A stretch of 64,000 bases of DNA, taken from IMG/VR virus record IMGVR_UViG_3300045988_139374, positions 160,001 to 224,000 of that record; one strand, written 5' to 3'. The stretch comes from a virus. This document shows positions 1 through 64,000 of this stretch, in pieces (position 1 is the first letter of the stretch; the number at the start of each line of letters is the position of its first letter). Position numbers and translations under genes: made by a program. Under the pieces are notes generated by a model that was not told where the DNA came from, searched no databases, and saw only the letters and a list, made by a program, of their open reading frames with translations.

Positions 1-41
1 GTCCTATCAGAGAATTTTTAATCAAAAAGGAGTAGTCTATT

Positions 42-1250
42 ATGATGACGAAAAAAGAATTAATTGACTTTTTAGTTGTATCTGGATACACTAGTAAGTT
101 AATTAAAAAGATCAAATATGTTGGAGTAAATTATAAAGGAGAAGATATATTTGAATTTACCCACATTGGTCGCACGATATTGATCAATGCTACCGATCTA
201 GCAAACTATCTCAGAGAATATGGTAGCTATATTAGTAGATATGAAGATGAAGAGAAAGATAGCTTTAAATATTTGTGCCAAAAGTATAGTTCTCATATTC
301 TTGAACCTATTGTAAGATATTGTGATAATATCTTTGATCCAAATGATTATATTGGGTATAGACATGCAGATGATCATTATACATTTGGAAGTTGCACTAT
401 TTTAAAGAATCTTGCAAGTAAAGATTGGAAGTATAAAACTATCAATGCAGAATTTACTCCAAATAATGCAATAAAGTTCTTGACTACTACATATGTATAT
501 ACAATGTGTAGATGCGGAACTGTTAATTATATTACATTAGACGATGCAATGTCTCAATACCCTACATGTACCAAATGTAGTTTGATCAGCCACATTACTT
601 ATCAATTGAATCATGATAGAAGTGAATCTAATTCTAGTATTCACTTCTATGATGCAATTGATATTAATCATTGTAGATTTAAATGTATTAATTGCGGTAC
701 TATATACACTGAAAATATGGAAAGTGTTGTGGTACAAAATAGGAGATATGGTAAATGCGTAGCTTGCTATGCTAAAGAGCAGATTCCGAAAATTATTGGA
801 AAGAAGCATGGCAAACTTACAATAGTTGATGCAGTTCCTGTAATTGATGAGAATGATCATCATATATCTTACTATAATGCAAAATGCAAATGCAAGTGTG
901 GAAGAACTGTATACGCTAAATATGAAATTAGACCTTCTGGGAACAAATTATACGGAACCAGCTGCAAATATTGCGATAAGAAATATCCTGGGTCCATGGA
1001 GGGTATTGATGCTCGTAAAGGAGAGAAGCATGGTAAGTTAAAAATCATAAAGAAAGCATATACATATTACAATGCTGATGGCATTAAAGATTTTAATACT
1101 GTGCAACGTGTAATCTGTCAATGTGAATGTGGAAACTTTACCATAGTTCCATTTAGTGCTCTTAAATTAGGTAAAGTAAAATCTTGTGGTCATTGCGGAA
1201 AGAAAATAACTCTTCCTTTCCCTTATGATTTGTCATTTTATGAAATGTAG
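42..1250 (+). CDS. Cys-rich multi zinc-ribbon repeat protein, function unknown (paralog of 30393..31142)
   Basis: 402-aa ORF; AAGGAG about 11 nt upstream of ATG; repeated modules KHGKLTI/KHGKLKI followed by CxC...CG...CxxC; hairpin terminator follows. Confidence 0.6.
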   Translation: MMTKKELIDFLVVSGYTSKLIKKIKYVGVNYKGEDIFEFTHIGRTILINATDLANYLREYGSYISRYEDEEKDSFKYLCQKYSSHILEPIVRYCDNIFDPNDYIGYRHADDHYTFGSCTILKNLASKDWKYKTINAEFTPNNAIKFLTTTYVYTMCRCGTVNYITLDDAMSQYPTCTKCSLISHITYQLNHDRSESNSSIHFYDAIDINHCRFKCINCGTIYTENMESVVVQNRRYGKCVACYAKEQIPKIIGKKHGKLTIVDAVPVIDENDHHISYYNAKCKCKCGRTVYAKYEIRPSGNKLYGTSCKYCDKKYPGSMEGIDARKGEKHGKLKIIKKAYTYYNADGIKDFNTVQRVICQCECGNFTIVPFSALKLGKVKSCGHCGKKITLPFPYDLSFYEM

Positions 1251-1285
1251 TATAATAAAGAAGGTAAATAATCTTTAATATAAAA

Positions 1286-1325
1286 GGAGTGGATTCCATT
1301 CGCCCACTCCTTTTATTTTTTTTTC
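1286..1325 (+). terminator. rho-independent terminator
   Basis: GGAGTGG 1286-1292 pairs with CCACTCC 1304-1310, followed by T-run. Confidence 0.7.
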
Positions 1326-1330
1326 AAAAA

Positions 1331-1344
1331 GTAGATTAAAATTC
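1331..1344 (+). promoter_or_regulatory. candidate phage promoter box GTAGATTAAAAT
   Basis: ATTAAAAT(A/T)C box recurs at 2622-2631, 6934-6943, 11683-11692, 48807-48816, each time just 3' of a terminator or gene end; here ~50 nt upstream of the fibre ATG. Confidence 0.3.
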
Positions 1345-1394
1345 AACTTCATAGTAATCCATATTGTGATAATGGTAGAATGGGGGTTAAAATA

Positions 1395-2218
1395 ATGGCT
1401 ACAATTAGGCAAATTAAAGTTAAAGATACATTGTATGATATTTCACCGTCTCCTAGTGGTACGCTTGATACCACTACTAAAGATAATGCATTTGCTTCTA
1501 GTGATGTTGCTCAAGCAAGTGCAACTTCTTGGACTGATGTAGCTGCTCTTGCTGCAACTGAAACTAACAAGAGCATGTTCACAAAAGCTACTCAGATGAT
1601 GAAAAATACCAGATACCTATATAATATTATTGGTACTGGTTTTAGTACTTCTAGTACTATTAAGAAAGCTATTGATGGAAAAGCAGCATCTAATCATAGT
1701 CATGATCTGAGTGCTATGATCAATGGACTTTCTGTTGGATCTGCTACTCCTCAAGATGCGGATTATTATGTGTGCCAATATGCGGGGGGGGGAACACCAC
1801 TTCCACATATCATAGAAGGCCGATGACTGCTCTTTGGGATTATATTAAGTCTAAAGGAAATAGTACTTGGCAACCTAAAGGAAGCTATGCTGCTGCAAAC
1901 CATAGTCACAATTATGCAGGATCTGGAAGTGCTGGTGGATCTGCAAATAGTGCAGTAAAGTTGGATACAGCAACTGCTGGTTCTACTACTCAACCTGTAT
2001 ACTTTAGTGGTGGTAAACCTGTAGCAATTGGATATACTATTGCTAAGAGCGTTCCTGCTGATGCTAATTTTAGTAATACTTGGCGTGGAATTCAGAATAA
2101 TCTTACTTCTACAGCAACAGATCAGTCCCTATCTGCTGCTCAGGGTAAAATTTTGAAAGATGCTCTTGATAAAAAGACTGGAGTTAGTGTATCTGGTACC
2201 ACTGTAGTATTTGGATAA
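1395..2218 (+). CDS. tail fibre protein with HxH motifs; reading frame broken at a G9 tract
   Basis: Track ORFs 1380..1826 and 1772..2218 overlap at G9 (1784-1792). The joined product reads ...YYVCQYAGGG|NTTSTYHRRP.... N-terminal ~110 aa are paralogous to 3172..4431 (FASSDVAQ, RYLYN, GTGFST, NHSH). ATG at 1395 follows GGGGG. Confidence 0.7.
1784..1792 (+). repeat. G9 homopolymer at the frame junction of the fibre gene
   Basis: Counted directly: gcGGGGGGGGGaacacc; +1 G or -2 G (or a -1 slip) fuses the two frames. Confidence 0.9.
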
Positions 2219-2234
2219 TAAATATTATAAATAA

Positions 2235-2276
2235 AATTCCCATAGGATTTTTATATCCTATGGGATTCTTTTATAA
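2235..2276 (+). terminator. rho-independent terminator after fibre gene
   Basis: AATTCCCATAGGA 2235-2247 pairs with TCCTATGGGATT 2256-2267, then CTTTTAT; identical copy at 11765-11806. Confidence 0.7.
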
Positions 2277-2570
2277 TCTGACGCTTCTATTAAGATCAAA
2301 ACAAAGTCTGGAAAATTTTCATATAGTAGCACTTACGGAAGAAATTATACATTTTATGATTATGAAGGAATATTTATTTCTGCATCAATTGACGGTATTG
2401 CATTTAACAATGATAATTATTTGTATAATTTGTATTATCCATCATTATATTCAATTCGTGTTAGTGATAAATATATTATTAAATCTTTCAATATTATAAG
2501 TTCTGATTCAGGAGGAAATAATATTTCTGGTATTGGAGATAATTTAAACATTATTATTTGCTATATTTAA
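2277..2570 (+). other. start-less fibre-tip-like cassette C1 (97 codons)
   Basis: Signal TGACGCTTCTATTAAG at 2279-2294. Frame TCT GAC GCT... gives SDASIKIKTKSGKF...NLNIIICYI-stop. TAA lies directly upstream in frame; no RBS or start codon. Confidence 0.6.
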
Positions 2571-2577
2571 AATTATT

Positions 2578-2612
2578 CAATAGAGAAATCTCTATTGGTT
2601 TTATTTTTTTTT
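2578..2612 (+). terminator. rho-independent terminator
   Basis: CAATAGAGA/TCTCTATTG palindrome 2578-2597 followed by T-run. Confidence 0.55.
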
Positions 2613-2634
2613 GTAGAATATATTAAAATACAAT

Positions 2635-3015
2635 AATCTGACGCTATTACGAAGTAGTCTGAGAAATCTGCCAAACCTCTATAAAAGGGCCTAAAATGGG
2701 CATTTTAAGAGGGTAAAATCGAGTGATTTTACACTTATTTTCAGTACTAAAAATTCAATTCAAGATAATAAATGTTTGATCAATAATCAATCTTAATTTA
2801 AAATATATAACAATATGGTAATGAAAGATGGTAGAAAAATCTTTTACCTTTAACAGCAGACACACAAACTATCTTTCATACATGAAGCATTCGATTTAAG
2901 ATTTATTGTGAAGACCGCTTTTAAGAGAGTCCCTTGGACTATAAACTGTGAAGACTTCGTTTAAGAAAATCAGATAAATCCATATCCAAGCCATTAAATG
3001 TAGTAGCGTCAGATT
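2635..3015. repeat. 16-bp inverted repeats (variant cassette signals) bounding a 349-bp non-coding segment
   Basis: AATCTGACGCTATTAC 2635-2650 versus the reverse complement of 3000-3015 (AATCTGACGCTACTAC): 15/16 match. Confidence 0.8.
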
Positions 3016-3065
3016 AAAATTGTGAAGCCTGCTTATATAGATTTTTGTGAAGACGACGGTTAAGA
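2882..3065 (+). repeat. five direct repeats of type GTGAAGAC-N5-TTAAGA
   Basis: R0 2882-2901, R1 2908-2926, R2 2948-2966, R3 3022-3041, R4 3047-3065; R1, R2 and R4 are each exactly 19 nt (GTGAAGAC N5 TTAAGA). Confidence 0.7.
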
Positions 3066-3073
3066 TTATTACT

Positions 3074-3111
3074 CGGTGTGGTCTTTATGATCACCCCGGA
3101 ATTTCTTTTTT
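3074..3111 (+). terminator. rho-independent terminator closing the non-coding module
   Basis: CGGTGTGGTC 3074-3083 pairs with GATCACCCCG 3089-3098 (9 of 10 positions), then a T-run. Confidence 0.5.
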
Positions 3112-3171
3112 AACAAAATATCACTATAAATAGCCCAAAATGGGTAATTTTAAGAAAGGAAATTTAATTTT

Positions 3172-4431
3172 ATGGCTATAATTGATAAAATTAAGGTTGG
3201 TAGCACTACCTATGATGTGTCGCCTTCTGCTTCTGGTACTCTGAACACTACTGGCACTACTAAGTTTGCTTCTAGTGACGTTGCTCAGGGAAATGCAACT
3301 GGCTGGACTAATGTAGATCAGATGACCACTGCTGATAACCATGCTACTCTGTTTACTAAGATCACTCAGATGGCAAAGAACGTCCGCTATCTGTACAATG
3401 TTCTTGGTACTGGCTTCTCCACTGGTTCTACTGTTAAGGGTCAGATTGATGGAAAAGCAGCAGCTAATCACTCTCACAAGGTTGCTCAACTGCCTACTTC
3501 TAGTACTCAAGTTAACTCCAATGACTATATTCCTACTTCTGCTCTGATCTATTCTATGAATCAGACTCTAACTTCGCTAAATGACGCTAGTAATAAACTT
3601 GGAGTCAGGATTTATAATACTAAATATGCAGTTGGAGGTATTCCTACCAAATCCCAATTTGCTGCAACTGACACTGTACAAAGCATTATTATTAAAATGC
3701 TAGGAGATATGGGTCAGAAACCCATTGACTCTTCTACACCTAATACAAGATATAAGTCTCAGAATCTTGGTACTTGGTCTAGTGTTAGTGATGTAGATAA
3801 TTTTCTTTATAGTTGTTGTCATGATACTGGTTATTATGGTGCTACTATTGGTAGTTATGTTACGATTAAAGATGGTGTATATAATAAAGAATGGATTATT
3901 GCTGGTTTTGATTGTGAAAAGAATCATAAAGCTTCCGATGGCAATACAAAGGATAATGGATATGGTATATGCTTAATACCTAAGAAGAGCTTAGGTAATT
4001 ATGTATGGGATTCTAATTCTATTATAAATGGATACAACGGATCTGAAATGCATAAGTCTACATTACCTGTAGTTGCGAATAATCTTAGAAAAGTATTAGG
4101 AAATCATCTTGTACAGCGTAATGTCCTTCTGAGTAATGCTGTAGATTCTAACTATTATGCTAAAGGCTATTTTTGGACTACTGCATATTGTACTCTTATG
4201 AGTACAGGACAAGTAACTGGTACATTTGCTTCTAATAGAAACAAGTATGATGATGGAGAAGCTAATTATAAACTTCCTTTGTTTAATTATGAAATATGGA
4301 GTTTTGATACCTGGGCCTGGTTGCGAGGGCTATTCGGCTACGGTGTCTATGGCCTTACCACTTCTGGTGGTTCTGGTTATGACATCTGTTACGTTAGTCA
4401 CGGTCTTCGCCCGCTCATTTATATTAGGTAA
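3172..4431 (+). CDS. DGR target: tail fibre / receptor-binding protein with C-terminal variable region
   Basis: 419-aa ORF. The N-terminus is paralogous to fibre 1395..2218 and includes NHSH. The C-terminus WAWLRGLFGYGVYGLTTSGGSGYDICYVSHGLRPLIYIR-stop resembles the CLec/FGE-type VR scaffold; the VR lies within the last ~115 nt of the ORF. Confidence 0.85.
   Translation: MAIIDKIKVGSTTYDVSPSASGTLNTTGTTKFASSDVAQGNATGWTNVDQMTTADNHATLFTKITQMAKNVRYLYNVLGTGFSTGSTVKGQIDGKAAANHSHKVAQLPTSSTQVNSNDYIPTSALIYSMNQTLTSLNDASNKLGVRIYNTKYAVGGIPTKSQFAATDTVQSIIIKMLGDMGQKPIDSSTPNTRYKSQNLGTWSSVSDVDNFLYSCCHDTGYYGATIGSYVTIKDGVYNKEWIIAGFDCEKNHKASDGNTKDNGYGICLIPKKSLGNYVWDSNSIINGYNGSEMHKSTLPVVANNLRKVLGNHLVQRNVLLSNAVDSNYYAKGYFWTTAYCTLMSTGQVTGTFASNRNKYDDGEANYKLPLFNYEIWSFDTWAWLRGLFGYGVYGLTTSGGSGYDICYVSHGLRPLIYIR
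4317..4417 (+). repeat. DGR variable region (VR)
   Basis: 101 nt align to TR with 12 mismatches, every one opposite a TR adenine. Confidence 0.9.
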
Positions 4432-4437
4432 TGGAAC

Positions 4438-4456
4438 TAGCCACCTTGTGTGGCTA
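4438..4456 (+). promoter_or_regulatory. hairpin just 3' of VR (candidate DGR homing-enhancing hairpin/cruciform)
   Basis: TAGCCAC 4438-4444 / loop CTTGT / GTGGCTA 4450-4456, about 20 nt after the VR end and 7 nt after the stop codon. Confidence 0.5.
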
Positions 4457-4537
4457 AGTGGAATTACCGTAATATAAATGAAAGGTGAAGGCTTAACGAG
4501 TAAATATATTATTAATATAAAATAAGAGGTGGTTTGT

Positions 4538-5347
4538 GTGTCTGTCGTTAAGGGTAAAAGAAATCAATCTGATGTTGAATATTTTGATTATGCATATAAA
4601 GTTGTGGAGCATATAACTAAATTTCTTTTATCTGATCTTGGGATTAAGAAAACTTATAGAGACTTAAAAGTTTTTACTTATAAATCTCATATGGAGGAAG
4701 CTGATAAAGAAGAATTTGAGCATTTAGTAAATAAGTATGATTTGGAATTGGAAACAGATTTTCCTAATTGGCTAATGTGCTATTATAGAGAAACATTATT
4801 AACAATCATGAGAGATCTAATCAATAATATATCTGCAGCTTATACACTATATCCAAATTCTGTTTATGAATTTAATATCAAGAAACAGTATATTTCTGAT
4901 TCTATAGCTAATTGTTTCGATTTAAAACATCAACTCCAATTAGTAATTAGAATATTTCCAGCAAATATGAAGAAATATATTCCATTTGTAAAAGAAATCG
5001 ATAAGGAAATAGAGCTTCTTAAACAGTGGCGAAAGAACTTTACAGGAATTTCTAAGAAGCATTGCTACAATCAAGATGAAATCGCTAAGAGAGATGCTAT
5101 TAAGAGAGTAAATAAGATTGAAGCAAAGAATGAGCGTAAACTTCAAGTGAACAATAATTTCCTTGTAGAATATATGAAAGCAGTTTACACTCAACAAGTG
5201 CTTATGGATAATCTATATCATACAACCTTCTATTATAATCAGCAAAATCAGTATTGCTCCGAACTGCCTATTGCAGCTTGTACATTCTTTGATCAAAATG
5301 GATATTATATTGGAGATTCTGCTCATGATTTTGTTACAACTAACTAA
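4538..5347 (+). CDS. candidate DGR accessory protein (Avd-like by position), otherwise hypothetical
   Basis: ORF lies between the target gene and TR. In-frame GTG at 4538 follows AAGAGGTGG. Predicted helical and basic. At ~270 aa it is longer than a typical Avd. Confidence 0.5.
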   Translation: MSVVKGKRNQSDVEYFDYAYKVVEHITKFLLSDLGIKKTYRDLKVFTYKSHMEEADKEEFEHLVNKYDLELETDFPNWLMCYYRETLLTIMRDLINNISAAYTLYPNSVYEFNIKKQYISDSIANCFDLKHQLQLVIRIFPANMKKYIPFVKEIDKEIELLKQWRKNFTGISKKHCYNQDEIAKRDAIKRVNKIEAKNERKLQVNNNFLVEYMKAVYTQQVLMDNLYHTTFYYNQQNQYCSELPIAACTFFDQNGYYIGDSAHDFVTTN

Positions 5348-5378
5348 ATAGTAAGGTGACTCTCTATAAATAATCTCG

Positions 5379-5497
5379 CTGGTTGCGAGGGCTATACGGC
5401 AACAACAACCTCAACAACAACAATGTCTATGGCCTTACCACTTCTGGTGGTTCTGATTATAACAACTGTAACAATAGTAACGGTCTTCGCCCGATCA
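5379..5497 (+). repeat. DGR template region (TR)
   Basis: 119 nt, AAC/AAT-rich (WLRGLYGNNNLNNNNVYGLTTSGGSDYNNCNNSNGLRPIN in the VR frame), intergenic between avd-like gene and RT. Confidence 0.9.
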
Positions 5498-5651
5498 ACA
5501 GCATCTTGGCAATTTAAGGATCGAAAGATCTGGCCAGGATGTCTGTATGAGGAGGGAGTTCCCTTTCCGAAAGGAAGAAACAATAAAGCTGGCTACGGTT
5601 CTGGCATTACGATGCTGAATCTATTGGGCTGGTATATTTTTTTTTATTTTT

Positions 5652-6938
5652 ATGATTATTGATTTTAGTAATGAAGATTGGGGCGAAAATCCCTGTGAAT
5701 ATACTGAAGGAAAATTAGATTCTATTGCAGATCCAGATAAATTATATCAATCTTATAGAAAAGCTTCTAAACCAATTTATTATAAAGCATCTACTCAAAG
5801 ATATGGATTAAATCTATTATCTAATATTGCTATTGCAAATGAAGCATTAAATAATGGATCTTATAAAATTGGAGATCCATATGAATTTATTCTCACAGAA
5901 CGCGGTAGAATTAGATATGTAAAAGCATTATATATGTTTGATCAAGTAGTGCAGAGATCTTTCAATGATAATGTATTAAATCCTGCTATTGCTAATAAGA
6001 TGATTTATGATAATGGAGCTTGTGTAAAAGGAAAAGGTGTTGCTTTTACAAGAATGAGATTTAAGCAGCATCTACAACAAGCATATTATCAATTTGGATA
6101 TGATGGTTATATAATGATCATCGATTTTTCTAAATATTTTGATAATATTCTTCATCAAGAAGCTTTAAAACAATTCGAACCTCTATTAACGCCAGAAGAA
6201 TACAATTTTCTTAAAATTACTTTTGATACATTCAAACTAGATGTATCTTATATGTCAGATGCAGAATATCTAGAAGCTAGAGATTCTCTGTTTAATCTTC
6301 TAGAATATTCTATGATGGCAAAAGAAAATTTCAAAGGATTAAAGCTTCTTGAAAAGTCTGTTGGAATTGGTAATCAAACTTCTCAAGGAACTGGAATGTA
6401 CTATCCTCATGAAATAGACAATTATGTGACTATAGTAAGAGGATATGGATTATATGGAAGGCATATGGATGATACATATGTATTTGCTAAAACTAAAGAA
6501 GAATTACAACAACTTCTTGAAGAAATAAAAGAATTGTGTAAGAATCTTGGAATTCATATTAATCTTAAGAAAACTAGAATAGAACCCATCAAGAATACAA
6601 TTTCATATCTTAAAATAAATTATAAAATTATTGAAACTGGAAGAGTATTTGAATTAGTCCCAAATAAAGTATTTAAAAGAGAAAAAGATAAATTAACAAA
6701 ATATAGGGATCTTTGCATTCAATATAAAATGACTGCTATTACAGTTCTTCAATGTTATCTTAGTTGGAGAGGTGTATATAATAAATTTGATTCTAAAAGA
6801 AAAATATATGCACTGGATTGCTATTTTAAAGATCTTTATTGTTTAGGATTTAGAGATACAAATCTATATGATTTGTTGCATTTCTATATGCGTGTAGAAA
6901 GAGAGAAATTAAATAACTATCCAGTCATGAAATATTAA
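5652..6938 (+). CDS. DGR reverse transcriptase
   Basis: IIDFSKYFDNI (motif A-like), VGIGNQTSQ (the DGR-typical [I/L]GNxxSQ), YGRHMDDTYVF (YxDD box). Confidence 0.9.
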   Translation: MIIDFSNEDWGENPCEYTEGKLDSIADPDKLYQSYRKASKPIYYKASTQRYGLNLLSNIAIANEALNNGSYKIGDPYEFILTERGRIRYVKALYMFDQVVQRSFNDNVLNPAIANKMIYDNGACVKGKGVAFTRMRFKQHLQQAYYQFGYDGYIMIIDFSKYFDNILHQEALKQFEPLLTPEEYNFLKITFDTFKLDVSYMSDAEYLEARDSLFNLLEYSMMAKENFKGLKLLEKSVGIGNQTSQGTGMYYPHEIDNYVTIVRGYGLYGRHMDDTYVFAKTKEELQQLLEEIKELCKNLGIHINLKKTRIEPIKNTISYLKINYKIIETGRVFELVPNKVFKREKDKLTKYRDLCIQYKMTAITVLQCYLSWRGVYNKFDSKRKIYALDCYFKDLYCLGFRDTNLYDLLHFYMRVEREKLNNYPVMKY

Positions 6939-6943
6939 AATAC

Positions 6944-6980
6944 TAGGTAAGGAATTTATTTCCTTACCTATTTTATTTTT
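6944..6980 (+). terminator. rho-independent terminator
   Basis: TAGGTAAGGAA 6944-6954 pairs with TTCCTTACCTA 6960-6970, followed by T-run. Confidence 0.7.
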
Positions 6981-7026
6981 AATTTTTTATTTGACAATTA
7001 ATTACTAAATTTAAGGAGGCTTATAT

Positions 7027-7617
7027 ATGTCCGACAAACGTACTGATTACATTTCTAAAGATCAAATGTATATGGGAATTGCTCAACTTGCTGCAATGAG
7101 ATCTAAAGATCCTAATTCTCAAGTTGGTGCAGTTTTTGTATCTTCTAATGATCGTATCCTTAGCATTGGTTATAATGGATTTCCTAATGGAATTTCTGAT
7201 GATGAATTCCCTTGGGCAAGAGAAGCTGAATCTGAAGAGAATACTAAATATCCTTATGTAGTTCATGCAGAAGAAAATGCTATTCTTAACTTCCGTGGAG
7301 ACCTTTCTGCTTTTAAAGGCTCTACTCTTTACGTAACAATGTTTCCTTGCCATAACTGTACGAAGGCTCTTATTCAAGTTGGCGTTAAGCATATTTATTA
7401 TGGTATTAATAAATATCCTGATACGGCAGATTTTAGAGAAGCTACTAGAATGCTTGATGCTGTTGGAATCAAGTATGAACAACTGGTCAATGATATGATT
7501 ATTATATCAACAAAAGATTTTATTGATGCTTTTAATAATCTATCAGATAAATCAAGAGATTTAACAGATCTAACAGGGTTTGTTGATAGGATGAATTTTC
7601 CTGAGTATTATAAATAA
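7027..7617 (+). CDS. dCMP deaminase (cytidine/deoxycytidylate deaminase fold)
   Basis: VVHAEENAI and MFPCHNCTKALIQVG (HAE...PCxxC zinc motifs); AAGGAGG RBS. Confidence 0.8.
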   Translation: MSDKRTDYISKDQMYMGIAQLAAMRSKDPNSQVGAVFVSSNDRILSIGYNGFPNGISDDEFPWAREAESEENTKYPYVVHAEENAILNFRGDLSAFKGSTLYVTMFPCHNCTKALIQVGVKHIYYGINKYPDTADFREATRMLDAVGIKYEQLVNDMIIISTKDFIDAFNNLSDKSRDLTDLTGFVDRMNFPEYYK

Positions 7618-7747
7618 TTCTTAAAATTTCTTTTGAGGATATATTATAATATTGATAGAAAGGAGTGGTAATATGATTAGGCCACCGTAACAATAGTATT
7701 CTTAAATCTCCAAAAGTATAAAATCACTAAGGAGGATAATTTCAAAC

Positions 7748-9463
7748 ATGGAAAACAATAATGTCAATCTATCTAAATATGGATATCAAGAGCAAAGATA
7801 TCCTATTGATACTACTGGCTATAAGCAACTTCATGACTATAACATCGAGTATCAGATGGCACATCAGAAGGAGTTTAACTTCCTTCAGCCTCTTCCTAAT
7901 GATCTTATGTCTACTACTAAGACATATCCTCATTCTGATGAGTTTGAGTTTTCTGGACAGCTTGAAATCATTAATTATGATAAAGCTTGTGAAGAAGACC
8001 TTAGGGAAGGAAATGGTTTTATTGTAGAACCAGCTGGTAGAAATATCAAGAAAGATCTTCATGCTGAGGATGGTATTTTCTCTCCTAAGTTTGGACAAAC
8101 CTTGGCTGATACTAATCCTTTTATGGATCGTTATCGTTGTCGGTGTAAAGAAGGAGGGCTTCGTGGCCGTAATAATGCCGGTTTGCGTTGTCCAAAATGT
8201 GGTCATCTATGTTCTTATGTAGATGATAATTTTAATTATCGTGGATGGATTAAACTTTCTGAGCCTTATAAGTTTATTCATCCTACCTTCTACACTTATA
8301 TCGATTCTATCCTTGGTAAAGGTATCTATATCCAGGGTAATAAGCGTACTAAGCTTGAAAATATTCTTGACGTTACTGATACTCAATTGGTTCTTAATTC
8401 TATTAAGATTGATGATCCCAAACTTAAAGATGAACCGTTCTTTGGTATTGGAATGATTGCTTTTGTCGAACGCTTTGATGAGATCATGGATTATTATATC
8501 AAGAAGCGCCCTAATAAGCGTAATTATTATGATGCCATTTATCAGTCTCGTGATTCTGTATTTTCATCTTCGCTTCCTGTCATCACTACATTGCTTCGTC
8601 CGTTCGATATAGATGGCAACAACATGACCTATGAGCCAACGAATGCAATGTATACAATGATTAATAAACTTGCTACTTCTATTAATAAGAATAAAACTGC
8701 TATCCAGAGAGAACCTAAAATCAAGAACCAGCAGCTTTATAATCTTCAAAAGAAGTTTATGGAAATTTATGCTGAACAAATTTCTATTCTAGCAGGTAAG
8801 AAGGGAGATTTTAGATGTCTACTTGGTGGACGTTATAACTTCTCTTCTCGTTGTGTTATTGTTCAAAATCCTAATCTTCGTATTGATGAGATTACTATGC
8901 CTGCTGTAGCATTGACTGTTATGCTTGAGCAAAGAATTAAAAATATTCTCTGCCGTATGCATGGTATGACTCCTACACAAGCACATGATATTTGGTATAA
9001 AGCTACTATTGAGCCTAATAAACGTATAAATACCATTATTCAATCCATCATCGATGATTTTAAACACAAAGGCATGCGTGGGCTTCCGGTTATCATTGGA
9101 CGAAATCCTACACTTGCTTATGGCTCTATTCTGCAAATGTTCTGTGTTGGGATTACTGATTCTTATACCTTAGCAGTTCCTCTACAGATCTTAAAATTCT
9201 TGGCTGCTGACTTCGACGGCGACGTTATATATTGCTTGGTTCCGATGAATCAGACTTTTATTCGTCTTGCTTGGGAAAAATTCAATCCTAGGAATGCTAT
9301 GTATATTTCTAGAGATAATGGATATTTCAATCCCAATGCATTGATGCAAAGAGATACACTTATTAATGCTAATACTTTAGCAAGATTAGGAAGGGAGAAT
9401 TACACACAAGAAGATCTTAATAAGTTCGATAGAATTCAGAAAGCTATTAAAGCAGCTGGTTAA
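7748..9463 (+). CDS. multisubunit RNA polymerase beta-prime-like subunit, N-terminal fragment
   Basis: CRCKEGGLRGRNNAGLRCPKCGH (CxC...CxxC zinc ribbon); GRNPTLAYGSILQM (compare NRAPTLHRLGIQAF); LAADFDGDVIY (catalytic DFDGD at 9209-9223); only 571 aa, so a split beta-prime. Confidence 0.8.
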   Translation: MENNNVNLSKYGYQEQRYPIDTTGYKQLHDYNIEYQMAHQKEFNFLQPLPNDLMSTTKTYPHSDEFEFSGQLEIINYDKACEEDLREGNGFIVEPAGRNIKKDLHAEDGIFSPKFGQTLADTNPFMDRYRCRCKEGGLRGRNNAGLRCPKCGHLCSYVDDNFNYRGWIKLSEPYKFIHPTFYTYIDSILGKGIYIQGNKRTKLENILDVTDTQLVLNSIKIDDPKLKDEPFFGIGMIAFVERFDEIMDYYIKKRPNKRNYYDAIYQSRDSVFSSSLPVITTLLRPFDIDGNNMTYEPTNAMYTMINKLATSINKNKTAIQREPKIKNQQLYNLQKKFMEIYAEQISILAGKKGDFRCLLGGRYNFSSRCVIVQNPNLRIDEITMPAVALTVMLEQRIKNILCRMHGMTPTQAHDIWYKATIEPNKRINTIIQSIIDDFKHKGMRGLPVIIGRNPTLAYGSILQMFCVGITDSYTLAVPLQILKFLAADFDGDVIYCLVPMNQTFIRLAWEKFNPRNAMYISRDNGYFNPNALMQRDTLINANTLARLGRENYTQEDLNKFDRIQKAIKAAG

Positions 9464-9590
9464 TGCTAAATGCGCAATAGTAGTAGCCAGCATTTCTGAA
9501 TGAATGCTATACTCTATCATTGATATTATCAGTATATAGGCAGTACTGATGATATAAGTCAATCTCCTATTTTATAAATCTCTTAAAGAG

Positions 9591-9635
9591 GGCCGGTAGA
9601 GATTTGATTCTCTACCGGCTTTTCTTTTTTTTTTA
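9591..9635. terminator. rho-independent terminator
   Basis: CCGGTAGAG 9593-9601 pairs with CTCTACCGG 9610-9618, followed by a long T-run. Confidence 0.75.
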
Positions 9636-9641
9636 TTTATT

Positions 9642-9875
9642 TTAGATATAAAATATTCTTACATTATATTTTACTATAGAAATAAGTTGTTTATTTAGAT
9701 CGATATTAAATGTAACGATTACATAATTTAAATAATCAGGGACGTAATATATGGCAACATATGGAAATCCAGAGATTGAATTTATGTCTGCACATATTGC
9801 AGATATTACAATTATATTGTTAAATGATTTCATTTCTGAAATATACATATCTCTTTGCTTAATAGAAGCGTCATT
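9642..9875 (-). other. start-less cassette C4 (77 codons), last of the minus-strand array
   Basis: Signal at 9858-9873 (rev); NDASIKQRDMYISEM...VRIFYI-stop. Confidence 0.55.
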
Positions 9876-10168
9876 TACATATCAAAATACCAACATTTGC
9901 ATGTAATAGGATTTTTACCATCGGTATATATTTCATTATCTGCAAGCCTTCCGACTTTTGTCATATAAACTTCACAGTTAGTAACTTTAAATGTACCATC
10001 ATCAAAATATCCACTGGCAGCTATTACAGGAAATGTATAATATCCAGCATTTCCTTTTGGATATAGTATTGGCATTGCTTGAATTATATATGCTTTAGAT
10101 AAGTACCCGCATGATGCATATTCACTATATGGAACTTTACAAGTATTAGTTTTAAGAGAAGCGTCATT
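9875..10168 (-). other. start-less cassette C5 (97 codons)
   Basis: Signal at 10151-10166 (rev, TGACGCTTCTCTTAAA); NDASLKTNTCKV...KCWYFDM-stop. Confidence 0.55.
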
Positions 10169-10496
10169 GTGCTTTACCTTTAATATAAAATATATTAATG
10201 ATGACTTCTGCATTTGATAAAGATGTTTTGTTAAAAGGCATAATTTTTTCATGCAATGTATCAATACCTAGTATATATAATTTTCTGCCAGTTGTCCAAA
10301 TACCAGTATTTGGATCTTGTGTTGAATCGATACTTGTAGATAGGAAAGTTAAATACATTCTAACAGTATTACTACAATATGCATAGTGAGCTATAATATC
10401 ATCATCAGTAACAGAAATATCTGTATCAAGAATAAAATAAGAAATATCATTCTTTACTCTACCTTGCTTCATTTTAATTTTAGTAGAAGCGTCATT
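10164..10496 (-). other. start-less cassette C6 (110 codons)
   Basis: Signal at 10479-10494 (rev); NDASTKIKMKQGRV...INIFYIKGKAQ; the stop is the TGA inside the next signal. Confidence 0.55.
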
Positions 10497-10506
10497 TATA
10501 TTGGTA

Positions 10507-10767
10507 TTATAGATTTTTTAAATAAAATACAATTAATCTTCTAATAGATGAATGCATTGTTAAAGTATTATTAGGGAATCCTCTTATATCTATATAATAA
10601 CATGAATCATCTTCATCATACCATATATCTACATATTCAGCTTGCTCAGTTTTACCTGTTATTTTAGATTCAATATAAAGTCCAACAATTGGAATTCCTA
10701 AATAAAAAGCTTGTTTACTACTTTTTGGAAGAGTTAATTCTATATTATATATAATAGAAGCGTCATT
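10507..10767 (-). other. start-less cassette C7 (86 codons)
   Basis: Signal at 10750-10765 (rev); NDASIIYNIELT...LIVFYLKNL-stop. Confidence 0.55.
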
Positions 10768-11065
10768 TACCAAAATAATAATATATTTTTATATTAAATG
10801 CTGTATTTACTTTTATTAATTTATAATCATTAATTTCAAACAATTGAATTATAGAATAAAAACTACCCTTTTCATATATTCCTTGATACATTGCTGGAAA
10901 TATATACTTAGGAGAATAATTGATAGGAAATAATGTTTGATTATACGTGGTACTATACACAGCAAATATTATATATGCTGATAGCCCAGATGGCACATCA
11001 TATCTTTCTTTATATATTCCATTCTCATCAGTTGTTACATCTTTACTCTTAATAGAAGCGTCATT
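10763..11065 (-). other. start-less cassette C8 (100 codons)
   Basis: Signal at 11048-11063 (rev); NDASIKSKDVTT...IKIYYYFGK; the stop is the TGA inside the next signal. Confidence 0.55.
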
Positions 11066-11384
11066 CACTAATATAATAGTATATTTTAATACCAATTTTA
11101 TCTGATGGCTTTATAAGCTGTCCATTGTCATTTATTTTATATACTTGAATTACAATATATCTATTAACAGCATCTGCAATTTTTCCATATGAGCCAGAAT
11201 ATATTGCAGGAATTATATATATTGGAACATTCATTTGATTTACTAGATTTCCAGTCATTGTGGATGTATTACTATATATCGCTAAAATATTTTTATGAGA
11301 ACTAATTCCAAATACGCCTAATGCAATTTTATATTCTCCACTGCTATCAGTTTCCACTATTTCATGTTTAATAGAAGCGTCAGA
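11061..11384 (-). other. start-less cassette C9 (107 codons)
   Basis: Signal at 11367-11382 (rev); SDASIKHEIVET...IKIYYYISE; the stop is the TGA inside the next signal. Confidence 0.55.
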
Positions 11385-11388
11385 CTTG

Positions 11389-11673
11389 TTAAATATAATA
11401 TATAATAATTGAAACATTACGTCCATTACGAGATGCCGTGCTGCCATTAATATCTGATGTATATACAAGAATAGTTCTAATTACCCATTCAACATCTGTA
11501 GTTTTAAATATTTGAATTAATGGAATAGATGAACTGGTATTTACAGCTGGATTTATGTATGCATTTATTAAAATTCCATTAGTAAATTTATATAAGTAAT
11601 CATTGTCATTTAAACCATTTGAATATTTTCTAGGATATACGGTATCAGTTTTAATCTTAATAGAAGCGTCAAA
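11389..11673 (-). other. start-less cassette C10 (94 codons), first of the minus-strand array
   Basis: Signal at 11656-11671 (rev); FDASIKIKTDTVYPRK...VSIIIYYI-stop; no ATG/GTG/TTG in frame, so it is absent from the ORF track. Confidence 0.55.
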
Positions 11674-11704
11674 TTATTAGATATTAAAATACTAGGTAAG
11701 GAAT

Positions 11705-11748
11705 CTACTAATGTTACAGTCGATGGTACCACTATAGTATTTGGATAA
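11705..11748 (+). pseudogene. orphan 3' end of a tail-fibre paralog
   Basis: Encodes ...TNVTVDGTTIVFG-stop (compare ...GVSVSGTTVVFG-stop of 1395..2218); 11725-11806 matches 2195-2276 with 1 mismatch; no upstream ORF. Confidence 0.55.
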
Positions 11749-11764
11749 TAAATATTATAAATAA

Positions 11765-11806
11765 AATTCCCATAGGATTTTTATATCCTATGGGATTCTT
11801 TTATAG
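11765..11806 (+). terminator. duplicate of the fibre-gene terminator
   Basis: Same hairpin as at 2235-2267. Confidence 0.6.
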
Positions 11807-11814
11807 TCTTATAA

Positions 11815-12393
11815 TCTGACGCTACTAAGAATTTTGGAAATGGAAGTCTAATTAAATCTATTACTTATGAAGGATCCTATACTACAAGTACTGTTTATTC
11901 ATATCAAATCGATGATTGGCTAAAAGTAAATTGTACTTCTACTAATCCTATTAGAACAAAAATATCTAGATTATATGATATTGTATTTTTCTTCGATACA
12001 GATGTTGAGGAGTTAGCTATAAATATGCTTAGACATTTATTTGCTGTTGGAGCTGACTATAAGTATCTTGGTGGATTTATACTCATGAAGAAAATATCAA
12101 ATGAATGGACACCTGGTAGATCTCTTTCTCAGGCTAGCTTTGATTATTTTTTAGGCCCATATATAGAATATGGATTGGCACCTAAACAATTTGTTAAATA
12201 TCGAGTAATTAGAGAGAATAATGCATATTATATAGATAGATATGTTGATACATCAGAGAAAAACTACAAAAATGATAATATTTCCTATCAGATATTATAT
12301 AGGAATACAGAACCGCATAAATATTTAATATATGGAATAGATTTTGAAGATCATGTATCTGATGTTGTGAATAGTAAGCCAGTAGATCAGTAA
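11815..12393 (+). other. start-less large cassette C11 (192 codons)
   Basis: Variant signal TGACGCTACTAAGAAT at 11817-11832; SDATKNFGNGSLIKSITYEG... is homologous to C17; TAA directly upstream in frame. Confidence 0.55.
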
Positions 12394-12404
12394 ATATAGT
12401 ATAC

Positions 12405-12679
12405 AATGACACTTCTAAAATAAAAACAATATACATGGATTAGGTAATGTAAAAACAACAACTAGGTATATAGATAATCAATATGGTAGTTATTATGAAA
12501 AATGCTATTATCTAGCTTCTGGAATTATGGTTGGGTATATGCTTGATCAAAGTACAATAGGATTATTATCTACATTCTTAACACAAGTAGGTAAATATAT
12601 AATGGCATTTAGATATGATAACACTGCAAAATCAATGAATACGATAGAGTGCACTATATCTATGCTTTATTATATTTAA
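12405..12679 (+). pseudogene. degenerate, frameshifted cassette C11b
   Basis: Variant signal TGACACTTCT at 12407; the head frame stops after 12 codons; another frame carries ...ECTISMLYYI-stop; length 275 nt is not a multiple of 3. Confidence 0.45.
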
Positions 12680-12730
12680 ACTTTAATTCCCCCTAAACAA
12701 TATATTACAAAATATTGTAGGAGGAATATT

Positions 12731-12898
12731 ATGGACAAATCTGATTTTTATAAAATTCTTTGTTCATCTACACCTGAAGAAATTAATCACTTTATTTCTT
12801 CTAAAGGCAAGATTAAAAATGTAAATGCTATTACATTTTTAGATGATCAAACTTTACAAGATCTACATTCTAATACGGATTCGAATCAATCTAATTAA
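12731..12898 (+). CDS. small hypothetical protein (55 aa)
   Basis: TAGGAGGA RBS 6 nt before ATG; MDKSDFYKILCSSTPEEINHF...; below the ORF-track size cut-off. Confidence 0.5.
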   Translation: MDKSDFYKILCSSTPEEINHFISSKGKIKNVNAITFLDDQTLQDLHSNTDSNQSN

Positions 12899-12919
12899 GT
12901 TATTAGCTCTTTTATATTT

Positions 12920-13001
12920 GCAGGAATGGTGGAATGGCAGACACGCTAGACTTAGGATCTAGTTCTTCGGAGTGAGGGTTCAAGTCCCTTTTCCTGCACC
13001 A
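12920..13001 (+). tRNA. tRNA-Leu (anticodon TAG), class II with long variable arm, CCA encoded
   Basis: Acceptor GCAGGAA/TTCCTGC; anticodon stem CTAGA/TCTAG with loop CTTAGGA; T-arm GAGGG-TTCAAGT-CCCTT; variable hairpin TTC-TTCG-GAG. Confidence 0.85.
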
Positions 13002-13033
13002 TGTAGAATTATCTCCCCTAATTCTACTCATAA

Positions 13034-13110
13034 GGGCTATTAGCTTAGTTGGTCAGAGCTTCTGGCTCATAACCGGATGGTCGTAGGTTCGAGTCCTACA
13101 TGGCCCACCA
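13034..13110 (+). tRNA. tRNA with CAT anticodon (elongator Met or Ile2), CCA encoded
   Basis: Acceptor GGGCTAT/ATGGCCC; anticodon loop CTCATAA; T-arm GTAGG-TTCGAGT-CCTAC. Confidence 0.85.
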
Positions 13111-14040
13111 TTAGAGATTAAGATACCACACACGCTAACGCTATTTTAATCTCTTTTCTTTCTTGTGTATAGAGGGTGGAAGAAACACAAGATAGAGATT
13201 CAAGTTCATTTCTTTCTTTCTTCTTGAATCTCGAAGCGAGGTTCGATTCATTAGTTCCGCAACCTAATGATGGTGCAGTACGATTCTGCAGGGGATAAAT
13301 AGATTTGGCCACTCCTTTCAATTTATTCCTAACGCTTAGATCCATTTGATCTAGCCTGCGTGCCTATTTGATCGGTTACGTAAAGATTCCTGACGGGAAC
13401 TACGTTTAATTTGAAATACAATAGCCGCGTATAAAAATTGTATTTATTATTTCTTTTCTTTCTGATCAATAGAATTAAATTATAAATGCAATGGAGGATT
13501 AGATGGCCCAAATAATGACTACTGGGAGAATGTAGTAAGTCTCGAAAGTATCTACCGAGACGGGAGAATATAATGTGGCTCATATAACTATTCCTTCTGT
13601 AGGCTAGTTATTATTGCCACATTATGAATGGACATAGATACTCTTGTAAATTCTAAGGAGGCTAAGTTATACTTGTTACTACTGATCATAGTGGGTATAA
13701 CTTTATTAATGGTGGCCGCAGATGTAAAGAATTTACTGGATCTAATGTAAATCATCTAGCATTAGATTAAGAAAATAATTATGTATTTATATTGTGCGAT
13801 ATAAATATCTTAATTAAGATGAGCTGTGGGTATGAGATTGGATTATTGACCCTCTATACTACCATCTAAAGCATCCTTTTGGTAGTGAAGTTAGATGCCT
13901 TTTTCTGGTATTGGTTTTCGAAGGAAGAATAGATGTGCTCGGGCAGAACGAGCGGAATAACCTATACCCTCCTAACTAAGATTGTGGTGGACATTTATCA
14001 AGTTCGAGCCTTGAATCTTGGACAATAAGAATGATTCTAT
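13111..14040 (+). ncRNA. candidate large structured non-coding RNA (class unknown)
   Basis: ~0.93 kb without an RBS-led ORF. Locally GC-richer (28/60 G+C in 13241-13300). Several 8-10 bp helices, e.g. 13113-13121/13146-13154, 13195-13204/13223-13232, 13414-13422/13437-13445, 13570-13579/13616-13625. Strand assumed from the tRNAs. Confidence 0.35.
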
Positions 14041-14069
14041 TTGAGAAAAAGAAAGAGAGATGACCGATC

Positions 14070-14573
14070 ATGACAAGTGCATATGATATCATTAAAGATG
14101 TCAAAAGTAATGTCACCCAGTGCTCTTCATCTAAAAAGGATGAGATTACTGTTATGCAGGCTATGATGAATGATACTAACTTTTCAGTTGATGTTTATTC
14201 TAAGGGTGGCAAGGTTGATGAGTACTATCCTTCTCGTGAGTTGAGAAAGGTAGTAACTAACGTAGTAGCTTCTACTACTCATATTCCTGTTAAGGAAGCT
14301 ACTGAACTTGTTAATGCTTATGAATTCACTAGAGTAGATGCGGCTGCTATGGTGAATATGTCTAAGGAATTTGTTAATACTTATCTTCAGACTGGTAGAA
14401 AACTTCCTCTTGGAGGCCGTAAGAATTCTGATATTGAACTCATGTGGAAGAACATTGAAGATCGTACTACAGAAATTCCTATTAAATCTGAAACTGGTGA
14501 ACGTCTGAATACGTTCATTCCCGCTCATGGTGGCATTAAGGCTATCAATCCTTGCCCTGAGTGGTTGAAATAA
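14070..14573 (+). CDS. hypothetical protein upstream of the giant tape-measure-like gene
   Basis: 167-aa ORF with purine-rich leader; hairpin GGGGAAGGCC.../...GGTCTTCCCC follows. Confidence 0.6.
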   Translation: MTSAYDIIKDVKSNVTQCSSSKKDEITVMQAMMNDTNFSVDVYSKGGKVDEYYPSRELRKVVTNVVASTTHIPVKEATELVNAYEFTRVDAAAMVNMSKEFVNTYLQTGRKLPLGGRKNSDIELMWKNIEDRTTEIPIKSETGERLNTFIPAHGGIKAINPCPEWLK

Positions 14574-14672
14574 ATTTTTAAGATTCTGGGGAAGGCCATT
14601 TAGGTCTTCCCCGCTTCTTTTGTATAAACTCAACTTTAGTATAATACTTTTATATGTAAGGAGGTAATCAAG

Positions 14673-17600
14673 ATGGCTAAGTCTAAAAACAAAGACAACA
14701 ATAAAACTGGCCCTATTGCATATGCCAAAAATGTAGTAAAGTCTGCTAAGTATATTGCTGTTGAGACTGCCAAGGGTGTTAATCCTACACTTACTAGCTA
14801 TATTGCTGATAATGCTTCTGCTGCAAAGGATATGTACAATGCAGCGAAGGATTATAAAGGAACTATTCGTAAGAAGCTAGAAGACTCTATTGGATCTAAA
14901 AATACCGATCAACTTGGACAAATTAAGAAAGATATTTTTAGTGATCTAAAATCTGGTAAATTCTACAATCCTGAACGTGAAGCAGAGTCCATGAACAAAC
15001 TAGCAGAATCTTGGGGAATGACTTCCTTTGATTTTGATATGGATGATGATTTCGATCTAGATTCTGATAATGATGACGATACTGATAGCTCTACTACATC
15101 TTCTAAATCTAATGATATAGATGTAGTTACTGGAGCTATCCATGGTCTTGGAAATCAGATTTCTTATCACCAGCTTATTACTGGTGAGGGAATTGCTGGT
15201 AAGATCGGTGGAGCTAATATCAAGAATACTAGAGCAATGATGACAAATAATAATAGACTCGCTGGAATGTTGAATAATTCCTTGTCTGTTATTAATACTT
15301 CTATTCTTGATCTTCATAAGGATCTAGTAGAACCTCTCAATGGACACATTCAGAATTCTACTAGTTTTTATCAAACAGCTACATCTGAGCTGGCTAAGCA
15401 AACTAGTTATTTGGAGACTATCACTAAACTACTAACAGATAGATTTGCTCCCGTTGCCACTAGTAAAGGTAGTGGAATTAAAGAGACTCCTTGGGAAGCA
15501 GTTATGGGTGGAGATTTGCCGAATCTAGGTAACTGGATTAAGCATGCCAAGAATAAATCAATGGAAGATTCTGGAATGGACTCCCTTGCTGCTATTATGA
15601 ATCCTGAGATGCTGGAGACTTTACTAGGTGCTGGTATGCATTCTCCTATTGCATTGGCAATTACTATGGCTCTTACATCTAAGATTCAAAATGGCCCTAC
15701 CGGTAAAGCTCTAGATAGAACTGTCAATATTTTTAGAGATGGTATGATGAAGGTCGCTGGACAGATTCATAAAGCATCTAAGAATGATGGTATTCTAGGT
15801 ACCATTGCTAGTTTCTTTGACATTACTCCTCATTTTAATCCTAAGATGAATTTCGGTAATTATAATAAGGGACGAGTAGATTGGACTGGTAAGGACTCTA
15901 AAGCACTGAGAGATGTTATTCCTACTTATCTAGCAAATATTGAAGCTTTGCTATCTGGCAGAGAAGCTAAAGTATTTAACTATGAAACTGGTAGATTTAC
16001 ATCTGCAAGTAATGGCTTTAATGAATTTAAGAAATCTAGACAGGCTAATATCGGTAATGCTTCTAAGGGTATGAAGGAAGAACTTCTTCAAGAATTTATC
16101 GATGAAGATAAAGAGAAGTATAAGAATGATGAAAACCATATTGCTTATACTAGAGAATCTAGAGCTGTTAGAAATCTATCTGATGATTATGATAAGATGA
16201 TGTCTCTTATTACTCTAAATCATATTGATCCTTCTAAATTTGATTCTGCTCAGAGTATGCTTACTCTTCTTCGTCAAAGAGGATGGATTAATGATGATCC
16301 TACTAAGGGATTCATTTCTAACAAGAATGCTCGTGCTATTGCTAGACTTATTTTCAAGAAAAAGTCTGGTGTTGGTAAAATGAATAATGCTATCTATTCT
16401 GGACAGATTGCAAATGCTAGATTTGTTGATACTATCAATGAAACTAATCCTATGTTTGCTGCAGTGGCAAATGGATCTGGTATGACTAATACTCACAAAC
16501 TAAAAAGCAATCTAAATAAGAATAGTGCAGATGCTGTTACTATGGCACTTGATGATCATGGTAATAATATTTTCTTCTATCTGCAAGATTATTATAAGCA
16601 AATTAGAGTTATGGTAGACTCTATGTCTGCATCTAACTTTAATTTGTCTACTATCAAGAATGAAATTATTAGTAGATTTAATGGAGGATTTGGTAATACA
16701 GAAAACTCCACTGGAACTTCTGGTAATAGACGCCAGCCTAAGAAGAGAAAAGAATCTTCTAGAGCAAGTAGAGCAGCTGCTGCAGATGCTGGAGCTGGCG
16801 GCTCAGACTCTGGATTTAGATCTCTATATAATTTCAATTACGACGTTCCTAACAATATAGCTCCTGAGATTATTACTCCTGAAATGGCCGAAGCTTCTGC
16901 TGGAGCTTCGGAGAGAGAAGCTGCAATTGAAGATCCTGAAGGAAGAATGGTATATAATTCCTCTACTAAGCGATATGAAGCTCCTAAGGCTTCTTCTAGA
17001 GGATCTTTCCTAAAGTTTAAGGAAAATGCTAAAGATCATAGTATCCTATCTATCATCGTTGATAAATTCAATGATTTTATGGATAATACGCTCTTCGGTA
17101 ATGCGCCTGCTGCATTTAAGCAGAAGATTGACGAAGAAGGTGGTCTGTTCGGATACCTGCAATCTTTGCCCAATAAGATTGCTACAGGTCTACAGGATCT
17201 TCCTGATAAAATTGCAAATAAAACTAGTGAATTATGGAAGAAGTTCCAGGAATCTGATTTTGGCAAGAAATTCATGGAATCTTCTAAGAATATTATTTCT
17301 AGTTTCTTTAAAGATACAGAACAATATGCTGAAAGAAAAGCTCAGGGTACTTTAAAGTATCTATTTAAGAATACTAGATTTGATCTCGATAAGAAAGAAA
17401 AAGAAAACGAAGAGGCAATTAATGGACCTATTGCTCTATTACCTCAACATGCTGAATCTTTAATTCCTGAAGATGCTAATCCTGAAGGATCTTATAGAGG
17501 TGGATTAGTTAATAAATCTGGAATGGTTTCTGTTTCTAAAGGTGAATTGATTGTTCCTGCAAAATATAATCCTCTTTATAATGGTGGATTGTCTGATAAA

Positions 17601-20600
17601 CAGAGAGAACAGATTGAGCATAGAAACTATAGAAACTGGAAAAAGGCTGGTGGCAAGGGTAAGTTCTTTGGATTCTTTGCTGAAGGCGGTACTGTTGGAG
17701 AAGCGGATAATTCTCCAAATCTAACTGATGAACAGGCTAATATTATTCTTAATGGATTTAAGAATAACAAGCCTACTGTAGATATTGCTAATGAAGCTGG
17801 AATTGATGAAAAAGTCATTCAAGACATGAGAGTTGAGTATGAGAAAGATAAACTCAATGCAAGTCTTGAATCTATGAAAAAGAGTTTCAAGAAATTTGCT
17901 AAAGTAGCATCTAAAGTTGGCAATGCTGTTAAGAATCAAGCAAAGAAAACTTCCGTGTATCAAACTATTGAGCACGGAGTTAAATATGTATATGAAAGAG
18001 CAAAGCAATCTTCTGACTATATTTTTGGCGATTCTGATGTATATAAAAATATCAAGAAAACTGGAAATGAAGTTGTAAAGGCTGCTAAAGCTGATCTTCC
18101 TAAGGTTGCTGCTGGTGGTGCACTGGGTGCACTTGCAGGTGCTGCTCTAACTGGATCTGGATTGGGTCTAGTTGGTGGTATGGCCATTGGTGCTGGTAGC
18201 ATTATTCTTAAGAATTCTGATACTCTATCTGAAGCACTGTTTGGTAAATTTGATGAAAATGATAAGCTAGTTAAGAAGGGAATCTTACCTCCTAAACTTT
18301 CTAAATTCATTACTGATAAACTTCCAGATGCTGCTAAAGCTGGTGCTATTGGTGCAACGCTTGGTACCTTTGGATTAGCTCCTGGAGGTATCATGGGAGG
18401 CTTTGTACTTGGAGCTGGACTTGATCTAGTTTCTAATACAAATGCTTTCCAAAACATTATGTTTGGACCTAAAGGTGCAGATGGAGAAAGACACGGTGGC
18501 ATCGCTGGATCTATCAAGAATAGAGTTGTTGATCCTCTTATTGCATTTACTGAAAATGGAATGGAGAAGATCAAGAATTTCTTTACTACTAATTTTGTAG
18601 ATCCTGTAAAGAGATTTGTTAATCCTCTAATAGACTATGTCAAGGGTAAAGCTAAGAGTATTGTATCAGATTTTATTGATAGTGCTAAAGATATTGTCAA
18701 GCGCACTATCGGTGAAAAGTTTGATATTCTATTTGGACCTCTTGTAAATCTTGCTAAAGGATTAGGTAAGAAAGCCTTTAGACTAGCAAAGGGTGTAGTT
18801 ACTGCTCCTTTTAAAGCTCTTGGTGGTGTTGGTGATGCTCTGCAAAGACACAATATCAATGCAGGCTATACTAGACTATCTGTTGAAGAACGTGAATATT
18901 GGCGCAAAGAGCATAATAAGAATAAATTCTTTGGACTCAGAGGAAAGAAGATTAAAGAATCTGCTCTTGATAAGTGGGAACTCAGCCTTGATGAGAATAA
19001 GAGAGGCGATCTCATTAGAGAAGCAAATGATTATCTTAATTCTCCTACTGAGCTAAAGAATCAGAAGCATAAAGCTCGTCAGGAATTAAGGGATAAGATC
19101 ACTGCTTCTATGCCTAATGCTGGACTTGGTGAAGATCATGCACTAGGTAAAAAACTCAATAGACTGATGAATAGTGAAGACGTTGTAAAAAATAATGACT
19201 ACACTAAAGTCAGAAAATTTGTCGAAGGGCTGAATATCAGTGATGAAGACAAAGAGAAACTTAAGAAGTCTATTATTGATACAACTGCTAAAACAACTAA
19301 AATTACTGATAAGATTGCTAATTTTGATGTCAATAAAGAGCAATTCTTTAGAGAACAAGGTCTAGATATCAATAACATGTCTAGTAAAGAACTCAGAAGA
19401 ATGAGAAATCAGCTAGGTATTGATGTCAAGAATGAAGATGAGAAAGCAAAAGCTAAATCTGAGGATAGACTCAAAGAGCTCAAAGAAAAGGATGAAAAGG
19501 CTAAGAAGCTAGCAGAAGAAAAGCGTATGAATATGATTGGCAATATTGTCGATTATGTTTCCATTATCGCTGGATACGTTGAAACTCTAATGGGTAAGAC
19601 TAAATCTTCTGTTACTGGAAAGCCTTTTGAATCTCCTAGTGAGAATTTTGAGACCTCTCTAATGACTAATGAACAAGCTAAAGCTGAAGAAGCTAAATCT
19701 AGAATTGGTAAAGATACAGCAATAGATGCTGAATTTACTGAAGTTAAAGATGATAAGAAGAAGCCTGAAATTGCTATTAATGCAGATGCTATTGATAGAG
19801 TAGTAAATCTTGCTACAAGAGGAGTATCTGTAGCAATAATTGCTAAACGACTCAGTATTTCTGTAGATAAAGTAAAAGAGATTATTGCTAATAATAGAGC
19901 TGCTATTCTTGCTGCTAAAGCTACTGGACAACTAGATGGAGTTGGAAAGGCTGGCGCATCTGTAAAAGATGGTGGTAAGCTTATTGGGAACAATTCTCAA
20001 GATGATGGCGAACAAGGAATCATTACTAAGATAGATGCAGATGGCAATCCTATGCAATACATGCGTAATGCCAAAGGAGAGCTCGTTCTTAATACTGCCG
20101 ATGCTGCTACCAAAACTGCATCTGAAGAAAAGAAAAAGTCTAATGAACTAAGAGATAGATTCTATGGAATGTGGGTCAATGGAGGAATCCTCGGAAAACT
20201 CAAAGATCTACTATCTCCTAAACAGGAAAAAGAAAAGAAGAAAACTCTACTGGATACTATTAAGGAGAAACTTGCCGATGCTGCAGGCGCAGTTGGCGGA
20301 GCAGTTTCGAATTTCTTAGGATCTAGTATCGGAACTTCTCTTACATCTTTCCTTGGATCTCTAGGTAAAGATATTATCACTAATCTTCCTTCTATTCTAG
20401 GAACTGCTGCTACAGTAGCTGGTGCTGTTTACCTTGGTAAGAATGCTGCTGGTACAAATAACGATTCCGGAATGCGTAAAGGAATGGATCCTGAAGAACG
20501 TAAGAAGGAAGTAGAGAATTCCAGCCTCTTTAATAAATTCACTCTTGGCGTAGATTCTCTAGAAACTAGAATTAGTGGCAAAAAGATGACCACCTATGAT

Positions 20601-23600
20601 CAAGATGATCATGTGAGTGAATTCTTCACTTCTAAGTGGAAAAAGAGAATTGGAAAGAATGCTCTCATGAGCTTTAATCCTGAGACAGCCGCATCTGCTA
20701 CTGCTGCTTCTAAGCTTATTAGTAAGATTCCTATTGTAGGAAAGACTTTTGGTAAACCTCTAGAAGCTGGCGCTAATGCTGCATCCATTGTTGGTAAAGC
20801 AGGAAAGGCTCTAACTGGTAATTTCTCTATCATTGATCCAGATAAGGCATCCACTGCTGATAAGGGTCTAGAACTAGTTTCTAAGATTTCTAGTAAGGCT
20901 CTTGGTTCTGTTAAACAAATTCTAAAACTTATATCTAAGAAGCTTGGAAATTCTGGAGAATGGGTAGATTCTGCTGCTGAGAGTATTTCTACTGCTTTGG
21001 GCAAAGCTGGATCTAAAGTATCTGGAGTGCTATCCAAGCTTACTGGTGTTATCTATATTGCACAAATTGCACTCGCTGTTGAAGATGGCTTTGAAGATGC
21101 AAGAGCTATGAGCATCTTGGGTATCATTGAAAAGCCTTCTCTTGGCGAAAAGTGTCTAGCTGCTGCATGTAATGGTATTAACTATGCTATTCCTGGTATT
21201 GGTGGTATTATTGGTACTTCCACTATCTTTAATATCGTATTTAATGTCCTTTCTAATTTTATTAAGTTTGGTACTCTTGCTACTAAGAGAGCTGAAGCTC
21301 AAGAGACTGTTAAGCAATATAATGAGGAAACTGGTCATACATACAATGTAGAAGAGTACATCTACAATGTATTGAATATGAGCACTACTCAGGATAAGGT
21401 TAAGTCTTGGGCAAAGAATACTGTAAGTTCTGTTAAGAACACTATTACAGATATCAAAGAAGGTAAACTTACTGTTGGACAAGCAGCAGCAAAGGTAGGT
21501 AAAGGTATTGTAAATGCTGGAAAATCTGCTGGACATTGGATTGCCGGTGTTGGTAAATCTGCAGTTAATGCTCTTGATAGTACTAAGATAGGGCACAAAG
21601 TAGTTTCTGGAGTTAAGACAGTTGCTAAAGCTGCTGGAGAGAAAATCTCTAGTGGTGTTGATGTAGTTAAGGATGCTGTATCTGCATTTAATAAAATGCA
21701 AGATAAGCTGAAAGCTACATTTAAGAGCAAGGATACTACATTTGCTGATATGGTAAATACCCATGTTGATATCGATGAAGATAATCCTCTTGCTGGATTT
21801 ACCAAGGGTGTAGGTGAAGTATCTAAGGTTGTTATGATTCCTAGCCTCTACATTGGAGCTATCGGAAGAAAACTATATAATGACGTTTTGAAACCTACTG
21901 GGCAATCTCTATTACAGGCCGGTACTGATACTCTTGAAACTTTGAAGTCTGATGGACAACTTGCACTACAAGGAGATCTGATTGGACTCTGGAAAAATTC
22001 TACTACTGCAAGTCAAGACAACGATATGTGGTTCATTCCTGGAATGGCTAATATCGGAGCTAAGGTTGCACTTACTGGGCCTACTATGATATTCGGAGCT
22101 GCTAAGCAAGCTTGGGGAGTCATTAAGGGTATTGGCAGCGGAATTAAAGCTGCTGCTGATACACTAGGTGCTAGTTATGATGCAGCTAAGGGTTATTGCT
22201 CTAATGGCGATATGGGAGGTCTATGGACCAAGACTGATTCCGATAAGGGTGAAGAAGGTCAAACTGCTCTAGGCTCTATTCTATCTGCAACTTCTGATTC
22301 TGTCATGAAGGTTGCATTGACTATACCTACTGCTGTAAACTGGGTTGGAAAGAAACTCGGTGGACTGTTCAGCAACATAGCAGCTGCAATGCCTGATGTT
22401 GGTGTAATGGTTGATGATCTTTGGTCTTTCACATCTTCTGATAAGAACATGGATGATTTCTCTAAGACTGTTGATTCTTATAAGTCTAAAGACACTGGTG
22501 TATTTAGTCTCATTGGTAATGGCATAACTACTATTATTGGTGGTATTATGCACCTAGCAGTTGGTTTCTTAAAGCCTTTTATTTCTCTTGGAAATAAATT
22601 CTCCAATGTGGTTAATTCCGCTGGAGATTGGGTTAATAGTAAACTTACTAGCTTTAAGAATTGGCTAAATGGAGACGATGATGATTCTGATTCTAAAGAA
22701 GCATCTGGATCTGGCTCTGGAATTCATACTGAGCAAAAGGGTAACTATACTAAGTTTGGCAATAGTACAATTGATGCAGATGGATGTGGTCCTGCTGTAG
22801 CTTCTACTGTTCTTAAAGCTTGGGGTAAGAAGTCCAATATTTACAGTGCTGCAAAGTATGCTGAAAAGATGGGCTATGTAGCTGGAAGTTCTAAGGTAGT
22901 AGATAGAGGTACTAAGGCATCTTACTTTGGAGATATCTTCAGTAAGAATGGAATTAGTACTAGATATACAGATAATCAATCTGATATTAATTCCGCTATT
23001 GCATCTGGTAATCCTACTGTCTTGCTTGGTAAAGATTCTCAGAATACTTCCAAGTCTAATAGTCCGTTTGGACCTAATCCTCATTATGTCGTAGCACGTG
23101 GTGAAGATAATAAGGGAAATGTTATTGTTGATGATCCTGAGCTGAAAGGAACTGCACTTTATAAAAAGAGCATTCTTAAGAATGTTAAACTTGGTGCTGT
23201 TACCGGTGGTGCATCTGGAGCAACTGATATTATTAATACTGGACTAAATGCTGGATTTAATGCTATGGCTAATAATTCTAGTGGACCTATGTCTAGTATT
23301 ATTAAGACAATCTTTAGTGGATTTAGTTCCTCCTCTACTGATGCTTCTGGTGATTCCTATGGAGATAGTAGTGCAGGATATGTTTATTCTGGAGATTCTC
23401 CGTTCCCCATTGTTACATCTAAACCTAGTGCTGGTGATCCTTATATTTCTTATTATAATAACTCCAATCGTGGTGGGCAGAATACTTGTATCAATGGATC
23501 TCCTACAGACCCTGTATGCAATGTCTTGTCTAACTGTGTTGGCTGGGTTTCTGGTCGTTTCAATCATATATATAGCGTACTATCTGGTGATAAGACCATG

Positions 23601-24971
23601 AAGTATAAAGCATTCCATAGCAATGCTGGTGATATGTATGAAAAGGCTGCTTCTTTCGGACTTAAAACTGGTTCTACTCCTCAAGCTGGCGCTATCATGG
23701 TTTGGGGTAAACAAGGTGGAGCTGGTCACGTTGCTATTGTAGAAAAGGTTATATCTAGTGATGAAGTCATGACCTCTGAATCTGGATATAATTCTTATGC
23801 ATTTAGAAACAAGAATCGTAAGAAGGGTAATGGAAATTGGGGATCTAATTCTCCTTATTATTTCAAGGGATTTGTTTATAATCCTGCTGTTCAAGATTAT
23901 TATGCTACTCATTCTACTTCTGGCTCTACTAGTAAGAATGCTAAAACTATCTGGCAGAGACTTAAGACTAAGGGAATGTCTGAAAATGGTATTGCTGGTC
24001 TTATGGGATGCTGGAAGAATGAATCGAATTTTAACCCCATTAATTTGGAGAATAAATTCGAAAAGAAGTATGGTAATGATCAGCAATACACTCAGTACGT
24101 TGATACAAATAATAAATGGCCTGATTCTCCTAATGATCATGTCGGATATGGTTTGGCTCAATGGACAGGTGCAAATGGAAATGCTACTTCTGGTAATCGT
24201 AAGCATAATCTACTTGCATACGCTAAGAGTAAAGGAACATCTGTTGGTGATCTGAATACTCAGGTTGATTTTGCTTATGATGAGGTCAAGAATAATTATC
24301 CTAAGGCTTATAGTGCATTGATGAGTGCTTCTAGTCCTTCGGATGGTGCTGCAGCAGCTCTTGGACTTTATGAAATGCCTGGTTGGGGTGTTGATAGAGC
24401 TAAGAGAGATACTAAGTATTATCCGAAACGTAATCAAGCTGCAAATGAGCTTTACAACTCTCTACATGGAACTGCTACTCTTACCGGTACGATTGGTGGT
24501 TCTGGTAGTGCACTTGATACATTGGATAAAGAGGCTCAAGCAATTGAAGCTTCTAGAAGAAACTCTGTATCTAAGAAACCTATTCCTGTTTCTTATGACT
24601 TTACTAAGTCTAAGAATACAGCAAAGAAATTCTCTATTAAGAAGAAAGCAATTTCTAGAGGTTCTGCATCTGATATACCTGAGAATCAAGACATCAATAC
24701 TTCTTCTATGAGTAATGATGAACTTATGCAGGCTATTATACAGTATCTACAGCAAATTGCTAATAATACTTCCAATAATAATACTCTACCTGCAATTCAA
24801 AGTATCTTGAGTGGAATTATCTCGAATATGGGTAGCCTTGCTCAACTAGCAACTTCTGCTGCTTCTAGTGGTGGAAATCTATCTGATAAAGCTGCTCAAA
24901 TGAAAGATAATATCGAACAAGAACTGAATGCAATGAGATCTAAAATGGAAGCATTAGCATCTACTCCGTAA
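14673..24971 (+). CDS. giant virion protein (3432 aa): tape-measure-like with C-terminal triple cell-wall hydrolase module
   Basis: TAAGGAGG RBS. Gly-zipper hydrophobic segments (GGALGALAGAALTGSGLGLVGGMAIGAG). C39-like Cys peptidase (DADGCGPAVAS...PHYVVARG, ~22720-23150). CHAP/NlpC-P60-like domain (SNCVGWVSGRF...GAGHVAIVEKV, ~23470-23830). Phage tail lysozyme-like domain (GIAGLMGCWKNESNF...YGLAQWTG, ~23935-24430). Confidence 0.8.
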   Translation: MAKSKNKDNNKTGPIAYAKNVVKSAKYIAVETAKGVNPTLTSYIADNASAAKDMYNAAKDYKGTIRKKLEDSIGSKNTDQLGQIKKDIFSDLKSGKFYNPEREAESMNKLAESWGMTSFDFDMDDDFDLDSDNDDDTDSSTTSSKSNDIDVVTGAIHGLGNQISYHQLITGEGIAGKIGGANIKNTRAMMTNNNRLAGMLNNSLSVINTSILDLHKDLVEPLNGHIQNSTSFYQTATSELAKQTSYLETITKLLTDRFAPVATSKGSGIKETPWEAVMGGDLPNLGNWIKHAKNKSMEDSGMDSLAAIMNPEMLETLLGAGMHSPIALAITMALTSKIQNGPTGKALDRTVNIFRDGMMKVAGQIHKASKNDGILGTIASFFDITPHFNPKMNFGNYNKGRVDWTGKDSKALRDVIPTYLANIEALLSGREAKVFNYETGRFTSASNGFNEFKKSRQANIGNASKGMKEELLQEFIDEDKEKYKNDENHIAYTRESRAVRNLSDDYDKMMSLITLNHIDPSKFDSAQSMLTLLRQRGWINDDPTKGFISNKNARAIARLIFKKKSGVGKMNNAIYSGQIANARFVDTINETNPMFAAVANGSGMTNTHKLKSNLNKNSADAVTMALDDHGNNIFFYLQDYYKQIRVMVDSMSASNFNLSTIKNEIISRFNGGFGNTENSTGTSGNRRQPKKRKESSRASRAAAADAGAGGSDSGFRSLYNFNYDVPNNIAPEIITPEMAEASAGASEREAAIEDPEGRMVYNSSTKRYEAPKASSRGSFLKFKENAKDHSILSIIVDKFNDFMDNTLFGNAPAAFKQKIDEEGGLFGYLQSLPNKIATGLQDLPDKIANKTSELWKKFQESDFGKKFMESSKNIISSFFKDTEQYAERKAQGTLKYLFKNTRFDLDKKEKENEEAINGPIALLPQHAESLIPEDANPEGSYRGGLVNKSGMVSVSKGELIVPAKYNPLYNGGLSDKQREQIEHRNYRNWKKAGGKGKFFGFFAEGGTVGEADNSPNLTDEQANIILNGFKNNKPTVDIANEAGIDEKVIQDMRVEYEKDKLNASLESMKKSFKKFAKVASKVGNAVKNQAKKTSVYQTIEHGVKYVYERAKQSSDYIFGDSDVYKNIKKTGNEVVKAAKADLPKVAAGGALGALAGAALTGSGLGLVGGMAIGAGSIILKNSDTLSEALFGKFDENDKLVKKGILPPKLSKFITDKLPDAAKAGAIGATLGTFGLAPGGIMGGFVLGAGLDLVSNTNAFQNIMFGPKGADGERHGGIAGSIKNRVVDPLIAFTENGMEKIKNFFTTNFVDPVKRFVNPLIDYVKGKAKSIVSDFIDSAKDIVKRTIGEKFDILFGPLVNLAKGLGKKAFRLAKGVVTAPFKALGGVGDALQRHNINAGYTRLSVEEREYWRKEHNKNKFFGLRGKKIKESALDKWELSLDENKRGDLIREANDYLNSPTELKNQKHKARQELRDKITASMPNAGLGEDHALGKKLNRLMNSEDVVKNNDYTKVRKFVEGLNISDEDKEKLKKSIIDTTAKTTKITDKIANFDVNKEQFFREQGLDINNMSSKELRRMRNQLGIDVKNEDEKAKAKSEDRLKELKEKDEKAKKLAEEKRMNMIGNIVDYVSIIAGYVETLMGKTKSSVTGKPFESPSENFETSLMTNEQAKAEEAKSRIGKDTAIDAEFTEVKDDKKKPEIAINADAIDRVVNLATRGVSVAIIAKRLSISVDKVKEIIANNRAAILAAKATGQLDGVGKAGASVKDGGKLIGNNSQDDGEQGIITKIDADGNPMQYMRNAKGELVLNTADAATKTASEEKKKSNELRDRFYGMWVNGGILGKLKDLLSPKQEKEKKKTLLDTIKEKLADAAGAVGGAVSNFLGSSIGTSLTSFLGSLGKDIITNLPSILGTAATVAGAVYLGKNAAGTNNDSGMRKGMDPEERKKEVENSSLFNKFTLGVDSLETRISGKKMTTYDQDDHVSEFFTSKWKKRIGKNALMSFNPETAASATAASKLISKIPIVGKTFGKPLEAGANAASIVGKAGKALTGNFSIIDPDKASTADKGLELVSKISSKALGSVKQILKLISKKLGNSGEWVDSAAESISTALGKAGSKVSGVLSKLTGVIYIAQIALAVEDGFEDARAMSILGIIEKPSLGEKCLAAACNGINYAIPGIGGIIGTSTIFNIVFNVLSNFIKFGTLATKRAEAQETVKQYNEETGHTYNVEEYIYNVLNMSTTQDKVKSWAKNTVSSVKNTITDIKEGKLTVGQAAAKVGKGIVNAGKSAGHWIAGVGKSAVNALDSTKIGHKVVSGVKTVAKAAGEKISSGVDVVKDAVSAFNKMQDKLKATFKSKDTTFADMVNTHVDIDEDNPLAGFTKGVGEVSKVVMIPSLYIGAIGRKLYNDVLKPTGQSLLQAGTDTLETLKSDGQLALQGDLIGLWKNSTTASQDNDMWFIPGMANIGAKVALTGPTMIFGAAKQAWGVIKGIGSGIKAAADTLGASYDAAKGYCSNGDMGGLWTKTDSDKGEEGQTALGSILSATSDSVMKVALTIPTAVNWVGKKLGGLFSNIAAAMPDVGVMVDDLWSFTSSDKNMDDFSKTVDSYKSKDTGVFSLIGNGITTIIGGIMHLAVGFLKPFISLGNKFSNVVNSAGDWVNSKLTSFKNWLNGDDDDSDSKEASGSGSGIHTEQKGNYTKFGNSTIDADGCGPAVASTVLKAWGKKSNIYSAAKYAEKMGYVAGSSKVVDRGTKASYFGDIFSKNGISTRYTDNQSDINSAIASGNPTVLLGKDSQNTSKSNSPFGPNPHYVVARGEDNKGNVIVDDPELKGTALYKKSILKNVKLGAVTGGASGATDIINTGLNAGFNAMANNSSGPMSSIIKTIFSGFSSSSTDASGDSYGDSSAGYVYSGDSPFPIVTSKPSAGDPYISYYNNSNRGGQNTCINGSPTDPVCNVLSNCVGWVSGRFNHIYSVLSGDKTMKYKAFHSNAGDMYEKAASFGLKTGSTPQAGAIMVWGKQGGAGHVAIVEKVISSDEVMTSESGYNSYAFRNKNRKKGNGNWGSNSPYYFKGFVYNPAVQDYYATHSTSGSTSKNAKTIWQRLKTKGMSENGIAGLMGCWKNESNFNPINLENKFEKKYGNDQQYTQYVDTNNKWPDSPNDHVGYGLAQWTGANGNATSGNRKHNLLAYAKSKGTSVGDLNTQVDFAYDEVKNNYPKAYSALMSASSPSDGAAAALGLYEMPGWGVDRAKRDTKYYPKRNQAANELYNSLHGTATLTGTIGGSGSALDTLDKEAQAIEASRRNSVSKKPIPVSYDFTKSKNTAKKFSIKKKAISRGSASDIPENQDINTSSMSNDELMQAIIQYLQQIANNTSNNNTLPAIQSILSGIISNMGSLAQLATSAASSGGNLSDKAAQMKDNIEQELNAMRSKMEALASTP

Positions 24972-24980
24972 ATATTTAAT

Positions 24981-25015
24981 GGGAGTTGGGTGTAATAGCC
25001 CAACTCCCTATTAAT
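24981..25015 (+). terminator. hairpin terminator
   Basis: GGGAGTTGGG 24981-24990 pairs with CCCAACTCCC 24999-25008; weak T-run. Confidence 0.5.
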
Positions 25016-25041
25016 ATTTTATCTGAAAGGAGAATAATATT

Positions 25042-26550
25042 ATGGCAGTCGTAAGCACAGTTGGTGGAACACTAGAAGTGCCTGAATTCACAGAAGATGA
25101 AAGGGCTGGAATGTCGGCTAATGAACTTACAGAAACTGAAAAGTTTCTTGGAGATATTCAGAAAACTACCCAACAACCTAATTTCCATTCTATGTCTACT
25201 AATATTGCTGGTATATTTGGAATGCCTTACCAGTTTTCTGATTATGTAGATCCTTGTATTAAGCTAAATGGAAAAGATACTCATATTGGACGTAAGTTTA
25301 ATGAAAAAATATTTTCCATTATGCCTATTCTATTTTTGACTCCTGGTGAACCTAAATTTATGGCTGACTATGGAAATAAAAAATATAAAGCTGTAAAGCA
25401 ACAGACAGCTGCTAGACTTGCTGGTATGCTAGATGATCCTGGTGATGATGAGTCTAATGAATATGATGAAGGAAGATATTATTCTTTTGAATCCAACTTT
25501 CAAGAATATAAAAAGTATGCTAATGTTTCTTTAAGAGCACTAGCTCTATATATGGGAATTGATAAAGTCAGAATACCTGTTCCTGGTGGAAATAAAACTG
25601 TTAAATTAGGAAAGCTTAATATAGAAGATTTTCTTAATAGTAGTTTTGCAAAACTATTTGGGTCTCAAGTAACAGTTCCTTTTTTCCTTGATGCAGAAAC
25701 TGCTATAAGTGAATCATTCTCTAATGGAACTACTGAATCTGCACTTTCTCAAACTGTAAATCAATTTTCTCAGAATGCTAGAGAAATTCAATTTATTATG
25801 GGATCTAAAGACTTTGGTGGATTAATGGGAAATGTTCAAGATGCAGTTACTGATGTTTCTCAAGCAGTTACTGGAGCAATGTCTGGCATTAGTGATGCTC
25901 TTATGGGAAAAAATATGATTAGTAGGGTTGCTGGAGAATTGACTACTATTGTTACTGGTGGTAAGATCGTTTTCCCTGAGATCTGGTCAGATTCTGATTA
26001 TGATAGATCTTATGATATTAATATTAAACTCAGATCTCCTGACCCTGATCCTGTAAGTATATTCCTTAATGTTTATATGCCTATAGTTCTTTTGGTCTCT
26101 ATGACAGCTCCTAGACAGATTGGAAATAGCTCTAATTCTTATGAAGCACCTTTCATTGTAAGAGCGACTTATAAATCTATCTTTAGCTGTGATATGGGAA
26201 TTATTACTAGCCTATCTATTAATAAAGGTGGATCTGGTAACTGGAACTCTATGGGTATGCCTACATCTGCAGATGTCACTATTAGTCTAAAAGATCTTTA
26301 TGGATCTATGCAAATTTCTAAGAGAATGGGTCTATTGACAAATACTGCTCAGATGGATTATCTTGCTACAATGGCTGGTGTAGACCTTAATGAATTTGAG
26401 CCTACACGACAAATTAGACTTGCATCTCAAATCATTGGTAATACATTTAATGATTGGGGTGATTATGCATGGGGTGGTATTAAAGCAACAGCAAATAAAG
26501 CTGGTGGTAAAATATTCTCTAGATTTACAGACACAAGATATTTGACATAA
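25042..26550 (+). CDS. hypothetical virion/tail-associated protein
   Basis: 502-aa ORF with GAAAGGAG RBS, immediately downstream of the tape-measure-like gene. Confidence 0.6.
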   Translation: MAVVSTVGGTLEVPEFTEDERAGMSANELTETEKFLGDIQKTTQQPNFHSMSTNIAGIFGMPYQFSDYVDPCIKLNGKDTHIGRKFNEKIFSIMPILFLTPGEPKFMADYGNKKYKAVKQQTAARLAGMLDDPGDDESNEYDEGRYYSFESNFQEYKKYANVSLRALALYMGIDKVRIPVPGGNKTVKLGKLNIEDFLNSSFAKLFGSQVTVPFFLDAETAISESFSNGTTESALSQTVNQFSQNAREIQFIMGSKDFGGLMGNVQDAVTDVSQAVTGAMSGISDALMGKNMISRVAGELTTIVTGGKIVFPEIWSDSDYDRSYDINIKLRSPDPDPVSIFLNVYMPIVLLVSMTAPRQIGNSSNSYEAPFIVRATYKSIFSCDMGIITSLSINKGGSGNWNSMGMPTSADVTISLKDLYGSMQISKRMGLLTNTAQMDYLATMAGVDLNEFEPTRQIRLASQIIGNTFNDWGDYAWGGIKATANKAGGKIFSRFTDTRYLT

Positions 26551-26557
26551 ATAATGT

Positions 26558-26590
26558 CCAGAAGGTATTTAATACCTTCTGGATTTTTAA
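26558..26590 (+). terminator. rho-independent terminator
   Basis: CCAGAAGGTATT/AATACCTTCTGG palindrome followed by T-run. Confidence 0.65.
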
Positions 26591-26697
26591 TTTAATATTG
26601 GAAATAAATGGATATTATAAAAATGAATATAAAGGAGGATATTCAAATAAATATGAATAATTCGTTTTAGATCAATTATATAATAAAGGAGTTGCAT

Positions 26698-27438
26698 ATG
26701 GATTATAATAGACCTGGTAAGCATAATCTTGAAGATTTATATTATTCACTTGATGTTTATTGCTCTGATAATTTTTATCTATTTGATAATGTACCAAGTG
26801 TAATAAGAGTATATGGAATGGAGGGATTTGTAGATCCGCATATTCATATTTGCACAGATGGTCGTCCAGATATATGTATTAAGCTTTATACAAATGAATA
26901 TTTTGGAAGGCCAACTACTATTTTAAATACAAATCAATGTAGTATCTTAAATGAGTTTATTAATAGCCATTGGGATGAATTAATAGATGCATGGGATTCT
27001 AGTGATGGAAATATTGTATATTCTAAATGGGAAAGTGTTAATACTTGTCCAAATTATCTATATATAGAATTGGATAAAAAGTTTAGTATTTTCATTTCTG
27101 ATACAATTGATTTGCCATTTGGAATTGGGCATTTTAGCATTATTAATTCTAACCTTGATGGAATCTGTGTATCTATTGATGTTTCTGGATATAATACAAT
27201 TTATATCGGTTTGATATCTAGAATTGCTATTATCAAGGATAATAAAATTGATAAATCATTTAGAAGTGAGATTTATGATGCAATTAATAATAAAATTAGG
27301 TGGAGAGCTCCAATAAGTAATCCATATCTATATTTGTATCAATATCTTATAATGCATTCAATGCATATTGGTATGAATGTAGGAAATGATTATCAAAAAT
27401 ATTATTACGATAATAAAAAGATTAAAATTATATATTAA
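26698..27438 (+). CDS. hypothetical protein, possible DUF4160-like N-terminus (paralog of 27453..27920)
   Basis: ATG at 26698 follows AAAGGAG; VDPHIHICTDGRPDICIKLYTNEYFG parallels NIPHFHVERSNKSHDCAIMIMDNQYFSHG in the next gene. Confidence 0.5.
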   Translation: MDYNRPGKHNLEDLYYSLDVYCSDNFYLFDNVPSVIRVYGMEGFVDPHIHICTDGRPDICIKLYTNEYFGRPTTILNTNQCSILNEFINSHWDELIDAWDSSDGNIVYSKWESVNTCPNYLYIELDKKFSIFISDTIDLPFGIGHFSIINSNLDGICVSIDVSGYNTIYIGLISRIAIIKDNKIDKSFRSEIYDAINNKIRWRAPISNPYLYLYQYLIMHSMHIGMNVGNDYQKYYYDNKKIKIIY

Positions 27439-27452
27439 GGAGAATTTTTATC

Positions 27453-27920
27453 ATGGCTATATTTACTGAAGATTATTGTAATGAGTATCTAAATAATAAA
27501 CCTGTTGTAATTGGTACGATTAGAATTCCGATTGAAGAAGCTATTACTGAAGATAAAATAAACAATCCTAAGAAATTCTCTCCATTGGAATCTTTACCTG
27601 GATATGATGATCTAGTGATTAAGGTTTGGCCAAATGATGATGGAAATATTCCTCATTTCCATGTAGAAAGATCTAATAAGTCTCATGATTGCGCAATAAT
27701 GATCATGGATAATCAATACTTTTCTCATGGAATTCATGATGCTGAACTTTCAGGAAAAGGTCCCAAAATTTTAAATAAATGGCTGATGCAAGTTAGGAAT
27801 GGAAAGACTCCATGGGATGCAATTAAAGAGGCATGGCAAAAGTCTAATGCAAGAAATGGTAAAGTTCCTGATGATTGGCCTCAGCCCGATTATTCTTATA
27901 TTAAGCCTTATAAGGGCTAA
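27453..27920 (+). CDS. hypothetical protein, DUF4160-like (PHFH motif)
   Basis: 155-aa ORF, AAGGAG RBS, NIPHFHVE motif. Confidence 0.5.
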   Translation: MAIFTEDYCNEYLNNKPVVIGTIRIPIEEAITEDKINNPKKFSPLESLPGYDDLVIKVWPNDDGNIPHFHVERSNKSHDCAIMIMDNQYFSHGIHDAELSGKGPKILNKWLMQVRNGKTPWDAIKEAWQKSNARNGKVPDDWPQPDYSYIKPYKG

Positions 27921-27930
27921 ATAATGTACA

Positions 27931-27978
27931 GGAGGAGTAGGATACTAATATCCTTACTCCTCTTTATTTTTTTTTATT
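27931..27978 (+). terminator. rho-independent terminator
   Basis: GGAGGAGTAGGATA pairs with TATCCTTACTCCTC, followed by a long T-run. Confidence 0.7.
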
Positions 27979-28024
27979 TTTAAATTAGCGATAACGGTAC
28001 AATAAAGAATTTCTGAAAGGAGGT

Positions 28025-28759
28025 GTGTTTCTTTTGAGTAAATCTAGAAAAGAAAAATCAGAAGAATATGATCAAAAATATGGATGTATTCCAAGAGATA
28101 ATGACGAACGATTAGCTTGGCTAATTGATCAATTCAAATTATCTCCAGTAAGAATGAATGATATTATTGAGAAGAAAAGAAATATGGAAACTTTTCTTCA
28201 ATATTATGAATATAAACTCATTCTGTATGAAGATCCAGAAGGTGCTAAGAGACCTAGATTTAGATTAGTAAATAGAAAGAATTATATGAACGTAGCAATT
28301 CAAGCAAAAGATTTCGTTCATGTATATTCTCCTAATGCTGCAGATGATCATAGATTTATGCATAGATTAGTGGATCAAGAGTTAATTCAGTTAAATGGAC
28401 TCATTTCTACACCTATGCAAGTATCAATAAACACATTTTCGCGTACACCGTCTTATTTCAATCAAGCAGATACTATACTTGCCGAAATTGGTCTTCATAG
28501 ACCAATGCAGAAGCCAGATGTAGACAATATTGAGAAAAAATATTATGATGCATTCAATTATAATATTTGGCTAGATGATAGTCTTATTATAGATGCAGAC
28601 ATACATAAATATTATTCAGTATTGCCAAGACTTGAAATATATATTCGATATTTAAATTATATTACCAATGCTTATCAATATAATCAGATAATCAATAGAA
28701 AAGATTATAAACCTGAATTTGGTGTAAGTTATCTAGATAGCATGGGTAATCCAGTATAG
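28025..28759 (+). CDS. RusA-like Holliday junction resolvase domain protein
   Basis: C-terminal PDVDNIEKKYYDAFNYNIWLDDSLIIDADIHKYY resembles the RusA signature (DxDN..K...D......DD..I). Start is uncertain (GTG 28025 or TTG 28034). Confidence 0.55.
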   Translation: MFLLSKSRKEKSEEYDQKYGCIPRDNDERLAWLIDQFKLSPVRMNDIIEKKRNMETFLQYYEYKLILYEDPEGAKRPRFRLVNRKNYMNVAIQAKDFVHVYSPNAADDHRFMHRLVDQELIQLNGLISTPMQVSINTFSRTPSYFNQADTILAEIGLHRPMQKPDVDNIEKKYYDAFNYNIWLDDSLIIDADIHKYYSVLPRLEIYIRYLNYITNAYQYNQIINRKDYKPEFGVSYLDSMGNPV

Positions 28760-28771
28760 GAGTGAATTATA

Positions 28772-29335
28772 ATGGCTATTCCTTTTAGTAAAAGTGCTCT
28801 CAGAAATGAAAAAGATAAAATGGCTAAAGAACTATATGAACAGAAAAAAGCAGCTATAAATAATAATACTCATACTTATGATGAGGATACATCTTCTCTA
28901 AGTGGAACAGCTACTGAATTTAAATTTAGAAAGAATCCAGTAGATGAAGATAAATCTACTGTTCTATCTAAGAATATTCAGTGTGCTAAAGCAGACAAAG
29001 GTAAGTTGCCTATTTCTTTGGTTCCGATGTTTATTATCAAATGTATTGCAGCTATTCGTAAGTATGGTGAAGAAAAATACCATGCTCCTAATAACTGGGT
29101 TCTAGTAGACAAACAAAGATATGTAGATGCAATGTGGAGGCATCTAATTGCATATCAAGAGGGAGAAATATATGATAAAGAATCTGGTCTTCCTCATCTC
29201 TGGCATGCTGCCTGTAATATGGCATTTATCCTTGAAATGGAATCTCCTGATTGGGATGTCCGTAAACAACAGCTAATTGCATCTGATCCTAAACTGCAGG
29301 AACAGCTGAAGAAATATATGGAGGATAATAAGTAA
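28772..29335 (+). CDS. hypothetical; resembles the phage dATP/dGTP diphosphohydrolase N-terminal-like domain
   Basis: KGKLPISLVP...AIRKYGEEKYHAPNNW...DAMWRHL...ESGLPHLWHAACN pattern recalled from that family; not verifiable here. Confidence 0.35.
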   Translation: MAIPFSKSALRNEKDKMAKELYEQKKAAINNNTHTYDEDTSSLSGTATEFKFRKNPVDEDKSTVLSKNIQCAKADKGKLPISLVPMFIIKCIAAIRKYGEEKYHAPNNWVLVDKQRYVDAMWRHLIAYQEGEIYDKESGLPHLWHAACNMAFILEMESPDWDVRKQQLIASDPKLQEQLKKYMEDNK

Positions 29336-29674
29336 ATGAACGCAACTTATACTGATGAGATTACTAGTATGATTAGTAATCTTCGAAATAGTATTTATAA
29401 CTCCGATGCTTTTATTCAGAATACTATTAATAAGCTAAATGTTTCTGGATATAATCCTGTATTTAGCTATGATCCTGCTGGTGGTATTAATATCCTAATT
29501 ACTATTGATGGCTTTAATATTAATGCTATCAATGAGTATATCATTGAGATTAAATCTGCTATCTATTCTGCTATTCGAATTGTTAATCCTGATATGACTA
29601 TTACTAATGATATTCTTAGTATTCTATTCAATATAATCTATGCAGGAAATAATACATTAATGGTGAAGCTATGA
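29336..29674 (+). CDS. hypothetical protein
   Basis: 112-aa ORF; its ATG directly abuts the upstream stop (TAAATG). Confidence 0.55.
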   Translation: MNATYTDEITSMISNLRNSIYNSDAFIQNTINKLNVSGYNPVFSYDPAGGINILITIDGFNINAINEYIIEIKSAIYSAIRIVNPDMTITNDILSILFNIIYAGNNTLMVKL

Positions 29675-30273
29675 AACTTATTGCATCTAAAGGTTCTAAA
29701 ACTAAAGCATTCCATTATGCCTATTGCAAATGTGCTAAGAATATTAAGAGTAGTAATATTATAGAATTTAACAGTATTGATGAAGCAGAAGAACAAGGAT
29801 ATTATCAATGCCCTATATGCTCTAGAATTATTGTAAAATATAATGAAGATAGAGTAAATATAGATAATTATTTATGCTCTCATTATCTGAAAATGTATAT
29901 TGAAGGTGGATCGATGTACATTGATAATGTATTTTCTTCTTGGAAAATATGTGCAAGACCTAAAGCAATGGATCTTATGCTATATCATGCAAATACTGAA
30001 AATTATGGTGAGCTACCAATTAAGAATGGCCATCTAATTCATCATTATCATATTCAGAAATATCGTGGTAAATCTGATATTCTGAGTATGCTAAAATATA
30101 TTGTAGCTCATGATAAGTATAAGGTAAAAGTTCTAAATGATTTTAGAAGACTTCCTTGCCATACTCATAAACAGAGACTTATTCATGATGCAGAGATGAA
30201 AAAGTCTCGTAAACTCCAAGAAGTATACAAGAGAAACTTTATTCTTAAAGTAAAGCTAGAATCTGATGAATAA
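29671..30273 (+). CDS. hypothetical protein with Ada-like metal-binding N-terminus
   Basis: ATGA overlap with the upstream gene; FHYAYCKCAKN...FNSIDEAEEQGYYQCPIC resembles the Ada Zn-binding pattern. Confidence 0.4.
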   Translation: MKLIASKGSKTKAFHYAYCKCAKNIKSSNIIEFNSIDEAEEQGYYQCPICSRIIVKYNEDRVNIDNYLCSHYLKMYIEGGSMYIDNVFSSWKICARPKAMDLMLYHANTENYGELPIKNGHLIHHYHIQKYRGKSDILSMLKYIVAHDKYKVKVLNDFRRLPCHTHKQRLIHDAEMKKSRKLQEVYKRNFILKVKLESDE

Positions 30274-30278
30274 GAATA

Positions 30279-30316
30279 GGAGTAGATCGTAATGATCTAC
30301 TCCTTTTATTTTATTT
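30279..30316 (+). terminator. rho-independent terminator
   Basis: GGAGTAGATC 30279-30288 pairs with GATCTACTCC 30294-30303, followed by T-run. Confidence 0.7.
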
Positions 30317-30392
30317 CAAATAGATATTATAAAATTGATAAGAATGAAATCTCTTATCAAAAAATATTAAAAAGAAAGAAGAGAAATATTAT

Positions 30393-31142
30393 ATGAGTAA
30401 GAAGTTAGATTTAAATGACTTTATTGGTAAAAAATATGGATGCTTAACTATTATTGGAATTGCAGAACCGAATACATCTGTTAGGCAATCAAAAGTAAAA
30501 GTTAAATGTGATTGTGGAAATGAATCTGTTAAAGTGTTAGAAAATGTGTTACATTCACTTAGCAGATGCTCAAAAGAGTGTGGAATATTTGCTGATGATC
30601 AAATCATAAAAATGGTAGATAAATATATTGGCAAAAAATACAATCATTTAACAATACGATCATTTGTAAGAAAAATAGAAAATCCTTCTTACAGTGACTG
30701 TTATGGTGCAAAACGGTATATTGTAAGATGCAAATGCGATTGTGGTCGGACGATAGATCTTAATTTATATAGCGTTATTTATGGAGTTAAAACTACATGC
30801 GGGCAATGTAGGCTTTCAATAGTAAGGCATTTAGAATCTCGTAATAAAGATAACGATCCAGTTGTATCAAAATTATATGGTATATATAATCATATGGTTA
30901 AGCATGCTCGCACGTCCACAGGATTTCTCTCTAAAGAATGGTTCAATGATAAAGATCCTGTACCTGCTATTCATAACTTTATGAATTATTGTAGACCACT
31001 ATATGAAAAGACTATGAATGATGGTAATAATAAAAATGTTTTTATTCATAGGATAGACATCAATAAGCCATTAGGACCTGATAATGTATATTTTGATCAC
31101 CATATATTTAATATTCATTATTCTGGTAGAGTGTATTATTAA
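30393..31142 (+). CDS. Cys-rich zinc-ribbon repeat protein (paralog of 42..1250)
   Basis: Repeats KKYGCLTIIG...CDCGNE..., KKYNHLTIRS...CKCDCGR...TCGQC. Confidence 0.6.
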   Translation: MSKKLDLNDFIGKKYGCLTIIGIAEPNTSVRQSKVKVKCDCGNESVKVLENVLHSLSRCSKECGIFADDQIIKMVDKYIGKKYNHLTIRSFVRKIENPSYSDCYGAKRYIVRCKCDCGRTIDLNLYSVIYGVKTTCGQCRLSIVRHLESRNKDNDPVVSKLYGIYNHMVKHARTSTGFLSKEWFNDKDPVPAIHNFMNYCRPLYEKTMNDGNNKNVFIHRIDINKPLGPDNVYFDHHIFNIHYSGRVYY

Positions 31143-31151
31143 AAAAATAAG

Positions 31152-31190
31152 GCCGAGTGGACTAAATATCCACCCGGCTTTATTTTTTTT
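31152..31190. terminator. bidirectional terminator between convergent genes
   Basis: GCCGAGTGG pairs with CCACCCGGC (one mismatch), flanked by an A-run and a T-run. Confidence 0.55.
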
Positions 31191-32118
31191 AATACTTAAT
31201 AGACTTCAGTGTATCTTCAATGTACTTATTATCAACCTTTTCCAGTTGAATAGTACCAATAGTTTCCAGCAAAGAATACATGCAGCGAGCAGATTCAACA
31301 ATAGAATCCATATTCAGCTTGCCATTCTCATCAATCAGAGAACCCTTTGCATCCTTATTCTTAACAGCTGCTTCAGACAGGTTACGAACCATACGATCAA
31401 AGACACTACGATAGCCTTCATGTTGAATCTTGTAGATCTTATCTTTAGCAATACGAGTTTCAGATTCCTCTACACTCTCAGCATAATCATTATCATTAGT
31501 ATCCTTAGCCATCTGAACACGATCAGCAGTCTGCTTTAGAACAGTCTTTACATTCTCCTTATCCTGCTGGTTTCTATTAACAAAATTCTCTTCTGCATTA
31601 GAAACACGCATTCTAATAAGGTTAGTGATATCGTCAACGTCTTCAGTATTATCGACATCCTTCCAGAAATCATCAAGACTTCCAGAATCAATATACTGAG
31701 TATCTTCATCACGAGTAGCATCCTCAGTAATAGTCTTATAATGACTATTAATTTCAGACCAGCAAGTACGCAGGAATCCATTCTCAGAGAAACGCATATT
31801 CTTTAGCAGAGTAGTTTCTCCAACCTCGGAGATATAATTCTCAATAAGATTCTCACAAATAGAATACTCACGATGAGTATAGTTGGGAATAGAACCAACA
31901 CAGAGTTCCATAAGCATCTTTTTAATCAGAGACTTCTTTACATTAGCCTTGAATTCGAAGAGCTTATCCACACTCTTATTGAATGCTATCTTCTGATTTT
32001 CTTCTTCAACAATATGCTGATTAAATTCATTAATGGACTTTTGGCGAGCAAGCTTTGCTGCTTCTTCCTTAGCCTTACGCTGTTCAGCAAGATACTGACG
32101 ATCTTCTCTAAGACTCAT
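31189..32118 (-). CDS. hypothetical charged/coiled protein (possible scaffold-like)
   Basis: 309-aa ORF; TAGGAGGA RBS on the minus strand; K/E-rich N-terminus. Confidence 0.6.
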   Translation of the reverse strand: MSLREDRQYLAEQRKAKEEAAKLARQKSINEFNQHIVEEENQKIAFNKSVDKLFEFKANVKKSLIKKMLMELCVGSIPNYTHREYSICENLIENYISEVGETTLLKNMRFSENGFLRTCWSEINSHYKTITEDATRDEDTQYIDSGSLDDFWKDVDNTEDVDDITNLIRMRVSNAEENFVNRNQQDKENVKTVLKQTADRVQMAKDTNDNDYAESVEESETRIAKDKIYKIQHEGYRSVFDRMVRNLSEAAVKNKDAKGSLIDENGKLNMDSIVESARCMYSLLETIGTIQLEKVDNKYIEDTLKSIKY

Positions 32119-32142
32119 TGTATAATCCTCCTAGATTTATTA

Positions 32143-35100
32143 TTAAATTTCAGAAACATAGATATTGATATCAGGAGCTGTAGTTCCATCCTTTTCAAGA
32201 ACATTATTTACATTCAAGAATTCAGGAGCAACATGAATAGGAATCTTAGAATCATCCAGCTTATAAATATGCTGGACATCTGCACCATAATCATTAAACC
32301 CTAGATACTCGAAATAAGTAATTTGTTCTTTATAGTTAGTAGTAATCTGTGTAACCAGATTAGGAATATGCAGCTCACTAAGATCATTAAGATCTTCAAT
32401 GTAATCCTTAATTTCTTGTACAATATTTCCCTTAGTATAAGAATCATTATCTGCAACCAATTTGACTCTGAAGTATAGAGATAGATTAACCTTATTAATG
32501 AATTCAATATTGTCATCGAGCAGACCATTATTGTCTTTATCTTTGATAATATAGAATGTCTTAGAAGGCCCATAAGTATTGAACAGCTTAAAGTCAATTC
32601 CGAAAGAATTTTCGAGTCTAATCAGAGCAGATTCGATATATGCTTTTCTATAATTCAAAGCATTGATTGCAGATTGTACAAGAGCTTCATCTTGCGTATA
32701 ATCATATCCAATCATCGGAACGGATGCTACATAATAGCCTTTAAGATCCATAGTAGTTGCACTAGTATCAGATTCAGCCTTTTTCACATCGGTTCCATAA
32801 GGCTTAACTCTAGATCCCATAATTTCAGAATAGTTATGATACATCGTAACACCATTGACAACGTCATAGGTATTAGTCAATGTCCAATTTCTCAAACCAG
32901 GGCAAATAGAATCGAAACCATTTCTTGAATATGTTCCACTAGTATCAGGAATTGCTACTAGAGTGTAAATCTTCATTTCCGTAGTAGGATTGAAGAATCC
33001 ATATTCAGTTGTAGCAGGCTGAGTGCTAGTAGCAGTCAGAATAGTAGGTGTATCAGTAGTTTTGTCAGTATAAGCAATTTGAATATCACCAGAAAAATCA
33101 GTGAGAGAAATTACTTTATAATCAATGATCTTTTCATCTTCATCCTTAATAGGAATTAGAGTAAGAGCACTATTATTACTGACTACCATAGTATCAAACT
33201 CTGTAGGAACTTTGATTCCTAGAGTATTTAGAATAGCAGATAGAGTAACTATTGCACCATTGTTTAGAGTATACTTTGTATCTTTATTACTTTCTCCAGT
33301 AATAGTGACAATATATTCATTCTGACCACAGACTTGTACATTAGTCAGTCTAATATTATTGTCTTGATCAAAGATATCTTCTGCATTAAATTGCTGAGTA
33401 AAAGTGAAAGAGTAGTTACTCTTATCAAAAGACTCTAGATTCAATGCTCTATATCTATAATCAATATTATTACGTCTAAAGACAACAAATGCTTTGATAA
33501 GAGGAACAACCTCATCATCTTCACCTTCAGGAATAACACCAAGATCATCCTGAACAGATTGCATAAGCTCGATTCTTAAAGTATACTTATCTTTTTTATC
33601 TTCACAGAAAGGTCTATTCCAATTAATATTTGTAGAAATAAATTGGATATTAGATTTATCATTTATATAATCGAAATGCAGATAAGGATTCTCTTCCATA
33701 GACATCATATAGAATGCGGAATATAGACGATATCCATTAATATTAATTGCATAGGGATTAGTATAAACAAATCCACGTTTTCCTTCCATAGAAGTTTCAG
33801 TAGGTTCATGCTGATAGTTTTTATCTCCGTACTTGAGATAATTACTAAATGGCAGATAATCCAAACCTCTAGAAAGTTTAATAATAATCTTAGGATTATA
33901 ATTATAGCTAGTAGATCGATAGCTAATCTTATAAGTAATCTGTGTATTGTTTGTAACAGAATTAATCTTATTGACTACTTCGATCTTAGGTACATAGGTA
34001 ATATGAATATCTTTCTTAGTCTGTACTGCACCCTCAGTAACATACATACCATTTTCAATAGCATATACATCTTGAGTTAGATTAATAGTATAAAGCTTAC
34101 TATCAATAACTACATTCAGACTAATAGGTTTATCATCACCAAATTGCTTAGCAATAGTAATGATATATTCATTACCTCTCATACGATTAGTAGGCTTCTC
34201 GGGATCATCAGGATCACCTTCAGCATATTCTACTCCATCGACGATATAATACCAATTGTTCTGAGGACGATCTTCGATAGCAGGAAGTTCATCTTCTTTA
34301 ACAACATTCAGGCTATAATCATTCTTATCATCAGATTCTTGTTGTTCTGCTCCATTAGGAACTCTAGTAGAACTAACGATACCCATGTACCATTCATTTT
34401 CTTTACGATCTTTCAAAGCAGGCATATCCTTTTCAGAAGTAACTTTAAGATCATAATTATCTAGAGTTCCAGCAGGTTTAGTAGAAGCATCTTGATCAGT
34501 TTGCTCTACTTCCATTTCTCTGTAGAACCATTCATTCTTTTCTCGAATGCTTACAGGAGGAATAGTCTCATCTGTAACAACACTGAGCTTATAAGGCTTA
34601 TTAGTTTCACTTTCAGATGGAACTCCTGCTTCAGGATCATTAGGATCCATGATAAGAGGTTTATCTATTGTACCATTAGGAGTTACTGTTACATAATCAG
34701 TATTAGAAGATTTACAATCAGAAATCTCACCAGAAAAATCTAGTGCACTTAGAACAGTAGACAGATTCACCTTAAGATTCTGAACGAGATTATACTGATT
34801 GGACCCATATTTGAAATATGTAATGCCATTAGATTTATCATTCAATCTACGAACGATACCAAAAGTAATCTTAGTATCTTTGGGAAGATCTGTGATAACA
34901 ATAGGTAGGCTACTAAAATGTCTAGTGATCCCATCCACTGTGTAATATGCATCAACAAAATCTAGATTAGAAAGATACTTATCTCTTGCTTGAATGATAG
35001 AATTATCATTCTGAGTAATATATTCAGTAGTGTAGACATATTTCTTACCTACGCCCATTTGAATATAATCTTCTACTTGCTGAGAAGGAGTAGACTCATC

Positions 35101-36663
35101 TTTCTCATAAGTAAATTTGCCGTCAAGAGATCCTGTAGTAGTATCAGGAAATATATGAGTAGCAGAATTACATCCTCCAATTTCTACAGTAGTAGAAAAT
35201 TGTTTCTTTTCTTCTTCTGTAATTTCAATAGTGAAATTACTTTCCACTATATCTCCACGAGAAACAGAAGGTCCAGTGAATTCATATCCATTACCTAGGA
35301 TAGGCATTTCATTAATATATCCTACTCCATCTGTTCCAAGTTTAAAACAAGTTCCAGCAGGCAATAGATATCTAGGAGAATCTACTTCATTAATTCTAGA
35401 CTCAATTAGAGCATCAATAGGAACTTTAATATCAATAGTATTAGAAGGAATGATGTCTCCATTTGTATCTTTTGCTACAAAGTAAGCATAATAGACACGT
35501 TCAATCTGATTATCAATCTTCTTTTGAATGACAATTCTACCATAATCAGAATCAAGCATTCCAAAGTAGTTATTCAGATCTGTAATAGTAGTAAGAGATC
35601 CTCTAGACAAAGCTTCTTTAGGAATAATTCCTTGAAGTTCTTTCTTAGATTTTCTATCAATACCACCAGAAGAATTACTAATAGGAGTAATCAAGCAAGT
35701 GATATTCTTATAGTTATAATTACTCGATTCAAGAGTAGCATAGACATCTTTACCATAAGTAAAGTTTCCACTAGCACCTTGACAAGTCTTTACTAGGCAT
35801 TCAACAGTAGCATTTAGACCAGGCATATAGGACTGCCGGTCAAAACGAACTCTGATAAGATTAGTATCAATATATTGATACCAGCAGTAATACTGAGCAT
35901 TTACATCATCAGGAACTGCACTGCCCTCAAAGACTGGAGTAATATAATAATCTTGATCAGATTCTTTAGAATGAATTTCGAAATAAGCCAATTGATTGGT
36001 AAACTCAAAATTCATAGTCTTATTATCAATGATATTAGAAGTAACCAATTTCTTAGAAACTACATTATGCTCAACCTGAGCAAGGATTGCTGTTAAGTAA
36101 ATATAGTTCTCATGATTTACGTTAACAACTGTAGGAGGGCTAAGATATTGGTTAGCAGAGGTAATAGTAGATGTAGGCACATCTCTATTTGCAGGAATGT
36201 CATATTGAGCAGTATAAGTATTAGTAGCTTTCTTCTCAATATAAATTCTTTTTAGCTTAATATCATATTCCAGATGAAACTCATAATCACCAATCATTAG
36301 AGGACAGTCTCTATCAATTGTGAAAATATTATTTTCATCAAAGTAATCGGTAATATCAGATTCTTTTAGAGCTAGAAATGCTGTCATCTTTGCAGGAACT
36401 GCATTGATGTTTTCGATATTCATCATTATTGCATGAGTAATGACATTTCTTTCTAGTCTTGCTCTAGAGGGAAAGACTTCGTTACACAATTCTCCAGTCA
36501 TCTGAACTTGTGTCTGAAGTCTTTTTGCTTCTAGAGCACCAAGATATCCATATGTACCAATTGCTAAGGTTTCTTCATTTTCATCTGGAAGAAATACTGA
36601 CTTAACATCTTCAACCAGTCTAGACAGGTTGTAGATATCAGAGTTGACTGTTTTCTTTGCCAT
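32143..36663 (-). CDS. large virion structural protein (1506 aa), function unknown
   Basis: Uninterrupted ORF, TAAGGAGA RBS, in an operon with 36685..37890 and 31189..32118. Confidence 0.65.
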   Translation of the reverse strand: MAKKTVNSDIYNLSRLVEDVKSVFLPDENEETLAIGTYGYLGALEAKRLQTQVQMTGELCNEVFPSRARLERNVITHAIMMNIENINAVPAKMTAFLALKESDITDYFDENNIFTIDRDCPLMIGDYEFHLEYDIKLKRIYIEKKATNTYTAQYDIPANRDVPTSTITSANQYLSPPTVVNVNHENYIYLTAILAQVEHNVVSKKLVTSNIIDNKTMNFEFTNQLAYFEIHSKESDQDYYITPVFEGSAVPDDVNAQYYCWYQYIDTNLIRVRFDRQSYMPGLNATVECLVKTCQGASGNFTYGKDVYATLESSNYNYKNITCLITPISNSSGGIDRKSKKELQGIIPKEALSRGSLTTITDLNNYFGMLDSDYGRIVIQKKIDNQIERVYYAYFVAKDTNGDIIPSNTIDIKVPIDALIESRINEVDSPRYLLPAGTCFKLGTDGVGYINEMPILGNGYEFTGPSVSRGDIVESNFTIEITEEEKKQFSTTVEIGGCNSATHIFPDTTTGSLDGKFTYEKDESTPSQQVEDYIQMGVGKKYVYTTEYITQNDNSIIQARDKYLSNLDFVDAYYTVDGITRHFSSLPIVITDLPKDTKITFGIVRRLNDKSNGITYFKYGSNQYNLVQNLKVNLSTVLSALDFSGEISDCKSSNTDYVTVTPNGTIDKPLIMDPNDPEAGVPSESETNKPYKLSVVTDETIPPVSIREKNEWFYREMEVEQTDQDASTKPAGTLDNYDLKVTSEKDMPALKDRKENEWYMGIVSSTRVPNGAEQQESDDKNDYSLNVVKEDELPAIEDRPQNNWYYIVDGVEYAEGDPDDPEKPTNRMRGNEYIITIAKQFGDDKPISLNVVIDSKLYTINLTQDVYAIENGMYVTEGAVQTKKDIHITYVPKIEVVNKINSVTNNTQITYKISYRSTSYNYNPKIIIKLSRGLDYLPFSNYLKYGDKNYQHEPTETSMEGKRGFVYTNPYAININGYRLYSAFYMMSMEENPYLHFDYINDKSNIQFISTNINWNRPFCEDKKDKYTLRIELMQSVQDDLGVIPEGEDDEVVPLIKAFVVFRRNNIDYRYRALNLESFDKSNYSFTFTQQFNAEDIFDQDNNIRLTNVQVCGQNEYIVTITGESNKDTKYTLNNGAIVTLSAILNTLGIKVPTEFDTMVVSNNSALTLIPIKDEDEKIIDYKVISLTDFSGDIQIAYTDKTTDTPTILTATSTQPATTEYGFFNPTTEMKIYTLVAIPDTSGTYSRNGFDSICPGLRNWTLTNTYDVVNGVTMYHNYSEIMGSRVKPYGTDVKKAESDTSATTMDLKGYYVASVPMIGYDYTQDEALVQSAINALNYRKAYIESALIRLENSFGIDFKLFNTYGPSKTFYIIKDKDNNGLLDDNIEFINKVNLSLYFRVKLVADNDSYTKGNIVQEIKDYIEDLNDLSELHIPNLVTQITTNYKEQITYFEYLGFNDYGADVQHIYKLDDSKIPIHVAPEFLNVNNVLEKDGTTAPDINIYVSEI

Positions 36664-36684
36664 CTGAAATTCTCCTTATCAATT

Positions 36685-37890
36685 TTATTTTTTGCCATAC
36701 CATCTAAGACGATATTTTGCTCTTTCATCTGTAGCTAATTTTCTACCATCAACAAGAGCAGCAACTGGTAATGTACCATCTATTCTTTCAGTGGCTCCAA
36801 TATTATAGGTAGTTTTACCGATTTTTTGAGTAGAGCCACCGAGACTAATAGAAGTATCATAACTATGATTTCTACCATATAGCATATCAGATTTTCTGTT
36901 TTGACGAATAACTGGTAACCAGTTATTTTTGTTAAGTCCATGCTTAGACATAACTCTATTCATCAAAGTATTAAATTGATATAGAATAGTAGGAGTCATA
37001 TCTTCGATAAACGCTGCATCAAAGCTAACAGAGAAAGTTAAGCCGTCAGAAAAAGATGCATCCTGAAATGCATCTCTAGGACAAGATGTTGGGTATACAC
37101 CCCATAAATATGCCCAGTAGATTAGGGTTTCCATATCTTCATCTACAATGAATTTGTATATGCCCATTGTATTATGAAGCTTTTTGTATTGATAATATTT
37201 CATATCTGGAGGAGTTACCAAACCAGATTTTCTAGCAATATGATATTCAGAGTATGCTTTGAAGAATTGGTAAGTATTTAAACTTCTGTCATCTACAAAT
37301 TCTAGAGAGAAAGTATAACTTTCATCAGAAGGTTCTGAATCTTGAAGATATTTGTAAGATGTACCATATATTGTAGCAGGGTTATCCATAGTTTGAGCAC
37401 TAGAAGAATCTAGAGGTAAGCTACTATTAACAGAGAAACTTAATAGATGGCTAAAAGGATCTGGATTATAAACAGCACTCATTTGAAGCTCTTTAATAAC
37501 ATCTGGATTTGTATTAAGCAAACCAGAGAAATATGGAGCAGAAGTTAATTGAGGATTTAATCTCAATCCATTGTTAGAAATAACTCTAGATTTTTGAAAT
37601 CCTCCCATTGTATATAATGTATCAGCTTGTGATTTTCCATATGGTATACATATATGAAGATCAGGTTTCACAAAGAAAAGGTATTCTCTTCCTCCGTTGA
37701 GTCTTCCATATGGATCAAGGACTCTACCAAATCTAGAATACTTATTAAACTTAGCATTGTTAATATCCTTTTTAGAATATAATCCTTGAGAATTTAACAG
37801 CTCATCAGTTACATAAGTAGACGCTTTGGCATTACCACGATCATTAAGTTCTCCATATTGGATAGACTCTTTCGTGTATTGACTAGACAA
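36685..37890 (-). CDS. hypothetical structural protein (401 aa)
   Basis: TTG start 8 nt after GGAGG; first gene of the leftward operon. Confidence 0.6.
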   Translation of the reverse strand: MSSQYTKESIQYGELNDRGNAKASTYVTDELLNSQGLYSKKDINNAKFNKYSRFGRVLDPYGRLNGGREYLFFVKPDLHICIPYGKSQADTLYTMGGFQKSRVISNNGLRLNPQLTSAPYFSGLLNTNPDVIKELQMSAVYNPDPFSHLLSFSVNSSLPLDSSSAQTMDNPATIYGTSYKYLQDSEPSDESYTFSLEFVDDRSLNTYQFFKAYSEYHIARKSGLVTPPDMKYYQYKKLHNTMGIYKFIVDEDMETLIYWAYLWGVYPTSCPRDAFQDASFSDGLTFSVSFDAAFIEDMTPTILYQFNTLMNRVMSKHGLNKNNWLPVIRQNRKSDMLYGRNHSYDTSISLGGSTQKIGKTTYNIGATERIDGTLPVAALVDGRKLATDERAKYRLRWYGKK

Positions 37891-38040
37891 TACTCTTACC
37901 TCCTTTTCTTATATAATAAATATTATACGGATGTTCCAGTACTAACATTATAGAGCCAAATTCGGATATAAAAAGATATTATAAACTTGAGAGAGTATGG
38001 AAACGTATTTTCTCAAATAAAATAAAAGAGGTTGGTAAAA

Positions 38041-38298
38041 ATGGAAATCTGTATTGAATCTATCTTCAGAGATGCAATCCCCTATGTAGTAGACACGGTA
38101 GTATATACCGCCTACGATGCAGGACGCAGATTCGTAGGTAATTATGATAAGCGCCGTGACGTAGGATTTACCCCTTGGCCTTCTGTAAAGGGTTCTTTCC
38201 AAGAGACTAAGCGGTATTATTGTGATACTATCATGGGAAGAACATTTATCGAAGATAAAGCAACCGTATATTTTGTTAATGGAAGGAAGGCAAAATAA
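38041..38298 (+). CDS. hypothetical protein
   Basis: ATG at 38041 lies 9 nt after AGAGG; the track start TTG 38032 is less likely. Confidence 0.5.
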   Translation: MEICIESIFRDAIPYVVDTVVYTAYDAGRRFVGNYDKRRDVGFTPWPSVKGSFQETKRYYCDTIMGRTFIEDKATVYFVNGRKAK

Positions 38299-39083
38299 TG
38301 GATGGAGTAATTGTGATTAGTCCTATTCTCGAGAGTGCAATGAAAAGCACTGCAGTAGAGAAAACTAAAAACAGATTTATTGAACTTTCTGCAGAAGATC
38401 CAAGAGTTGAAGAAGCAATTGATGAGATGTATAAATCATTTGCTTTTGTGGATGGAAATTTTAATAATGGTAATTACAATAGGAATGCTAAAGTAAATCT
38501 TGAAAATGTAGAAGGATATATTCGTGGTAGCAGATTAAAAGAGTTAATGGAAATCTGCGAATATTCTATCGTAATCAATAAAGAAGACGGTAAAGAATAT
38601 GTATCATCAATTAATAAAGAAAGCATTGAAAATATTAATGATGCACATGAGTATATCTTTTATATATATAAAGATACTATCACTGTTGCTGATATGACTT
38701 TATATGCTGAATTAAAATATAAGGCAAGCATCAAAGGAGGAAAGAGCAATAAAAGATGGATATCTACAAAGAATAATAAGCTTACGAATAAAGCTAGAAA
38801 TAGACTTTATAAATCTATGGTATTTATGGATGCATGCTATGATGATGTAACAGATAAAACAAACTGTACATCTTTATTTAGAAAGCCTATTAAAGGTAAG
38901 CTTTGTAAGAAATATTTAAGGCATTGTAAATATCCTGGATCTGGCGGAAGTTTTGAAAATACGGAAGATAATAGATACTATGTTTTGGTAAAATATTATG
39001 ATGCATTGGAAATCAGTGAAGTGTATCATCTTTATGGAAAGAGTGTTGCAGAGATTCATGGTGAATTTAGAGTAATCTATTAA
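38298..39083 (+). CDS. hypothetical protein
   Basis: ATG overlaps the upstream TAA by 1 nt; GGAAGGAAGG RBS. Confidence 0.6.
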   Translation: MDGVIVISPILESAMKSTAVEKTKNRFIELSAEDPRVEEAIDEMYKSFAFVDGNFNNGNYNRNAKVNLENVEGYIRGSRLKELMEICEYSIVINKEDGKEYVSSINKESIENINDAHEYIFYIYKDTITVADMTLYAELKYKASIKGGKSNKRWISTKNNKLTNKARNRLYKSMVFMDACYDDVTDKTNCTSLFRKPIKGKLCKKYLRHCKYPGSGGSFENTEDNRYYVLVKYYDALEISEVYHLYGKSVAEIHGEFRVIY

Positions 39084-39094
39084 TCAAGCAAAAG

Positions 39095-39140
39095 TGCTCT
39101 GGAGCCCAGAAATGGCTCCAGAGCATTATTTTTTATTTTT
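39095..39140 (+). terminator. rho-independent terminator
   Basis: TGCTCTGGAGCC 39095-39106 pairs with GGCTCCAGAGCA 39114-39125, followed by T-run; this argues against the track start at 39094. Confidence 0.7.
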
Positions 39141-39189
39141 TAACATTAGTATAATACTTGGTATTATACCTAAAAAGGAGGTTTTACAG

Positions 39190-40743
39190 ATGGGGAATAC
39201 TCTTCATGAAGCCGGTAGTGATACTGTAGATACTATTGTTCAGATCGCTAAAGGACTTAGCAATGTTGCTACAAATAAAGTTGCTAATAAGAGTGAATAT
39301 TCTTATTCCTCTATTGCAAATGCAGCATCTAAGTTGATTGCTGTTTTTCCTGTTCTTACTAGTCGTACTGTAAGCTTCGATACTGCACGTATGACTTCTA
39401 AGTATATTGAACAAATTTCCTGTCAATTCTTCATGTTTGCTCTACAGCAAGCAAATATTAGTAATGCAAAAGATGGTATTACATATCTAAGACAATTTCA
39501 TCAAAACCTAAATATGGGCGATGATAATACAGATGCTGTTATTGCAGCTATGCAGTCTTGGATTGATGCATATACTAAGGGTACACAAGAAAGTACCACA
39601 TTTGCTGATGCTTTGAATAATGAAGTTCTTAGTGAAGCAATGGTAGATCCTTTTATGATGCAATCTGATGATGTTAAGATCAGTGCTTCTGATATGAGAG
39701 AGCTAATGCATGCTATGCAAGAGAGTGCAAATATTCAGTTCTATGATACTAAGCTGAATCCTCTTTCTATTGACGATTACGTTGTTAGAGAATTTGCTAG
39801 CGGTGACTATAGAGTCACTGTTTCTCCTTATATTCTAAATGAAGCTAAGGCTAATAAGAGGAAAGCAAATAATTCTTATAATGAAAATAAAGAGCAGCAT
39901 CGCCATGAAGAAGAGATGAATAAGATCTTGAATGATCGAATGAAGACTTATCAAAAGGCTCAGTCCGAAAGAGATAAGCAGGATGCTGAAAATGAAAAGC
40001 AGCAAAAAGAAGATCAGAAAAGTACAAGTAGAGACAATGATTGGCGAGATGCAAATAGAATGCATAATAATACTGCATTCCTAAAAGATCAAGATATTAA
40101 GAAGATGAATGATGCTCTTCCTTCTATTTTGATTGTTAAATTCTATCAGAAGAATAGTGACGGTGGAGTTTCTGGTGTTGCTACTGAATTCATTATTGGT
40201 GTTAAGTCTAAAGTTGTTCCTATTACTACTACAGAGATTCTTCGCCGTATTATGAATGATAATAAGGATGGTCAGAAATTCCTTAAGTTCATGAGAGTTA
40301 TTACTGGTGAGCTAAAAGCTTCTGATGTTCTTTTGGGATTGTCTCGTATTACTGACGATGTCAAGTCTTATAAGGTTAAGGGAGCTCGTGGTGATATTTG
40401 GACTCTACTGCAGAATCGTGCAGTAGCAGCCAAAGAACAAGTTCGCTCTGGTAAGCATAATGACTTTTCTGCTATCACTACAGTTCTGATTTCTCAGCAA
40501 GATGCTGATGAACTGTATCGTGAAGAGAACTTTGATATCAATGATCCCAAGAATGCTATTCACTTTATGCAATCCTATAATCTAATGGGATTTGCTATTG
40601 CTGATGATTCTAATGAAGTTCTTCATTTGCTACTAGACAATGGTAGTAAGAATTTTGAAGACATTTCTTATAGAATGCTTGAGAGAGAAACTCAAGATAG
40701 TACTTATAAGAAGCTAATCAATCTGATGGCAGCTTCTAAGTAA
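39190..40743 (+). CDS. hypothetical virion-module protein
   Basis: ATG at 39190 follows AAAAGGAGG; central K/E/Q/D-rich stretch. Confidence 0.6.
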   Translation: MGNTLHEAGSDTVDTIVQIAKGLSNVATNKVANKSEYSYSSIANAASKLIAVFPVLTSRTVSFDTARMTSKYIEQISCQFFMFALQQANISNAKDGITYLRQFHQNLNMGDDNTDAVIAAMQSWIDAYTKGTQESTTFADALNNEVLSEAMVDPFMMQSDDVKISASDMRELMHAMQESANIQFYDTKLNPLSIDDYVVREFASGDYRVTVSPYILNEAKANKRKANNSYNENKEQHRHEEEMNKILNDRMKTYQKAQSERDKQDAENEKQQKEDQKSTSRDNDWRDANRMHNNTAFLKDQDIKKMNDALPSILIVKFYQKNSDGGVSGVATEFIIGVKSKVVPITTTEILRRIMNDNKDGQKFLKFMRVITGELKASDVLLGLSRITDDVKSYKVKGARGDIWTLLQNRAVAAKEQVRSGKHNDFSAITTVLISQQDADELYREENFDINDPKNAIHFMQSYNLMGFAIADDSNEVLHLLLDNGSKNFEDISYRMLERETQDSTYKKLINLMAASK

Positions 40744-40763
40744 GAGAAAGGAGAGATACAAAT

Positions 40764-41915
40764 ATGATCACTAATGCTGACTATATGCAGATCGTAAGTG
40801 AAGCATATGATCTATCTGATCCTTATATTAAGAAGAAAGTTATCTTCTGTAATGAAGCAAAGCGTCAAGAAAATATTGAGAATATTGTTGGTAGACTTTA
40901 TACTCATATTAAGAATGACGTTACTGGAATTGATTTTGGTACTATTCCTAGATCTAAAGGAATTATTACTAAGATTGATAATTATAATGGCCTTATTGAT
41001 TGTATTAATAGCATTCATGATCTGGTTAAGAGCTATAATCAACCTACTAAAAGTGTAGATGAACTAACTACAGCTATTAATAATATTAAGAATAGAGAAA
41101 GAGTATTTACTAAGGCTTTTACTCTTAATATTGAATTCCCAATTATGCTATATAATATGACAGTAACTGCCATTGTAAGTGCTACTTCCCTATTGATGAG
41201 CTCTAGTGTAGAATTCATTAAGAATGGTCATGATTCTTTTACTACTTCTCTAGACAAGGTTGGCTATGTGAAATCTAAGGATCACCTTATGATTGAATAT
41301 GTAAGTCAATTCAATAGAAACTGTGCAAATGGTACTATTGATAAGCTTGTCAATAGTTGTATTAAGAATAATATTACTAATACTAATGAATCTACCATTG
41401 TAGATGCTCAGAACGTAAATAGTGTTAACGAGGGAATCTTTTGGAAAGATAATGATGATGGTACCAAGACTCCTACTGCAGCAACCGCAATTACTGGCGT
41501 AATTATGGGTGCTGGAGCTAAATATATAATTCCTGCTATTGCAAGTAGTCCTCTTGGTATTTTTATCACTGCTGTTATTGGTGCTGGTATTACAGCAGTT
41601 CTTTTCCTATTCTTGTTTAGAAAAGTTGCATTCTTTGTTCTTAAGACACGTATGGATATCTCTGATTGGTTTGAGATTCAAGCAAATTATCTTCAGATTA
41701 ATGCTGAAAATCTTAAGTATCGTGATGATCCTAAGGGTGATGACCATAAGAAGAAAGTCTATGATGCTCAGATGAAATGGGTTGATAGATTCAAGAAAAT
41801 TGCTAATAAACTAGCACTCACTGATTCTAAAGCAAGAAAAGAAACTAATGATAATGATAGAAACGAGTCACACCATTATGAAGATGATGAATCTGATAAT
41901 GGTGGATTATTCTAA
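40764..41915 (+). CDS. hypothetical membrane-associated protein
   Basis: GAAAGGAGAG RBS; hydrophobic segment ITGVIMGAGAKYIIPAIASSPLGIFITAVIGAGITAVLFLFLF. Confidence 0.6.
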   Translation: MITNADYMQIVSEAYDLSDPYIKKKVIFCNEAKRQENIENIVGRLYTHIKNDVTGIDFGTIPRSKGIITKIDNYNGLIDCINSIHDLVKSYNQPTKSVDELTTAINNIKNRERVFTKAFTLNIEFPIMLYNMTVTAIVSATSLLMSSSVEFIKNGHDSFTTSLDKVGYVKSKDHLMIEYVSQFNRNCANGTIDKLVNSCIKNNITNTNESTIVDAQNVNSVNEGIFWKDNDDGTKTPTAATAITGVIMGAGAKYIIPAIASSPLGIFITAVIGAGITAVLFLFLFRKVAFFVLKTRMDISDWFEIQANYLQINAENLKYRDDPKGDDHKKKVYDAQMKWVDRFKKIANKLALTDSKARKETNDNDRNESHHYEDDESDNGGLF

Positions 41916-41933
41916 TTTATAAAATAAAAACTT

Positions 41934-41965
41934 GAGATAGATTCCAAAAGAATCTATCTCATTTC
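41934..41965 (+). terminator. hairpin terminator
   Basis: GAGATAGATTC 41934-41944 pairs with GAATCTATCTC 41950-41960; weak T-run. Confidence 0.45.
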
Positions 41966-41989
41966 ACAAAAAATAATCCCGATATAATC

Positions 41990-41999
41990 GGGGGGGGGG
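41990..41999 (+). repeat. G10 homopolymer forming the Shine-Dalgarno region of 42007..42987
   Basis: Counted directly: aatcGGGGGGGGGGtaaaacaATG. Confidence 0.9.
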
Positions 42000-42006
42000 T
42001 AAAACA

Positions 42007-42987
42007 ATGATTGTTTGTACTGAATCTTATGGAGATAAATTTGTCAAAGATCTTAGTAATATTTCTGATATTAGTATTGAAGAAGCATGTGGCCAATTGC
42101 AGGCAAGTGTATCTGATGCATTAGCAGAAATGAATATGAGTATTATTCTTGCTGAAGCAGAAGGAGAAAGTAGTACCGCTCTTACAGTTGGAAGTAAGCT
42201 TTACAATATGACTGCAACTGAAACAGATGCTAAAAAGTCTGTTGTAGGAAATATCAAAGAAAAGGTTTTTCATATCATTGATAAAGTTTCTAGTGAAATT
42301 GCAAAGCTTTGGGATAAGCTTGTTAATTGGTTTAGAATGGAAATTGAAGCCAATGTGCAAGCGTATAAGCAGCAAAAGGCAGCATATTTTAATTATCAAC
42401 TAATTTATGATGATTTTAGGAGATTTGATAAGCCTGAAATTCATTTTGACAAATATGTTGATTCTGATGGAATTGGAAAACTGGATAATACAATTACAGC
42501 AATTAAAAAAGATTTTATAGCAAGCGGAGCTAGATCTTCTGATAAGTTAACATCAGAAAATATTAAAGATACTGTTAAAGGCATATTTAATAAGCTGAAG
42601 ATTGTCAAAGAAGATTATACAATGACTCCACTTCCTGTCGATTTTCTCAAAAGTGCAATTGCTGTATACGATATTAAGAAAGCATCGTCTAGCGTTTTTA
42701 AGAATATTCTTGATACAAAATCTATTATCAATGAAGAATTTAGAAAACTAAAGAACAAGACTAGGGATCAATACGAAGACGTTTCTCAAAGAAGAGAATT
42801 CATGAATGAAGTAAATCTTACTTCTAGAATGTACTCTATGTTTACCTCTGAGGCAATTAAGGTATATCATATTTTTTATGATTGCGCATATAAGATTTGC
42901 AAAGGATGCGTTACTAATTATAGAGAGTATTTGAGAATTACATATACTGATAAAGAAAAAGAGAAAAATAAATTTGATACGATGTAA
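42007..42987 (+). CDS. internal-head-protein-like paralog 1
   Basis: Shares with 43611..44525 and 44584..45447: N-terminal MIV..., (L/I)xE-A site (ISIEEACGQLQ), and the AKLWDKLVNWF block. Confidence 0.6.
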   Translation: MIVCTESYGDKFVKDLSNISDISIEEACGQLQASVSDALAEMNMSIILAEAEGESSTALTVGSKLYNMTATETDAKKSVVGNIKEKVFHIIDKVSSEIAKLWDKLVNWFRMEIEANVQAYKQQKAAYFNYQLIYDDFRRFDKPEIHFDKYVDSDGIGKLDNTITAIKKDFIASGARSSDKLTSENIKDTVKGIFNKLKIVKEDYTMTPLPVDFLKSAIAVYDIKKASSSVFKNILDTKSIINEEFRKLKNKTRDQYEDVSQRREFMNEVNLTSRMYSMFTSEAIKVYHIFYDCAYKICKGCVTNYREYLRITYTDKEKEKNKFDTM

Positions 42988-43023
42988 CTCTATAATAAAT
43001 CTCAGGAAAGGAGAATTTATACA

Positions 43024-43566
43024 ATGAGTATTTTTGAAGATCTTCTTCATGAAGATACTTGGCATAAGGATGAACCTAATGATACCTGGGATGATGACCA
43101 GGCACAGAATATGTCTAATGATGAAGATAAGAACGATGACAATGTGAATGAGAGCGCATTTGATTCTATCTTTAATGAATCTGATGATGGTTCTGGATTT
43201 GATGGATTTGGTGTCGATAAAATTGATCGACCTTCTAAATCTGGTCTAGTTACCGGAGTAGATGCAGCAACTAAGTTTGCTAATGCTACAGATGGTGGTC
43301 TGGATTGTTCTATTGATTTGTCGTACGATGCTTTTGGTGAATCTGACAACTCTGGGTTCGAAAAGGACGCGAGTCTAGTGATGGAAGATGGATCTGAAAG
43401 TATTCCTGTTGATCCAACTACTATCCCTCATCATGATCTAGAAGATGACCAATATTCTGATAGTCTTGATGGCTCGGAGGTCGATGGAGCAAGTCCTGCT
43501 GAATTGGCTGCAGATGACGATAGTAGCTTTGGCGAATCTGCTACAGGATGGGACGATCTATATTAA
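43024..43566 (+). CDS. highly acidic D/E/S-rich protein
   Basis: 180-aa ORF; AGGAAAGGAG RBS; long runs of D, E and S. Confidence 0.6.
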   Translation: MSIFEDLLHEDTWHKDEPNDTWDDDQAQNMSNDEDKNDDNVNESAFDSIFNESDDGSGFDGFGVDKIDRPSKSGLVTGVDAATKFANATDGGLDCSIDLSYDAFGESDNSGFEKDASLVMEDGSESIPVDPTTIPHHDLEDDQYSDSLDGSEVDGASPAELAADDDSSFGESATGWDDLY

Positions 43567-43610
43567 TTCTTTTCTTTACGATCGTAAATTTTAACTAAAG
43601 GAGAATAATT

Positions 43611-44525
43611 ATGATTGTTAATGTTATTAATGGTCAGAGCTCTGGTATCTCTGAGTCTACTGGGCCTAATGTGTTTGAAGGCATGAGCTTGGCTGAAGCA
43701 TGTGGTCAGCTGCAGGCTAACGTGTCTGATATTCTGAATGAGATGAATATGGGCATTCTGCTGAATGAGCATATGTATCTTCGTGAGAATGGTGAGGACA
43801 TCCAGTATGTGAATGAGGCAGATACTAAGCTGAAGGATCGTATTGGCGGTGCTATTGATAATATCATTAAGCAGGTTTCTCAACTGTGGGATAGACTCGT
43901 TATCTGGATTCAGGATCGAGTCGAAGATGCTCGTATGGCATTTGCTCGTGCTGGTATTGATAAGAAGAAGGCAGAAGCTGCTAAGAGTGGATCTGTTGAT
44001 AAGTGCCATGTGAAGTGGGTTGGTTCTGATAAAGTCGATAACCTCATTAAACTAATTAACGCTGGCGATGGTAACAATCTGGATGAGATTGATAAGAAAG
44101 ATTACAATATCTCTGATTGGACTGAGACTAAGGATAAGCTCACCTCTGGCGAGATCACTGATGCATATAATACTGTTTTTGATACGAATAGAACCGTTCT
44201 TGGTAAGGTTCGTGCCGCTAAGAAGACCGCTATTGATGAGCTGAATAAGCAGAAGAAGGCTGCTACTTCTAGCAATAGCGATGATAAGGCTGATCAGATT
44301 AAGAGCATCAATGCAAATTCTCGTAAGATCTCTAAGATCAGTTCCTTTGCAATGAAGGTTTATCATACTCACGTTGAAGGCAGTATTCAGGCTCTGAAGG
44401 CTGCTGTTAAGCCTGAGAAGGCTGCAAAGGCTGTTGATCGTGCTGCTAAGGTTGGCAAGAAGTCTGATAAGGAAGCAACTTCCGAGTCTGCTATCTTCAA
44501 TGACGATCGTTTCTTCAAGGCCTAA
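43611..44525 (+). CDS. internal-head-protein-like paralog 2 (codon usage suggests high expression)
   Basis: MSLAEACGQLQ..., SQLWDRLVIWI; enriched in CTG/ATC/GGC/CGT codons compared with neighbouring genes. Confidence 0.6.
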   Translation: MIVNVINGQSSGISESTGPNVFEGMSLAEACGQLQANVSDILNEMNMGILLNEHMYLRENGEDIQYVNEADTKLKDRIGGAIDNIIKQVSQLWDRLVIWIQDRVEDARMAFARAGIDKKKAEAAKSGSVDKCHVKWVGSDKVDNLIKLINAGDGNNLDEIDKKDYNISDWTETKDKLTSGEITDAYNTVFDTNRTVLGKVRAAKKTAIDELNKQKKAATSSNSDDKADQIKSINANSRKISKISSFAMKVYHTHVEGSIQALKAAVKPEKAAKAVDRAAKVGKKSDKEATSESAIFNDDRFFKA

Positions 44526-44540
44526 TATGTCATAAAATTA

Positions 44541-44580
44541 TCCCGTAGGATCTAAAATGATCCTACGGGATTTATTATTT
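44541..44580. terminator. bidirectional terminator
   Basis: TCCCGTAGGATC 44541-44552 pairs with GATCCTACGGGA 44559-44570. Confidence 0.7.
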
Positions 44581-44583
44581 TAA

Positions 44584-45447
44584 TTATGCATACTCATAAT
44601 CAGGTTCATTATATTTACTATCCCCACCATGGTTAATAATAGCTTTAAGAACTTTTGCACAAGATTTTAGATAATCTCTATATACAGAGATTTCTTCTTT
44701 ACATATTTGAGTAGCAACTTGCGCCATATGCTTAATTTCGCTATCATTGCTTGTAGTATTGTTTTCCTCTTCATTATAAAAAGGATCTATATTCTTCTGA
44801 TTTTTCATAGATTTAATATAATTATTTTTATTTTCTATAACCCCCGATACAAATTTAGATTTAGAATTAAAAATAATATTCCAAGCATTAATTCCAACTT
44901 GTTTCGTAATTTTATATTCATAATCTACACGTCTATATTTAGAAAAATATGTATGAATATCTTTATCTTTTAGATCAATATATTTATTCAATAGCCCATA
45001 GGATGCATTTTCTCTATTTCTTACTATTTTATCATACTGATCATCTGTTACAACAGTTCCTTTAATAGTAACAGTAAAATCTTCTTTCATATTATTAATT
45101 AGATTCCAAGATTTCTTTTTATCTATACCAATAGAAAGAAATTTCTTCATTACCATACTAGTGAAGTTTTGAATAAACTCAATAAACTTATCCCATAATT
45201 TAGATATTTGAGTAATGATCGATTCAATGATATTTTTAATTTTTGATCTATTTACATTATCTCCTTTATTGATAAACTCATCTTCACCATAGTGCCTAAT
45301 ATATGAACCACTGTCATCAACTTTTTCTTCATTCAATATAATATTTACATTTTCTGTAAACATATTAAATGCTTCATCTAATGTCATATTAGAGAAAGGA
45401 TTATTCAATTCAATTAAACTAGATTCACATAATACATTAATAACCAT
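44584..45447 (-). CDS. internal-head-protein-like paralog 3
   Basis: MTLDEAFNMF..., SKLWDKFIEFI; AAGGAGGA RBS on the minus strand. Confidence 0.6.
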   Translation of the reverse strand: MVINVLCESSLIELNNPFSNMTLDEAFNMFTENVNIILNEEKVDDSGSYIRHYGEDEFINKGDNVNRSKIKNIIESIITQISKLWDKFIEFIQNFTSMVMKKFLSIGIDKKKSWNLINNMKEDFTVTIKGTVVTDDQYDKIVRNRENASYGLLNKYIDLKDKDIHTYFSKYRRVDYEYKITKQVGINAWNIIFNSKSKFVSGVIENKNNYIKSMKNQKNIDPFYNEEENNTTSNDSEIKHMAQVATQICKEEISVYRDYLKSCAKVLKAIINHGGDSKYNEPDYEYA

Positions 45448-45648
45448 TTTAATTAATCCTCCTTATGGTTAATCATTATAAAGTAGTAATCAAAAAAAAA
45501 CGATTTGGATTTAATATATAAAATAAATATATATACTATAAATTTTAAATAATATTACTTCTGTCTGTTTAATAAATCGCTAGGTTATTATAAATACAAT
45601 ATTGAATTATAATGAGATTTAAGGTTATAGAATGCAGTAGTTGTATCA

Positions 45649-45879
45649 CTACAATACATACCTTCTAATGAGATACATCCATTTTTTCTGAACAGCATAA
45701 AATAATGTAGCATTCAAATTATTATAATCTCTAGCATATTCAAAATCAAAATCATATCCAATCATAGTTCCATCTATTTTATATGCATGGCCAGAGTCAT
45801 AGACACTACTACAATCATGAACTTTAGATGTATAAACATTAGTTATTTTCTTTATAGAATTATTATTAGAAGCGTCAGA
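45649..45879 (-). other. start-less cassette C12 (76 codons)
   Basis: Signal at 45862-45877 (rev, TGACGCTTCTAATAAT); SDASNNNSIKKITNVYTSK... Confidence 0.5.
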
Positions 45880-45883
45880 CTTA

Positions 45884-46117
45884 TTAAATATAGATGATGT
45901 TTGCATGACATGAAGTATTACCAGATAATGATGAACCATCGGAATAGTGATCCATATCTACGAATCTACAATATAATTTTCCATTATTTTGATAAATATA
46001 GTCTATATCACTGTATTTAATACGATCTAATATATCAAATCCTATCAATGTACCATTTAATGTATATCCATCTTTAGTAATATAAATATTACTAAGCTTT
46101 TTTATAGAAGCGTCATT
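45884..46117 (-). other. start-less cassette C13 (77 codons)
   Basis: Signal at 46100-46115 (rev); NDASIKKLSNIYITKDG...CHANIIYI-stop-stop. Confidence 0.55.
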
Positions 46118-46152
46118 AGTATTTTAAAAAGTATTTATTTTCACTTGTATAG

Positions 46153-46191
46153 TATAAAATTGAAATAGAAAGAAGAAAGAGTACTTCTATT
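46153..46191 (+). promoter_or_regulatory. conserved 39-nt upstream element (TATAAnAnTGA-ATAGAAG-N13-CTTCTAT)
   Basis: 35/39 identical to 47869-47907; both copies end ~30-50 nt upstream of the start codon of a plus-strand gene. Confidence 0.5.
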
Positions 46192-46240
46192 TATGTATTA
46201 GCAAAAAAACAAATATAGTGTACTTATAGGAGGTACAATT

Positions 46241-46567
46241 ATGCTGACCGAAAAAAATATTAATGATGTGGCAACGTTGAGTGTTATTGGTAACGACAAC
46301 GGCAAAGGAATCAATCCGACCGTGATCGATTATAAAATAAACAATGGAGGGTATTACGCCCTCGCATTGGTAAAGCTAAATGATGCATATACCATTTTCA
46401 ACATTGCTGGAATGGTTGCCCCTAGCGGGATACAAGCTGAAAGAGTAGGCTTGTATGTATGCAATCCTGAATGGGATTGCATAATAGATATTGTTTCCAA
46501 GAGCGAATTAATTTCTGACGAGCAGACTGCTCGTCAGAAGTTTGAAGATTACTGCAAGCTTCTATAA
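46241..46567 (+). CDS. hypothetical protein (atypical, GC-richer codons)
   Basis: 108-aa ORF, TAGGAGG RBS, strong terminator; embedded between cassettes. Confidence 0.6.
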   Translation: MLTEKNINDVATLSVIGNDNGKGINPTVIDYKINNGGYYALALVKLNDAYTIFNIAGMVAPSGIQAERVGLYVCNPEWDCIIDIVSKSELISDEQTARQKFEDYCKLL

Positions 46568-46572
46568 AGCAA

Positions 46573-46616
46573 AATGTGAGTAAGAGATATCTCTTACTCA
46601 CATTTATTTTTTTTAT
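46573..46616 (+). terminator. rho-independent terminator
   Basis: Perfect 16-bp palindrome AATGTGAGTAAGAGAT/ATCTCTTACTCACATT followed by T-run. Confidence 0.75.
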
Positions 46617-46621
46617 AATGA

Positions 46622-46879
46622 TTTGACGCTTCTATTAAGAGTACTGTAATCACAACACCTAGTGATTATTCATCTGTAGATTTTAAGCTTGGAATTCCAG
46701 TAGGCGTATTTCCATATTCATCTAGAGATATAAGCGTATATCAATTGTATGAAGTATATTATAGATATTATGATTCTACCATTATATCATTTGGAATTAG
46801 AAGTATTAATATTAAAAATAATGGAAATATAGAGTATTGTATAGGTCAGCAAATTTTAGTGTATTATATTCCAATTTGA
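46622..46879 (+). other. start-less cassette C14 (85 codons)
   Basis: Signal at 46624-46639; FDASIKSTVITTPSDY...QQILVYYIPI-stop; converges on and overlaps C15. Confidence 0.55.
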
Positions 46880-47119
46880 AATATAAAAAATATTTAAAGT
46901 TAACCCTGCAATTCTTTTAAATTTAGTAAAATCATCACCAATAGCTTGACCAACGACTATTACATAATTATCGTTATTATTTTTATATTGCATTATAAAT
47001 TGGAATCCTTCGCTTAAATCATTATTACCAATAATAGTATTAATTAAAATTTTATCTAGTGATATTGTATATCCATTTATAGAACTAATAGCTGTCATCA
47101 TTTTAATAGAAGCGTCAGA
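46856..47119 (-). other. start-less cassette C15 (87 codons)
   Basis: Signal at 47102-47117 (rev); SDASIKMMTAISSINGY...LNIFYISNWNIIH-stop. Confidence 0.55.
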
Positions 47120-47146
47120 CTTATTTATAAAGGAGGTAAATTTATT

Positions 47147-47800
47147 ATGGGAATTATTATAAATGAAAAGTGTGTTACTTATAATAAAATTTATGATATT
47201 AAGAATACTAAAATAGATAAATATAAATTGGTTATCATTGGTGAAATACATGGATCTTCTATGATTGGGGTTTATGATAAACTTCTTAAATCTTCTCATT
47301 ATGATTACTTTCTTGCTGAATTTGCTTATGATGATAAAGCTCTTACTAGAGAAGATATTAAATATAAAATGGATCATGCTACTAATGGTGGAATGGGTCC
47401 GTGTGATTATCAATATAATTATTGGCTTTATGAATTAGCATATAAATATAATATTCCTTTGATTGGTATTGATAGAGGAGATACTAATAGTTTTAAATCT
47501 AGAGAAGAAGAATTTAAAACTAGAGAATCTATTATGATCAATACTATTCAACAATATTCAGGAAAAGGAAGATGCTTAGTGCAAATAGGAGATGCTCATG
47601 TAAGAAATATTCCTATTAGTAAAGAATATATTAAGCAATATAATTATGATGATGAATTCTACGAAGGAAATATTGATAATCAAACAGTATCTTTTGCAAG
47701 TCCAATATATGAAAAATATGTAAATGATCCAAATGCAATTATATTTAGAAATAAAAAAGAATATGAAGATGAACAAAAATTTTTAAAAGAAAATTCATAA
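47147..47800 (+). CDS. hypothetical protein, possible ChaN/Tiki-like fold
   Basis: AAAGGAGG RBS; IIGEIHGS and QIGDAHV motifs; weak call. Confidence 0.5.
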   Translation: MGIIINEKCVTYNKIYDIKNTKIDKYKLVIIGEIHGSSMIGVYDKLLKSSHYDYFLAEFAYDDKALTREDIKYKMDHATNGGMGPCDYQYNYWLYELAYKYNIPLIGIDRGDTNSFKSREEEFKTRESIMINTIQQYSGKGRCLVQIGDAHVRNIPISKEYIKQYNYDDEFYEGNIDNQTVSFASPIYEKYVNDPNAIIFRNKKEYEDEQKFLKENS

Positions 47801-47801
47801 A

Positions 47802-47845
47802 GATAGAGGTAGAGTATTTTTACTCTACCTCTATTATATTTTAAT
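47802..47845 (+). terminator. rho-independent terminator
   Basis: ATAGAGGTAGAGTA pairs with TACTCTACCTCTAT. Confidence 0.6.
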
Positions 47846-47868
47846 TATTGTACTAAATAAATATATAA

Positions 47869-47907
47869 TATAATAATGAGATAGAAGGAAGAAAGAGTAC
47901 TTCTATT
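47869..47907 (+). promoter_or_regulatory. second copy of the conserved 39-nt upstream element
   Basis: See 46153-46191. Confidence 0.5.
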
Positions 47908-47936
47908 GGCCTGTAAATAAAAGTGGAGGTATTAAA

Positions 47937-48749
47937 ATGATTGATGGATTAAAGATGCTTACAGAAGACGATGTAAAAATCGAATTCTTAGAATCAGCAA
48001 ACAATGGAATATGCTATATTGCAATGGTTGAGTATTCGATTAGTTATGGCAAAATCGAATATAAGATGTATTCCGTAAGAACTGTTGTAAAAATACCAAT
48101 TTTTAGAACTCGTCGTTGTATTATTGTAGATAATATTCCTGATAATGAATATATCGATGCTAATTACGATAATGTCAAATGCCGTTATGATAATATGGCT
48201 AAAACATTATTTGAAAATAATAGAATAGTATATGATGGTGTCGAAACCATTGATCAAAATGCGTTTGTATCTAAGATTTGCTTGGATGCATGTGTAAAAA
48301 AGATCAATCGCGCTACAGCAAAATTATATTTCCAAAATATGAACATCAGTTTTTTAAACATTGATGTGAATAAAAAACTTCCGACTCAGTTGGATATGAC
48401 TATATTTATCAATGGTAATCAGGAAACTATTAGCATTATGAATGTGAACAAAATTAAAAAGCATGGCGCTTCTCGTGCAAGGTCTAATAGTTTTTATATC
48501 ATTGATAAGAAAGTTCATAAATCTATAATTTATTGCATGCTAGATGCAATAAGAGAGATATATGGATATGGACTATACGAATATGGTCTTGACAGATGCG
48601 ATTTAAAATCTATTAATGATATTCTCAATAAATATAACATTGAATATGGCGATGATATATTTATTGATATTGAATCTAAATACGAATATATCATTAATAT
48701 GATAGATAATCATATTAATGATAATACTGATGAAATGGTATATCAATAA
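47937..48749 (+). CDS. hypothetical protein
   Basis: 270-aa ORF, GTGGAGG RBS. Confidence 0.6.
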   Translation: MIDGLKMLTEDDVKIEFLESANNGICYIAMVEYSISYGKIEYKMYSVRTVVKIPIFRTRRCIIVDNIPDNEYIDANYDNVKCRYDNMAKTLFENNRIVYDGVETIDQNAFVSKICLDACVKKINRATAKLYFQNMNISFLNIDVNKKLPTQLDMTIFINGNQETISIMNVNKIKKHGASRARSNSFYIIDKKVHKSIIYCMLDAIREIYGYGLYEYGLDRCDLKSINDILNKYNIEYGDDIFIDIESKYEYIINMIDNHINDNTDEMVYQ

Positions 48750-48756
48750 TATAAAA

Positions 48757-48797
48757 GGAGTGGGTTCCATTCGCCCACTCCTTTTATTTTTTTTTTC
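48757..48797 (+). terminator. rho-independent terminator (near-identical to 1286..1325)
   Basis: GGAGTGG 48757-48763 pairs with CCACTCC 48775-48781, followed by T-run. Confidence 0.7.
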
Positions 48798-48821
48798 AAA
48801 AAGTAGATTAAAATACAATAA

Positions 48822-49115
48822 TCTGACGCTTCTATTAAGTACATAGATATTTCATTACATCTAAAGAGTAGTATATCATATGAACATAACATATCATCAA
48901 ATCCTATTATATCTATTATAGGAGTTTTTACAAATATTAGTAATTGTATTCCAATACTTAATAATCTATCTTTTGAAGAAAAAATTGATTCTAATGATAA
49001 CTTAGTCGAATTCCAAGTAATTGACTATAATTTATATACTATAAGTAGTGGAAAATTAATATTAACAAAAGTATCTGGATATGTTACTATATTTTATATT
49101 GAACCTTCCAATTAA
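48822..49115 (+). other. start-less cassette C16 (97 codons)
   Basis: Signal at 48824-48839, directly after the promoter-like box; SDASIKYIDISLHLK...YVTIFYIEPSN-stop. Confidence 0.55.
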
Positions 49116-49119
49116 ATAA

Positions 49120-49626
49120 TCTGACGCTTCTAAGAATTTTGGAAATGGAAGTTTTATTAAATCCATTACTTATGAAGGATATTATACAATTAGTGATAAA
49201 TATATAAACCATATGAGTTCAGATACTTGTATTAGAACTACTGTATCTAAAATGTATGATGTTGTGTTATTCGCTGAATTAGAAACTACAAACAATACTT
49301 TATTAGCTGAGCAAAATCCATATGTTAAAGTATTTCAAAATATTATCAAAGGTTCATTTGCTGGATATGTATTTATGAATTTAATGCCTACATCTTGGAA
49401 GATTTTATATAATAATACTTCTAGCAATGATTTTATTGGGCCATATGTTGAATATGATCATTGTCCTACAAGTGGTGTAGTAGCTAGAAGAAATAGATTA
49501 TCCATAGAAAGATACTGTGCAAAGTATACTAACAATATGGATTATCAATTATTAGCTAGACAAGGCATTAGATATGATGTATATGGTCTAATGCTTAGAG
49601 ATGAAATTGCTAATCTATTTAGATAA
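49120..49626 (+). other. start-less large cassette C17 (168 codons)
   Basis: Signal at 49122-49137; SDASKNFGNGSFIKSITYEG... is homologous to C11. Confidence 0.55.
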
Positions 49627-49627
49627 G

Positions 49628-49881
49628 TATGACGCTTCTATCAAGCGAACTGTTGTTACTCTTAAATATAATAATACCGAAGTAGGATGTAAATTTACAT
49701 TAGGAGCTCCAGTTGGAGGATATATACTTACAGAAATTAATAGCTGGATTGTAATACGTATGGATAAAAATATGAATATTCTATATTTGGAATTTATGTT
49801 CGTACTTGGTTAGGTGACGGATTAATTGAAAAAATTCAATATATAGATAATTATTATAAAGCTACTATATTTTACATTTAA
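49628..49881 (+). pseudogene. frameshifted cassette C18
   Basis: Signal at 49630-49645; YDASIKRTVVTL... stops at TAG 49811-49813, while ...YYKATIFYI-stop lies in another frame; one extra A in the A5 run at ~49766-49770 would fuse them. Confidence 0.5.
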
Positions 49882-49886
49882 AAGTA

Positions 49887-49924
49887 TCCCTATGGATTAA
49901 AAGTCCATAGGGACTTTATTTTGA
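49887..49924 (+). terminator. rho-independent terminator
   Basis: TCCCTATGGA 49887-49896 pairs with TCCATAGGGA 49904-49913, followed by T-run. Confidence 0.7.
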
Positions 49925-49987
49925 AAACTTTATAATAAAATCGTATCGAAATCGATACTCTCACTCTAGAAAGGAGCGTATAATATT

Positions 49988-52444
49988 ATGGGACTTAATA
50001 TGAACTATCATTTTTTCCTTGAAGGATATCAGTCTCATTGCCATATTCCTGATTATATTAGGGCTAATAATTCTCAGATTCCAGTAGATGAATCCATTCT
50101 GAAGGCTACACTAGAATTTGCTAATACTTGTAGAAATTCTGTTTCCACTATTACTTCTGTTTCTGAAGCAGATGCTGGTACTGTTCAATTTGAGCAAATT
50201 TATTCTTCTCTATCCACTGCTATTAGATCTGTAGATTCTGTAAAAGCTACTATGCTTAAGACAATAGAAGATGCAAGAATGAATGTAGATAGATCTAGAG
50301 ATCATAAAAACGATCAAATTGAATCTCAATATAATATTGCAGAGAGAGTAAAGTATCTAGATAAAGCTATTCATTTTGCTAGCACATCTAATCCTGATGA
50401 TCTAATGTATAATTCTACTGCTAAGCTTTCTGCAGATATTACAGTTAAAGATCAATCATTCCCCAATCTGAATGCTATTAAAGATATTCTTCATGGAAAG
50501 TCGATTGCTATTCCTGATAATATCACTGCTTCTTCTGATTATACTACTGGTATGATCATGGATAAAGATTCTGTTCTTTATACTCTGCTTGGTAAGTATT
50601 ATTCTCCTGTAGAATCTGCTAGTATTATGCAATTTGCAGTGAACTTCACTAATGATTTTATGGATAATACTAAAATAGATCATAAGATTGAAGTACAGGA
50701 TTATCTAACCGCATTCTCTAATATCAATGCAGTAGATGATATGATCAAGTATCTAGATAATCTTAAAGCAACTACAGAGTCTGCTTTTAATGATTGTCTA
50801 AAAACTATGTATGATTACTGTGATCATCTTAAGGGAGAAGCTTCTACTAATTATAAAGAAAATTATGGTACTGTAATTAGTGCATTGATTAACAATGTAC
50901 AGAATATTATCTGTGCTGCTAATATTGTCACTACTAGAAAAGTAAATATTATTTCTAATCTATATGGTGCAAATGGAGATAGTTGGAAGACTATTGAATT
51001 TGCCCATTCTCTGATTGGTAAATACTATGATAAGATCATTACTCCTAATGTAATGGCACAAGATGCTGGAAAAGATATTCCTAATAATGCTATTGTATTC
51101 AATGGAGCAGATCAAGTTCAAGAATTTTATAATATTCAGAGCCAGTCTAATATTCTAGATATGCTTATTGAGAATGCTTATAATGAATATATGTATGACG
51201 ATGCTCTAGAAAAGGTTTTGCAAGAAGCTACTGCTTTGCATGAAAATGATAATAACGGTGGAAATGCTACTCCTGCAAATGGTGGACAATCTGTAGGCTC
51301 TGGTGGTGATCAAGGATCTACTGGACAAGCTGGTCAGCAAGCTGCTCCTGCACAACAGCAAAATGCTAATAATGGCCAGCAACAGCAACAATCCGGAACT
51401 CAGAATTCTGCCAATAATACAAATGATAAGACTAAGAAGAATAAGTTTGGTATTCTTAATTGGCTGAAGCAAATGATGGGCAGACTCGGTGAAGCTATCA
51501 ACAAGTTTAAACTTCGTGTTGAGGAAATGATTACTAAAGGCCCTGATAAAAAGTTCTGGGCTGATAATAAAGATAAGATTAGAAATATTGATATTTCTGG
51601 TACTGAAGTTAATCAGTGGTATCAATATAAGTTTGATATCTTTAAGAATTCTACTTATATCAAATTCAATCCTACTGATAATACTCTTAAGTCTGATACT
51701 GATCTACAAGATGCTATTCTTTCTAAGATTAATGGCGGTACAAAACCCAATATTAATACTGATGAAAAGGATACATTTGCTACCAAGATCAATAAAGTAT
51801 ATCAGGGTGAATATATTAATATTGAAAATGGTAATGGCAAGACTCTAGGAGATATTCAATACAATAAGGATGCTGCATTTACCTTTGTTGATCAATTTAT
51901 CAATAAAGGATTTAATAGTGAATCTCTAGGCTCTATTACTGAAGATTATCGTAAGATTGATGAAGACTATAAAGATGCTGCTAAGAGATATGATGAATAT
52001 GCTAATCAGTTTAAGCAGACTCAATCTCAGAATCAAGCATCTAATAATTCTGGTGAACCTAAATCTAATGGTAACACTTCTGGAAACTCTGGCAATCAAA
52101 GTGGTAATACACAACAGCAGCAAGCAAATGCTGAATCTGCATTCTCTGATTTTTCCTCTGGATTTAATCTGGCTGAATGCCTTGGATTGATGAACTGTGG
52201 AAACGCTATTAATGAAGCAGATATTAAGCCTGATCAATCTACTGCACAATCTGCAGATCAAGCTAACGGTACTATTGATAATGCTGAGCTTGATAAGATG
52301 ATTCATCGTTGCTTCTCTATGAATATTTCTGCTATTACTGCTAAACTTACTAATGCTATGGCAGCATATAAACAGAATATGCAACTCTTTAAAGCAGTTA
52401 CTAAAGCATCTGCTGTAAAGAATAAGGATAATAATAAAAAGTAA
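49988..52444 (+). CDS. hypothetical protein (818 aa) with Q/N/G-rich low-complexity linkers
   Basis: GAAAGGAG RBS; GQAGQQAAPAQQQNANNGQQQQQSGTQN and SGNSGNQSGNTQQQQ tracts. Confidence 0.65.
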   Translation: MGLNMNYHFFLEGYQSHCHIPDYIRANNSQIPVDESILKATLEFANTCRNSVSTITSVSEADAGTVQFEQIYSSLSTAIRSVDSVKATMLKTIEDARMNVDRSRDHKNDQIESQYNIAERVKYLDKAIHFASTSNPDDLMYNSTAKLSADITVKDQSFPNLNAIKDILHGKSIAIPDNITASSDYTTGMIMDKDSVLYTLLGKYYSPVESASIMQFAVNFTNDFMDNTKIDHKIEVQDYLTAFSNINAVDDMIKYLDNLKATTESAFNDCLKTMYDYCDHLKGEASTNYKENYGTVISALINNVQNIICAANIVTTRKVNIISNLYGANGDSWKTIEFAHSLIGKYYDKIITPNVMAQDAGKDIPNNAIVFNGADQVQEFYNIQSQSNILDMLIENAYNEYMYDDALEKVLQEATALHENDNNGGNATPANGGQSVGSGGDQGSTGQAGQQAAPAQQQNANNGQQQQQSGTQNSANNTNDKTKKNKFGILNWLKQMMGRLGEAINKFKLRVEEMITKGPDKKFWADNKDKIRNIDISGTEVNQWYQYKFDIFKNSTYIKFNPTDNTLKSDTDLQDAILSKINGGTKPNINTDEKDTFATKINKVYQGEYINIENGNGKTLGDIQYNKDAAFTFVDQFINKGFNSESLGSITEDYRKIDEDYKDAAKRYDEYANQFKQTQSQNQASNNSGEPKSNGNTSGNSGNQSGNTQQQQANAESAFSDFSSGFNLAECLGLMNCGNAINEADIKPDQSTAQSADQANGTIDNAELDKMIHRCFSMNISAITAKLTNAMAAYKQNMQLFKAVTKASAVKNKDNNKK

Positions 52445-52454
52445 AAAAAAATAA

Positions 52455-52490
52455 AGAGGAGTAGAGAATCAAACTCTACTCCTCTTATTA
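52455..52490. terminator. terminator between convergent genes
   Basis: AGAGGAGTAGAG 52455-52466 pairs with CTCTACTCCTCT 52474-52485; the upstream A-run gives a T-run on the minus strand. Confidence 0.6.
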
Positions 52491-52512
52491 CATTATTATA
52501 ATGCAGATTCAA

Positions 52513-52788
52513 TTAGATTGGAGCAAGTGAATTTTTAGCAATAGCCGCTTTAAGTTTGGTATTGAATTCTTTATCTGCTTTACATAGTCGGTCAAAGATA
52601 TTTGGTTTCGATTTCTTCGGAACCTCAATAACTTTCTTATCAAGTGTTGGGAATAGATTTGCTACATTTTCAGGAACTCCAGCAGGGATTGTTTTCATAG
52701 TAACAATGTTTGTAGATCCATCATCATTATGTACAATGAATTCATTTTCCTTGTAAAAATCAAAAGCTTTGTAAGTATTGTTAGACAT
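52513..52788 (-). CDS. hypothetical protein
   Basis: 91-aa ORF, GAAAGGA RBS on the minus strand. Confidence 0.55.
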   Translation of the reverse strand: MSNNTYKAFDFYKENEFIVHNDDGSTNIVTMKTIPAGVPENVANLFPTLDKKVIEVPKKSKPNIFDRLCKADKEFNTKLKAAIAKNSLAPI

Positions 52789-52916
52789 AATGTCATCCTT
52801 TCTTCTATCATACGATAGAGCTAAAATTGTTAATAAATATTGAAACTTTGGTACCTCTAATACTATTATTTCATATTTATAATATCTAATTGAATCTGCA
52901 TTTTATTAAAAATAAT

Positions 52917-52948
52917 CCGGGTAGAGGTTAATCCTCTACCCGGTTTTT
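52917..52948. terminator. bidirectional terminator
   Basis: CCGGGTAGAGG 52917-52927 pairs with CCTCTACCCGG 52933-52943, flanked by A- and T-runs. Confidence 0.7.
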
Positions 52949-52950
52949 AT

Positions 52951-55900
52951 TTATTGAATATTATACCTATCTAATGGTAATGTAGGAATAATTTTTCTAC
53001 ACATGTTATCGATCTTCTTAGAACTATAAACTCCAATACCACCGATAAACATACTGAACAATCTATCATCAATGCTTTTATCAAGATCTCCAGGACTTAC
53101 TAAACTGGCATCTTTAGTAACTCTAAGTTTCAAATTAGCAATTGCTAGGATAGTATAGACGAATTGGCTACACACCATCTCAGTTTTGTTCTTAAATTCA
53201 TTTCCAAAGTCAGAAGCTTTCTTAAAGAAAATATTAATGATAGTCTTCATAGAATATTTGGTATCATCTTGATGCTTAATATACCAATCTACAGCATCTC
53301 TCATCATATCTCTCTGAGCTGCAGTGACAAACAATGCATGAACTTTGAATTTAATACTAGGATCAATTTTCCAATACTTCTCAATGGATTCAATAGTGAA
53401 TCCTGCAGACTTACCATCTGCAAAGACATTATTATTTGCATTGAAAGTATACATTTGTTTCATAGAAGAATCAAAGCTCATTGCTGCATGAGACCATTCT
53501 GTATGAGTATACCATTCAATTGCTCTACTATGTAATGCTTTACCACTGAATAGGCAAATATACACAGGAACAATTTTATCCTTTAATTCTTCATAAGTAG
53601 CTTTATTAAAAGAATGGATACTTTTGATATAATCTTCAGCATCAACTTCTCTAAAGATATGCATTGTATGCTTACTATTTCTAACTCTTTCCAATGCTTC
53701 TTCATTAAATGGTATTTCAGGATTCCAACCAAGTATAGAGATTTCACTCTTGATTGCATTTTTTTGTTCAGAGTCACTAGTATTCTTCATTCTTACACAA
53801 AGTTCACTAATAACTCTTTTCCAAGAAGTTTCATCTACTACTTCTTCATGAGAAACATTTACATCAGAACTAAAATAATCAATTTTATCAGTAGGAGAAT
53901 AATATTGATCAATAGGAGCAATAACCATATTAGAATTATCACTAGTATATCCATCTTGATTATTCATATATTTGGATAATAGTCTTGAATACATAGTATC
54001 ATTATCATATCCAAAGATATTATATGCAGTTCTGTTAGATAGAGTTCTCTTATCCTGATTAAGAGCAAGGTATTGATTATACTTTGTTTTCAATCTATCA
54101 ATATCTTCTTTACCTTTATTAGAAACAATATTATCTGGATAGATAAGTACTAGTCCATAATTCTTTTCTGCTTCCTCTGCTTGTTTAATTTTTGCTACAT
54201 AAGTTGTAGCATCATCAGAAAAGACAGTATCATGGCTACTAGAAGTAGAAGCTTCATGAAGAGTATTTAGATTTGCTAGATTAGAAACCTGTTCTTCTAG
54301 TCTAGTAATAGGATCACCAAGAATAAAGGATCTTACCCCTTCACAGATATCTTGAATCTGTTCATCAAAACTCTGTACCTGCTCAAACCTAGTATCATAT
54401 TTAATTTGATCATCGGATAGAAGTTTAGAACCTTCTGTAAGCCTTCTATAGATATAGTCTCTAGAAACTTCTCCTGCAAAGAAAATCTTTCCATAAGCTT
54501 CACACATTGCTAGCTCGTCATATAGCTCTTTTGCTGTTTGCTTATCTTTGATCTTAAACGTGGTATATTTTTTAGAGATTTTAGATTTATCAGTTTTAAA
54601 GACTTTATAGAATCCATGTTCCTCAGGATCTACAGAGTACATTGTATATTGTACAGGATCTTTAGTAATAGAATAATTAAATACATTATTTTGCATATGC
54701 TGGATAATATAATAATTATCTTTATCACATTCATAAGGAATAGGATTCGGAGTTAGAGGAATAGCAGATCCAATAGCACCAGACATAGACTCTGTAATCT
54801 TGCTATTAGTAATAAAAGGCTTAATCATTTTTTCATCTTCAGGAAGGCAAGCATTTACATAATCATTTAGATTCATACCATTCTTAATTTTAGAGCTATT
54901 TACAGAGCCAACATATAGATTTTTATAATTACCCCAAATCCATGCATTTGCAATAGCAATTTTAAGATCGAAAATACTATTATAAGGACCATGAATTCCA
55001 GTTTGTCCATACCAAGCATTTTCAATCCAATAATATTTTCCATTCTGCTTATAATAAGCAGCAGTATGAGTTTTTCCTCCAGGAGAATTTAGATTATTAT
55101 ATTCAATTACAAATAATCTTCCATTAGAAATATCTTTAGTAGACAATTTACTATGAATATAATTTGCTTGATCGTGACAATCTCCATATCCATATTCTTC
55201 TACCTCTTCAGGAGATAGAAGAATTCCAGTAGATTTATATCTAATATTTGTATTCATCCAACTATAAAGCTCTTTAGGATAATTACTATTAGATACAAAT
55301 TCTAGCAAAGTAGATTCATTTACTTTAACAGGATTTGCTTCTAGGGTCATATAGTACAAATCATCGTCTTCATAATAGACTTTAAATCCATATTCATCAT
55401 AAATCATTTTAGCAAGTTTATTATTCTTATCCACAGAGAGATACTTGCAGTTCATAGTTTTAGTAGCGAAATCAAGAATCTGCTTACTCAAACCATGACC
55501 CTTATAATCTTTCATAATATCTAAACTTACAATCCATTTAGTACCATCATCTAGATATTCGCAAGATCCTACTTGAGCTACTAGATTCTCTTTATCAAAC
55601 CACATGTAGCCGTCACATTTATAAGTATCAGTATCTTTACATCTAACATGGCGTAGATCAGGATACTGCTTTTTATACTTTTCAATGATAGTTTCAGTAA
55701 TATGAACCCTCTTTAGAGAAGATAACTCAATTCTATCCTTAGGTTTAAAATTTCTATCTACGGTACTAGCAGTTTCTAGAAGCATACTTTCATTAACTTT
55801 AATAACAGGATCCTTATATCTATGAGCCATGTTATACTTTAGTACTGCCATGATGCTCAATACCTGACTAAAGTCATTATTAACTACTCTTACATAGCTA

Positions 55901-56610
55901 AATTCATTAAGCTGCCTAATAGCTTCTTCCTTTGCTCTAAGCTTCAGCTCATCTTCTCCAGTACGATGAGGATGATTATTTGGATTACTTCCACCATCTT
56001 TAATCTCAATAATAAGATTATAAGGAATATAATAGAAATCAGGAATATAAAGATGAGTCTTTCCTTCATATTGATATTTAATACTAGGAGCAGGAGCTAG
56101 AATATCTTCAGATTCACAATGCATTACTTGATCCATAAACTGAAGAAACTTTCTCTCATAGCTGCCAAAATACTCAATTTTTCCACCATCGGCGAAAGTA
56201 TATTCTCCATGCATTTTACGTCCAGCTAGTGCTTTTCTCTGGACATATTCTGCATACTCAGGATCAGTCTGAAGACGTTCAGTACCATATTTCTTTTTTG
56301 TTCTTTCTGCAACCATCTTCTTATATGCTTCATGACATTTAGGATCATTACAGAGTCTTTCGTATCTTCCTTTATCTTCATTCCAATCAGTAACATTGCC
56401 GCACATGATGCAATGTCCTTCAGTTTTATTATTAATAGTATTAAAAGCAACTCTAAGCGCAGTATATCCTTCAGGAATTAAATCTTCATGTTTTTCTTGA
56501 ATATGAATATGAAGCTTTGCTCTTGTGAATCGTCCTTCACAATAAGGACACTTATATTTTTTCTGGTAAGTGCTCTTAGTAGCATTGGAAACCATAGCTT
56601 CTGATTGCAT
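52951..56610 (-). CDS. 1219-aa multidomain protein: zinc finger + PD-(D/E)xK (TnsA-N-like) nuclease + GNAT acetyltransferase + transglutaminase-like Cys protease + permuted papain/YiiX-like (C92) domain
   Basis: YKCPYCEGRF...HIHIQEKH; YIPDFYY...IIEIKD (~55966-56208); DYKGHGLSKQIL...YGFKV (~55336-55713); YGDCHDQANY...THTAAYY...WIENAW (~54931-55278); TEWSHAAMSF...MVCSQFVYTIL (~53050-53580); AAGGAGGA RBS. Confidence 0.65.
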   Translation of the reverse strand: MQSEAMVSNATKSTYQKKYKCPYCEGRFTRAKLHIHIQEKHEDLIPEGYTALRVAFNTINNKTEGHCIMCGNVTDWNEDKGRYERLCNDPKCHEAYKKMVAERTKKKYGTERLQTDPEYAEYVQRKALAGRKMHGEYTFADGGKIEYFGSYERKFLQFMDQVMHCESEDILAPAPSIKYQYEGKTHLYIPDFYYIPYNLIIEIKDGGSNPNNHPHRTGEDELKLRAKEEAIRQLNEFSYVRVVNNDFSQVLSIMAVLKYNMAHRYKDPVIKVNESMLLETASTVDRNFKPKDRIELSSLKRVHITETIIEKYKKQYPDLRHVRCKDTDTYKCDGYMWFDKENLVAQVGSCEYLDDGTKWIVSLDIMKDYKGHGLSKQILDFATKTMNCKYLSVDKNNKLAKMIYDEYGFKVYYEDDDLYYMTLEANPVKVNESTLLEFVSNSNYPKELYSWMNTNIRYKSTGILLSPEEVEEYGYGDCHDQANYIHSKLSTKDISNGRLFVIEYNNLNSPGGKTHTAAYYKQNGKYYWIENAWYGQTGIHGPYNSIFDLKIAIANAWIWGNYKNLYVGSVNSSKIKNGMNLNDYVNACLPEDEKMIKPFITNSKITESMSGAIGSAIPLTPNPIPYECDKDNYYIIQHMQNNVFNYSITKDPVQYTMYSVDPEEHGFYKVFKTDKSKISKKYTTFKIKDKQTAKELYDELAMCEAYGKIFFAGEVSRDYIYRRLTEGSKLLSDDQIKYDTRFEQVQSFDEQIQDICEGVRSFILGDPITRLEEQVSNLANLNTLHEASTSSSHDTVFSDDATTYVAKIKQAEEAEKNYGLVLIYPDNIVSNKGKEDIDRLKTKYNQYLALNQDKRTLSNRTAYNIFGYDNDTMYSRLLSKYMNNQDGYTSDNSNMVIAPIDQYYSPTDKIDYFSSDVNVSHEEVVDETSWKRVISELCVRMKNTSDSEQKNAIKSEISILGWNPEIPFNEEALERVRNSKHTMHIFREVDAEDYIKSIHSFNKATYEELKDKIVPVYICLFSGKALHSRAIEWYTHTEWSHAAMSFDSSMKQMYTFNANNNVFADGKSAGFTIESIEKYWKIDPSIKFKVHALFVTAAQRDMMRDAVDWYIKHQDDTKYSMKTIINIFFKKASDFGNEFKNKTEMVCSQFVYTILAIANLKLRVTKDASLVSPGDLDKSIDDRLFSMFIGGIGVYSSKKIDNMCRKIIPTLPLDRYNIQ

Positions 56611-56738
56611 ATTTATTCCTCCTTAAATGATATAATCAGTGAATTATTGTGATGTTTTAGAGGTCCTATTTTCACTGACTTACTATTAATATTTGATATT
56701 TAATACAATTATATAATTAGGTAAAGGTGGTAATTCAT

Positions 56739-57113
56739 ATGGTAGAACATTTGCTAACTACAAATGAGTATCTTGAACCTAAAACTCTAAAAGGAGCAGA
56801 TGCTTATGGAACATTGCTTTTTCGTCTATTAATTTTACAACCTGGAGAGAATCCATTACATCCTAGAATGGGTGTTGGATTAGGTCCAAAATATAGATTT
56901 ATTTCTGAAGACGATCTTGAAATGCTAAGATCTAGAATTCAAAATCAAATTGAGACTTATCTTCCTGGTGAATTTCTAACATTGGATGTAAATCTGAACC
57001 TAAAAGAGAATAGTAAGTATTTGCAAATAATTATTATCACTGATGAAACAAAATTTGTATATGATACAGAGAGTAGTTCTACTCCTATAGAGTTGAGTGA
57101 TCTTGTATCATAA
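56739..57113 (+). CDS. baseplate wedge protein, gp25/GPW-like
   Basis: LLFRLLILQPGENPLHPRMGVGL...RSRIQNQIETYLP fits the GPW_gp25 pattern; ATG at 56739 follows AAAGGTGG. Confidence 0.6.
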   Translation: MVEHLLTTNEYLEPKTLKGADAYGTLLFRLLILQPGENPLHPRMGVGLGPKYRFISEDDLEMLRSRIQNQIETYLPGEFLTLDVNLNLKENSKYLQIIIITDETKFVYDTESSSTPIELSDLVS

Positions 57114-57146
57114 CATTGAAATCTTTTAAAGAAGGAGAATCAACAA

Positions 57147-59093
57147 ATGAACGTAAACGATCTAAATCGTACAGATACTCAAAGAGTGGTAATTTCTCAG
57201 CCTGGTGTATCTAATAATAATGCTACACAAAATATTAGTATTTCTGCTGTTAAGCCTGAAAACGCTCCTATTTCCATTAATGCAACCAATGGAGCTTCTG
57301 GAATTGAAGAAGATACTAATGGAAATCGACCCGTGATTAGAATTAATCCTAATCGTAGAAAGGGTCATCGCTCTGTTGGTGCTAATGAGACTATTGAGAC
57401 TGTGAATCCTGATGATTATATCCAGACTCAGACTAAGAAGGTAGATCCTAAGTTCTTCCAGGATAAGTATATGACTGAGCTAGATGCTGCAGTTGCTCGT
57501 AAGCAGCAGGAATATGTAGATGCTGTTGAAAGTATGAGCGCTCAAGATGCTGCTAATAGAGAAAAGGTTGAAGCAGGCCTAGAAGATGTCGGTGGCGAAA
57601 TTCAGTATATGCCCGATCCTCTGCACCATCCTATGAGTGAAGATGAAAAGGTTAAGACTACTGCTCCTATTAATCCTAATCGTGGCATTGTTACTGAAGA
57701 TCTAGAAGATGAAGTTCTAGATAATGATGATGAGGAAGAAGAGATTTCTTCTCCTGTGAGAATTCAGGGTAGTGACTATCAGCCTATTAATGATCCTTTC
57801 AATACTCCTGCACATCAGGCAGAGCCTACTTATGGTTCTGGACCTGAGTCTGATGAGGTAGATGAAGATATCGTTGATGATGAGCCTGTAGAAGAGGAAG
57901 AGATTATTCCTGAGGCTCATCCTTCTAAGGTTGAGGATCTTGACACTAAAGTTATTAGTGTTACTTCTGATGATCTAGAAGATATTGATGATTCTGACTT
58001 TGATGAAGAAGATGATGAAGATACAACTTACGATGATGATGAGGAGCAACAGAAGCTGTCTGAAGCTGCTGCTAATAATCTTCGTAATGATATTATTACT
58101 AAGATTATTAATGCTGGCCGTAAGATGAATACTTCTCAGCTAGTTGTTTCTAATAAGGTCATTAATATTAAGGACGCTATGAAGAATATGAAGACTACTA
58201 CTGCTAAGACTGCAGTATGGCCTCTAATGTTTGCAAATCGTCCTTATATTGCATCTGCTCTTAAGGGTGCTGAGCTTGCTATGCTTAATGAGGATAGTAA
58301 TAATAATGGTATTATGACTGTGCCTCAGATGCAGATTCTCTTTGAGCACGATGTTAATCCAAATCGTCCTTCTACTGTTGAAGCTTGGGCTAAGACTATC
58401 CCTTATGCAGATTTGGACAATGTCTTTGCTGCACTATTTATGGCATCTCTTGACGGAGCTAATTTTATGCCTTGCAATTGCTCCAATGATAAGTGTCTGA
58501 ATTCTTGGCTGTCTGATGATGTACCTATGGAGAAGCTCATGCACTTTACAGATGATGATACTAAGAAGAAGTTTGAAAAGATTAAGAAAATGGAACTAAC
58601 TCCTGAAAACTCTGGAGCATATGAGTCCGTGGTTACTGTTATTAATAATAATCTAGCCGTTGGCGTTAAGATTCCTTCTCTGTATACAATTATGTATGAA
58701 ATTGGAGCTCTTGATGATGCATTCGTAAATAAGTATGAATCTATCATCAATATTACTCGCTTCATTGATCGTCTATATATGATTGATGAAAATGGTAATA
58801 TGTATCCCATTGGATGGAAAAAGTATCCTGGCGATCATGCTAAGTCTTTCAAGTCTAAGATTATCACTTATGCTAAGATTCTTAAGAATCTAGATCCTGT
58901 TGAATTTGGCGTCGTATCTACTCTGATTATTACTATGATGAATAATATGCATGCCAATATTACTTATAGTATTCCTAAGTATACTTGTCCTAAGTGTGGC
59001 CATAGTAGCAACGAGGTTGAAGTGAGTCCTCGTAACCTACTTTTTTTGCGCCAGCAGTTGGTCCGTATAGCAACTTCTCTTGGAACAAAATAA
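57147..59093 (+). CDS. hypothetical baseplate-module protein with acidic linker and C-terminal zinc ribbon
   Basis: 648-aa ORF; GAAGGAGA RBS; long D/E region; CPKCGH near the C-terminus; possible -1 frameshift extension (see findings). Confidence 0.6.
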   Translation: MNVNDLNRTDTQRVVISQPGVSNNNATQNISISAVKPENAPISINATNGASGIEEDTNGNRPVIRINPNRRKGHRSVGANETIETVNPDDYIQTQTKKVDPKFFQDKYMTELDAAVARKQQEYVDAVESMSAQDAANREKVEAGLEDVGGEIQYMPDPLHHPMSEDEKVKTTAPINPNRGIVTEDLEDEVLDNDDEEEEISSPVRIQGSDYQPINDPFNTPAHQAEPTYGSGPESDEVDEDIVDDEPVEEEEIIPEAHPSKVEDLDTKVISVTSDDLEDIDDSDFDEEDDEDTTYDDDEEQQKLSEAAANNLRNDIITKIINAGRKMNTSQLVVSNKVINIKDAMKNMKTTTAKTAVWPLMFANRPYIASALKGAELAMLNEDSNNNGIMTVPQMQILFEHDVNPNRPSTVEAWAKTIPYADLDNVFAALFMASLDGANFMPCNCSNDKCLNSWLSDDVPMEKLMHFTDDDTKKKFEKIKKMELTPENSGAYESVVTVINNNLAVGVKIPSLYTIMYEIGALDDAFVNKYESIINITRFIDRLYMIDENGNMYPIGWKKYPGDHAKSFKSKIITYAKILKNLDPVEFGVVSTLIITMMNNMHANITYSIPKYTCPKCGHSSNEVEVSPRNLLFLRQQLVRIATSLGTK

Positions 59094-59286
59094 TTCTAGC
59101 ACGACATTTTAAAGGTGCTACATCTATATCAGAACTGAATGATCTTCCTGTATATGAACTTCAAATGCTTAATTATATTTGTAATAAAGAAAGAGAAGAG
59201 GAAGCTAAACTTTCTGATAAAGAAAAAGGAGCTAGACAATTTGGTAGAATGATAGAAGACAATCTATCTTAAAGGAGTAGCTTCTA

Positions 59287-59610
59287 ATGAATATGCCTGA
59301 TTTCATTGGACAGACATATCAAGCATCTGTTTATCCTATAGATGATATACTTAGATTCTTTGACCATTCTATGGCTATATATGACATCATTAAGAGCTAT
59401 AATGTGACTGGTGTGTATGGTATCACAGATAACAACCATTATTCTCTTCAAATGCAAATTATGGCTGCTAATCCTGCCGATTTAGATAGTATGGTAAACT
59501 ATATTAATTGTACTATTCATAATCGTAAGGATATGTATGGCAAAACATTTCAAGTAAATGCTCAATCTATAGGAACCTGTGCTAGTCTGTCTGTACAAGA
59601 GTGTCGCTAA
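59287..59610 (+). CDS. hypothetical protein
   Basis: 107-aa ORF, AAAGGAG RBS. Confidence 0.55.
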   Translation: MNMPDFIGQTYQASVYPIDDILRFFDHSMAIYDIIKSYNVTGVYGITDNNHYSLQMQIMAANPADLDSMVNYINCTIHNRKDMYGKTFQVNAQSIGTCASLSVQECR

Positions 59611-59640
59611 ACTTCCAATTGCTTAGATATTATAAAAATG

Positions 59641-59680
59641 AGACCAATAGGAGAAATCCTATTGGTCTTTTATTGTTTTA
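59641..59680 (+). terminator. rho-independent terminator
   Basis: AGACCAATAGGA 59641-59652 pairs with TCCTATTGGTCT 59657-59668, followed by T-run. Confidence 0.7.
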
Positions 59681-59731
59681 TTACAATAAAAACTGTACAA
59701 TAACAAGTATAAAGAAAAGGAGTAGCAAAAT

Positions 59732-60787
59732 ATGGAAGACCAGATTAAGACTAATATCGGTAAAATCTTTACTAAGTATAATAAGGATACAGATTCATTT
59801 GATATGATTCGTATTGTTCATACTGATAATGATAGTATTTTCTATAGAAAATTAAATGAAGATTATAATTTTGGGCAGAATAGAATTGAGTTTCTTAAGA
59901 TTAACGAATTCAAAGAAACCTTTAAGGATTGGGATGTATTGTCTCCTGATGGTATTTTGTCTTTGACAAATGCTGTTGTTACAGAAACAGAAAATGGATC
60001 TCCTATTAGAGATATCATCATGATGTTTTTCATTAGAGATAATACTACTCATACCTTTAATCCTCAGAAGCCTTGCGTAATTGCGCGTCAGGCTATCAAT
60101 AATATTTATAAGATGGCATTTGATGACCATGCTGATGATGTAGGAGTTTCTGTTACTGAAGATTGTATGCCTCCTGAATATACATTTGCAGATTTTACAG
60201 CTGCTGAAAAATGTATTAATTCTTATCTTACTTGTGTTTATAAAATTGACACTCCTAAAACTCTAGCAGCAATTCTTAATAATGAAACCACTACTGATAT
60301 TCTTCACACTCTTTATCAGAGTGCCATTGATTATGATAAGAATACTATCATTAATTTCAATAAGGCAATTGAAGACGATTGCTATAAAGGATATTGTAAT
60401 ACTCTATCTGCATTCATTGGTAATTCTGGATTGATTATTGATATCTATTCTAAACTTGGAATCGTAAAGGTAGATTTCGAATTGAAATCTAATGAACCTA
60501 TCAATGATGAGAATAAAGTATTTCTTTCTATGCTTTATGGTGGAATTACTATTGTAAAAGCAATTCCTCTTAAGTTTGGATTTGATATTAATCTATCTTG
60601 TATTAAGATGAAATATATGCTGGTAATGGATTCTACCAGTACTCTTTGGATTGTTCCTTTTACTTCTACAAAGGATGAGTTTAGCCCTGTAGAATTTTAC
60701 AAAATTACTGCAGAGCAAACTAATAAAATACAGGAAAGATTGAAGAAGTGTATTGAGTCGTATGATGCCATTCAAAATAATACCTAA
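59732..60787 (+). CDS. hypothetical protein
   Basis: 351-aa ORF, AAAAGGAG RBS. Confidence 0.6.
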   Translation: MEDQIKTNIGKIFTKYNKDTDSFDMIRIVHTDNDSIFYRKLNEDYNFGQNRIEFLKINEFKETFKDWDVLSPDGILSLTNAVVTETENGSPIRDIIMMFFIRDNTTHTFNPQKPCVIARQAINNIYKMAFDDHADDVGVSVTEDCMPPEYTFADFTAAEKCINSYLTCVYKIDTPKTLAAILNNETTTDILHTLYQSAIDYDKNTIINFNKAIEDDCYKGYCNTLSAFIGNSGLIIDIYSKLGIVKVDFELKSNEPINDENKVFLSMLYGGITIVKAIPLKFGFDINLSCIKMKYMLVMDSTSTLWIVPFTSTKDEFSPVEFYKITAEQTNKIQERLKKCIESYDAIQNNT

Positions 60788-60919
60788 AAATGGGATGTTA
60801 AAATTAAGAATGGCAAGATATTATAATAGTGATAGAAAGGTATGAAAATATCTTTTTATTGATAGCACCAAAGTACACGGTGTATCTAACAATCTATTTT
60901 ATTTTAGGAGGCATTTTCC

Positions 60920-61768
60920 ATGGAAAACAACATCAACAAAATCACTGGCGCTCACATCAATGACAAGCTCACTCTTAGTGAAAGCGGTGTCAAGAACATT
61001 GACAACGATTGCAATGTCAAGCGTGTCATGACCACTACGTATGAGCTTGGCCCTATCATCACCGATATCTTTAAGAAGACTTTCGCTGATTATTGTGGCA
61101 CCGTGATCGAGGTCGCAACTGTTAACAATGTTCAGACTGTTGTTAACGTCCGTATGGTCTTTAACATCTTTAAGCCCAATGAGTATCGCGATGATGCTTA
61201 TTATGCATTCAAGCCTGAAGGTGCTAACATCGCTAGCACTGGCAGCCTGGATAGCAAGACTATTGTTGAGAACATTGTTCGCAAGAGTTCTTCTGTTCAG
61301 CGTAGCACTCGTAGTATGTACAATGTTGACATCACTCAGGATGGCAAGGATGTTCTGTCCGACTTCCTGTACACCACTAATCAGGCTGTTGAATGGGGTA
61401 AGCTGTTCAAAGCTTTTGATATTGCTGATTATTACAATCAGTATCGTGGTACTAAGGTTATCCTCAGTGGCATGGATATTACTAAGATCCTGAACCAGAT
61501 CTATAATACCCGTGATGATGAAGGTAATCAGATCGGTAAGCACAGCTATGCTGTTATTCCTCTGCGTCCTCTGGTTGATACCAATTCTCAGTTCAACTAT
61601 CAGCAGGCTATGTATCAGCAGCAGTTCCCGATGATCCAGACTAACAATAGTCCTAAGGATAACTGGCTGATCGCTATCGATGAGTACGATGAGAAGAACA
61701 TCGCTAAGGTCTTCAGAAATGTTTATCACATCCAGCCGCAGACCGACAACGATATTTGGTATCTGTAA
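60920..61768 (+). CDS. abundant structural protein candidate (282 aa), function unknown
   Basis: TAGGAGG RBS, strong terminator, markedly GC-richer and biased codons (CTG, ATC, GGC, CGT, AAC). Confidence 0.65.
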   Translation: MENNINKITGAHINDKLTLSESGVKNIDNDCNVKRVMTTTYELGPIITDIFKKTFADYCGTVIEVATVNNVQTVVNVRMVFNIFKPNEYRDDAYYAFKPEGANIASTGSLDSKTIVENIVRKSSSVQRSTRSMYNVDITQDGKDVLSDFLYTTNQAVEWGKLFKAFDIADYYNQYRGTKVILSGMDITKILNQIYNTRDDEGNQIGKHSYAVIPLRPLVDTNSQFNYQQAMYQQQFPMIQTNNSPKDNWLIAIDEYDEKNIAKVFRNVYHIQPQTDNDIWYL

Positions 61769-61802
61769 TTCTCAATTCTCTTAAGCAATAAAATAGGTAA
61801 AG

Positions 61803-61843
61803 GGTCTGGGGAACTTAAGGTCTCCCCAGACCTTTTATTTTTT
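61803..61843 (+). terminator. rho-independent terminator
   Basis: GGTCTGGGGA 61803-61812 pairs with TCCCCAGACC 61823-61832, followed by T-run. Confidence 0.75.
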
Positions 61844-61871
61844 AAAGGATAAAAGAAAGAAGGAAATAATT

Positions 61872-62267
61872 ATGGCTTTCCGTAATAATGCAGAATTTAA
61901 ATACTCTATTCGTGGCATCAATCGTATCGTTGATGAAAAGAATAATCAGTTTATTCGTCTTGCAGAGATTGCATGGGCTGGAGCAGATGAAGAGGTTGAT
62001 CCTAGTAAGATTAAGCTTGACATTCGTAAATATACTACAGATGCAGATGGAAATGAGAGAATGCTTAAGGGTTGTAGTTTCTTGACAGAAGATGGTCCTC
62101 ATGAGCTTACTCATGCTCTTGTAGAAGAAGGATTCGGCAATACTGAAAAGATTCTTACTGCTATTAAGCAGCGTAGTGATTTTCCTGATGCTGTAAAGTC
62201 TTGCTATGGTGAGAAAGCAGCTGATGCTACAGATGATACATTTGATCTGCGTAATATCATTGATTAA
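61872..62267 (+). CDS. PC4/YdbC-like ssDNA-binding protein (putative)
   Basis: IRLAEIAWAG...SKIKLDIRKY...RMLKGCSFLTEDGPHELTHAL resembles the bacterial PC4-like pattern (W...K.DIR.W....KG..L..eE...L). Confidence 0.45.
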   Translation: MAFRNNAEFKYSIRGINRIVDEKNNQFIRLAEIAWAGADEEVDPSKIKLDIRKYTTDADGNERMLKGCSFLTEDGPHELTHALVEEGFGNTEKILTAIKQRSDFPDAVKSCYGEKAADATDDTFDLRNIID

Positions 62268-62275
62268 ATAAATAC

Positions 62276-62310
62276 GGAGTAGAGAATAATATCTCTACTC
62301 CTTTTAATTT
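62276..62310 (+). terminator. hairpin terminator
   Basis: GGAGTAGAG 62276-62284 pairs with CTCTACTCC 62293-62301. Confidence 0.55.
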
Positions 62311-62323
62311 GGAGGATTATAAA

Positions 62324-62680
62324 ATGGGATGCGTAAAAACTACTACGTATGAATCTGTAGAACAGGCTTTACTGACTACTGAAGTTAAATGGAATCTTAT
62401 TGAGAAGATTAAAGAAATTAGAAAAGAGAAAGATATTTCTCAAGACGAATTAGCAAAAAGAGTAGGAGTATCTCATGCTACTATTAGTAAAATTGAATCT
62501 AGACATCAAGTAGGATTGGATACATTGATTCTAATTTATGAAGCTCTTGATCTCGATTTTGATTTGCTAAAAGAGACTAAAAAAGCTAAAGAGAAACTTG
62601 AACTTAAACTTCCATCAGATATGGAACATCGTCATACAGGAAAGTACAATCCAAATAGAAAGGAAGATATTAATGGTTGA
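62324..62680 (+). CDS. XRE-family helix-turn-helix protein
   Basis: ISQDELAKRVGVSHATISKIESRHQ; ATG at 62324 follows GGAGG. Confidence 0.7.
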   Translation: MGCVKTTTYESVEQALLTTEVKWNLIEKIKEIRKEKDISQDELAKRVGVSHATISKIESRHQVGLDTLILIYEALDLDFDLLKETKKAKEKLELKLPSDMEHRHTGKYNPNRKEDING

Positions 62681-63749
62681 TGAAAAGTATACACTTGAGC
62701 AATTGCTAACTGGACACTTTATAAAATATAATAGACTATCTGAATTGATTAGTGCATCGTATGCTGGATCCAATTGCACTAAAATTAATTTATTTATAGA
62801 TTTAAATTCTCTTGTAAAAGGTTTATATAGCATTGATGCTTGGGGATATAAATCTGTAAGTAGATATGAAATGACCGCCATTATTTTAAACATGTGCGGG
62901 CATTATAGACAGTTCTTCAGAAACCTTGGAGTGTCTACCAATATCTATCTTATATATGGATTAAATTGTCCGAAGAGTAATGAAACTTATGTATTCGGAT
63001 ATAATAATTCTTTTGTAAGATCGTTTCAGAAGAAGCCTTCTGTCACTAATCTTATTGATGATAATATGGCAGCATTAAGTATTATCACTCAGTATCTTCC
63101 GAATATATTTTTCTTTAATGTAGGATTATGTGAAGTATCTTCTATGATTGCTCATATTCTCAGAAAGTCTAATGCTGTACAGAATGGATTTGAGAATATT
63201 GTAATTAGTAAAGATATTCTGATGCTTCAATTGGTACCAGAATATAATGTCAGAGTTCTTAGACCTATTAAGACTAAGAATGGTGATGAATCTATCATTG
63301 TAGACAACAATAATCTTTGGCAGCAATTCTATGCTACCTATAGAAAATTGAAGTCTCCTCCTGATAGTATTCCTACTACTTTTATCTCTAATATTCTAGC
63401 AATGACAAACGTAAGAGAAAGAAGTATTAGTACAATCTTTACTATTCCTAAAGCTATGAAATATATTAATATTGCTATAGCTAGTGGATTCCTAGAACCT
63501 AATAAGTTTTATACTCAAGCATCTATGAATACTGCATTGGAAATTATGGATGTAGCAGCATATAATCCAGTAGAATTTGATATGCGATATAAAGCAATAT
63601 CTACTCAATTTCAATCTATGTATATTCTTCCAATTGAAAGACCTGATCTTGTAGATTATCAGTTAGTAAATTTGGAAGATGTACAAGGACTTCAGATGGT
63701 TATCTCTAAGTATTTATACAAAACTCCGATTGACTTAGACAGGTTGTGA
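62673..63749 (+). CDS. putative FEN/RNase H-like 5'-3' exonuclease (PIN-like)
   Basis: ATG at 62673 follows AAGGAAG and overlaps the upstream stop (ATGGTTGA); INLFIDLNSLV and IVISKDILMLQLV resemble the FEN motifs (LIDG..., SGDKDLLQLV). Confidence 0.4.
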   Translation: MVDEKYTLEQLLTGHFIKYNRLSELISASYAGSNCTKINLFIDLNSLVKGLYSIDAWGYKSVSRYEMTAIILNMCGHYRQFFRNLGVSTNIYLIYGLNCPKSNETYVFGYNNSFVRSFQKKPSVTNLIDDNMAALSIITQYLPNIFFFNVGLCEVSSMIAHILRKSNAVQNGFENIVISKDILMLQLVPEYNVRVLRPIKTKNGDESIIVDNNNLWQQFYATYRKLKSPPDSIPTTFISNILAMTNVRERSISTIFTIPKAMKYINIAIASGFLEPNKFYTQASMNTALEIMDVAAYNPVEFDMRYKAISTQFQSMYILPIERPDLVDYQLVNLEDVQGLQMVISKYLYKTPIDLDRL

Positions 63750-63755
63750 TAATAA

Positions 63756-63998
63756 ATGAATTTTAAAGAAACTTATGATGACTATCAGGTTGGCAATCTA
63801 ATTACCAAAACAAGAATTGAGGAAGGAATTCCTCAGAAAGAATTAGCAGAGCAATTGGGAATTGCAGCTTCTACAATTTCTAAGATCGAAAATGGTCATA
63901 GAGATTGTAGAATTAAAGAGCTTAGAAAAATTGCCCATGCTCTTGGGAAAGAATTGAAAATTTCTTTTGTAGATCCTGAAGAGGAGAATGATAAATGA
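63756..63998 (+). CDS. XRE-family helix-turn-helix protein
   Basis: IPQKELAEQLGIAASTISKIENGHRD. Confidence 0.7.
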   Translation: MNFKETYDDYQVGNLITKTRIEEGIPQKELAEQLGIAASTISKIENGHRDCRIKELRKIAHALGKELKISFVDPEEENDK

Positions 63999-64000
63999 AA

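Follow-up and report, generated by a model that had tools for sequence, protein, structure and literature searches.

A length-variable poly-G tract as a probable phase-variable switch in a tail-fibre gene of an uncultured jumbo-type gut phage

Phase-variable surface genes of Campylobacter, Haemophilus, and Neisseria are controlled by poly-G/C contingency tracts. Tracts of this kind also occur in phages. The Fletchervirus phages of Campylobacter encode up to four receptor-binding proteins (RBPs), two of which are phase-variable via poly-G tracts, according to the summary of Sorensen et al. (2021, Cell Rep 35:109214) given in PMC8713573 (see also PMC10877375). Homopolymer contingency loci of T2/T4 and other phages undergo reversible ±1 frameshifts by polymerase slippage, which serve bet-hedging, and the tail-fibre genes of coliphages are depleted in SSRs of 6 or more (Gomez, Barrick & Waters, bioRxiv 10.1101/2025.10.21.683753). 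By our reading of the literature searched, experimental proof of poly-G phase variation in phage RBPs comes from Campylobacter phages only, and no description of a poly-G switch in a jumbo phage of the gut turned up in the same search. The locus described here, a run of nine G's (G9) in one tail-fibre gene of a gut phage, is probably a conserved, slippage-prone contingency locus of this type.

The tract lies in a 64-kb stretch of viral DNA, the whole of which is referred to as the window. A 269,204-bp scaffold (SAMEA2338710), a MEGAHIT contig, and a Logan contig (run ERR414329, human gut metagenome) match the window at 100% identity over 3,326 nt, G9 included. These three assemblies with identical G9 apparently all derive from the reads of one sample (ERR414329). 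Relatives were found on contigs of 240–277 kb. The products encoded in the window include a subunit of a multisubunit RNA polymerase (RNAP), which shares only ~29% identity with its counterparts in the jumbo phages phiR1-37 and AR9/PBS1, a protein of 3,432 aa carrying an endolysin domain, and several virion proteins. A blastn search of the locus against the INPHARED phage collection gave no match, hence no cultured close relative is present there. The phage is an uncultured jumbo-type phage of the human gut with a genome of ~270 kb.

Direct reading places the nine G's at bases 1784–1792 of the + strand, where they divide the fibre gene between frame 0 and the -1 frame, as the initial annotation had described. 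The transcription unit comprises the following features:

1283..1324, + strand: hairpin with T9 tail, terminator of the preceding gene and 5' boundary of the fibre transcription unit (direct reading)
1382..1386, + strand: G5 at the Shine-Dalgarno (SD) position, 8 nt upstream of ATG 1395, presumably functional there
1395..1826, + strand: upstream ORF, the OFF-state product of 143 aa, with the fibre N-terminal domain, the first NHSH motif, the DADYYVCQYAGGG motif, and a 10-aa out-of-frame tail, TPLPHIIEGR
1784..1792, + strand: G9 homopolymer, a putative slippage-prone switch (from the sequence and the lengths in relatives)
1793..2218, + strand: distal part of the fibre, read in the -1 frame as NTTSTYHRRPMTALW... 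over 141 codons and a stop; it carries a PF22337 repeat besides the second NHSH motif and has the conserved C-terminus GVSVSGTTVVFG
1823..1826, + strand: ATGA, in which the stop of the OFF ORF (TGA 1824–1826) overlaps the distal-frame codon for the conserved Met of RRPM(T/S)ALW (direct reading)
2238..2265, + strand: terminator-like hairpin with an 11-bp stem and a T-rich tail, just 3' of the distal ORF, 3' boundary of the unit

Translation from ATG 1395 gives ...NHSHDLSAMINGLSVGSATPQDADYYVCQYAGGG followed by ten out-of-frame residues, with the end ...DADYYVCQYAGGG-TPLPHIIEGR before the TGA stop at 1824–1826. A further codon, ATG 1380, lies upstream and is open in the same frame; the true start is likely to be ATG 1395, judging by the agreement of MATIRQIKV... 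with all relatives. The 143-aa OFF protein is identical to two public-data entries (P0157 and P0151). The -1 frame reads GGGNTTSTYHRRPMTALWDYIKSKG... and is open to 2218, and its translation confirms the second NHSH motif noted earlier. The 148 further codons first reported for this frame hold for the mechanical ORF starting at GTG 1772 (148 aa), while only 141 codons follow the tract itself.

The first G of the tract is the wobble base of an Ala codon, GCG, and the window is one G below the in-frame length G10; G7 is likewise in frame. In an in silico length series, G10 yielded 274 aa and G7 273 aa from ATG 1395, and other lengths yielded 139–144 aa. The gain of one G or the loss of two thus fuses both frames into one protein, as had been proposed. 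The fused fibre would contain the junction peptide …QYAGGGNTTSTYHR…, and the OFF tails, according to frame, would read …GGGTPLPHIIEGR and …GGGEHHFHIS. When the series was applied to relatives, the same toggle between full-length and truncated products was obtained.

No terminator was found between 1395 and 2218, which argues for a single transcription unit covering the two ORFs. Terminator-like sites numbered four, against 0.6 expected in shuffles, and the hairpin/T9 terminator cassette occurs again at ~48747–48816. Most genes of the window have an AGGAGG-type SD at the position where GGGGG precedes ATG 1395, and this usage suggests a host that depends on SD sequences.

The downstream half of the gene matches Pfam PF22337 (phage tail fibre repeats) with an E-value of 5.5e-9, and hundreds of fibre-like homologues carry this family. 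The N-terminal ~105 aa have a paralogous counterpart in the adjacent fibre at 3172–4431 and are common to many paralogues; they probably form the virion-attachment/trimerisation part. PF22337, the HxH motifs, and the paralogy to a fibre targeted by a diversity-generating retroelement (DGR) mark the gene as a tail fibre/RBP gene, and its product would accordingly be expected to bind receptors. A PHROGs search with the fibre proteins assigned no family. AlphaFold2 modelling of the 143-aa OFF product from a 27-sequence alignment returned a low-confidence model (pLDDT 53.5, pTM 0.34), too poor to support the stub as a folded attachment domain.

The G9 tract is not a chance run. The window has a GC content of 32.8%, for which iid and first-order Markov models alike predict ~0.01 G runs of nine or more. 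Runs of six to eight G or C are absent from the 64 kb, and the only longer ones are G9 and the following intergenic tract:

41990–41999: second tract, G10, intergenic (from the run count in the window)

For this G10, the protein behind the tract had no retrievable relatives in IMG/VR, and the gene was absent altogether from the one related locus. A flank-pattern scan gave 12 candidate matches, which do not imply kinship to the window locus. Codon usage likewise disfavours the G9 tract. In 33 long ORFs, GGG accounts for 3.2% of Gly codons and GCG for 1.2% of Ala codons, and the probability of GGG-GGG-GGG by codon usage is ~3e-5. All ten A/T runs of at least nine in the window are intergenic, including the T-run at 1316–1324, and G9 is the sole long homopolymer within coding sequence.

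A series of relatives was built from pattern scans that fixed only the flanking codons, together with contigs fetched via database proteins; all tract-length comparisons are between assembled consensus sequences. The tract lies at the same codon in relatives ranging from ~70–97% identity to near-identity, with dS up to ~1. The lengths G5, G7, G8, G9, G10, and G11 occur at this site, and in-frame, one-short, and one-long states are all common:

In frame (ON), GCT-G9: L001/L083, L112, L145
In frame (ON), GCA-G9: L110, L122
One short (OFF), GC-G9: the window
One short (OFF), GCA-G8: L103/L117, L143
One short (OFF), GCT-G8: L146–L149
One short (OFF), GTA-G7: L114, a 164x contig
One long (OFF), GCA-G10: L144
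One long (OFF), GC-G11: L111, L081
One long (OFF), GC-G10: L079
One long (OFF), GT-G10: L080
Contracted (OFF), GC-G5: L082

The closest IMG/VR relative, L001 (94% nt identity), reads GCT-G9-AAC and encodes an in-frame fibre of 789 aa. The window reads GC-G9-AAC, equivalent to GCG-G8, and its closest relatives GCT-G9 or GCA-G9. They are in frame with the same G9 because the wobble base of the preceding Ala codon differs. In the series GCA-G8/G9/G10, the flanks are ~95–98% identical to the window. Several contigs have a low coverage of 2–6x (L111, L117, L122). Homologous motifs from other fibre architectures served as a control, in which Gly-Gly-Gly is encoded by mixed codons (GGA GGT GGA, GGC GGT GGA, GGA GGA GGC). 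All 17 of these are in frame. Thus the Gly-Gly-Gly motif needs no homopolymer, and the frame breaks only where there is one.

The closest comparison is between L145 (ON, on a 242.7-kb contig) and L146 (OFF, from another biosample). Over 5,925 nt, they differ only in G9/G8 and in T10/T11 of the upstream terminator tail (T9 in the window). Both differences are homopolymers, where sequencing errors concentrate, and homopolymers of nine or more are error-prone in general. A true genome in frame, with G9 as a homopolymer miscall, would also be in keeping with the 2–6x coverage of some related contigs. Nevertheless, such an error is very improbable. The same G9 was obtained from three assemblers working on one sample's reads, which rules out an artefact of the assembler but would not reveal a miscall in the reads, and the assembly error considered in the initial annotation is unlikely on these grounds. 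In addition, G8 recurs in four assemblies that represent at least two biosamples, and an OFF allele is found on the 164x contig. Dozens of distinct OFF sequences are shifted in both directions, while the mixed-codon homologues are never broken. Under random error, moreover, the in-frame length would be expected to remain the prevailing consensus.

Public protein collections contain both forms of the gene. The ON protein P0184 (450 aa) corresponds to the 143-aa stub P0152 plus the 307-aa distal ORF P0183, and the ON protein P0197 (748 aa) matches the 605-aa distal ORF P0199. A further candidate for an ON form, P0175 (430 aa), was rejected as it is a downstream-half ORF. A search with the N-terminal 133 aa, which returned ORFs of 125–153 aa only (in clusters of 121 and 29 members), gave 38 distinct OFF N-terminal fragments. 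These comprise 17 in the -1 state (TPLPHIIE...) and 21 in the +1/-2 state (EHHFHIS or longer). An exact-sequence look-up located the ON proteins of L001 and L122 in the collection, on six contigs each. Their clusters, which lay outside the results of the N-terminal query, hold at least 11 distinct ON sequences together with distal-half ORFs of OFF genomes. OFF and ON thus stand at ~14 and 5 DNA-verified contigs (5/19 ON) and at 38 and at least 11 protein sequences (ON at least 11/~49). ON is a substantial minority. Neutral slippage would give one-third ON, and the sampling is too uneven to claim a departure from this share.

Taken together, the tract is very probably a genuine, selected, hypervariable site. 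Its conservation, the ±1 lengths in identical backgrounds, the presence of ON and both OFF frames, and the intact ORF are the signature of a contingency locus operating by slipped-strand mispairing. At the sequence level, a nine-G tract lies in the coding sequence of a fibre gene, its length differs between near-identical genomes, and the change toggles between full and truncated products. The ON/OFF contingency switch suggested at the outset is supported by a tract that keeps its codon position throughout a clade of gut jumbo phages, with lengths G5 and G7–G11 in in-frame, -1, and +1 states.

The split of the gene in most sampled genomes could also point to a decaying pseudogene, that is, a fibre gene inactivated by frameshift and in the process of being lost; the window version is also short, with 274 aa compared to 450–1007 aa elsewhere. 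The distal halves were compared between OFF genomes, in which the distal frame is open for 140–874 codons. For OFF–OFF pairs (dS 0.14–1.1), the Nei-Gojobori method gave dN/dS values of 0.05–0.30 for the distal and 0.09–0.27 for the proximal half, scored only on blocks of at least 50% amino-acid identity with an identical filter for both halves. The distal half is under purifying selection equal to that on the proximal half. Open distal frames and low dN/dS indicate that the gene is not a pseudogene, all the more as frames of up to 874 codons stay open at 33% GC. The sole lesion is always at the tract, the tract is kept against codon bias, and the same strains have ON alleles. Of all the readings considered, decay is the least credible.

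The same observation, distal selection matching proximal selection although both OFF frames occur, would also fit a full fibre made at the level of expression. The genome would then normally be out of frame, and a slipping fraction of transcripts or ribosomes would supply the full fibre at a low ratio of long to short product. Either the host RNAP or the multisubunit RNAP that the phage itself encodes could slip during transcription, or ribosomes could make an unprogrammed slip of +1 or -1. Such slippage would help to explain why OFF is the common consensus, in the majority of cases, with a constrained distal half. The zero frame also contains G GGG GGG, formally a slippery heptamer of the type X XXY YYZ, which is trivial for any G-run of seven or more. 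On the other hand, many alleles are in frame and match OFF alleles in everything else, so being out of frame is not a conserved feature. All three states (in frame, -1, and +1) occur among homologues, and relatives would need shifts in opposite directions, rather than the conserved frame relationship of a programmed -1 frameshift. No stimulator was found 3' of the tract: the fold of 1793–1892 has -20.3 kcal/mol (z = -0.92), and 32 of 200 shuffles were as good. Hence, the dedicated -1 ribosomal slip put forward in the initial annotation is not supported. Regarding programmed transcriptional slippage, the run is long enough (at least nine), but at least 11 distinct in-frame alleles speak against a conserved out-of-frame arrangement. 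To our knowledge, the programmed sites of this kind in bacteria are A/T runs. These would be easy to evolve at 33% GC, yet no coding sequence of the window contains one. Overall, recoding at the expression level is considered unlikely as the main mechanism of the locus, though slippage on a G-run of 9–11 nt may contribute.

The ATGA at 1823–1826 allows for another route, in which the distal part is produced separately in the -1 OFF state by termination–reinitiation, giving a two-piece fibre. The overlap is present in every -1-state allele, and gene callers begin the downstream ORF there in relatives (L140, 1929–2324; P0183, P0185, P0199). In the window, an SD-like AGAAGG is located 3 nt upstream. 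A role of the overlap as a reinitiation site is speculative, however, and the sequence comparison favours an incidental overlap. The Met is also conserved in homologues without the tract, which makes it a feature of the protein, and the SD-like sequence lacks conservation, with AGAAGACCA in its place in L001. The arrangement is absent from +1 OFF states, and a distal piece without the N-terminal domain has no evident route into the virion. Production of a two-piece fibre is hence highly unlikely to account for the locus. A broader proposal would treat the out-of-frame genotype as a functional state, with RNAP or ribosome slippage, possibly combined with reinitiation at ATGA, yielding a small full-length or two-piece fraction from either OFF frame. 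This would explain the predominance of OFF together with distal constraint equal to proximal constraint, and tract length would then tune the fibre stoichiometry per virion instead of acting as a binary switch. We regard this proposal as doubtful.

Phase variation at the DNA level is thus the likely main mode of action of the tract. In the proposed mechanism, slipped-strand mispairing during replication of the phage DNA would add or remove a G. In-frame lengths would lead to the full fibre, consisting of the N-terminal virion-attachment domain and the distal shaft and tip, with a size of 274 aa in the window genome and 450–1007 aa in relatives. Out-of-frame lengths would lead to the N-terminal stub only, of ~140–150 aa. 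The window carries an OFF allele, one G short, with GCG-G8 where GCN-G9 is required. A phage population would consequently contain virions that carry this fibre together with others that lack it, and such a mixture may hedge bets on host receptors beside the DGR-diversified paralogous fibre with the same N-terminal domain. We infer that switching takes place in the DNA and within populations, that the N-terminal domain serves attachment, and that switching alters adsorption or host range.

The surroundings of the switch contain further means of fibre diversification. The switch module is placed between the two HxH motifs, after the N-terminal domain common to the paralogues, and fibre variants lacking the entire module exist (P0001, P0026, P0192). 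The neighbouring fibre at 3172–4431 is a DGR target, with its variable repeat (VR) at the 3' end and the template repeat (TR) at ~5397–5497. Every mismatch between VR and TR is at a TR adenine, and an Avd-like ORF and a reverse transcriptase (RT) come after the TR. The DGR lies 1–5 kb downstream of the G9 gene, which itself is not a DGR target. In related phages, a paralogous fibre gene has a second, independent poly-G site, found as G7/G8 and in frame at G6/G9. Diversification appears to be stacked here, with the switch beside a DGR fibre, a second tract-bearing paralogue, and modules apparently shuffled at HxH motifs. The phage group would thus layer an ON/OFF switch, retroelement mutagenesis, and module exchange on its fibres, which is consistent with bet-hedging against variable host surfaces.

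For the annotation of metagenomic phage genomes, this means that fibre genes split at G-runs should not be dismissed as errors or pseudogenes. The phase-variation model also predicts that mixtures of tract lengths are visible in reads of longitudinal gut datasets and shift with time.

Among known systems, the bacterial contingency loci share the mechanism and the population signature, namely alleles differing in tract length only, ON and both OFF frames, and an intact ORF. The tract described here differs in its viral origin and in its presumed target, the receptor-binding apparatus of a virion rather than a cell surface. The DGR of the Bordetella phage BPP-1 Mtd type has the shared purpose of diversified receptor binding, and a bona fide DGR is located nearby in this phage, but RT-mediated adenine mutagenesis there contrasts with homopolymer slippage here. 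The programmed -1 frameshift of lambda G/GT resembles the locus in the two overlapping frames of a tail-related gene and in the formally slippery run. Unlike lambda G/GT, this locus has no fixed frame relationship and no stimulator; in-frame alleles occur, and the direction of the shift varies. The loci of T2/T4 are mostly A-runs in non-structural genes (agt, rIIA); the present fibre gene, by contrast, retains a long run of G despite strong codon bias.

The analogy with Campylobacter phages, drawn at the beginning, is apt (PMC8713573, summarising Sorensen 2021). As far as that summary describes the Fletchervirus system, both have an intragenic poly-G tract of ~8–11 nt in a fibre/RBP gene in which a change of length means ON or OFF, and in both phage groups more than one fibre gene has a tract and several alternative fibres exist. 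The present phage differs in belonging to an uncultured jumbo-type gut lineage of ~270 kb with a multisubunit RNAP, and in its SD usage and fibre protein family. Its switch follows a shared N-terminal domain, is flanked by two HxH motifs, and adjoins a DGR-targeted paralogous fibre. The conservation of a length-polymorphic poly-G switch in a widespread clade of gut phages suggests that the strategy is more general.

The distal part of the poly-G fibre, the tail-fibre gene at 1395-2218 of the window, is highly mosaic when compared with its counterparts in the related phages L001 (3001-5370), L111 and L122. The fibre comprises 274 aa in the window; close relatives have forms of 450, 538, 728, 748, 789 or 1007 aa. 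The last ~12 residues (GVSVSGTTVVFG) are common to all size variants compared. The breakpoints of this mosaicism are located near HxH motifs. Three related database proteins (P0001, P0026 and P0192) are fibre variants that lack the entire tract-bearing module.

A complete diversity-generating retroelement (DGR), spanning 3172-6938, adjoins the poly-G fibre gene.

Components of the DGR (window coordinates)
3172-4431: target fibre gene
~4317-4417: variable repeat (VR), inside the target fibre gene
4529-5347: Avd-like ORF
~5397-5497: template repeat (TR)
5652-6938: reverse transcriptase (PF00078, phrog_1423)

All mismatches between TR and VR occur at TR adenines, and the TR contains 18 nt that have no counterpart in the VR. 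The N-terminal ~105 aa are common to the DGR target fibre and the poly-G fibre. All relatives encode a tyrosine recombinase of the Phage_integrase family two genes 5' of the fibre locus (L001 583-1572; L145 87-1076; L079 1630-2607), a position just upstream of the window start. In these phages the recombinase gene is followed by a Zn-ribbon/HNH-like gene, which corresponds to 42-1250 of the window. In the relative L147, a duplication of 5 nt (AACTT) interrupts the recombinase gene.

Two related phages of ~260-277 kb possess a poly-G tract of their own in a paralogous fibre gene, a tract without counterpart in the window.

Poly-G tracts in the paralogous fibre gene
L138, 3999-4005: G7, after ...KFCN
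L139, 3999-4006: G8, after ...KFCN

Both genes are out of frame, with differing frames, and a G6 or G9 tract would yield fibres of 515-651 aa. Besides the G9 of the poly-G fibre, the only long G-run of the window is an intergenic G10 at 41990-41999. It is immediately preceded by a TATAAT-like box and takes the Shine-Dalgarno position, 7 nt upstream of the ATG at 42007. The gene starting there encodes 326 aa without assignment to a family. This gene has paralogues at 43611-44525 and 44584-45447(-) of the window, and the related contig L137 lacks it.

A cassette of ~68 nt occurs in two near-exact copies, one upstream of the poly-G fibre gene (1277-1345) and one after the gene 47937-48749 (48747-48816). 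It consists of a hairpin terminator, a T9/T10 tail and CAAAAAGTAGATTAAAAT, and may represent a common terminator combined with a phage promoter/leader. Its T-run varies between the window copies (T9/T10) and between the near-isogenic relatives L145 and L146 (T10/T11).

Further genes of the window
7748-9463: multisubunit RNA polymerase (RNAP) beta/beta'-like fragment (phrog_2987)
12920-13110: pair of adjacent genes for tRNA-Leu (anticodon TAG) and tRNA-Met (anticodon CAT)
14673-24971: single ORF of 3,432 aa; endolysin-like domain (phrog_20388) around residues 3087-3237

The 3,432-aa product is presumably a giant virion-associated protein, and the tRNA genes are part of a stretch of low GC content (26% at 10-12 kb). 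The best cultured matches of the RNAP fragment are phiR1-37 and AR9/PBS1 (~29% identity). Judged by these matches, the phage, which is without a close cultured relative, belongs among the RNAP-encoding jumbo phages.

What the first reader, a model, noticed from the sequence alone, without database searches (positions are those of the whole stretch)
2277..49881. Dispersed family of 17 start-less fibre-tip-like cassettes, almost all stop-bounded, each headed by the invariant signal TGACGCTTCT(ATTAAG)
The 10-mer TGACGCTTCT occurs 15 times. Plus-strand cores start at 2279, 46624, 48824, 49122 and 49630. Minus-strand cores lie at 9858-9873, 10151-10166, 10479-10494, 10750-10765, 11048-11063, 11367-11382, 11656-11671, 45862-45877, 46100-46115 and 47102-47117. 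There are 4 further variant copies (2639, 3001-3011 reversed, 11817, 12407). For this base composition my rough estimate is well under one chance copy. In 17 of the 19 copies the frame T|GAC GCT TCT ATT AAG (x-D-A-S-I-K) heads a 76-192 codon cassette of beta-rich composition that usually ends ...I-(Y/F)-Y-I-stop; 15 are continuously open and 2 are frame-broken, and the two exceptions are the variant copies at 2639 and 3001-3011, which head no cassette. None has an SD plus start codon at its head, whereas nearly every ordinary gene here has an AGGAGG-type RBS. Most are preceded by an in-frame stop within 1-3 codons. Past the signal the cassettes are highly diverged, so conservation is at the nucleotide level rather than the protein level. 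Two copies of a tail-fibre 3' end sit directly upstream of signals. This is the architecture of silent, exchangeable C-terminal modules (Mu G, P1 C, p15B Min multiple inversion, R64 shufflon, pilS-type cassettes). It differs in having far more sites, three loci up to ~47 kb apart, both orientations, and no recombinase or in-frame expression site in this window. An RNA-level or RT-mediated cassette transfer is a more speculative alternative.
Basis: partly seen in the sequence, partly recalled or inferred. Interest (0 to 1): 0.95.

Follow-up and report, generated by a model that had tools for sequence, protein, structure and literature searches.

The report
Swappable tail-fibre tip cassettes in phage
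A gut jumbo-type phage stores about 20 start-less receptor-binding "tips", each headed by the same short DNA signal. It joins them at that signal to one shared tail-fibre front half, so this is a very large recombination-based host-range switch of a known general kind.

Summary
TGACGCTTCT occurs 15 times (0.03 expected) and its core TGACGCT 20 times (2.3 expected). Every exact copy heads a 60-167 codon frame that has no start signal.

1. The expression site is inside the window. ORF 3172-4431 is a constant 137-aa fibre front, then an in-frame variant site (TGACGCTAGTAATAAA, 3582-3597), then a 282-aa module. That module is also the target of a diversity-generating retroelement (DGR).
2. A XerC/D-like tyrosine recombinase gene ends 34 bp before the window start.

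Public metagenomes hold 65 fibre proteins with this same constant front fused at ..SLN|DAS.. to different cassettes (37 families). Several of these cassettes are 92-99% identical to cassettes that are silent in other contigs.

Relatives differ by a precise inversion, by cassette replacements, and by relocation of the 0.95-kb "head" module (window 2639-3588, itself bounded by sites) into at least five contexts. All breakpoints lie at TGACGCT. Contigs in several assemblies end exactly at the motif.

The enzyme, the switching rate and whether switching is programmed remain inferred.

Verdict: a new, unusually large and dispersed variant of a phage shufflon, coupled to a DGR.

The parts
2639..3588 (+). 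'Head' (expression) module. It runs from head site TGACGCTATTACGAAG (2639-2654), through a 530-nt non-coding leader and the RBS, to codons 1-137 of the fibre gene. It ends in the junction core TGACGCT (3582-3588).
   Evidence: Homology of L168, L169, L178, L179 and L045 to the window starts exactly at 2639 and ends at 3588, in five different flanking contexts.
3172..4431 (+). Expressed fibre gene (419 aa): constant part aa 1-137 (..IYSMNQTLTSLN), then DAS, then the resident 282-aa module.
   Evidence: The constant part is 79-99% identical in 65 fusion proteins. It is 53% identical to the N-terminus of fibre-1.
3582..3597 (+). In-frame junction site, variant TGACGCTAGTAATAAA (Ser codon AGT instead of TCT).
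   Evidence: It is canonical (TGACGCTTCT..) at the same place in L169, L178 and L179.
3583..4431 (+). Resident large C-terminal module (DASNKLGV..), which carries the DGR variable repeat. The same module is silent and start-less in relatives.
   Evidence: Silent at the end of cassette arrays in L060, L078 and L147, and in L046.
4317..4417 (+). DGR variable repeat (VR) at the 3' end of the resident module.
   Evidence: the mismatches to TR fall at TR adenines.
5379..5497 (+). DGR template repeat (TR).
5652..6938 (+). DGR reverse transcriptase (428 aa).
   Evidence: phrog_1423, E = 7e-50; PF00078.
2279..2570 (+). Silent cassette (96 aa, no Met), which travels with its own terminator (2577-2598).
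   Evidence: The same cassette has three different left contexts, in the window, L045 and L046. A homologue is fused to the constant part in P0138.
2996..3011 (-). Inverted variant site (TGACGCTACT..) inside the leader. It heads only 23 codons.
   Evidence: It is canonical TGACGCTTCT in L169. Its function is unknown.
9642..9873 (-). Silent cassette, 76 aa, last of the 7-cassette minus-strand array. A terminator follows at about 9600.
   Evidence: It is replaced by two other cassettes in L033, with the breakpoint at the motif.
9875..10166 (-). Silent cassette, 96 aa (DASLKTNTCKVP..).
   Evidence: Relatives of this cassette type sit in cluster 4 of L037 and are fused in P0141 and P0156.
10164..10494 (-). 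Silent cassette, 109 aa.
10507..10765 (-). Silent cassette, 85 aa.
10763..11063 (-). Silent cassette, 99 aa.
11061..11382 (-). Silent cassette, 106 aa.
11389..11671 (-). Silent cassette, 93 aa (no Met), first of the minus-strand array.
11713..11809 (+). Second copy of the fibre-1 3' end plus terminator (93% identical to 2183-2279). It is flanked by inverted sites at 11656-11671(-) and 11817(+), and is a relic of an earlier rearrangement.
   Evidence: D3.
11817..12393 (+). Silent long cassette (191 aa), headed by TGACGCTACT. It is a paralogue of the cassette at 49122.
   Evidence: (D5).
12407..12679 (+). Frame-broken cassette headed by TGACACTTCT, ending ..LYYI*.
   Evidence: An intact homologue is fused to the constant part in P0148.
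45649..45877 (-). Silent cassette, which appears frame-broken: 75 codons then TAG, with no ..Y(I) tail.
45884..46115 (-). Silent cassette, 76 aa (DASIKKLSNIYI..).
   Evidence: This type is fused in P0146, P0169, P0182 and others.
46624..47117 (.). Segment bounded by inverted sites that holds two convergent cassettes: 46624-46879 (+), 84 aa, and 46856-47117 (-), 86 aa.
   Evidence: The orthologous segment is inverted between L061 and L126, with breakpoints in the motif. In L169 it follows the constant part directly.
48824..49115 (+). Silent cassette, 96 aa (no Met).
49122..49626 (+). Silent long cassette, 167 aa.
49630..49881 (+). Frame-broken cassette (60 codons, then ..IFYI* in another frame), followed by a terminator.

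Best explanation
What it is. This is a modular receptor-binding fibre system.

- One 'head' module (window 2639-3588) supplies the leader, the start codon and a constant 137-aa N-terminal fibre part. That part ends in a predicted helix, ..IYSMNQTLTSLN.
- Each 'tail' module is a start-less beta-rich domain of about 70-110 aa (some 170-280 aa). It begins with DAS and brings its own stop codon.
- Every module is headed by the asymmetric DNA site T-GAC-GCT-(TCT-ATT-AAG). Its 7-bp core TGACGCT is common to all variants.

How it works. Whichever tail module lies directly 3' of the head module in the same orientation is translated as the fibre tip. All the others are silent. In this window that is 17 of them, in three clusters; a fourth cluster lies about 4 kb past the window end.

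How modules change place. Modules are re-joined by breakage and reunion inside the core. Two kinds of event are seen or implied:
- inversion between inverted sites;
- excision and integration (or an equivalent exchange) between direct sites, which also moves the head module itself between arrays.

Most likely enzyme. The phage's own XerC/D-like tyrosine recombinase, whose gene ends 34 bp upstream of the window. On this view the 7-bp core is the overlap region.

Second layer. In this genome the resident tip is the large module. A DGR (TR 5379-5497, RT 5652-6938) diversifies it further.

Shown: the in-frame fusions, the silent and fused states of the same cassettes, and the breakpoints at the core.
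Inferred: the enzyme, the conservative site-specific chemistry, and that switching is frequent or programmed rather than occasional.
For: 1. The signal is highly over-represented. In 119 unique copies from the window and relatives it always heads an open frame that ends ..(I/V)(Y/F/W)Y(I/V)*. T at -1 and AA at +12/+13 are invariant.

2. Window ORF 3172-4431 carries a variant site in frame between the constant part and a module.

3. A full HMMER scan found P0010, the constant part plus a small cassette. Its contig L169 shows the canonical site at the junction.

4. A census with the constant part found 71 protein clusters with the ..SLN(D/N)A junction. Of these, 65 have C-terminal modules of 40 aa or more, in 37 families, with total lengths mostly 205-244 aa.

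5. The same cassette is fused in one contig and silent in another: 98.8, 97.7, 95.9, 94.7, 92.8 and 91.9% identity for six pairs. The large resident module is silent in L060, L078, L147 and L046.

6. Rearrangements have their breakpoints in the motif:
- L061 447-933 is the inverse of L126 4348-4831, with collinear flanks;
- cassettes are replaced in L033 relative to the window and in L061 relative to L126;
- cluster 4 holds 2 to at least 7 cassettes depending on strain;
- the head module sits in five contexts.

7. Contigs end exactly at motif edges. L147 (5,246 nt, coverage 81) starts with TGACGC.. and ends with its reverse complement. L055, L078 and L040 end the same way. L109 and L119, from one assembly, share the same 55-nt right side but have two different left sides.

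8. Orthologous cassettes have median dN/dS of 0.55, so they are translated genes and not decaying junk.

9. AlphaFold2 of a fusion protein gives a helix at 122-138 followed directly by a confident (pLDDT 91-96) beta domain that starts at DAS.

10. The only site-specific recombinase found in about 82 kb is a XerA/C/D-like tyrosine recombinase. No serine recombinase was found among the 20 ORFs scanned.
Against: - The recombinase is not tied to the motif by co-occurrence. Homologues at 63-71% identity keep the same gyrB-gyrA-recombinase synteny in about 280-kb relatives, with no motif within 10 kb either side. In L178 the head module lies in a different neighbourhood. The recombinase may therefore have another job, such as multimer resolution.
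- All rearrangements seen are between samples or strains. The 85-kb contig from the window's own sample is collinear with the window over the 21 kb compared (window 1-16,938 and 4.3 kb upstream) and is not broken at the motif copies there.
- Contig ends at the motif could also come from duplicated cassettes within one genome.
- The site has no obvious dyad symmetry.
- The junction site in this window is a variant (AGT) that may or may not be active.
- Fold searches gave no significant match, so 'receptor-binding tip' rests on context.
Confidence: 0.75

Rival explanations
1. Evolutionary mosaicism only. The conserved linker sequence acts as a microhomology at which general or phage-encoded homologous recombination occasionally swaps modules. 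The swaps occur between co-infecting genomes or between repeats. There is no dedicated recombinase and no programmed switching. This resembles the shuffling of small ORFs between conserved regulatory repeats (PeSLs) in T4-type phages, as I recall that work.
For: - All rearrangements documented are between different samples.
- The recombinase is a conserved clade gene with no demonstrated link to the site.
- The 85-kb contig from the window's own sample is collinear with the window over the 21 kb compared, with no break at the motif copies there.
Against: - A 7-16 bp identity is very short for homologous exchange, yet the breakpoints are always precise and both junctions of the inversion are intact.
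- The nucleotide sequence of the site is far more conserved than its amino acids require, while the cassettes have diverged to about 23% identity.
- Roughly 20 intact start-less modules are kept per genome under purifying selection.
- Contig graphs branch exactly at the motif in several assemblies.
Confidence: 0.18
2. The motif is a promoter, transcription start or unusual translation-start element of independently expressed small genes. The cassettes are made as free small proteins.
For: - The first cassette of each cluster follows a terminator and a TATAAT-like hexamer.
- Each cluster ends in a terminator.
- Gene callers can find occasional upstream starts, as in P0004.
Against: - There is no start codon or Shine-Dalgarno sequence, although ordinary genes here have strong ones.
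- The motif heads only this one family, not a temporal class of genes.
- 65 proteins show the cassettes translated as C-terminal parts of the fibre.
- Codon 4 varies too much to be a start codon.
Confidence: 0.03
3. RNA-level joining (trans-splicing or ribosomal bypass), or RT-mediated copying of cassettes into the fibre gene.
For: An RT gene lies between the expression site and the array. The fibre-1 gene ends GGA-TAA before a hairpin, reminiscent of T4 gene 60.
Against: - The RT has its own canonical TR/VR pair with adenine-specific mismatches.
- The fusions are present in DNA contigs.
- No landing codon lies in the right frame.
- There is no Rfam match.
Confidence: 0.02

Closest known systems
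Rin shufflon of Bifidobacterium prophages (Mavrich et al. 2018, PMC6109161) and the BV01-like tail-fibre shufflon of Phocaeicola phages (PMC13596623)
   Same: All are phage-encoded. A constant N-terminal receptor-binding-protein part is joined to alternative start-less C-terminal segments, each headed by a short asymmetric repeat (11-bp rix; a 10-bp motif in the BV01-like phages). The Rin recombinase is an XerD-like tyrosine enzyme without an arm-binding domain. Inversions are seen between genomes.
   Different: Those are compact loci, with all variable segments between the constant-region gene and the recombinase gene (three cassettes in the BV01-like locus), in temperate phages. Here there are at least 18 modules in the window and more outside it, in at least four clusters spread over more than 65 kb. 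Long arrays of direct repeats occur, and the head module itself relocates. One module is also a DGR target. The phage is a relative of jumbo phages with its own RNA polymerase. The role of the recombinase is unproven.
R64 / IncI plasmid shufflon (Rci tyrosine recombinase, 19-bp sfx sites, pilV C-terminal segments); from my own knowledge
   Same: Multiple C-terminal segments are exchanged at an asymmetric site in which a core and one arm are conserved and the other arm is not. A tyrosine recombinase does the exchange. Convergent cassette pairs lie between inverted sites, like window 46624-47117.
   Different: R64 has 7 sites in about 2 kb and only inverts. No NCBIfam model with a shufflon or Rci name was among the 13 families matched, and the top matches were XerA/C/D below their cut-offs. 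Here direct arrays and relocation of the expression part occur.
Serine-invertase tail-fibre switches: Mu Gin/G, P1 Cin/C, p15B Min; from my own knowledge, and as summarised in PMC6109161
   Same: The purpose and gene logic are the same: a constant fibre N-terminus with alternative C-termini, giving alternative host ranges.
   Different: No serine recombinase was found among 20 ORFs scanned. The site lacks dyad symmetry. There are far more modules, and they are dispersed.
Integrons (IntI, attI/attC gene cassettes); from my own knowledge
   Same: Arrays of promoterless cassettes in one orientation are bounded by a recombination core. Cassette number and order vary between strains. The enzyme class is a tyrosine recombinase. 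The relocation pattern fits excision and integration.
   Different: The logic is inverted: the mobile piece includes the promoter/leader and the N-terminal half of the gene. Cassettes lack start codons and are fused in frame. The site is a short linear motif without hairpin-forming attC palindromes. Models for the integron integrase match only partly and far below cut-off.
Diversity-generating retroelements (BPP-1 Mtd type)
   Same: A canonical DGR is present in the same gene and diversifies the tip of the resident module.
   Different: The DGR makes point variation within one module. The TGACGCT system exchanges whole modules. The combination in one fibre gene is the unusual part.

Membership tests
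Shufflon-type C-terminal switching system (R64, Rin, BV01-like) | A constant N-terminal coding region is followed in frame by the crossover repeat. | tested here: met
   Window 3172-3597. The repeat is canonical at the same junction in L169, L178 and L179.
Shufflon-type C-terminal switching system (R64, Rin, BV01-like) | There are several alternative start-less C-terminal segments, each headed by the same short asymmetric repeat. | tested here: met
   17 silent modules in the window and 119 unique copies in relatives. The logo is asymmetric.
Shufflon-type C-terminal switching system (R64, Rin, BV01-like) | The same segments are found both silent and fused to the constant part. | tested here: met
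   Six pairs at 92-99% identity. The large module is expressed in the window and silent in L060, L078, L147 and L046.
Shufflon-type C-terminal switching system (R64, Rin, BV01-like) | Inversion occurs between inverted repeats, with isoforms in one population. | tested here: inconclusive
   A precise inversion separates two samples. Contigs end at the motif, and one assembly has two left contexts for one cassette. No read-level data from a clonal population were available.
Shufflon-type C-terminal switching system (R64, Rin, BV01-like) | A dedicated site-specific recombinase acts on the repeat. | tested here: inconclusive
   A Xer-like tyrosine recombinase gene lies 3.3 kb upstream of the expression site. 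It is conserved in relatives without a visible motif nearby and is not adjacent in L178.
Shufflon-type C-terminal switching system (R64, Rin, BV01-like) | The invertible locus is compact and lies next to the gene. | tested here: not met
   There are clusters at 2.3, 9.6-12.7 and 45.6-49.9 kb, plus one beyond the window end.
Serine-invertase fibre switches (Gin/Cin/Min/Pin) | A serine recombinase, and dyad-symmetric crossover sites of about 26 bp. | tested here: not met
   No resolvase or invertase domain in the 20 ORFs scanned. The site is not dyad-symmetric. Only part of the genome was seen.
Integron | An IntI-type integrase reaching the family cut-off, and attC sites with imperfect inverted repeats. 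| tested here: not met
   TIGR02249 scores 100 bits against a cut-off of 265, and NF011946 scores 69 against 435. The cassette boundaries are a linear 16-mer with no palindrome.
Diversity-generating retroelement | A TR/VR pair with adenine-specific mismatches next to an RT, with VR at the 3' end of a target gene. | tested here: met
   This applies to the resident module only, not to the TGACGCT system.
Gene-conversion antigenic variation (pilE/pilS, vlsE) | Non-reciprocal copying occurs from silent cassettes that share homology with the expression site on both flanks. | tested here: not met
   The only shared sequence is the 7-16 nt head site. The observed inversion is reciprocal, with both junctions intact.

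The most novel reading that the evidence does not exclude
The phage runs an 'inside-out integron'. A 0.95-kb mobile head module carries the leader and the N-terminal half of the fibre gene and is bounded by TGACGCT sites. It is excised and re-inserted by the Xer-like recombinase at the head of, or inside, any of several arrays of silent tips scattered over a jumbo-type genome. Local inversions then reorder the arrays. Some of the segments that move carry essential genes: a 5.2-kb segment bounded by inverted sites holds an RNA-polymerase subunit gene and the dCMP deaminase gene. A DGR fine-tunes one of the tips. Together these would give a single lytic phage population dozens of receptor specificities.
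Probability: 0.4. Interest if true: 0.9.

Novelty: new variant of a known kind. Interest (0 to 1): 0.82.

Why it matters
Host range is the main limit on what a phage can infect. It also limits the use of phages in therapy or in editing the microbiome.

Known fibre switches offer 2-6 alternatives from one compact locus. This system stores about 20 tips per genome. Across public gut metagenomes it couples one constant fibre stem to at least 37 tip families, and it adds DGR mutagenesis on top.

If switching is active, it is the largest programmed receptor-binding repertoire known in a virus. It would also be a natural plug-and-play scaffold: a fixed stem, a 7-bp joint and about 80-aa tips, usable for engineering phage specificity.

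It also shows that start-less ORF families headed by a conserved DNA word are a searchable signature of such systems in metagenomes.

Tried and rejected
- Close relatives among isolated phages: megablast of 24 kb found nothing. An IMG/VR scan for the 16-mer gave only single chance hits.
- Known RNA families, including introns and ribozymes: only two tRNAs matched.
- Promoter reading: the upstream logo is weak and mostly reflects AT-richness plus the stop codon of the previous cassette. Sigma-70-like sites are not enriched. TTAAAATAC occurs only 5 times.
- Translational tricks, considered by reading the sequence:
  - ATG-A overlap re-initiation gives a frame that closes after 7-26 codons.
  - RF2-like +1 shifting at UGA-C has no slippery P-site codon and cannot serve the first cassette of a cluster.
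  - T4 gene-60-like bypass from the GGA-TAA end of fibre-1 has no landing codon in frame.
  - AUU as a start codon fails because codon 4 is not conserved.
- Cassette-like domains at the C-termini of other large window proteins: none found by HMM.
- A first word-indexed homologue search with the cassette profile found only five short gene calls. The fusion protein came only from the exhaustive HMMER scan.
- Structure searches with two AlphaFold2 models gave no significant matches. The weak top hits were H-type lectin and fibre or tailspike C-terminal domains.
- Co-occurrence of the recombinase and the motif in more distant relatives: not supported in the 20-kb windows seen.
- I could not reach the remaining roughly 190 kb of the genome. 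Related contigs reach 219-283 kb.

Full report
**1. The observation**

The 10-mer TGACGCTTCT occurs 15 times in the 64-kb window, at exactly the coordinates given. Dinucleotide-preserving shuffles give 0.03. The 16-mer TGACGCTTCTATTAAG with up to two mismatches occurs 14 times against 0.05 expected.

In all 15 copies the frame GAC GCT TCT (D-A-S) stays open for 60-167 codons, and the other two frames close within a few codons. Four cassettes have no methionine at all. Eight have an in-frame stop one to three codons upstream.

The window is 27-33% G+C in these regions, so open frames of this length cannot be chance. The peptides align as one very diverged all-beta family, with DAS(I)K at the head and ..(I/V)(Y/F)Y(I) at the tail.

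Ordinary genes beside them have strong AGGAGG-type ribosome-binding sites. The cassettes have none. The two copies of a fibre 3' end plus terminator are real (family D3).

**2. Where the window comes from**

Proteins of the window are encoded on human-gut metagenome contigs of 85-138 kb. One of these matches window 1-16,938 at 99.96%. Contigs with related fibre genes reach 219-283 kb.

A virion protein has its best isolate matches, at 25-29% identity, in AR9/PBS1/S6-type and phiKZ-type jumbo phages. The window encodes a phage RNA-polymerase subunit and a dCMP deaminase.

In the contig that extends the window to the left, a 329-aa XerA/C/D-like tyrosine recombinase gene ends 34 bp before window position 1. 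It lies downstream of gyrB and gyrA.

**3. The family in relatives**

A scan of public metagenome contigs for the 16-mer found 18 related loci with 2-10 copies each. A fourth cluster lies about 4 kb beyond the window end, with 2 to at least 7 cassettes depending on the strain.

Across 119 unique copies the picture is the same. Each copy has an open frame of about 70-110 codons (some 170). The in-frame open stretch upstream is only 0-34 codons, with one of 70.

The logo shows T at -1 and AA at +12/+13 invariant. There is a moderately conserved right side and a weak AT-rich left side with no dyad symmetry. Orthologous cassettes have a median dN/dS of 0.55. They are therefore fast-evolving but translated.

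**4. The expression site**

An exhaustive HMMER scan with the cassette profile found one 219-aa protein, P0010, in which a cassette follows a 136-aa N-terminal part. That N-terminal part is the N-terminus of window ORF 3172-4431.

In the window the junction reads ..ACT TCG CTA AAT GAC GCT AGT AAT AAA.., that is ..T S L N | D A S N K... The site is present in frame as TGACGCTAGTAATAAA at 3582-3597. Its serine codon is AGT instead of TCT, which is why exact searches missed it. It is the only copy in the window with a long upstream frame: 143 codons upstream and 282 downstream.

The 282-aa module behind it carries the variable repeat of a canonical DGR. The repeats are VR 4317-4417 and TR 5379-5497, with mismatches at TR adenines, and the RT is at 5652-6938.

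In P0010's contig (L169) the same constant part is joined through the canonical TGACGCTTCTATTAAA to a small cassette. A convergent cassette and an inverted site follow.

**5. Census of fusions**

A search with the constant part (aa 1-137 plus DAS) returned 78 protein clusters. Of these, 71 have the ..MNQTL(T/N)SLN(D/N)A.. junction. Of those, 65 carry a C-terminal module of at least 40 aa. Their total lengths are mostly 205-244 aa, and the modules fall into 37 families at 50% identity.

The constant part stays 79-99% identical to the window. Six fused cassettes are 92-99% identical to cassettes that are silent in other contigs.

Conversely, the large module that is expressed in the window is start-less at the end of a cassette array in L060, L078 and L147, and in L046.

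AlphaFold2 of one fusion gives a helix at residues 122-138, ending at ..SLN. A confident beta domain (pLDDT 91-96) follows, beginning at DAS. Fold searches gave no significant hits. The weak top matches were H-type lectin and fibre or tailspike C-terminal domains.

The 'fibre' label rests on three things:
- 53% identity of the constant part to the neighbouring fibre-1 gene, whose C-terminal half matches PF22337 Phage_fiber_rpt;
- the gene being a DGR target;
- this domain architecture.

**6. Rearrangements, all with breakpoints in the motif**

(a) L061 447-933 is the reverse of L126 4348-4831. Both flanks are collinear, and the overlaps between the alignments are the motif itself. This is the orthologue of the window segment 46624-47117, which holds two convergent cassettes between inverted sites.

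(b) Cassettes are replaced between L033 and the window, and between L061 and L126. Homology ends at the motif in each case.

(c) The same cassette (window 2279-2570) has three different left contexts that diverge at the T of TGACGC.

(d) Homology to window 2639-3588 starts exactly at the variant site TGACGCTATTACGAAG at 2639. The homology ends at the junction core. It recurs in five different contexts:
- in the window, it follows cassette 2279 and precedes the large module;
- in L168, it follows a four-cassette array;
- in L169, it precedes the cluster-3 invertible pair;
- in the 268.8-kb contig of L178, it lies after an ordinary gene near DNA polymerase, ThyA and DHFR genes, followed by five direct cassettes;
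- in L179, 97% identical to the window, it is inserted between cassettes of cluster 4.

The leader plus constant region is therefore itself a site-bounded, relocating module. The common denominator of all these working variants is the 7-bp core TGACGCT, with 20 copies in the window against 2.3 expected.

**7. Hints of heterogeneity within samples**

- L147 is a 5,246-nt contig with coverage 81. It comes from the same sample as a 120-kb contig with coverage 91. It begins with TGACGCTACT.. and ends with the reverse complement of TGACGCTTCTATTAAG. It is a segment bounded exactly by inverted sites. It carries the large module, the dCMP deaminase gene and the RNA-polymerase subunit gene.
- L055, L078 (both ends) and L040 end at the motif edge or exactly 55 nt (one k-mer) from it.
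- L109 and L119, from one assembly, share an identical 55-nt right side and have two different left sides that diverge at the base before TGACGC.

A 16-nt repeat cannot break a k=55 graph of a single clonal genome. These ends therefore point to alternative junctions in the sample. Duplicated cassettes within one genome, or mixed strains, are not excluded.

Against frequent switching, the 85-kb contig from the window's own sample is collinear with the window over the 21 kb compared, with no break at the motif copies there.

**8. Mechanism**

Shown: DNA-level, in-frame joining of one constant part to many modules at a fixed 7-bp core; reciprocal inversion; replacement and relocation at that core.

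Inferred: conservative site-specific recombination with TGACGCT as the overlap region. Its asymmetry would define orientation. Inverted sites would then invert and direct sites would excise or integrate.

The candidate enzyme is the Xer-like tyrosine recombinase. It is the only site-specific recombinase seen in about 82 kb, and it is of the same type as the recombinase proposed for the Rin shufflon.

Its link to the site is not established. Homologues at 63-71% identity occupy the same gyrase-linked position in about 280-kb relatives, with no motif within 10 kb.

**9. Rivals**

- Occasional homologous exchange at a conserved linker remains possible (about 0.18). It explains poorly the strict nucleotide conservation, the precision at 7-16 nt, and the maintenance of about 20 intact silent modules.
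- A promoter or translation-start element is contradicted by the fusions and by the restriction of the motif to one family.
- RNA-level or RT-mediated joining is unnecessary, because the junctions are in DNA and the RT has its own TR/VR pair.

**10. Comparison and novelty**

Fibre-tip switching by DNA rearrangement is known: Mu Gin, P1 Cin and p15B Min, which use serine recombinases. Phage shufflons that use or are proposed to use tyrosine recombinases have also been described: Rin (PMC6109161) and a BV01-like phage (PMC13596623). A text search for the motif found only unrelated primer sequences.

This case differs in four ways:
- scale: at least 18 modules in this window, and at least 37 tip families on one stem across metagenomes;
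- dispersal: at least four clusters over more than 65 kb, with essential genes inside the movable segments;
- a head module that itself relocates;
- coupling to a DGR in the same gene.

I file it as a new variant of a known kind.

Noticed in passing
window 4317-6938: A canonical DGR: VR 4317-4417 at the 3' end of ORF 3172-4431, TR 5379-5497 with adenine-specific mismatches and an 18-nt indel, and RT 5652-6938. ORF 4529-5347 (272 aa, no family match) sits where an accessory gene would be.
   Followed up: partly
window 1784-1792 (fibre-1 gene 1395-2218): The gene is split into two frames by a poly-G run. The run is G9 in the window, L049 and L050, and G8 in L030 and L047. Neither length restores one frame; G7 or G10 would. 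This could be slippage-based phase variation, programmed frameshifting, or a sequencing artefact at a homopolymer.
   Followed up: partly
window 2905-3065: Four copies of a repeat of about 20 nt, TGTGAAGACnnCnnTTAAGA, lie in the leader of the expression module. They are conserved in L169. With one indel they resemble the recombination site (TGA.G.C..TTAAGA). They may be accessory binding sites or relics.
   Followed up: partly
window 2840-2879 vs 4522-4561: There is an inverted 40-nt copy (83% complementary) of the RBS and 5' end of ORF 4529 inside the leader. It looks like a relic of an earlier inversion.
   Followed up: no
window 7748-9463 (about 9207-9212): The RNA-polymerase subunit gene is interrupted in relatives. 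L033 and L034 aa instead of 571 aa, with inserted DNA. In L034 the insert holds an HNH_3/NUMOD4 homing-endonuclease gene. This is probably an intron or a free-standing homing element.
   Followed up: no
window 46148-46191 and 47864-47907: A conserved 44-nt element (89% identical) lies upstream of two ordinary genes that sit between cassettes. It is probably a promoter or operator of one gene class.
   Followed up: no
window 1271-1330, 48742-48801: A near-identical terminator plus following element (92% over 60 nt) is found after the 402-aa gene and after ORF 47937-48749. The sequence ..GTAGATTAAAAT.. that follows also precedes the fibre-1 gene and two motif copies.
   Followed up: no
window 52951-56610 (-): The 1219-aa ORF varies in length among close relatives (1043, 1219, 1265 and 1438 aa). 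Some have an extra small ORF after it. This points to a second, motif-independent variable C-terminus, perhaps another receptor-binding protein.
   Followed up: no
window 14673-24971: A 3432-aa ORF with Peptidase_C39_2, CHAP and phage-lysozyme domains, according to the precomputed Pfam hits.
   Followed up: no
window 42-1250: A 402-aa protein rich in CxxC zinc-ribbon motifs lies between the recombinase and fibre-1 genes. It has a weak PHROG match to HNH endonucleases (E = 1e-8). It is absent from that position in more distant relatives (L170-L177).
   Followed up: partly
window 60247-60262: TGACACTCCTAAAACT lies in frame inside ORF 59732-60787, with 174 open codons upstream and 179 downstream. 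It has two mismatches to the 10-mer and is probably chance.
   Followed up: no
L045 181-213: A gene caller read TAG as a sense codon to extend a cassette call (P0003 'MLRKIFSKQT-DASIK'). The window's long ORFs show no sign of stop-codon reassignment.
   Followed up: partly
P0193-P0208 (distant relatives): Fibre proteins only 51-55% identical keep ..IYSMNQTL(T/N)SLNDA but continue with L, I, W, Y or M and with unrelated C-termini. This suggests the same joint exists with a different right arm in other lineages.
   Followed up: no

Follow-up and report, generated by a model that had tools for sequence, protein, structure and literature searches.

What is the role of the block at 2613-3111, which precedes a gene ending in the target domain of a diversity-generating retroelement (DGR)? 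We addressed this question in a 64-kb stretch of viral DNA (64,000 nt, hereafter the window) and in its relatives. The first-pass annotation had found no credible ORF in the block, and indeed none is present on either strand. It had proposed an invertible promoter switch, a regulatory or guide-like RNA, or a decayed cassette locus. Its view of a non-coding element with the recombination sites of a cassette system and a terminator-like end was retained, whereas the inverton and the structured RNA were not, and decay was retained only in part. With a probability of roughly 0.6, we assign the block, as its non-coding half, to a 943-bp unit that runs from 2639 to 3588 in a human-gut jumbo phage. 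Judging from sequence comparisons, this unit is probably excised and re-inserted before alternative gene endings by a phage recombinase.

Boundaries and composition of the unit

Two direct copies of a 7-bp core, TGACGCT, flank the unit, and between them lie the module, a leader and a 139-codon constant N-terminus (Table 1). In an alignment of 13 homologues, homology among relatives opens exactly at the left core and the sequence further upstream is divergent. At the other end, L024-L027 lose their similarity to the window at 3588, and L030 does so slightly past the core, at 3597. The left site had been described as a variant signal paired with an inverted copy inside the module. It is a recombination-type site, but its main partner is the direct core in the downstream gene and not 3001-3015. 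The functional partner of the left site thus appears to be the direct-repeat core 943 bp away, the intervening DNA being mobile as a whole. The promoter-like box at 2613-2631 could not be kept as part of the module: almost all relatives have a different sequence to the left of the core, and comparable boxes precede gene 1380 and the cassette at 48820. By alignment, 2613-2638 is best placed outside the conserved module, as part of the resident cassette site. Residues 1-139/140 of the constant region are 81-98% identical in 11 full-length metagenome loci and 79-99% identical in 61 protein clusters, and they share 53-58% identity with the N-terminus of the tail-fibre-like gene 1380.

Table 1. Positions of the unit, its elements and the surrounding cassette system in the window
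Feature	Position	Strand	Remark
Four zinc-ribbon-repeat protein, candidate accessory DNA-binding factor	42..1250	+	Always adjoins the recombinase gene in relatives
Silent cassette C1 (SDASIKIKTKSG..., 97 aa)	2279..2570	+	No start codon, TAA immediately upstream
Flanking context: GTAGAATATATTAAAATACAAT box and left half-site AATC	2613..2638	+	Alignment of relatives
Left boundary core TGACGCT, attL-like crossover	2639..2645	+	Invariant in all ~20 module copies
P' arm ATTACGAAGTAGTCTGAGAAATCTGCCAAAC	2646..2676	+	Mirrors the final 21 nt of the constant coding part
Leader copy with palindrome TAAAATG-GG-CATTTTA, operator-like	2679..2717	+	Conserved in clades A and B
Hairpin 1 and T-rich tail, terminator-like	2709..2745	+	Downstream of the DAITK stop
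AT-rich conserved block TCTTAATTTAAAATATATAACAATATGGTAATGAA	2789..2822	+	Single copy in the window
Five direct repeats, candidate protein-binding sites	2883..3066	+	
Inner inverted signal, core 3005-3011	3001..3015	-	Heads a 24-aa ORF
Hairpin 2 and T-run, terminator-like insulator	3074..3111	+	Just upstream of the leader
Leader and RBS, presumably promoter, of the expression-site gene	3112..3171	+	Kept together with the unit in every relative
Constant N-terminal coding part, aa 1-137	3172..3581	+	Homology across relatives
P arm TCAGACTCTAACTTCGCTAAA, last 21 nt of the constant coding part	3561-3581	+	Palindrome with the P' arm
Acceptor core TGACGCT, attR-like right boundary	3582..3588	+	Codons ..T GAC GCT = N-D-A
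C-terminal cassette now expressed, DGR-target domain	3589..4431	+	This domain occurs as a silent cassette in L024, L038, L047, L048
Cassette cluster 2, seven cassettes	9642..12393	-	Cores 9873, 10166, 10494, 10765, 11063, 11382, 11671
Cassette cluster 2, one cassette	within 9642..12393	+	Core 11817
Cassette cluster 3	45649..49813		Cores 45877(-), 46115(-), 46624(+), 47117(-), 48824(+), 49122(+), 49630(+)
P-core-P' junction			CTTCGCTAAATGACGCTATTACGAAG
Circle junction, 31-mer			CTTCGCTAAATGACGCTATTACGAAGTAGTC
Predicted inverted junction under the inverton reading, 31-mer			CTCAGACTACTTCGTAATAGCGTCAGATTAAAA

The inverted repeat, direct repeats, leader copy and closing hairpin reported earlier were all recovered, and most of them are also present in some 20 related contigs of human-gut phages. 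No copies of the direct repeats (TGAAG-N2-(T)TCG-N-TT(T)AAGA, starting at 2883, 2909, 2949, 3023 and 3048) exist elsewhere in the window. Clade A carries five and clade B six; of the two distant loci, L057 has five copies of TTGAAGAAnTTGT and L058 none. The sequence around the repeats is poorly conserved, the repeat region being 0-50% identical between clades. The leader copy matches 3124-3162 at 72% over 39 nt, and was not seen in L057 or L058. The AT-rich block is 87% identical between clades in surroundings of 30-55%. A general phage promoter motif was rejected as an explanation for the leader motif, which has only two copies in the window, and for the AT-rich block, since neither has further copies there. 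The closing hairpin (stem 3074-3098) folds better than shuffled sequences (z = -3.1) and is identical in both main clades. At hairpin 1, clade A keeps the stem with a variable loop and clade B has a perfect 12-bp stem of different sequence (z = -5.0), while L057 and L058 carry unrelated hairpins of 12 bp and 19 bp, respectively. One locus, L024, retains the expression site, with a partly deleted leader, and lacks the module, which is therefore not strictly required for the persistence of the gene.

The P' arm that follows the left core is 100% identical between clades A and B and recognisable in L057 and L058 (~52% protein identity). Both the P and P' arms are invariant between the two clades, as are the 38 nt directly after the left core, in clades that differ by ~18% in coding sequence. 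Because the 31-nt P' arm mirrors the end of the coding region, the junction of a circularized unit would be a palindromic recombinase-type site, with the imperfect palindrome TCAGACT-cta-ACTTCG-c-TAAA / TGACGCT / ATTA-CGAAGT-AGTCTGA (slashes delimit the core). In a circle or tandem form, the TAG at 2655-2657 ends the frame ...NDAITK*, and the stop codon followed by hairpin 1 makes a closed gene; two proteins, P0024 and P0060, terminate in NDAITK. Searching GTDB genome contigs with the P' arm returned no match and therefore no host clue, and the circle junction was not found in IMG/VR. As for the decayed cassette locus, both cores do head tiny ORFs (DAITK* and the 24-aa peptide). Otherwise the idea does not apply: the region after the left core is not decayed, since its first 38 nt are invariant while the coding sequence is not.

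Inverted signal and possible transcription of the module

The inverted repeat within the module is real (2634-2650 and 3000-3016, 17 nt, 94% complementary, 349 nt apart). Both arms belong to the signal family, AATCTGACGCTWNTA having 12 matches in the window against 1.6 expected, a count that 0 of 100 shuffles reached. The signal at 11813 matches the minus-strand arm without mismatch over 15 nt, as had been noted for cassette C11. We nevertheless regard it as very improbable that the 349-bp segment flips to switch a promoter or an RNA on and off. The repeat itself, the recombinase at hand and the conserved AT-rich block inside the segment fit such a switch, and invertons such as fimS or the Bacteroides capsule promoters likewise have short inverted repeats around a few hundred non-coding bp near a surface-structure gene. 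Unlike in invertons, however, a single orientation was seen in ~20 of ~20 assembled copies, and a promoter inside the segment is at most putative. The inverted repeats are not conserved in relatives: the clade B arms pair over the ~7-8 bp core and little more, and the inner core, which 15 of 17 copies keep intact, carries mutations in L021 and L056 and is absent from L057 and L058. Two terminator-like hairpins also stand between the segment and the gene. The mini-cassette headed by the inner signal was used in 0 of 72 fusion proteins. The inner core is probably either a minor site or a relic that the unit can do without.

The sigma-70 promoter suggested inside the segment (TTGATC-17-TAAAAT) is at chance level, with 9 sigma-70-like sites found against 8.1 expected. 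Its TTGATC -35 hexamer is not conserved even in ~95% identical relatives, and the phage encodes its own RNA polymerase subunits. Nor did a ~450-nt structured or guide-like RNA hold up. Rfam 15 gave no match at gathering scores, and none at E <= 1 for 2550-3250; the consensus fold was weak (-8 kcal/mol, one covarying pair), and relatives do not share the 2613 box. A transcript without structure is conceivable for the module. A 200-300-nt RNA from the central part (~2810-3111), which would regulate or guide recombination or cassette expression, seems to us quite improbable. This part is bounded by two plus-strand terminator-like hairpins, is preceded by the highly conserved AT-rich block, contains AGCGUCAGAU, complementary to the signal, and keeps its repeats in three clades. 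Set against this are the Rfam result, the folding of a candidate 302-nt RNA, which was no better than that of shuffles (z = -0.38), the near absence of covariation, the limited identity of the repeat region between clades and the loss or mutation of the antisense core in several relatives. Moreover, the recombinase is an ordinary Xer-like tyrosine enzyme that needs no guide. Such an RNA, which would contain both the TGAAG repeats and sequence antisense to the signal, is compatible with the mobile unit.

Cassettes, fusions and proposed movement of the unit

The core encodes (N/S)-D-A in the acceptor and in the 16 silent cassettes of the window. In total, 17 cassettes occur in three clusters, on both strands, spread over 48 kb. 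The logo of 90 silent sites, A-a-T-c-TGACGCT-TCTATTAA, has a strong right arm and a weak left arm, and the sites are simple sequences of ~20 bp without a hairpin. Fused genes share the junction gaatcagactct[a/g]acttcgctaaa-TGACGCT, followed by cassettes that differ by contig, and the same cassettes are silent elsewhere. When alternative fusions were compared between genomes and samples, 72 proteins showed a common N-terminus and the NDA junction (…SLN-DA…) followed by dozens of unrelated C-termini. A single acceptor is present in the window and in each long contig examined; L046 hints at two N-termini in one genome. Another protein, P0079, is an internal ORF of a silent cassette and led to L047 and L048. 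Deposited phages (INPHARED) held no near matches.

Other ways to express the cassettes were rejected. For translational bypass from the GGA-TAA of gene 1380 over a hairpin, no GGA/GGG landing fits the cassette frame without an in-frame TAA, and the spacing is inconsistent between copies (8-nt insertion at 11805). A +1 frameshift between tandem cassettes meets a +1-frame stop at some junctions, and a non-AUG start at the ATT within the signal is not conserved (11813, 45867). An AlphaFold2 model of the N-terminus with a cassette protein was set aside (pLDDT 44.7, 11-sequence alignment).

A gene for an Xer-like tyrosine recombinase (PF00589 at 1e-39, with XerA/XerC/XerD-like scores) lies shortly before the start of the window and precedes gene 1380 by two genes. 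In L005, L020, L023, L042 and L055, the loci in which its pairing with the zinc-ribbon gene was found, it directly precedes the first gene of the window, and it is near the unit in L055 and L058 as well. The recombinase is 99-100% conserved in clade A and 92.6% in L038. Binding to arm-type sites as by lambda Int was rejected, the enzyme having only SAM-like core-binding and catalytic domains.

The unit was found in different cassette clusters in different genomes. In L026, L047 and L048 the module and expression site lie inside cluster 3, and L054, L055 and L056 represent three further neighbourhoods. Sample ERZ1034984 holds two informative contigs of near-equal coverage. In L026 (161x) the unit is in cluster 3 and both flanks are colinear with the window, whereas in L038 (164x) the cluster 1 position that bears the unit in the window carries a bare silent cassette only. 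The DGR-type cassette is thus preceded by the unit in the window and bare in L038, a filled and an empty site. Both L005 and L023 lack C1, and its site is there joined straight to the module. Each of the two junctions also varies on its own, because L021 and L025 share the left flank and differ in the fused cassette, while the window and L021 share the cassette and differ in the left flank. This pattern is best explained by cassette exchange or inversion, and not by hopping of the whole unit only. In L030, an inverted backbone adjoins the unit, so inversions also occur.

The circular form was seen at contig level in one circular assembly, L045. This MEGAHIT k141 contig of 1085 bp has an exact 141-bp terminal overlap and closes into a 944-bp circle with exactly one core at the junction; genomic copies measure 943-944 bp from core to core. 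Its junction joins the gene end to the module start, and its ORF P0024 is the N-terminus followed by DAITK*. The contig could derive from two or more tandem copies of the unit instead of a free circle, and L046 shows a tandem-like arrangement (N-terminus-core-module). The assembly of the circle as an unbranched loop may indicate a high copy number, and five or six direct repeats adjoin the conserved AT-rich block, as would an iteron-type origin replicating the excised circle. An origin is extremely unlikely, however, in a 944-bp unit without an initiator gene; L058 has no repeats, and elsewhere they stand just upstream of the leader, a placement expected of activator or accessory sites.

In the mechanism we propose from these comparisons, the phage Xer-like recombinase would act at the TGACGCT cores. 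Recombination between the two cores of the unit would excise a ~944-bp circle and leave the former partner cassette silent. The circle would then integrate at the core heading any of ~17 startless C-terminal cassettes, fusing the constant N-terminus (...SLN-DA-S/T...) in frame to a new C-terminal domain; inversions would take place too. The module provides the second boundary core, the 31-nt mirroring arm, the stop codon with its hairpin and the second conserved hairpin before the leader, and would presumably insulate the gene from DNA upstream of a new insertion site. The TGAAG repeats and the AT-rich block are candidate sites at which the recombinase, or else an accessory protein or a regulator, might bind. 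A more specific version, to which we give slightly less than even odds, is a "reverse integron". Here a self-contained 0.85-0.95-kb minicircle with promoter or leader, virion-anchor N-terminus and attP-like site would be moved by the Xer-like enzyme among ~17 cassettes. The terminal part of the coding region and the first part of the module would serve as the attP-like arms, and the module would be a recombination and insulation region.

The main competitor is a shufflon working by inversion only, in which the module would be one segment with two degenerate null cassettes (DAITK* and the 24-aa peptide), kept beside the constant region by chance or by linkage, and the circular contig a tandem duplication. 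The sites described here are asymmetric, their right arm being conserved and their left arm weak, and in this they resemble the sites of the R64 shufflon (sfx). The occurrence of cassettes in both orientations, the backbone inversion in L030 and the independent variation of the two junctions would also fit. Precedents for tail fibres exist in Rin of Bifidobacterium prophages (PMC6109161) and in the shufflon of BV01-like Phocaeicola phages (PMC13596623), with tyrosine or unspecified recombinases. Yet many cassettes are in direct orientation to the acceptor, in clusters up to 46 kb away, and inversion alone is insufficient because fusing such cassettes would flip essential genes. L026 and L038 differ by a clean insertion or absence of exactly the unit between colinear flanks, C1 is cleanly present or absent between direct sites, and the P-core-P' junction exists in an assembled contig. 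The P' arm, which mirrors the P arm and exceeds the coding sequence in conservation, is not what a decayed cassette would be expected to show. We therefore consider inversion alone unlikely.

Relation to known recombination systems

From its sequence, the locus is best classed as tail-fibre cassette switching, with cassettes that are dispersed, many of them direct, and not contiguous inverting segments. Min of p15B, Gin of Mu and Cin of P1 are serine-recombinase systems that invert tail-fibre segments. As in phage tail-fibre shufflons, a short asymmetric site links a constant N-terminus to one or another C-terminal receptor-binding segment, the recombinase is phage-encoded and the likely purpose is host-range variation. 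Those shufflons are compact (1.7-5 kb), adjoin the constant region and are switched by inversion, whereas the cassettes described here are dispersed. Further differences are the position of the constant part, the promoter and the 0.5-kb module between two direct sites, the polymorphism between filled and empty sites, and the circular form.

In the vsa system of M. pulmonis, with the recombinase HvsR, the expression site also supplies the 5' coding region, as it does here. The vpma locus of M. agalactiae undergoes inversions and excisions mediated by Xer1, according to Czurda et al. 2010 as relayed in PMC5634654. Both systems, like the phage locus, pair an Xer-like recombinase with one expression site that bears the promoter, and their numerous silent genes each carry the same short site at the head; inversions and excisions are likewise combined. 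The Mycoplasma systems differ in that they concern bacterial surface lipoproteins at one contiguous locus, with the vpma site in the 5' UTR. To our knowledge, they are not described as having an expression unit that is self-contained, excisable and equipped with mirrored arms.

The resemblance to integrons lies in the excision and integration of small circles by a tyrosine recombinase and in promoterless cassettes expressed from one platform. The roles are reversed here: the platform (promoter and N-terminal exon) would be the mobile circle, and the cassettes would stay put. Integron attI sites carry extra direct-repeat sites for recombinase binding, DR1 and DR2, to which the TGAAG repeats may be analogous. 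Unlike integrons, the phage has simple duplex sites instead of folded attC hairpins and makes in-frame fusions within a protein, and its recombinase scores far below the cut-offs of integron-integrase profiles (TIGR02249, 100.8 bits against 265; NF011946, 69 bits against 435). Similar to lambda attP/attB and to the Xer sites cer and psi, the circle would have a complex site made of a core, conserved arms and repeats. As in lambda, one complex site would face many simple sites, giving attL- and attR-like hybrid junctions in the integrated state. Unlike lambda-type enzymes, the recombinase has no recognisable arm-binding domain, and arm-type binding is only putative here.

Phages alter their host range through swapped or mutated receptor-binding domains, and the recombination switches known to us work by inversion, are small and local, and offer two to six alternatives. 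In this lineage, ~17 alternatives occur per genome and dozens in the population, scattered along the genome. The problem of access is apparently solved by bringing the promoter and N-terminal anchor to the cassette, and not the cassette to the gene. As the platform would move to the cassette, essential DNA would be neither inverted nor deleted. One alternative bears a DGR, so that fine diversification would lie beneath coarse switching. Should it be confirmed, this system would be a compact, portable device for in-frame domain swapping, composed of a 7-bp core, two arms of ~20-30 nt and one Xer-like enzyme, and would account for assembly breaks at this locus in abundant gut jumbo phages. The puzzling non-coding block would then become a defined, testable cis-acting region.

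Boundaries and mobility of the unit

The first-pass annotation had described a pair of inverted variant signals around a 349-bp segment of a non-coding module. This inverted repeat was recovered (2634-2650 against 3000-3016, 17 nt, 94% complementary), and its arms belong to one signal family, with 12 matches to AATCTGACGCTWNTA in the window against 1.6 expected. The module alignment took in 13 homologues, and more were found afterwards; they form two clades, A and B, about 77% identical. In all homologues, similarity begins at the TGACGCT core of the left signal, and the sequence left of this core differs nearly every time: a tail-fibre terminator (relative contigs L005, L023), various cassette ends (L021, L025-L027, L047, L055) or the 2613 box (window, L020). 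This promoter-like box, previously counted as part of the module, lies outside the block conserved among relatives. Similarity to the window ends on the right at 3588, and the two cores are spaced 943-944 bp apart in clade A and 834-836 bp apart in clade B. The module accompanies the expression site and has a recombination junction as its left edge.

In ERZ1034984, the unit (module, leader and constant N-terminus) lies in cluster 3 (L026), between homologues of the window cassettes 49120-49636 and 48898-49097, with flanks colinear with the window on either side. The cluster 1 contig of ERZ1034984 (L038), of equal coverage, carries the DGR-type domain as a bare silent cassette, with neither module nor N-terminus. 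Further positions were found in L047 and L048 (cluster 3) and in L054, L055 and L056. Comparison of these placements suggests that the unit is mobile.

The C-terminal residues of proteins P0024 and P0060 are ...SLNDAITK, the constant N-terminus reading directly into the first codons of the module. The contig encoding P0024 (L045; MEGAHIT k141, 1085 bp) has identical first and last 141 bases, giving a 944-bp circle with the whole unit and exactly one core. Since a graph with k = 141 cannot make this junction from a 7-bp repeat, junction-bearing molecules existed in that sample, whether as free circles or as tandem copies, and L046, from another sample, shows a tandem-like arrangement. The junction is palindromic (TCAGACT-cta-ACTTCG-c-TAAA / TGACGCT / ATTA-CGAAGT-AGTCTGA). 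This P-core-P' arrangement has the layout of a tyrosine-recombinase core site and is complete only where a circle or tandem junction has formed. The P' arm shows 100% conservation between clades with coding sequences about 82% identical, and is still recognisable in the distant L057 and L058 (N-terminal identity about 52%).

Expression site and silent cassettes

Only two genes in the window have a tail-fibre-type N-terminus, 1380-2218, whose longer paralogue matches tail-fibre PHROGs, and 3172-4431, which contains the core TGACGCT in frame at 3582-3588 (...TSL-N-D-A-S...). In relatives this junction is preceded by an invariant gaatcagactct[a/g]acttcgctaaa and followed by widely differing C-termini: the DGR-target domain (window, L020-L023), AYTQEVADR... 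(L024, L025), AYLPIAGGTMTG... (L017) or small domains of 74-100 aa (L026, L027, L030, L047, L055, L056). Domains fused here in some genomes are silent cassettes in others. A protein search found the N-terminus and NDA junction in 72 proteins, most of 205-244 aa, with dozens of unrelated C-termini. The shared junction, with varied C-termini that are silent elsewhere, therefore identifies 3172-3588 as the site from which the cassettes are expressed.

The signal, in frame xxT-GAC-GCT, opens startless ORFs of 60-190 aa (SDASIK...), most with a stop codon directly upstream; a wider scan found 16 such silent cassettes in the window. Cassette C1, between two direct cores, is cleanly present in the window and L020 and cleanly absent in L005 and L023. 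Across genomes, the cores are recombination junctions, and two direct copies bound the unit. The unit occurs at various cassettes; an empty site and a circular or tandem junction were also found. An Xer-like enzyme would excise and integrate the unit, and may also perform inversions, as L030 indicates. A shufflon working by inversion only would explain the mixed cassette orientations and the independent change of two junctions (L021 vs L025), but we consider it unlikely, as it accounts neither for the clean insertions and the empty site nor for the circle junction and the mirrored, hyper-conserved arm.

Two partial duplications adjoin signals. At 11700-11812, a copy of the tail-fibre gene's final ~40 nt and its terminator precedes the 11813 signal, with 8 extra nt (AGTCTTAT) resembling a half-signal; at 48750-48818, the 48820 signal is preceded by the terminator and the GTAGATTAAAAT box that also lie upstream of gene 1380. 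Both are likely scars of past rearrangements. An entire 1380-type gene occupies the 11.7-kb position in L001, L034, L035 and L036. L024 (560-700) has an expression site without module, where a deletion joins AATCTG of a signal to GGTATTTTTAAG of the leader, so that 2641 to ~3143 is lost together with the start of the leader. L046 (800-1374) carries a hybrid gene, 1380-type over the upstream sequence and the first ~30 codons and expression-site-type in the remaining N-terminus, fused at the core to DAITK-stop plus module; this suggests homologous exchange between the two paralogous N-termini, and a genome with two N-terminal units. Gene 1380-2218 is split by a poly-G tract (1779-1792) into the frames 1380-1826 and 1772-2218. 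Tract length among relatives (N plus G-run) is 9, 10 or 11 nt; L005, L020 and L023 keep the reading frame, which is broken in the window, L039, L041 and L042; phase variation or homopolymer assembly error could account for this.

Module anatomy and putative recombinase

The five direct repeats, leader copy and closing hairpin described earlier are all present (see table), and the proposed sigma-70-like match is no better than chance. Clades A and B have five or six of these TGAAG repeats and L057 has five, in poorly conserved surroundings; the copy at 2949 includes the arm motif ACTTCG-TTTAA. Repeats and AT-rich block are candidate sites for binding by the recombinase, by the zinc-ribbon protein or by a regulator; the idea of an iteron origin is speculative. 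Clade B, L057 and L058 keep the stem of hairpin 1 with other sequences, so a terminator-like role is predicted, acting on incoming transcription or on the closed ...DAITK gene. The hairpins would insulate the unit.

The inner inverted core is kept in 15 of 17 copies, is absent from L057 and L058, and was used in none of the 72 fusion proteins. The invertible promoter switch suggested by the first-pass annotation fails, contradicted by the orientation counts and by inner-arm conservation. A further suggestion of that annotation, a guide-like or regulatory RNA, drew nothing positive from Rfam, folding or covariation, though an unstructured transcript keeps a small probability.

Features of the window and their coordinates
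Feature	Position	Remark
Silent-cassette clusters	2.3 kb; 9.6-12.4 kb; 45.6-49.8 kb	both strands; wider signal scan
Four Cys4 zinc-ribbon repeat protein, 402 aa	42-1250	weak CSL zinc-finger match; N-terminal part PHROG 374 'HNH endonuclease'
P' arm	2646-2676	mirrors last 21 nt of coding part
Stop TAG	2655-2657	closes ...DAITK frame
Leader copy	2679-2717	common to clades A and B only
Hairpin 1	2709-2736	3' of TAG
AT-rich block	2789-2822	single in window; 87% conserved between clades
Hairpin 2	3074-3111	identical in clades A and B
avd-like gene	4529-5347	
TR	5383-5500	
DGR reverse transcriptase (RT)	5652-6938	
dCMP deaminase	7027-7617	
Split multisubunit RNA polymerase beta' fragment	7748-9463	
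3432-aa protein	14673-24971	

In all relatives that reach far enough, a tyrosine recombinase gene (329 aa, PF00589 at 1e-39) directly precedes the window's first gene. The protein, 92.6-100% conserved among relatives, is XerA/XerC/XerD-like, with scores under curated cut-offs, and no arm-binding domain was found in it. The four-zinc-ribbon gene always comes next, between recombinase and tail-fibre genes in relatives; its product shows no nuclease domain.

Lineage, DGR overlay and known systems

The window is AT-rich (GC 33%). Its relatives are 160-276-kb contigs from human-gut metagenomes, so this is a lineage of gut jumbo phages; a near-match search of INPHARED gave no similar deposited phage. 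Assemblies break within or beside the module, expression site or cassettes in L005 (end at window 2693), L017, L020, L028, L030, L033, L037 and L042, consistent with within-sample heterogeneity or repeats. Beside cassette cluster 3 in L047 (682-3650), a radical-SAM enzyme gene adjoins one faintly matching a Cxxx-repeat radical-SAM target peptide, a pair resembling a peptide-modification cassette within a jumbo phage.

Within 3589-6938, the C-terminal domain targeted by the DGR is one of the system's own cassettes. It is silent in L024, L038, L047 and L048; the avd-like gene, TR and RT are absent from L038 and L055, where dCMP deaminase comes directly next. Cassette switching and DGR mutagenesis are therefore layered.

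Gin, Cin and Min are known site-specific recombination systems for tail-fibre switching. Such switching is also known from the tyrosine-type Rin (PMC6109161) and a BV01-like shufflon (PMC13596623), and Xer1 of M. agalactiae shifts a single promoter among silent vpma genes, by inversions and excisions reported by Czurda et al. 2010 (cited in PMC5634654). In the literature searched, we found no excisable unit of promoter and N-terminal exon that has an attP-like junction of its own, no cassettes dispersed over ~48 kb, and no DGR overlaid on one cassette. We therefore grade the system as a variant of known switching, with a substantial chance that its mobile-expression-module mechanism is new.
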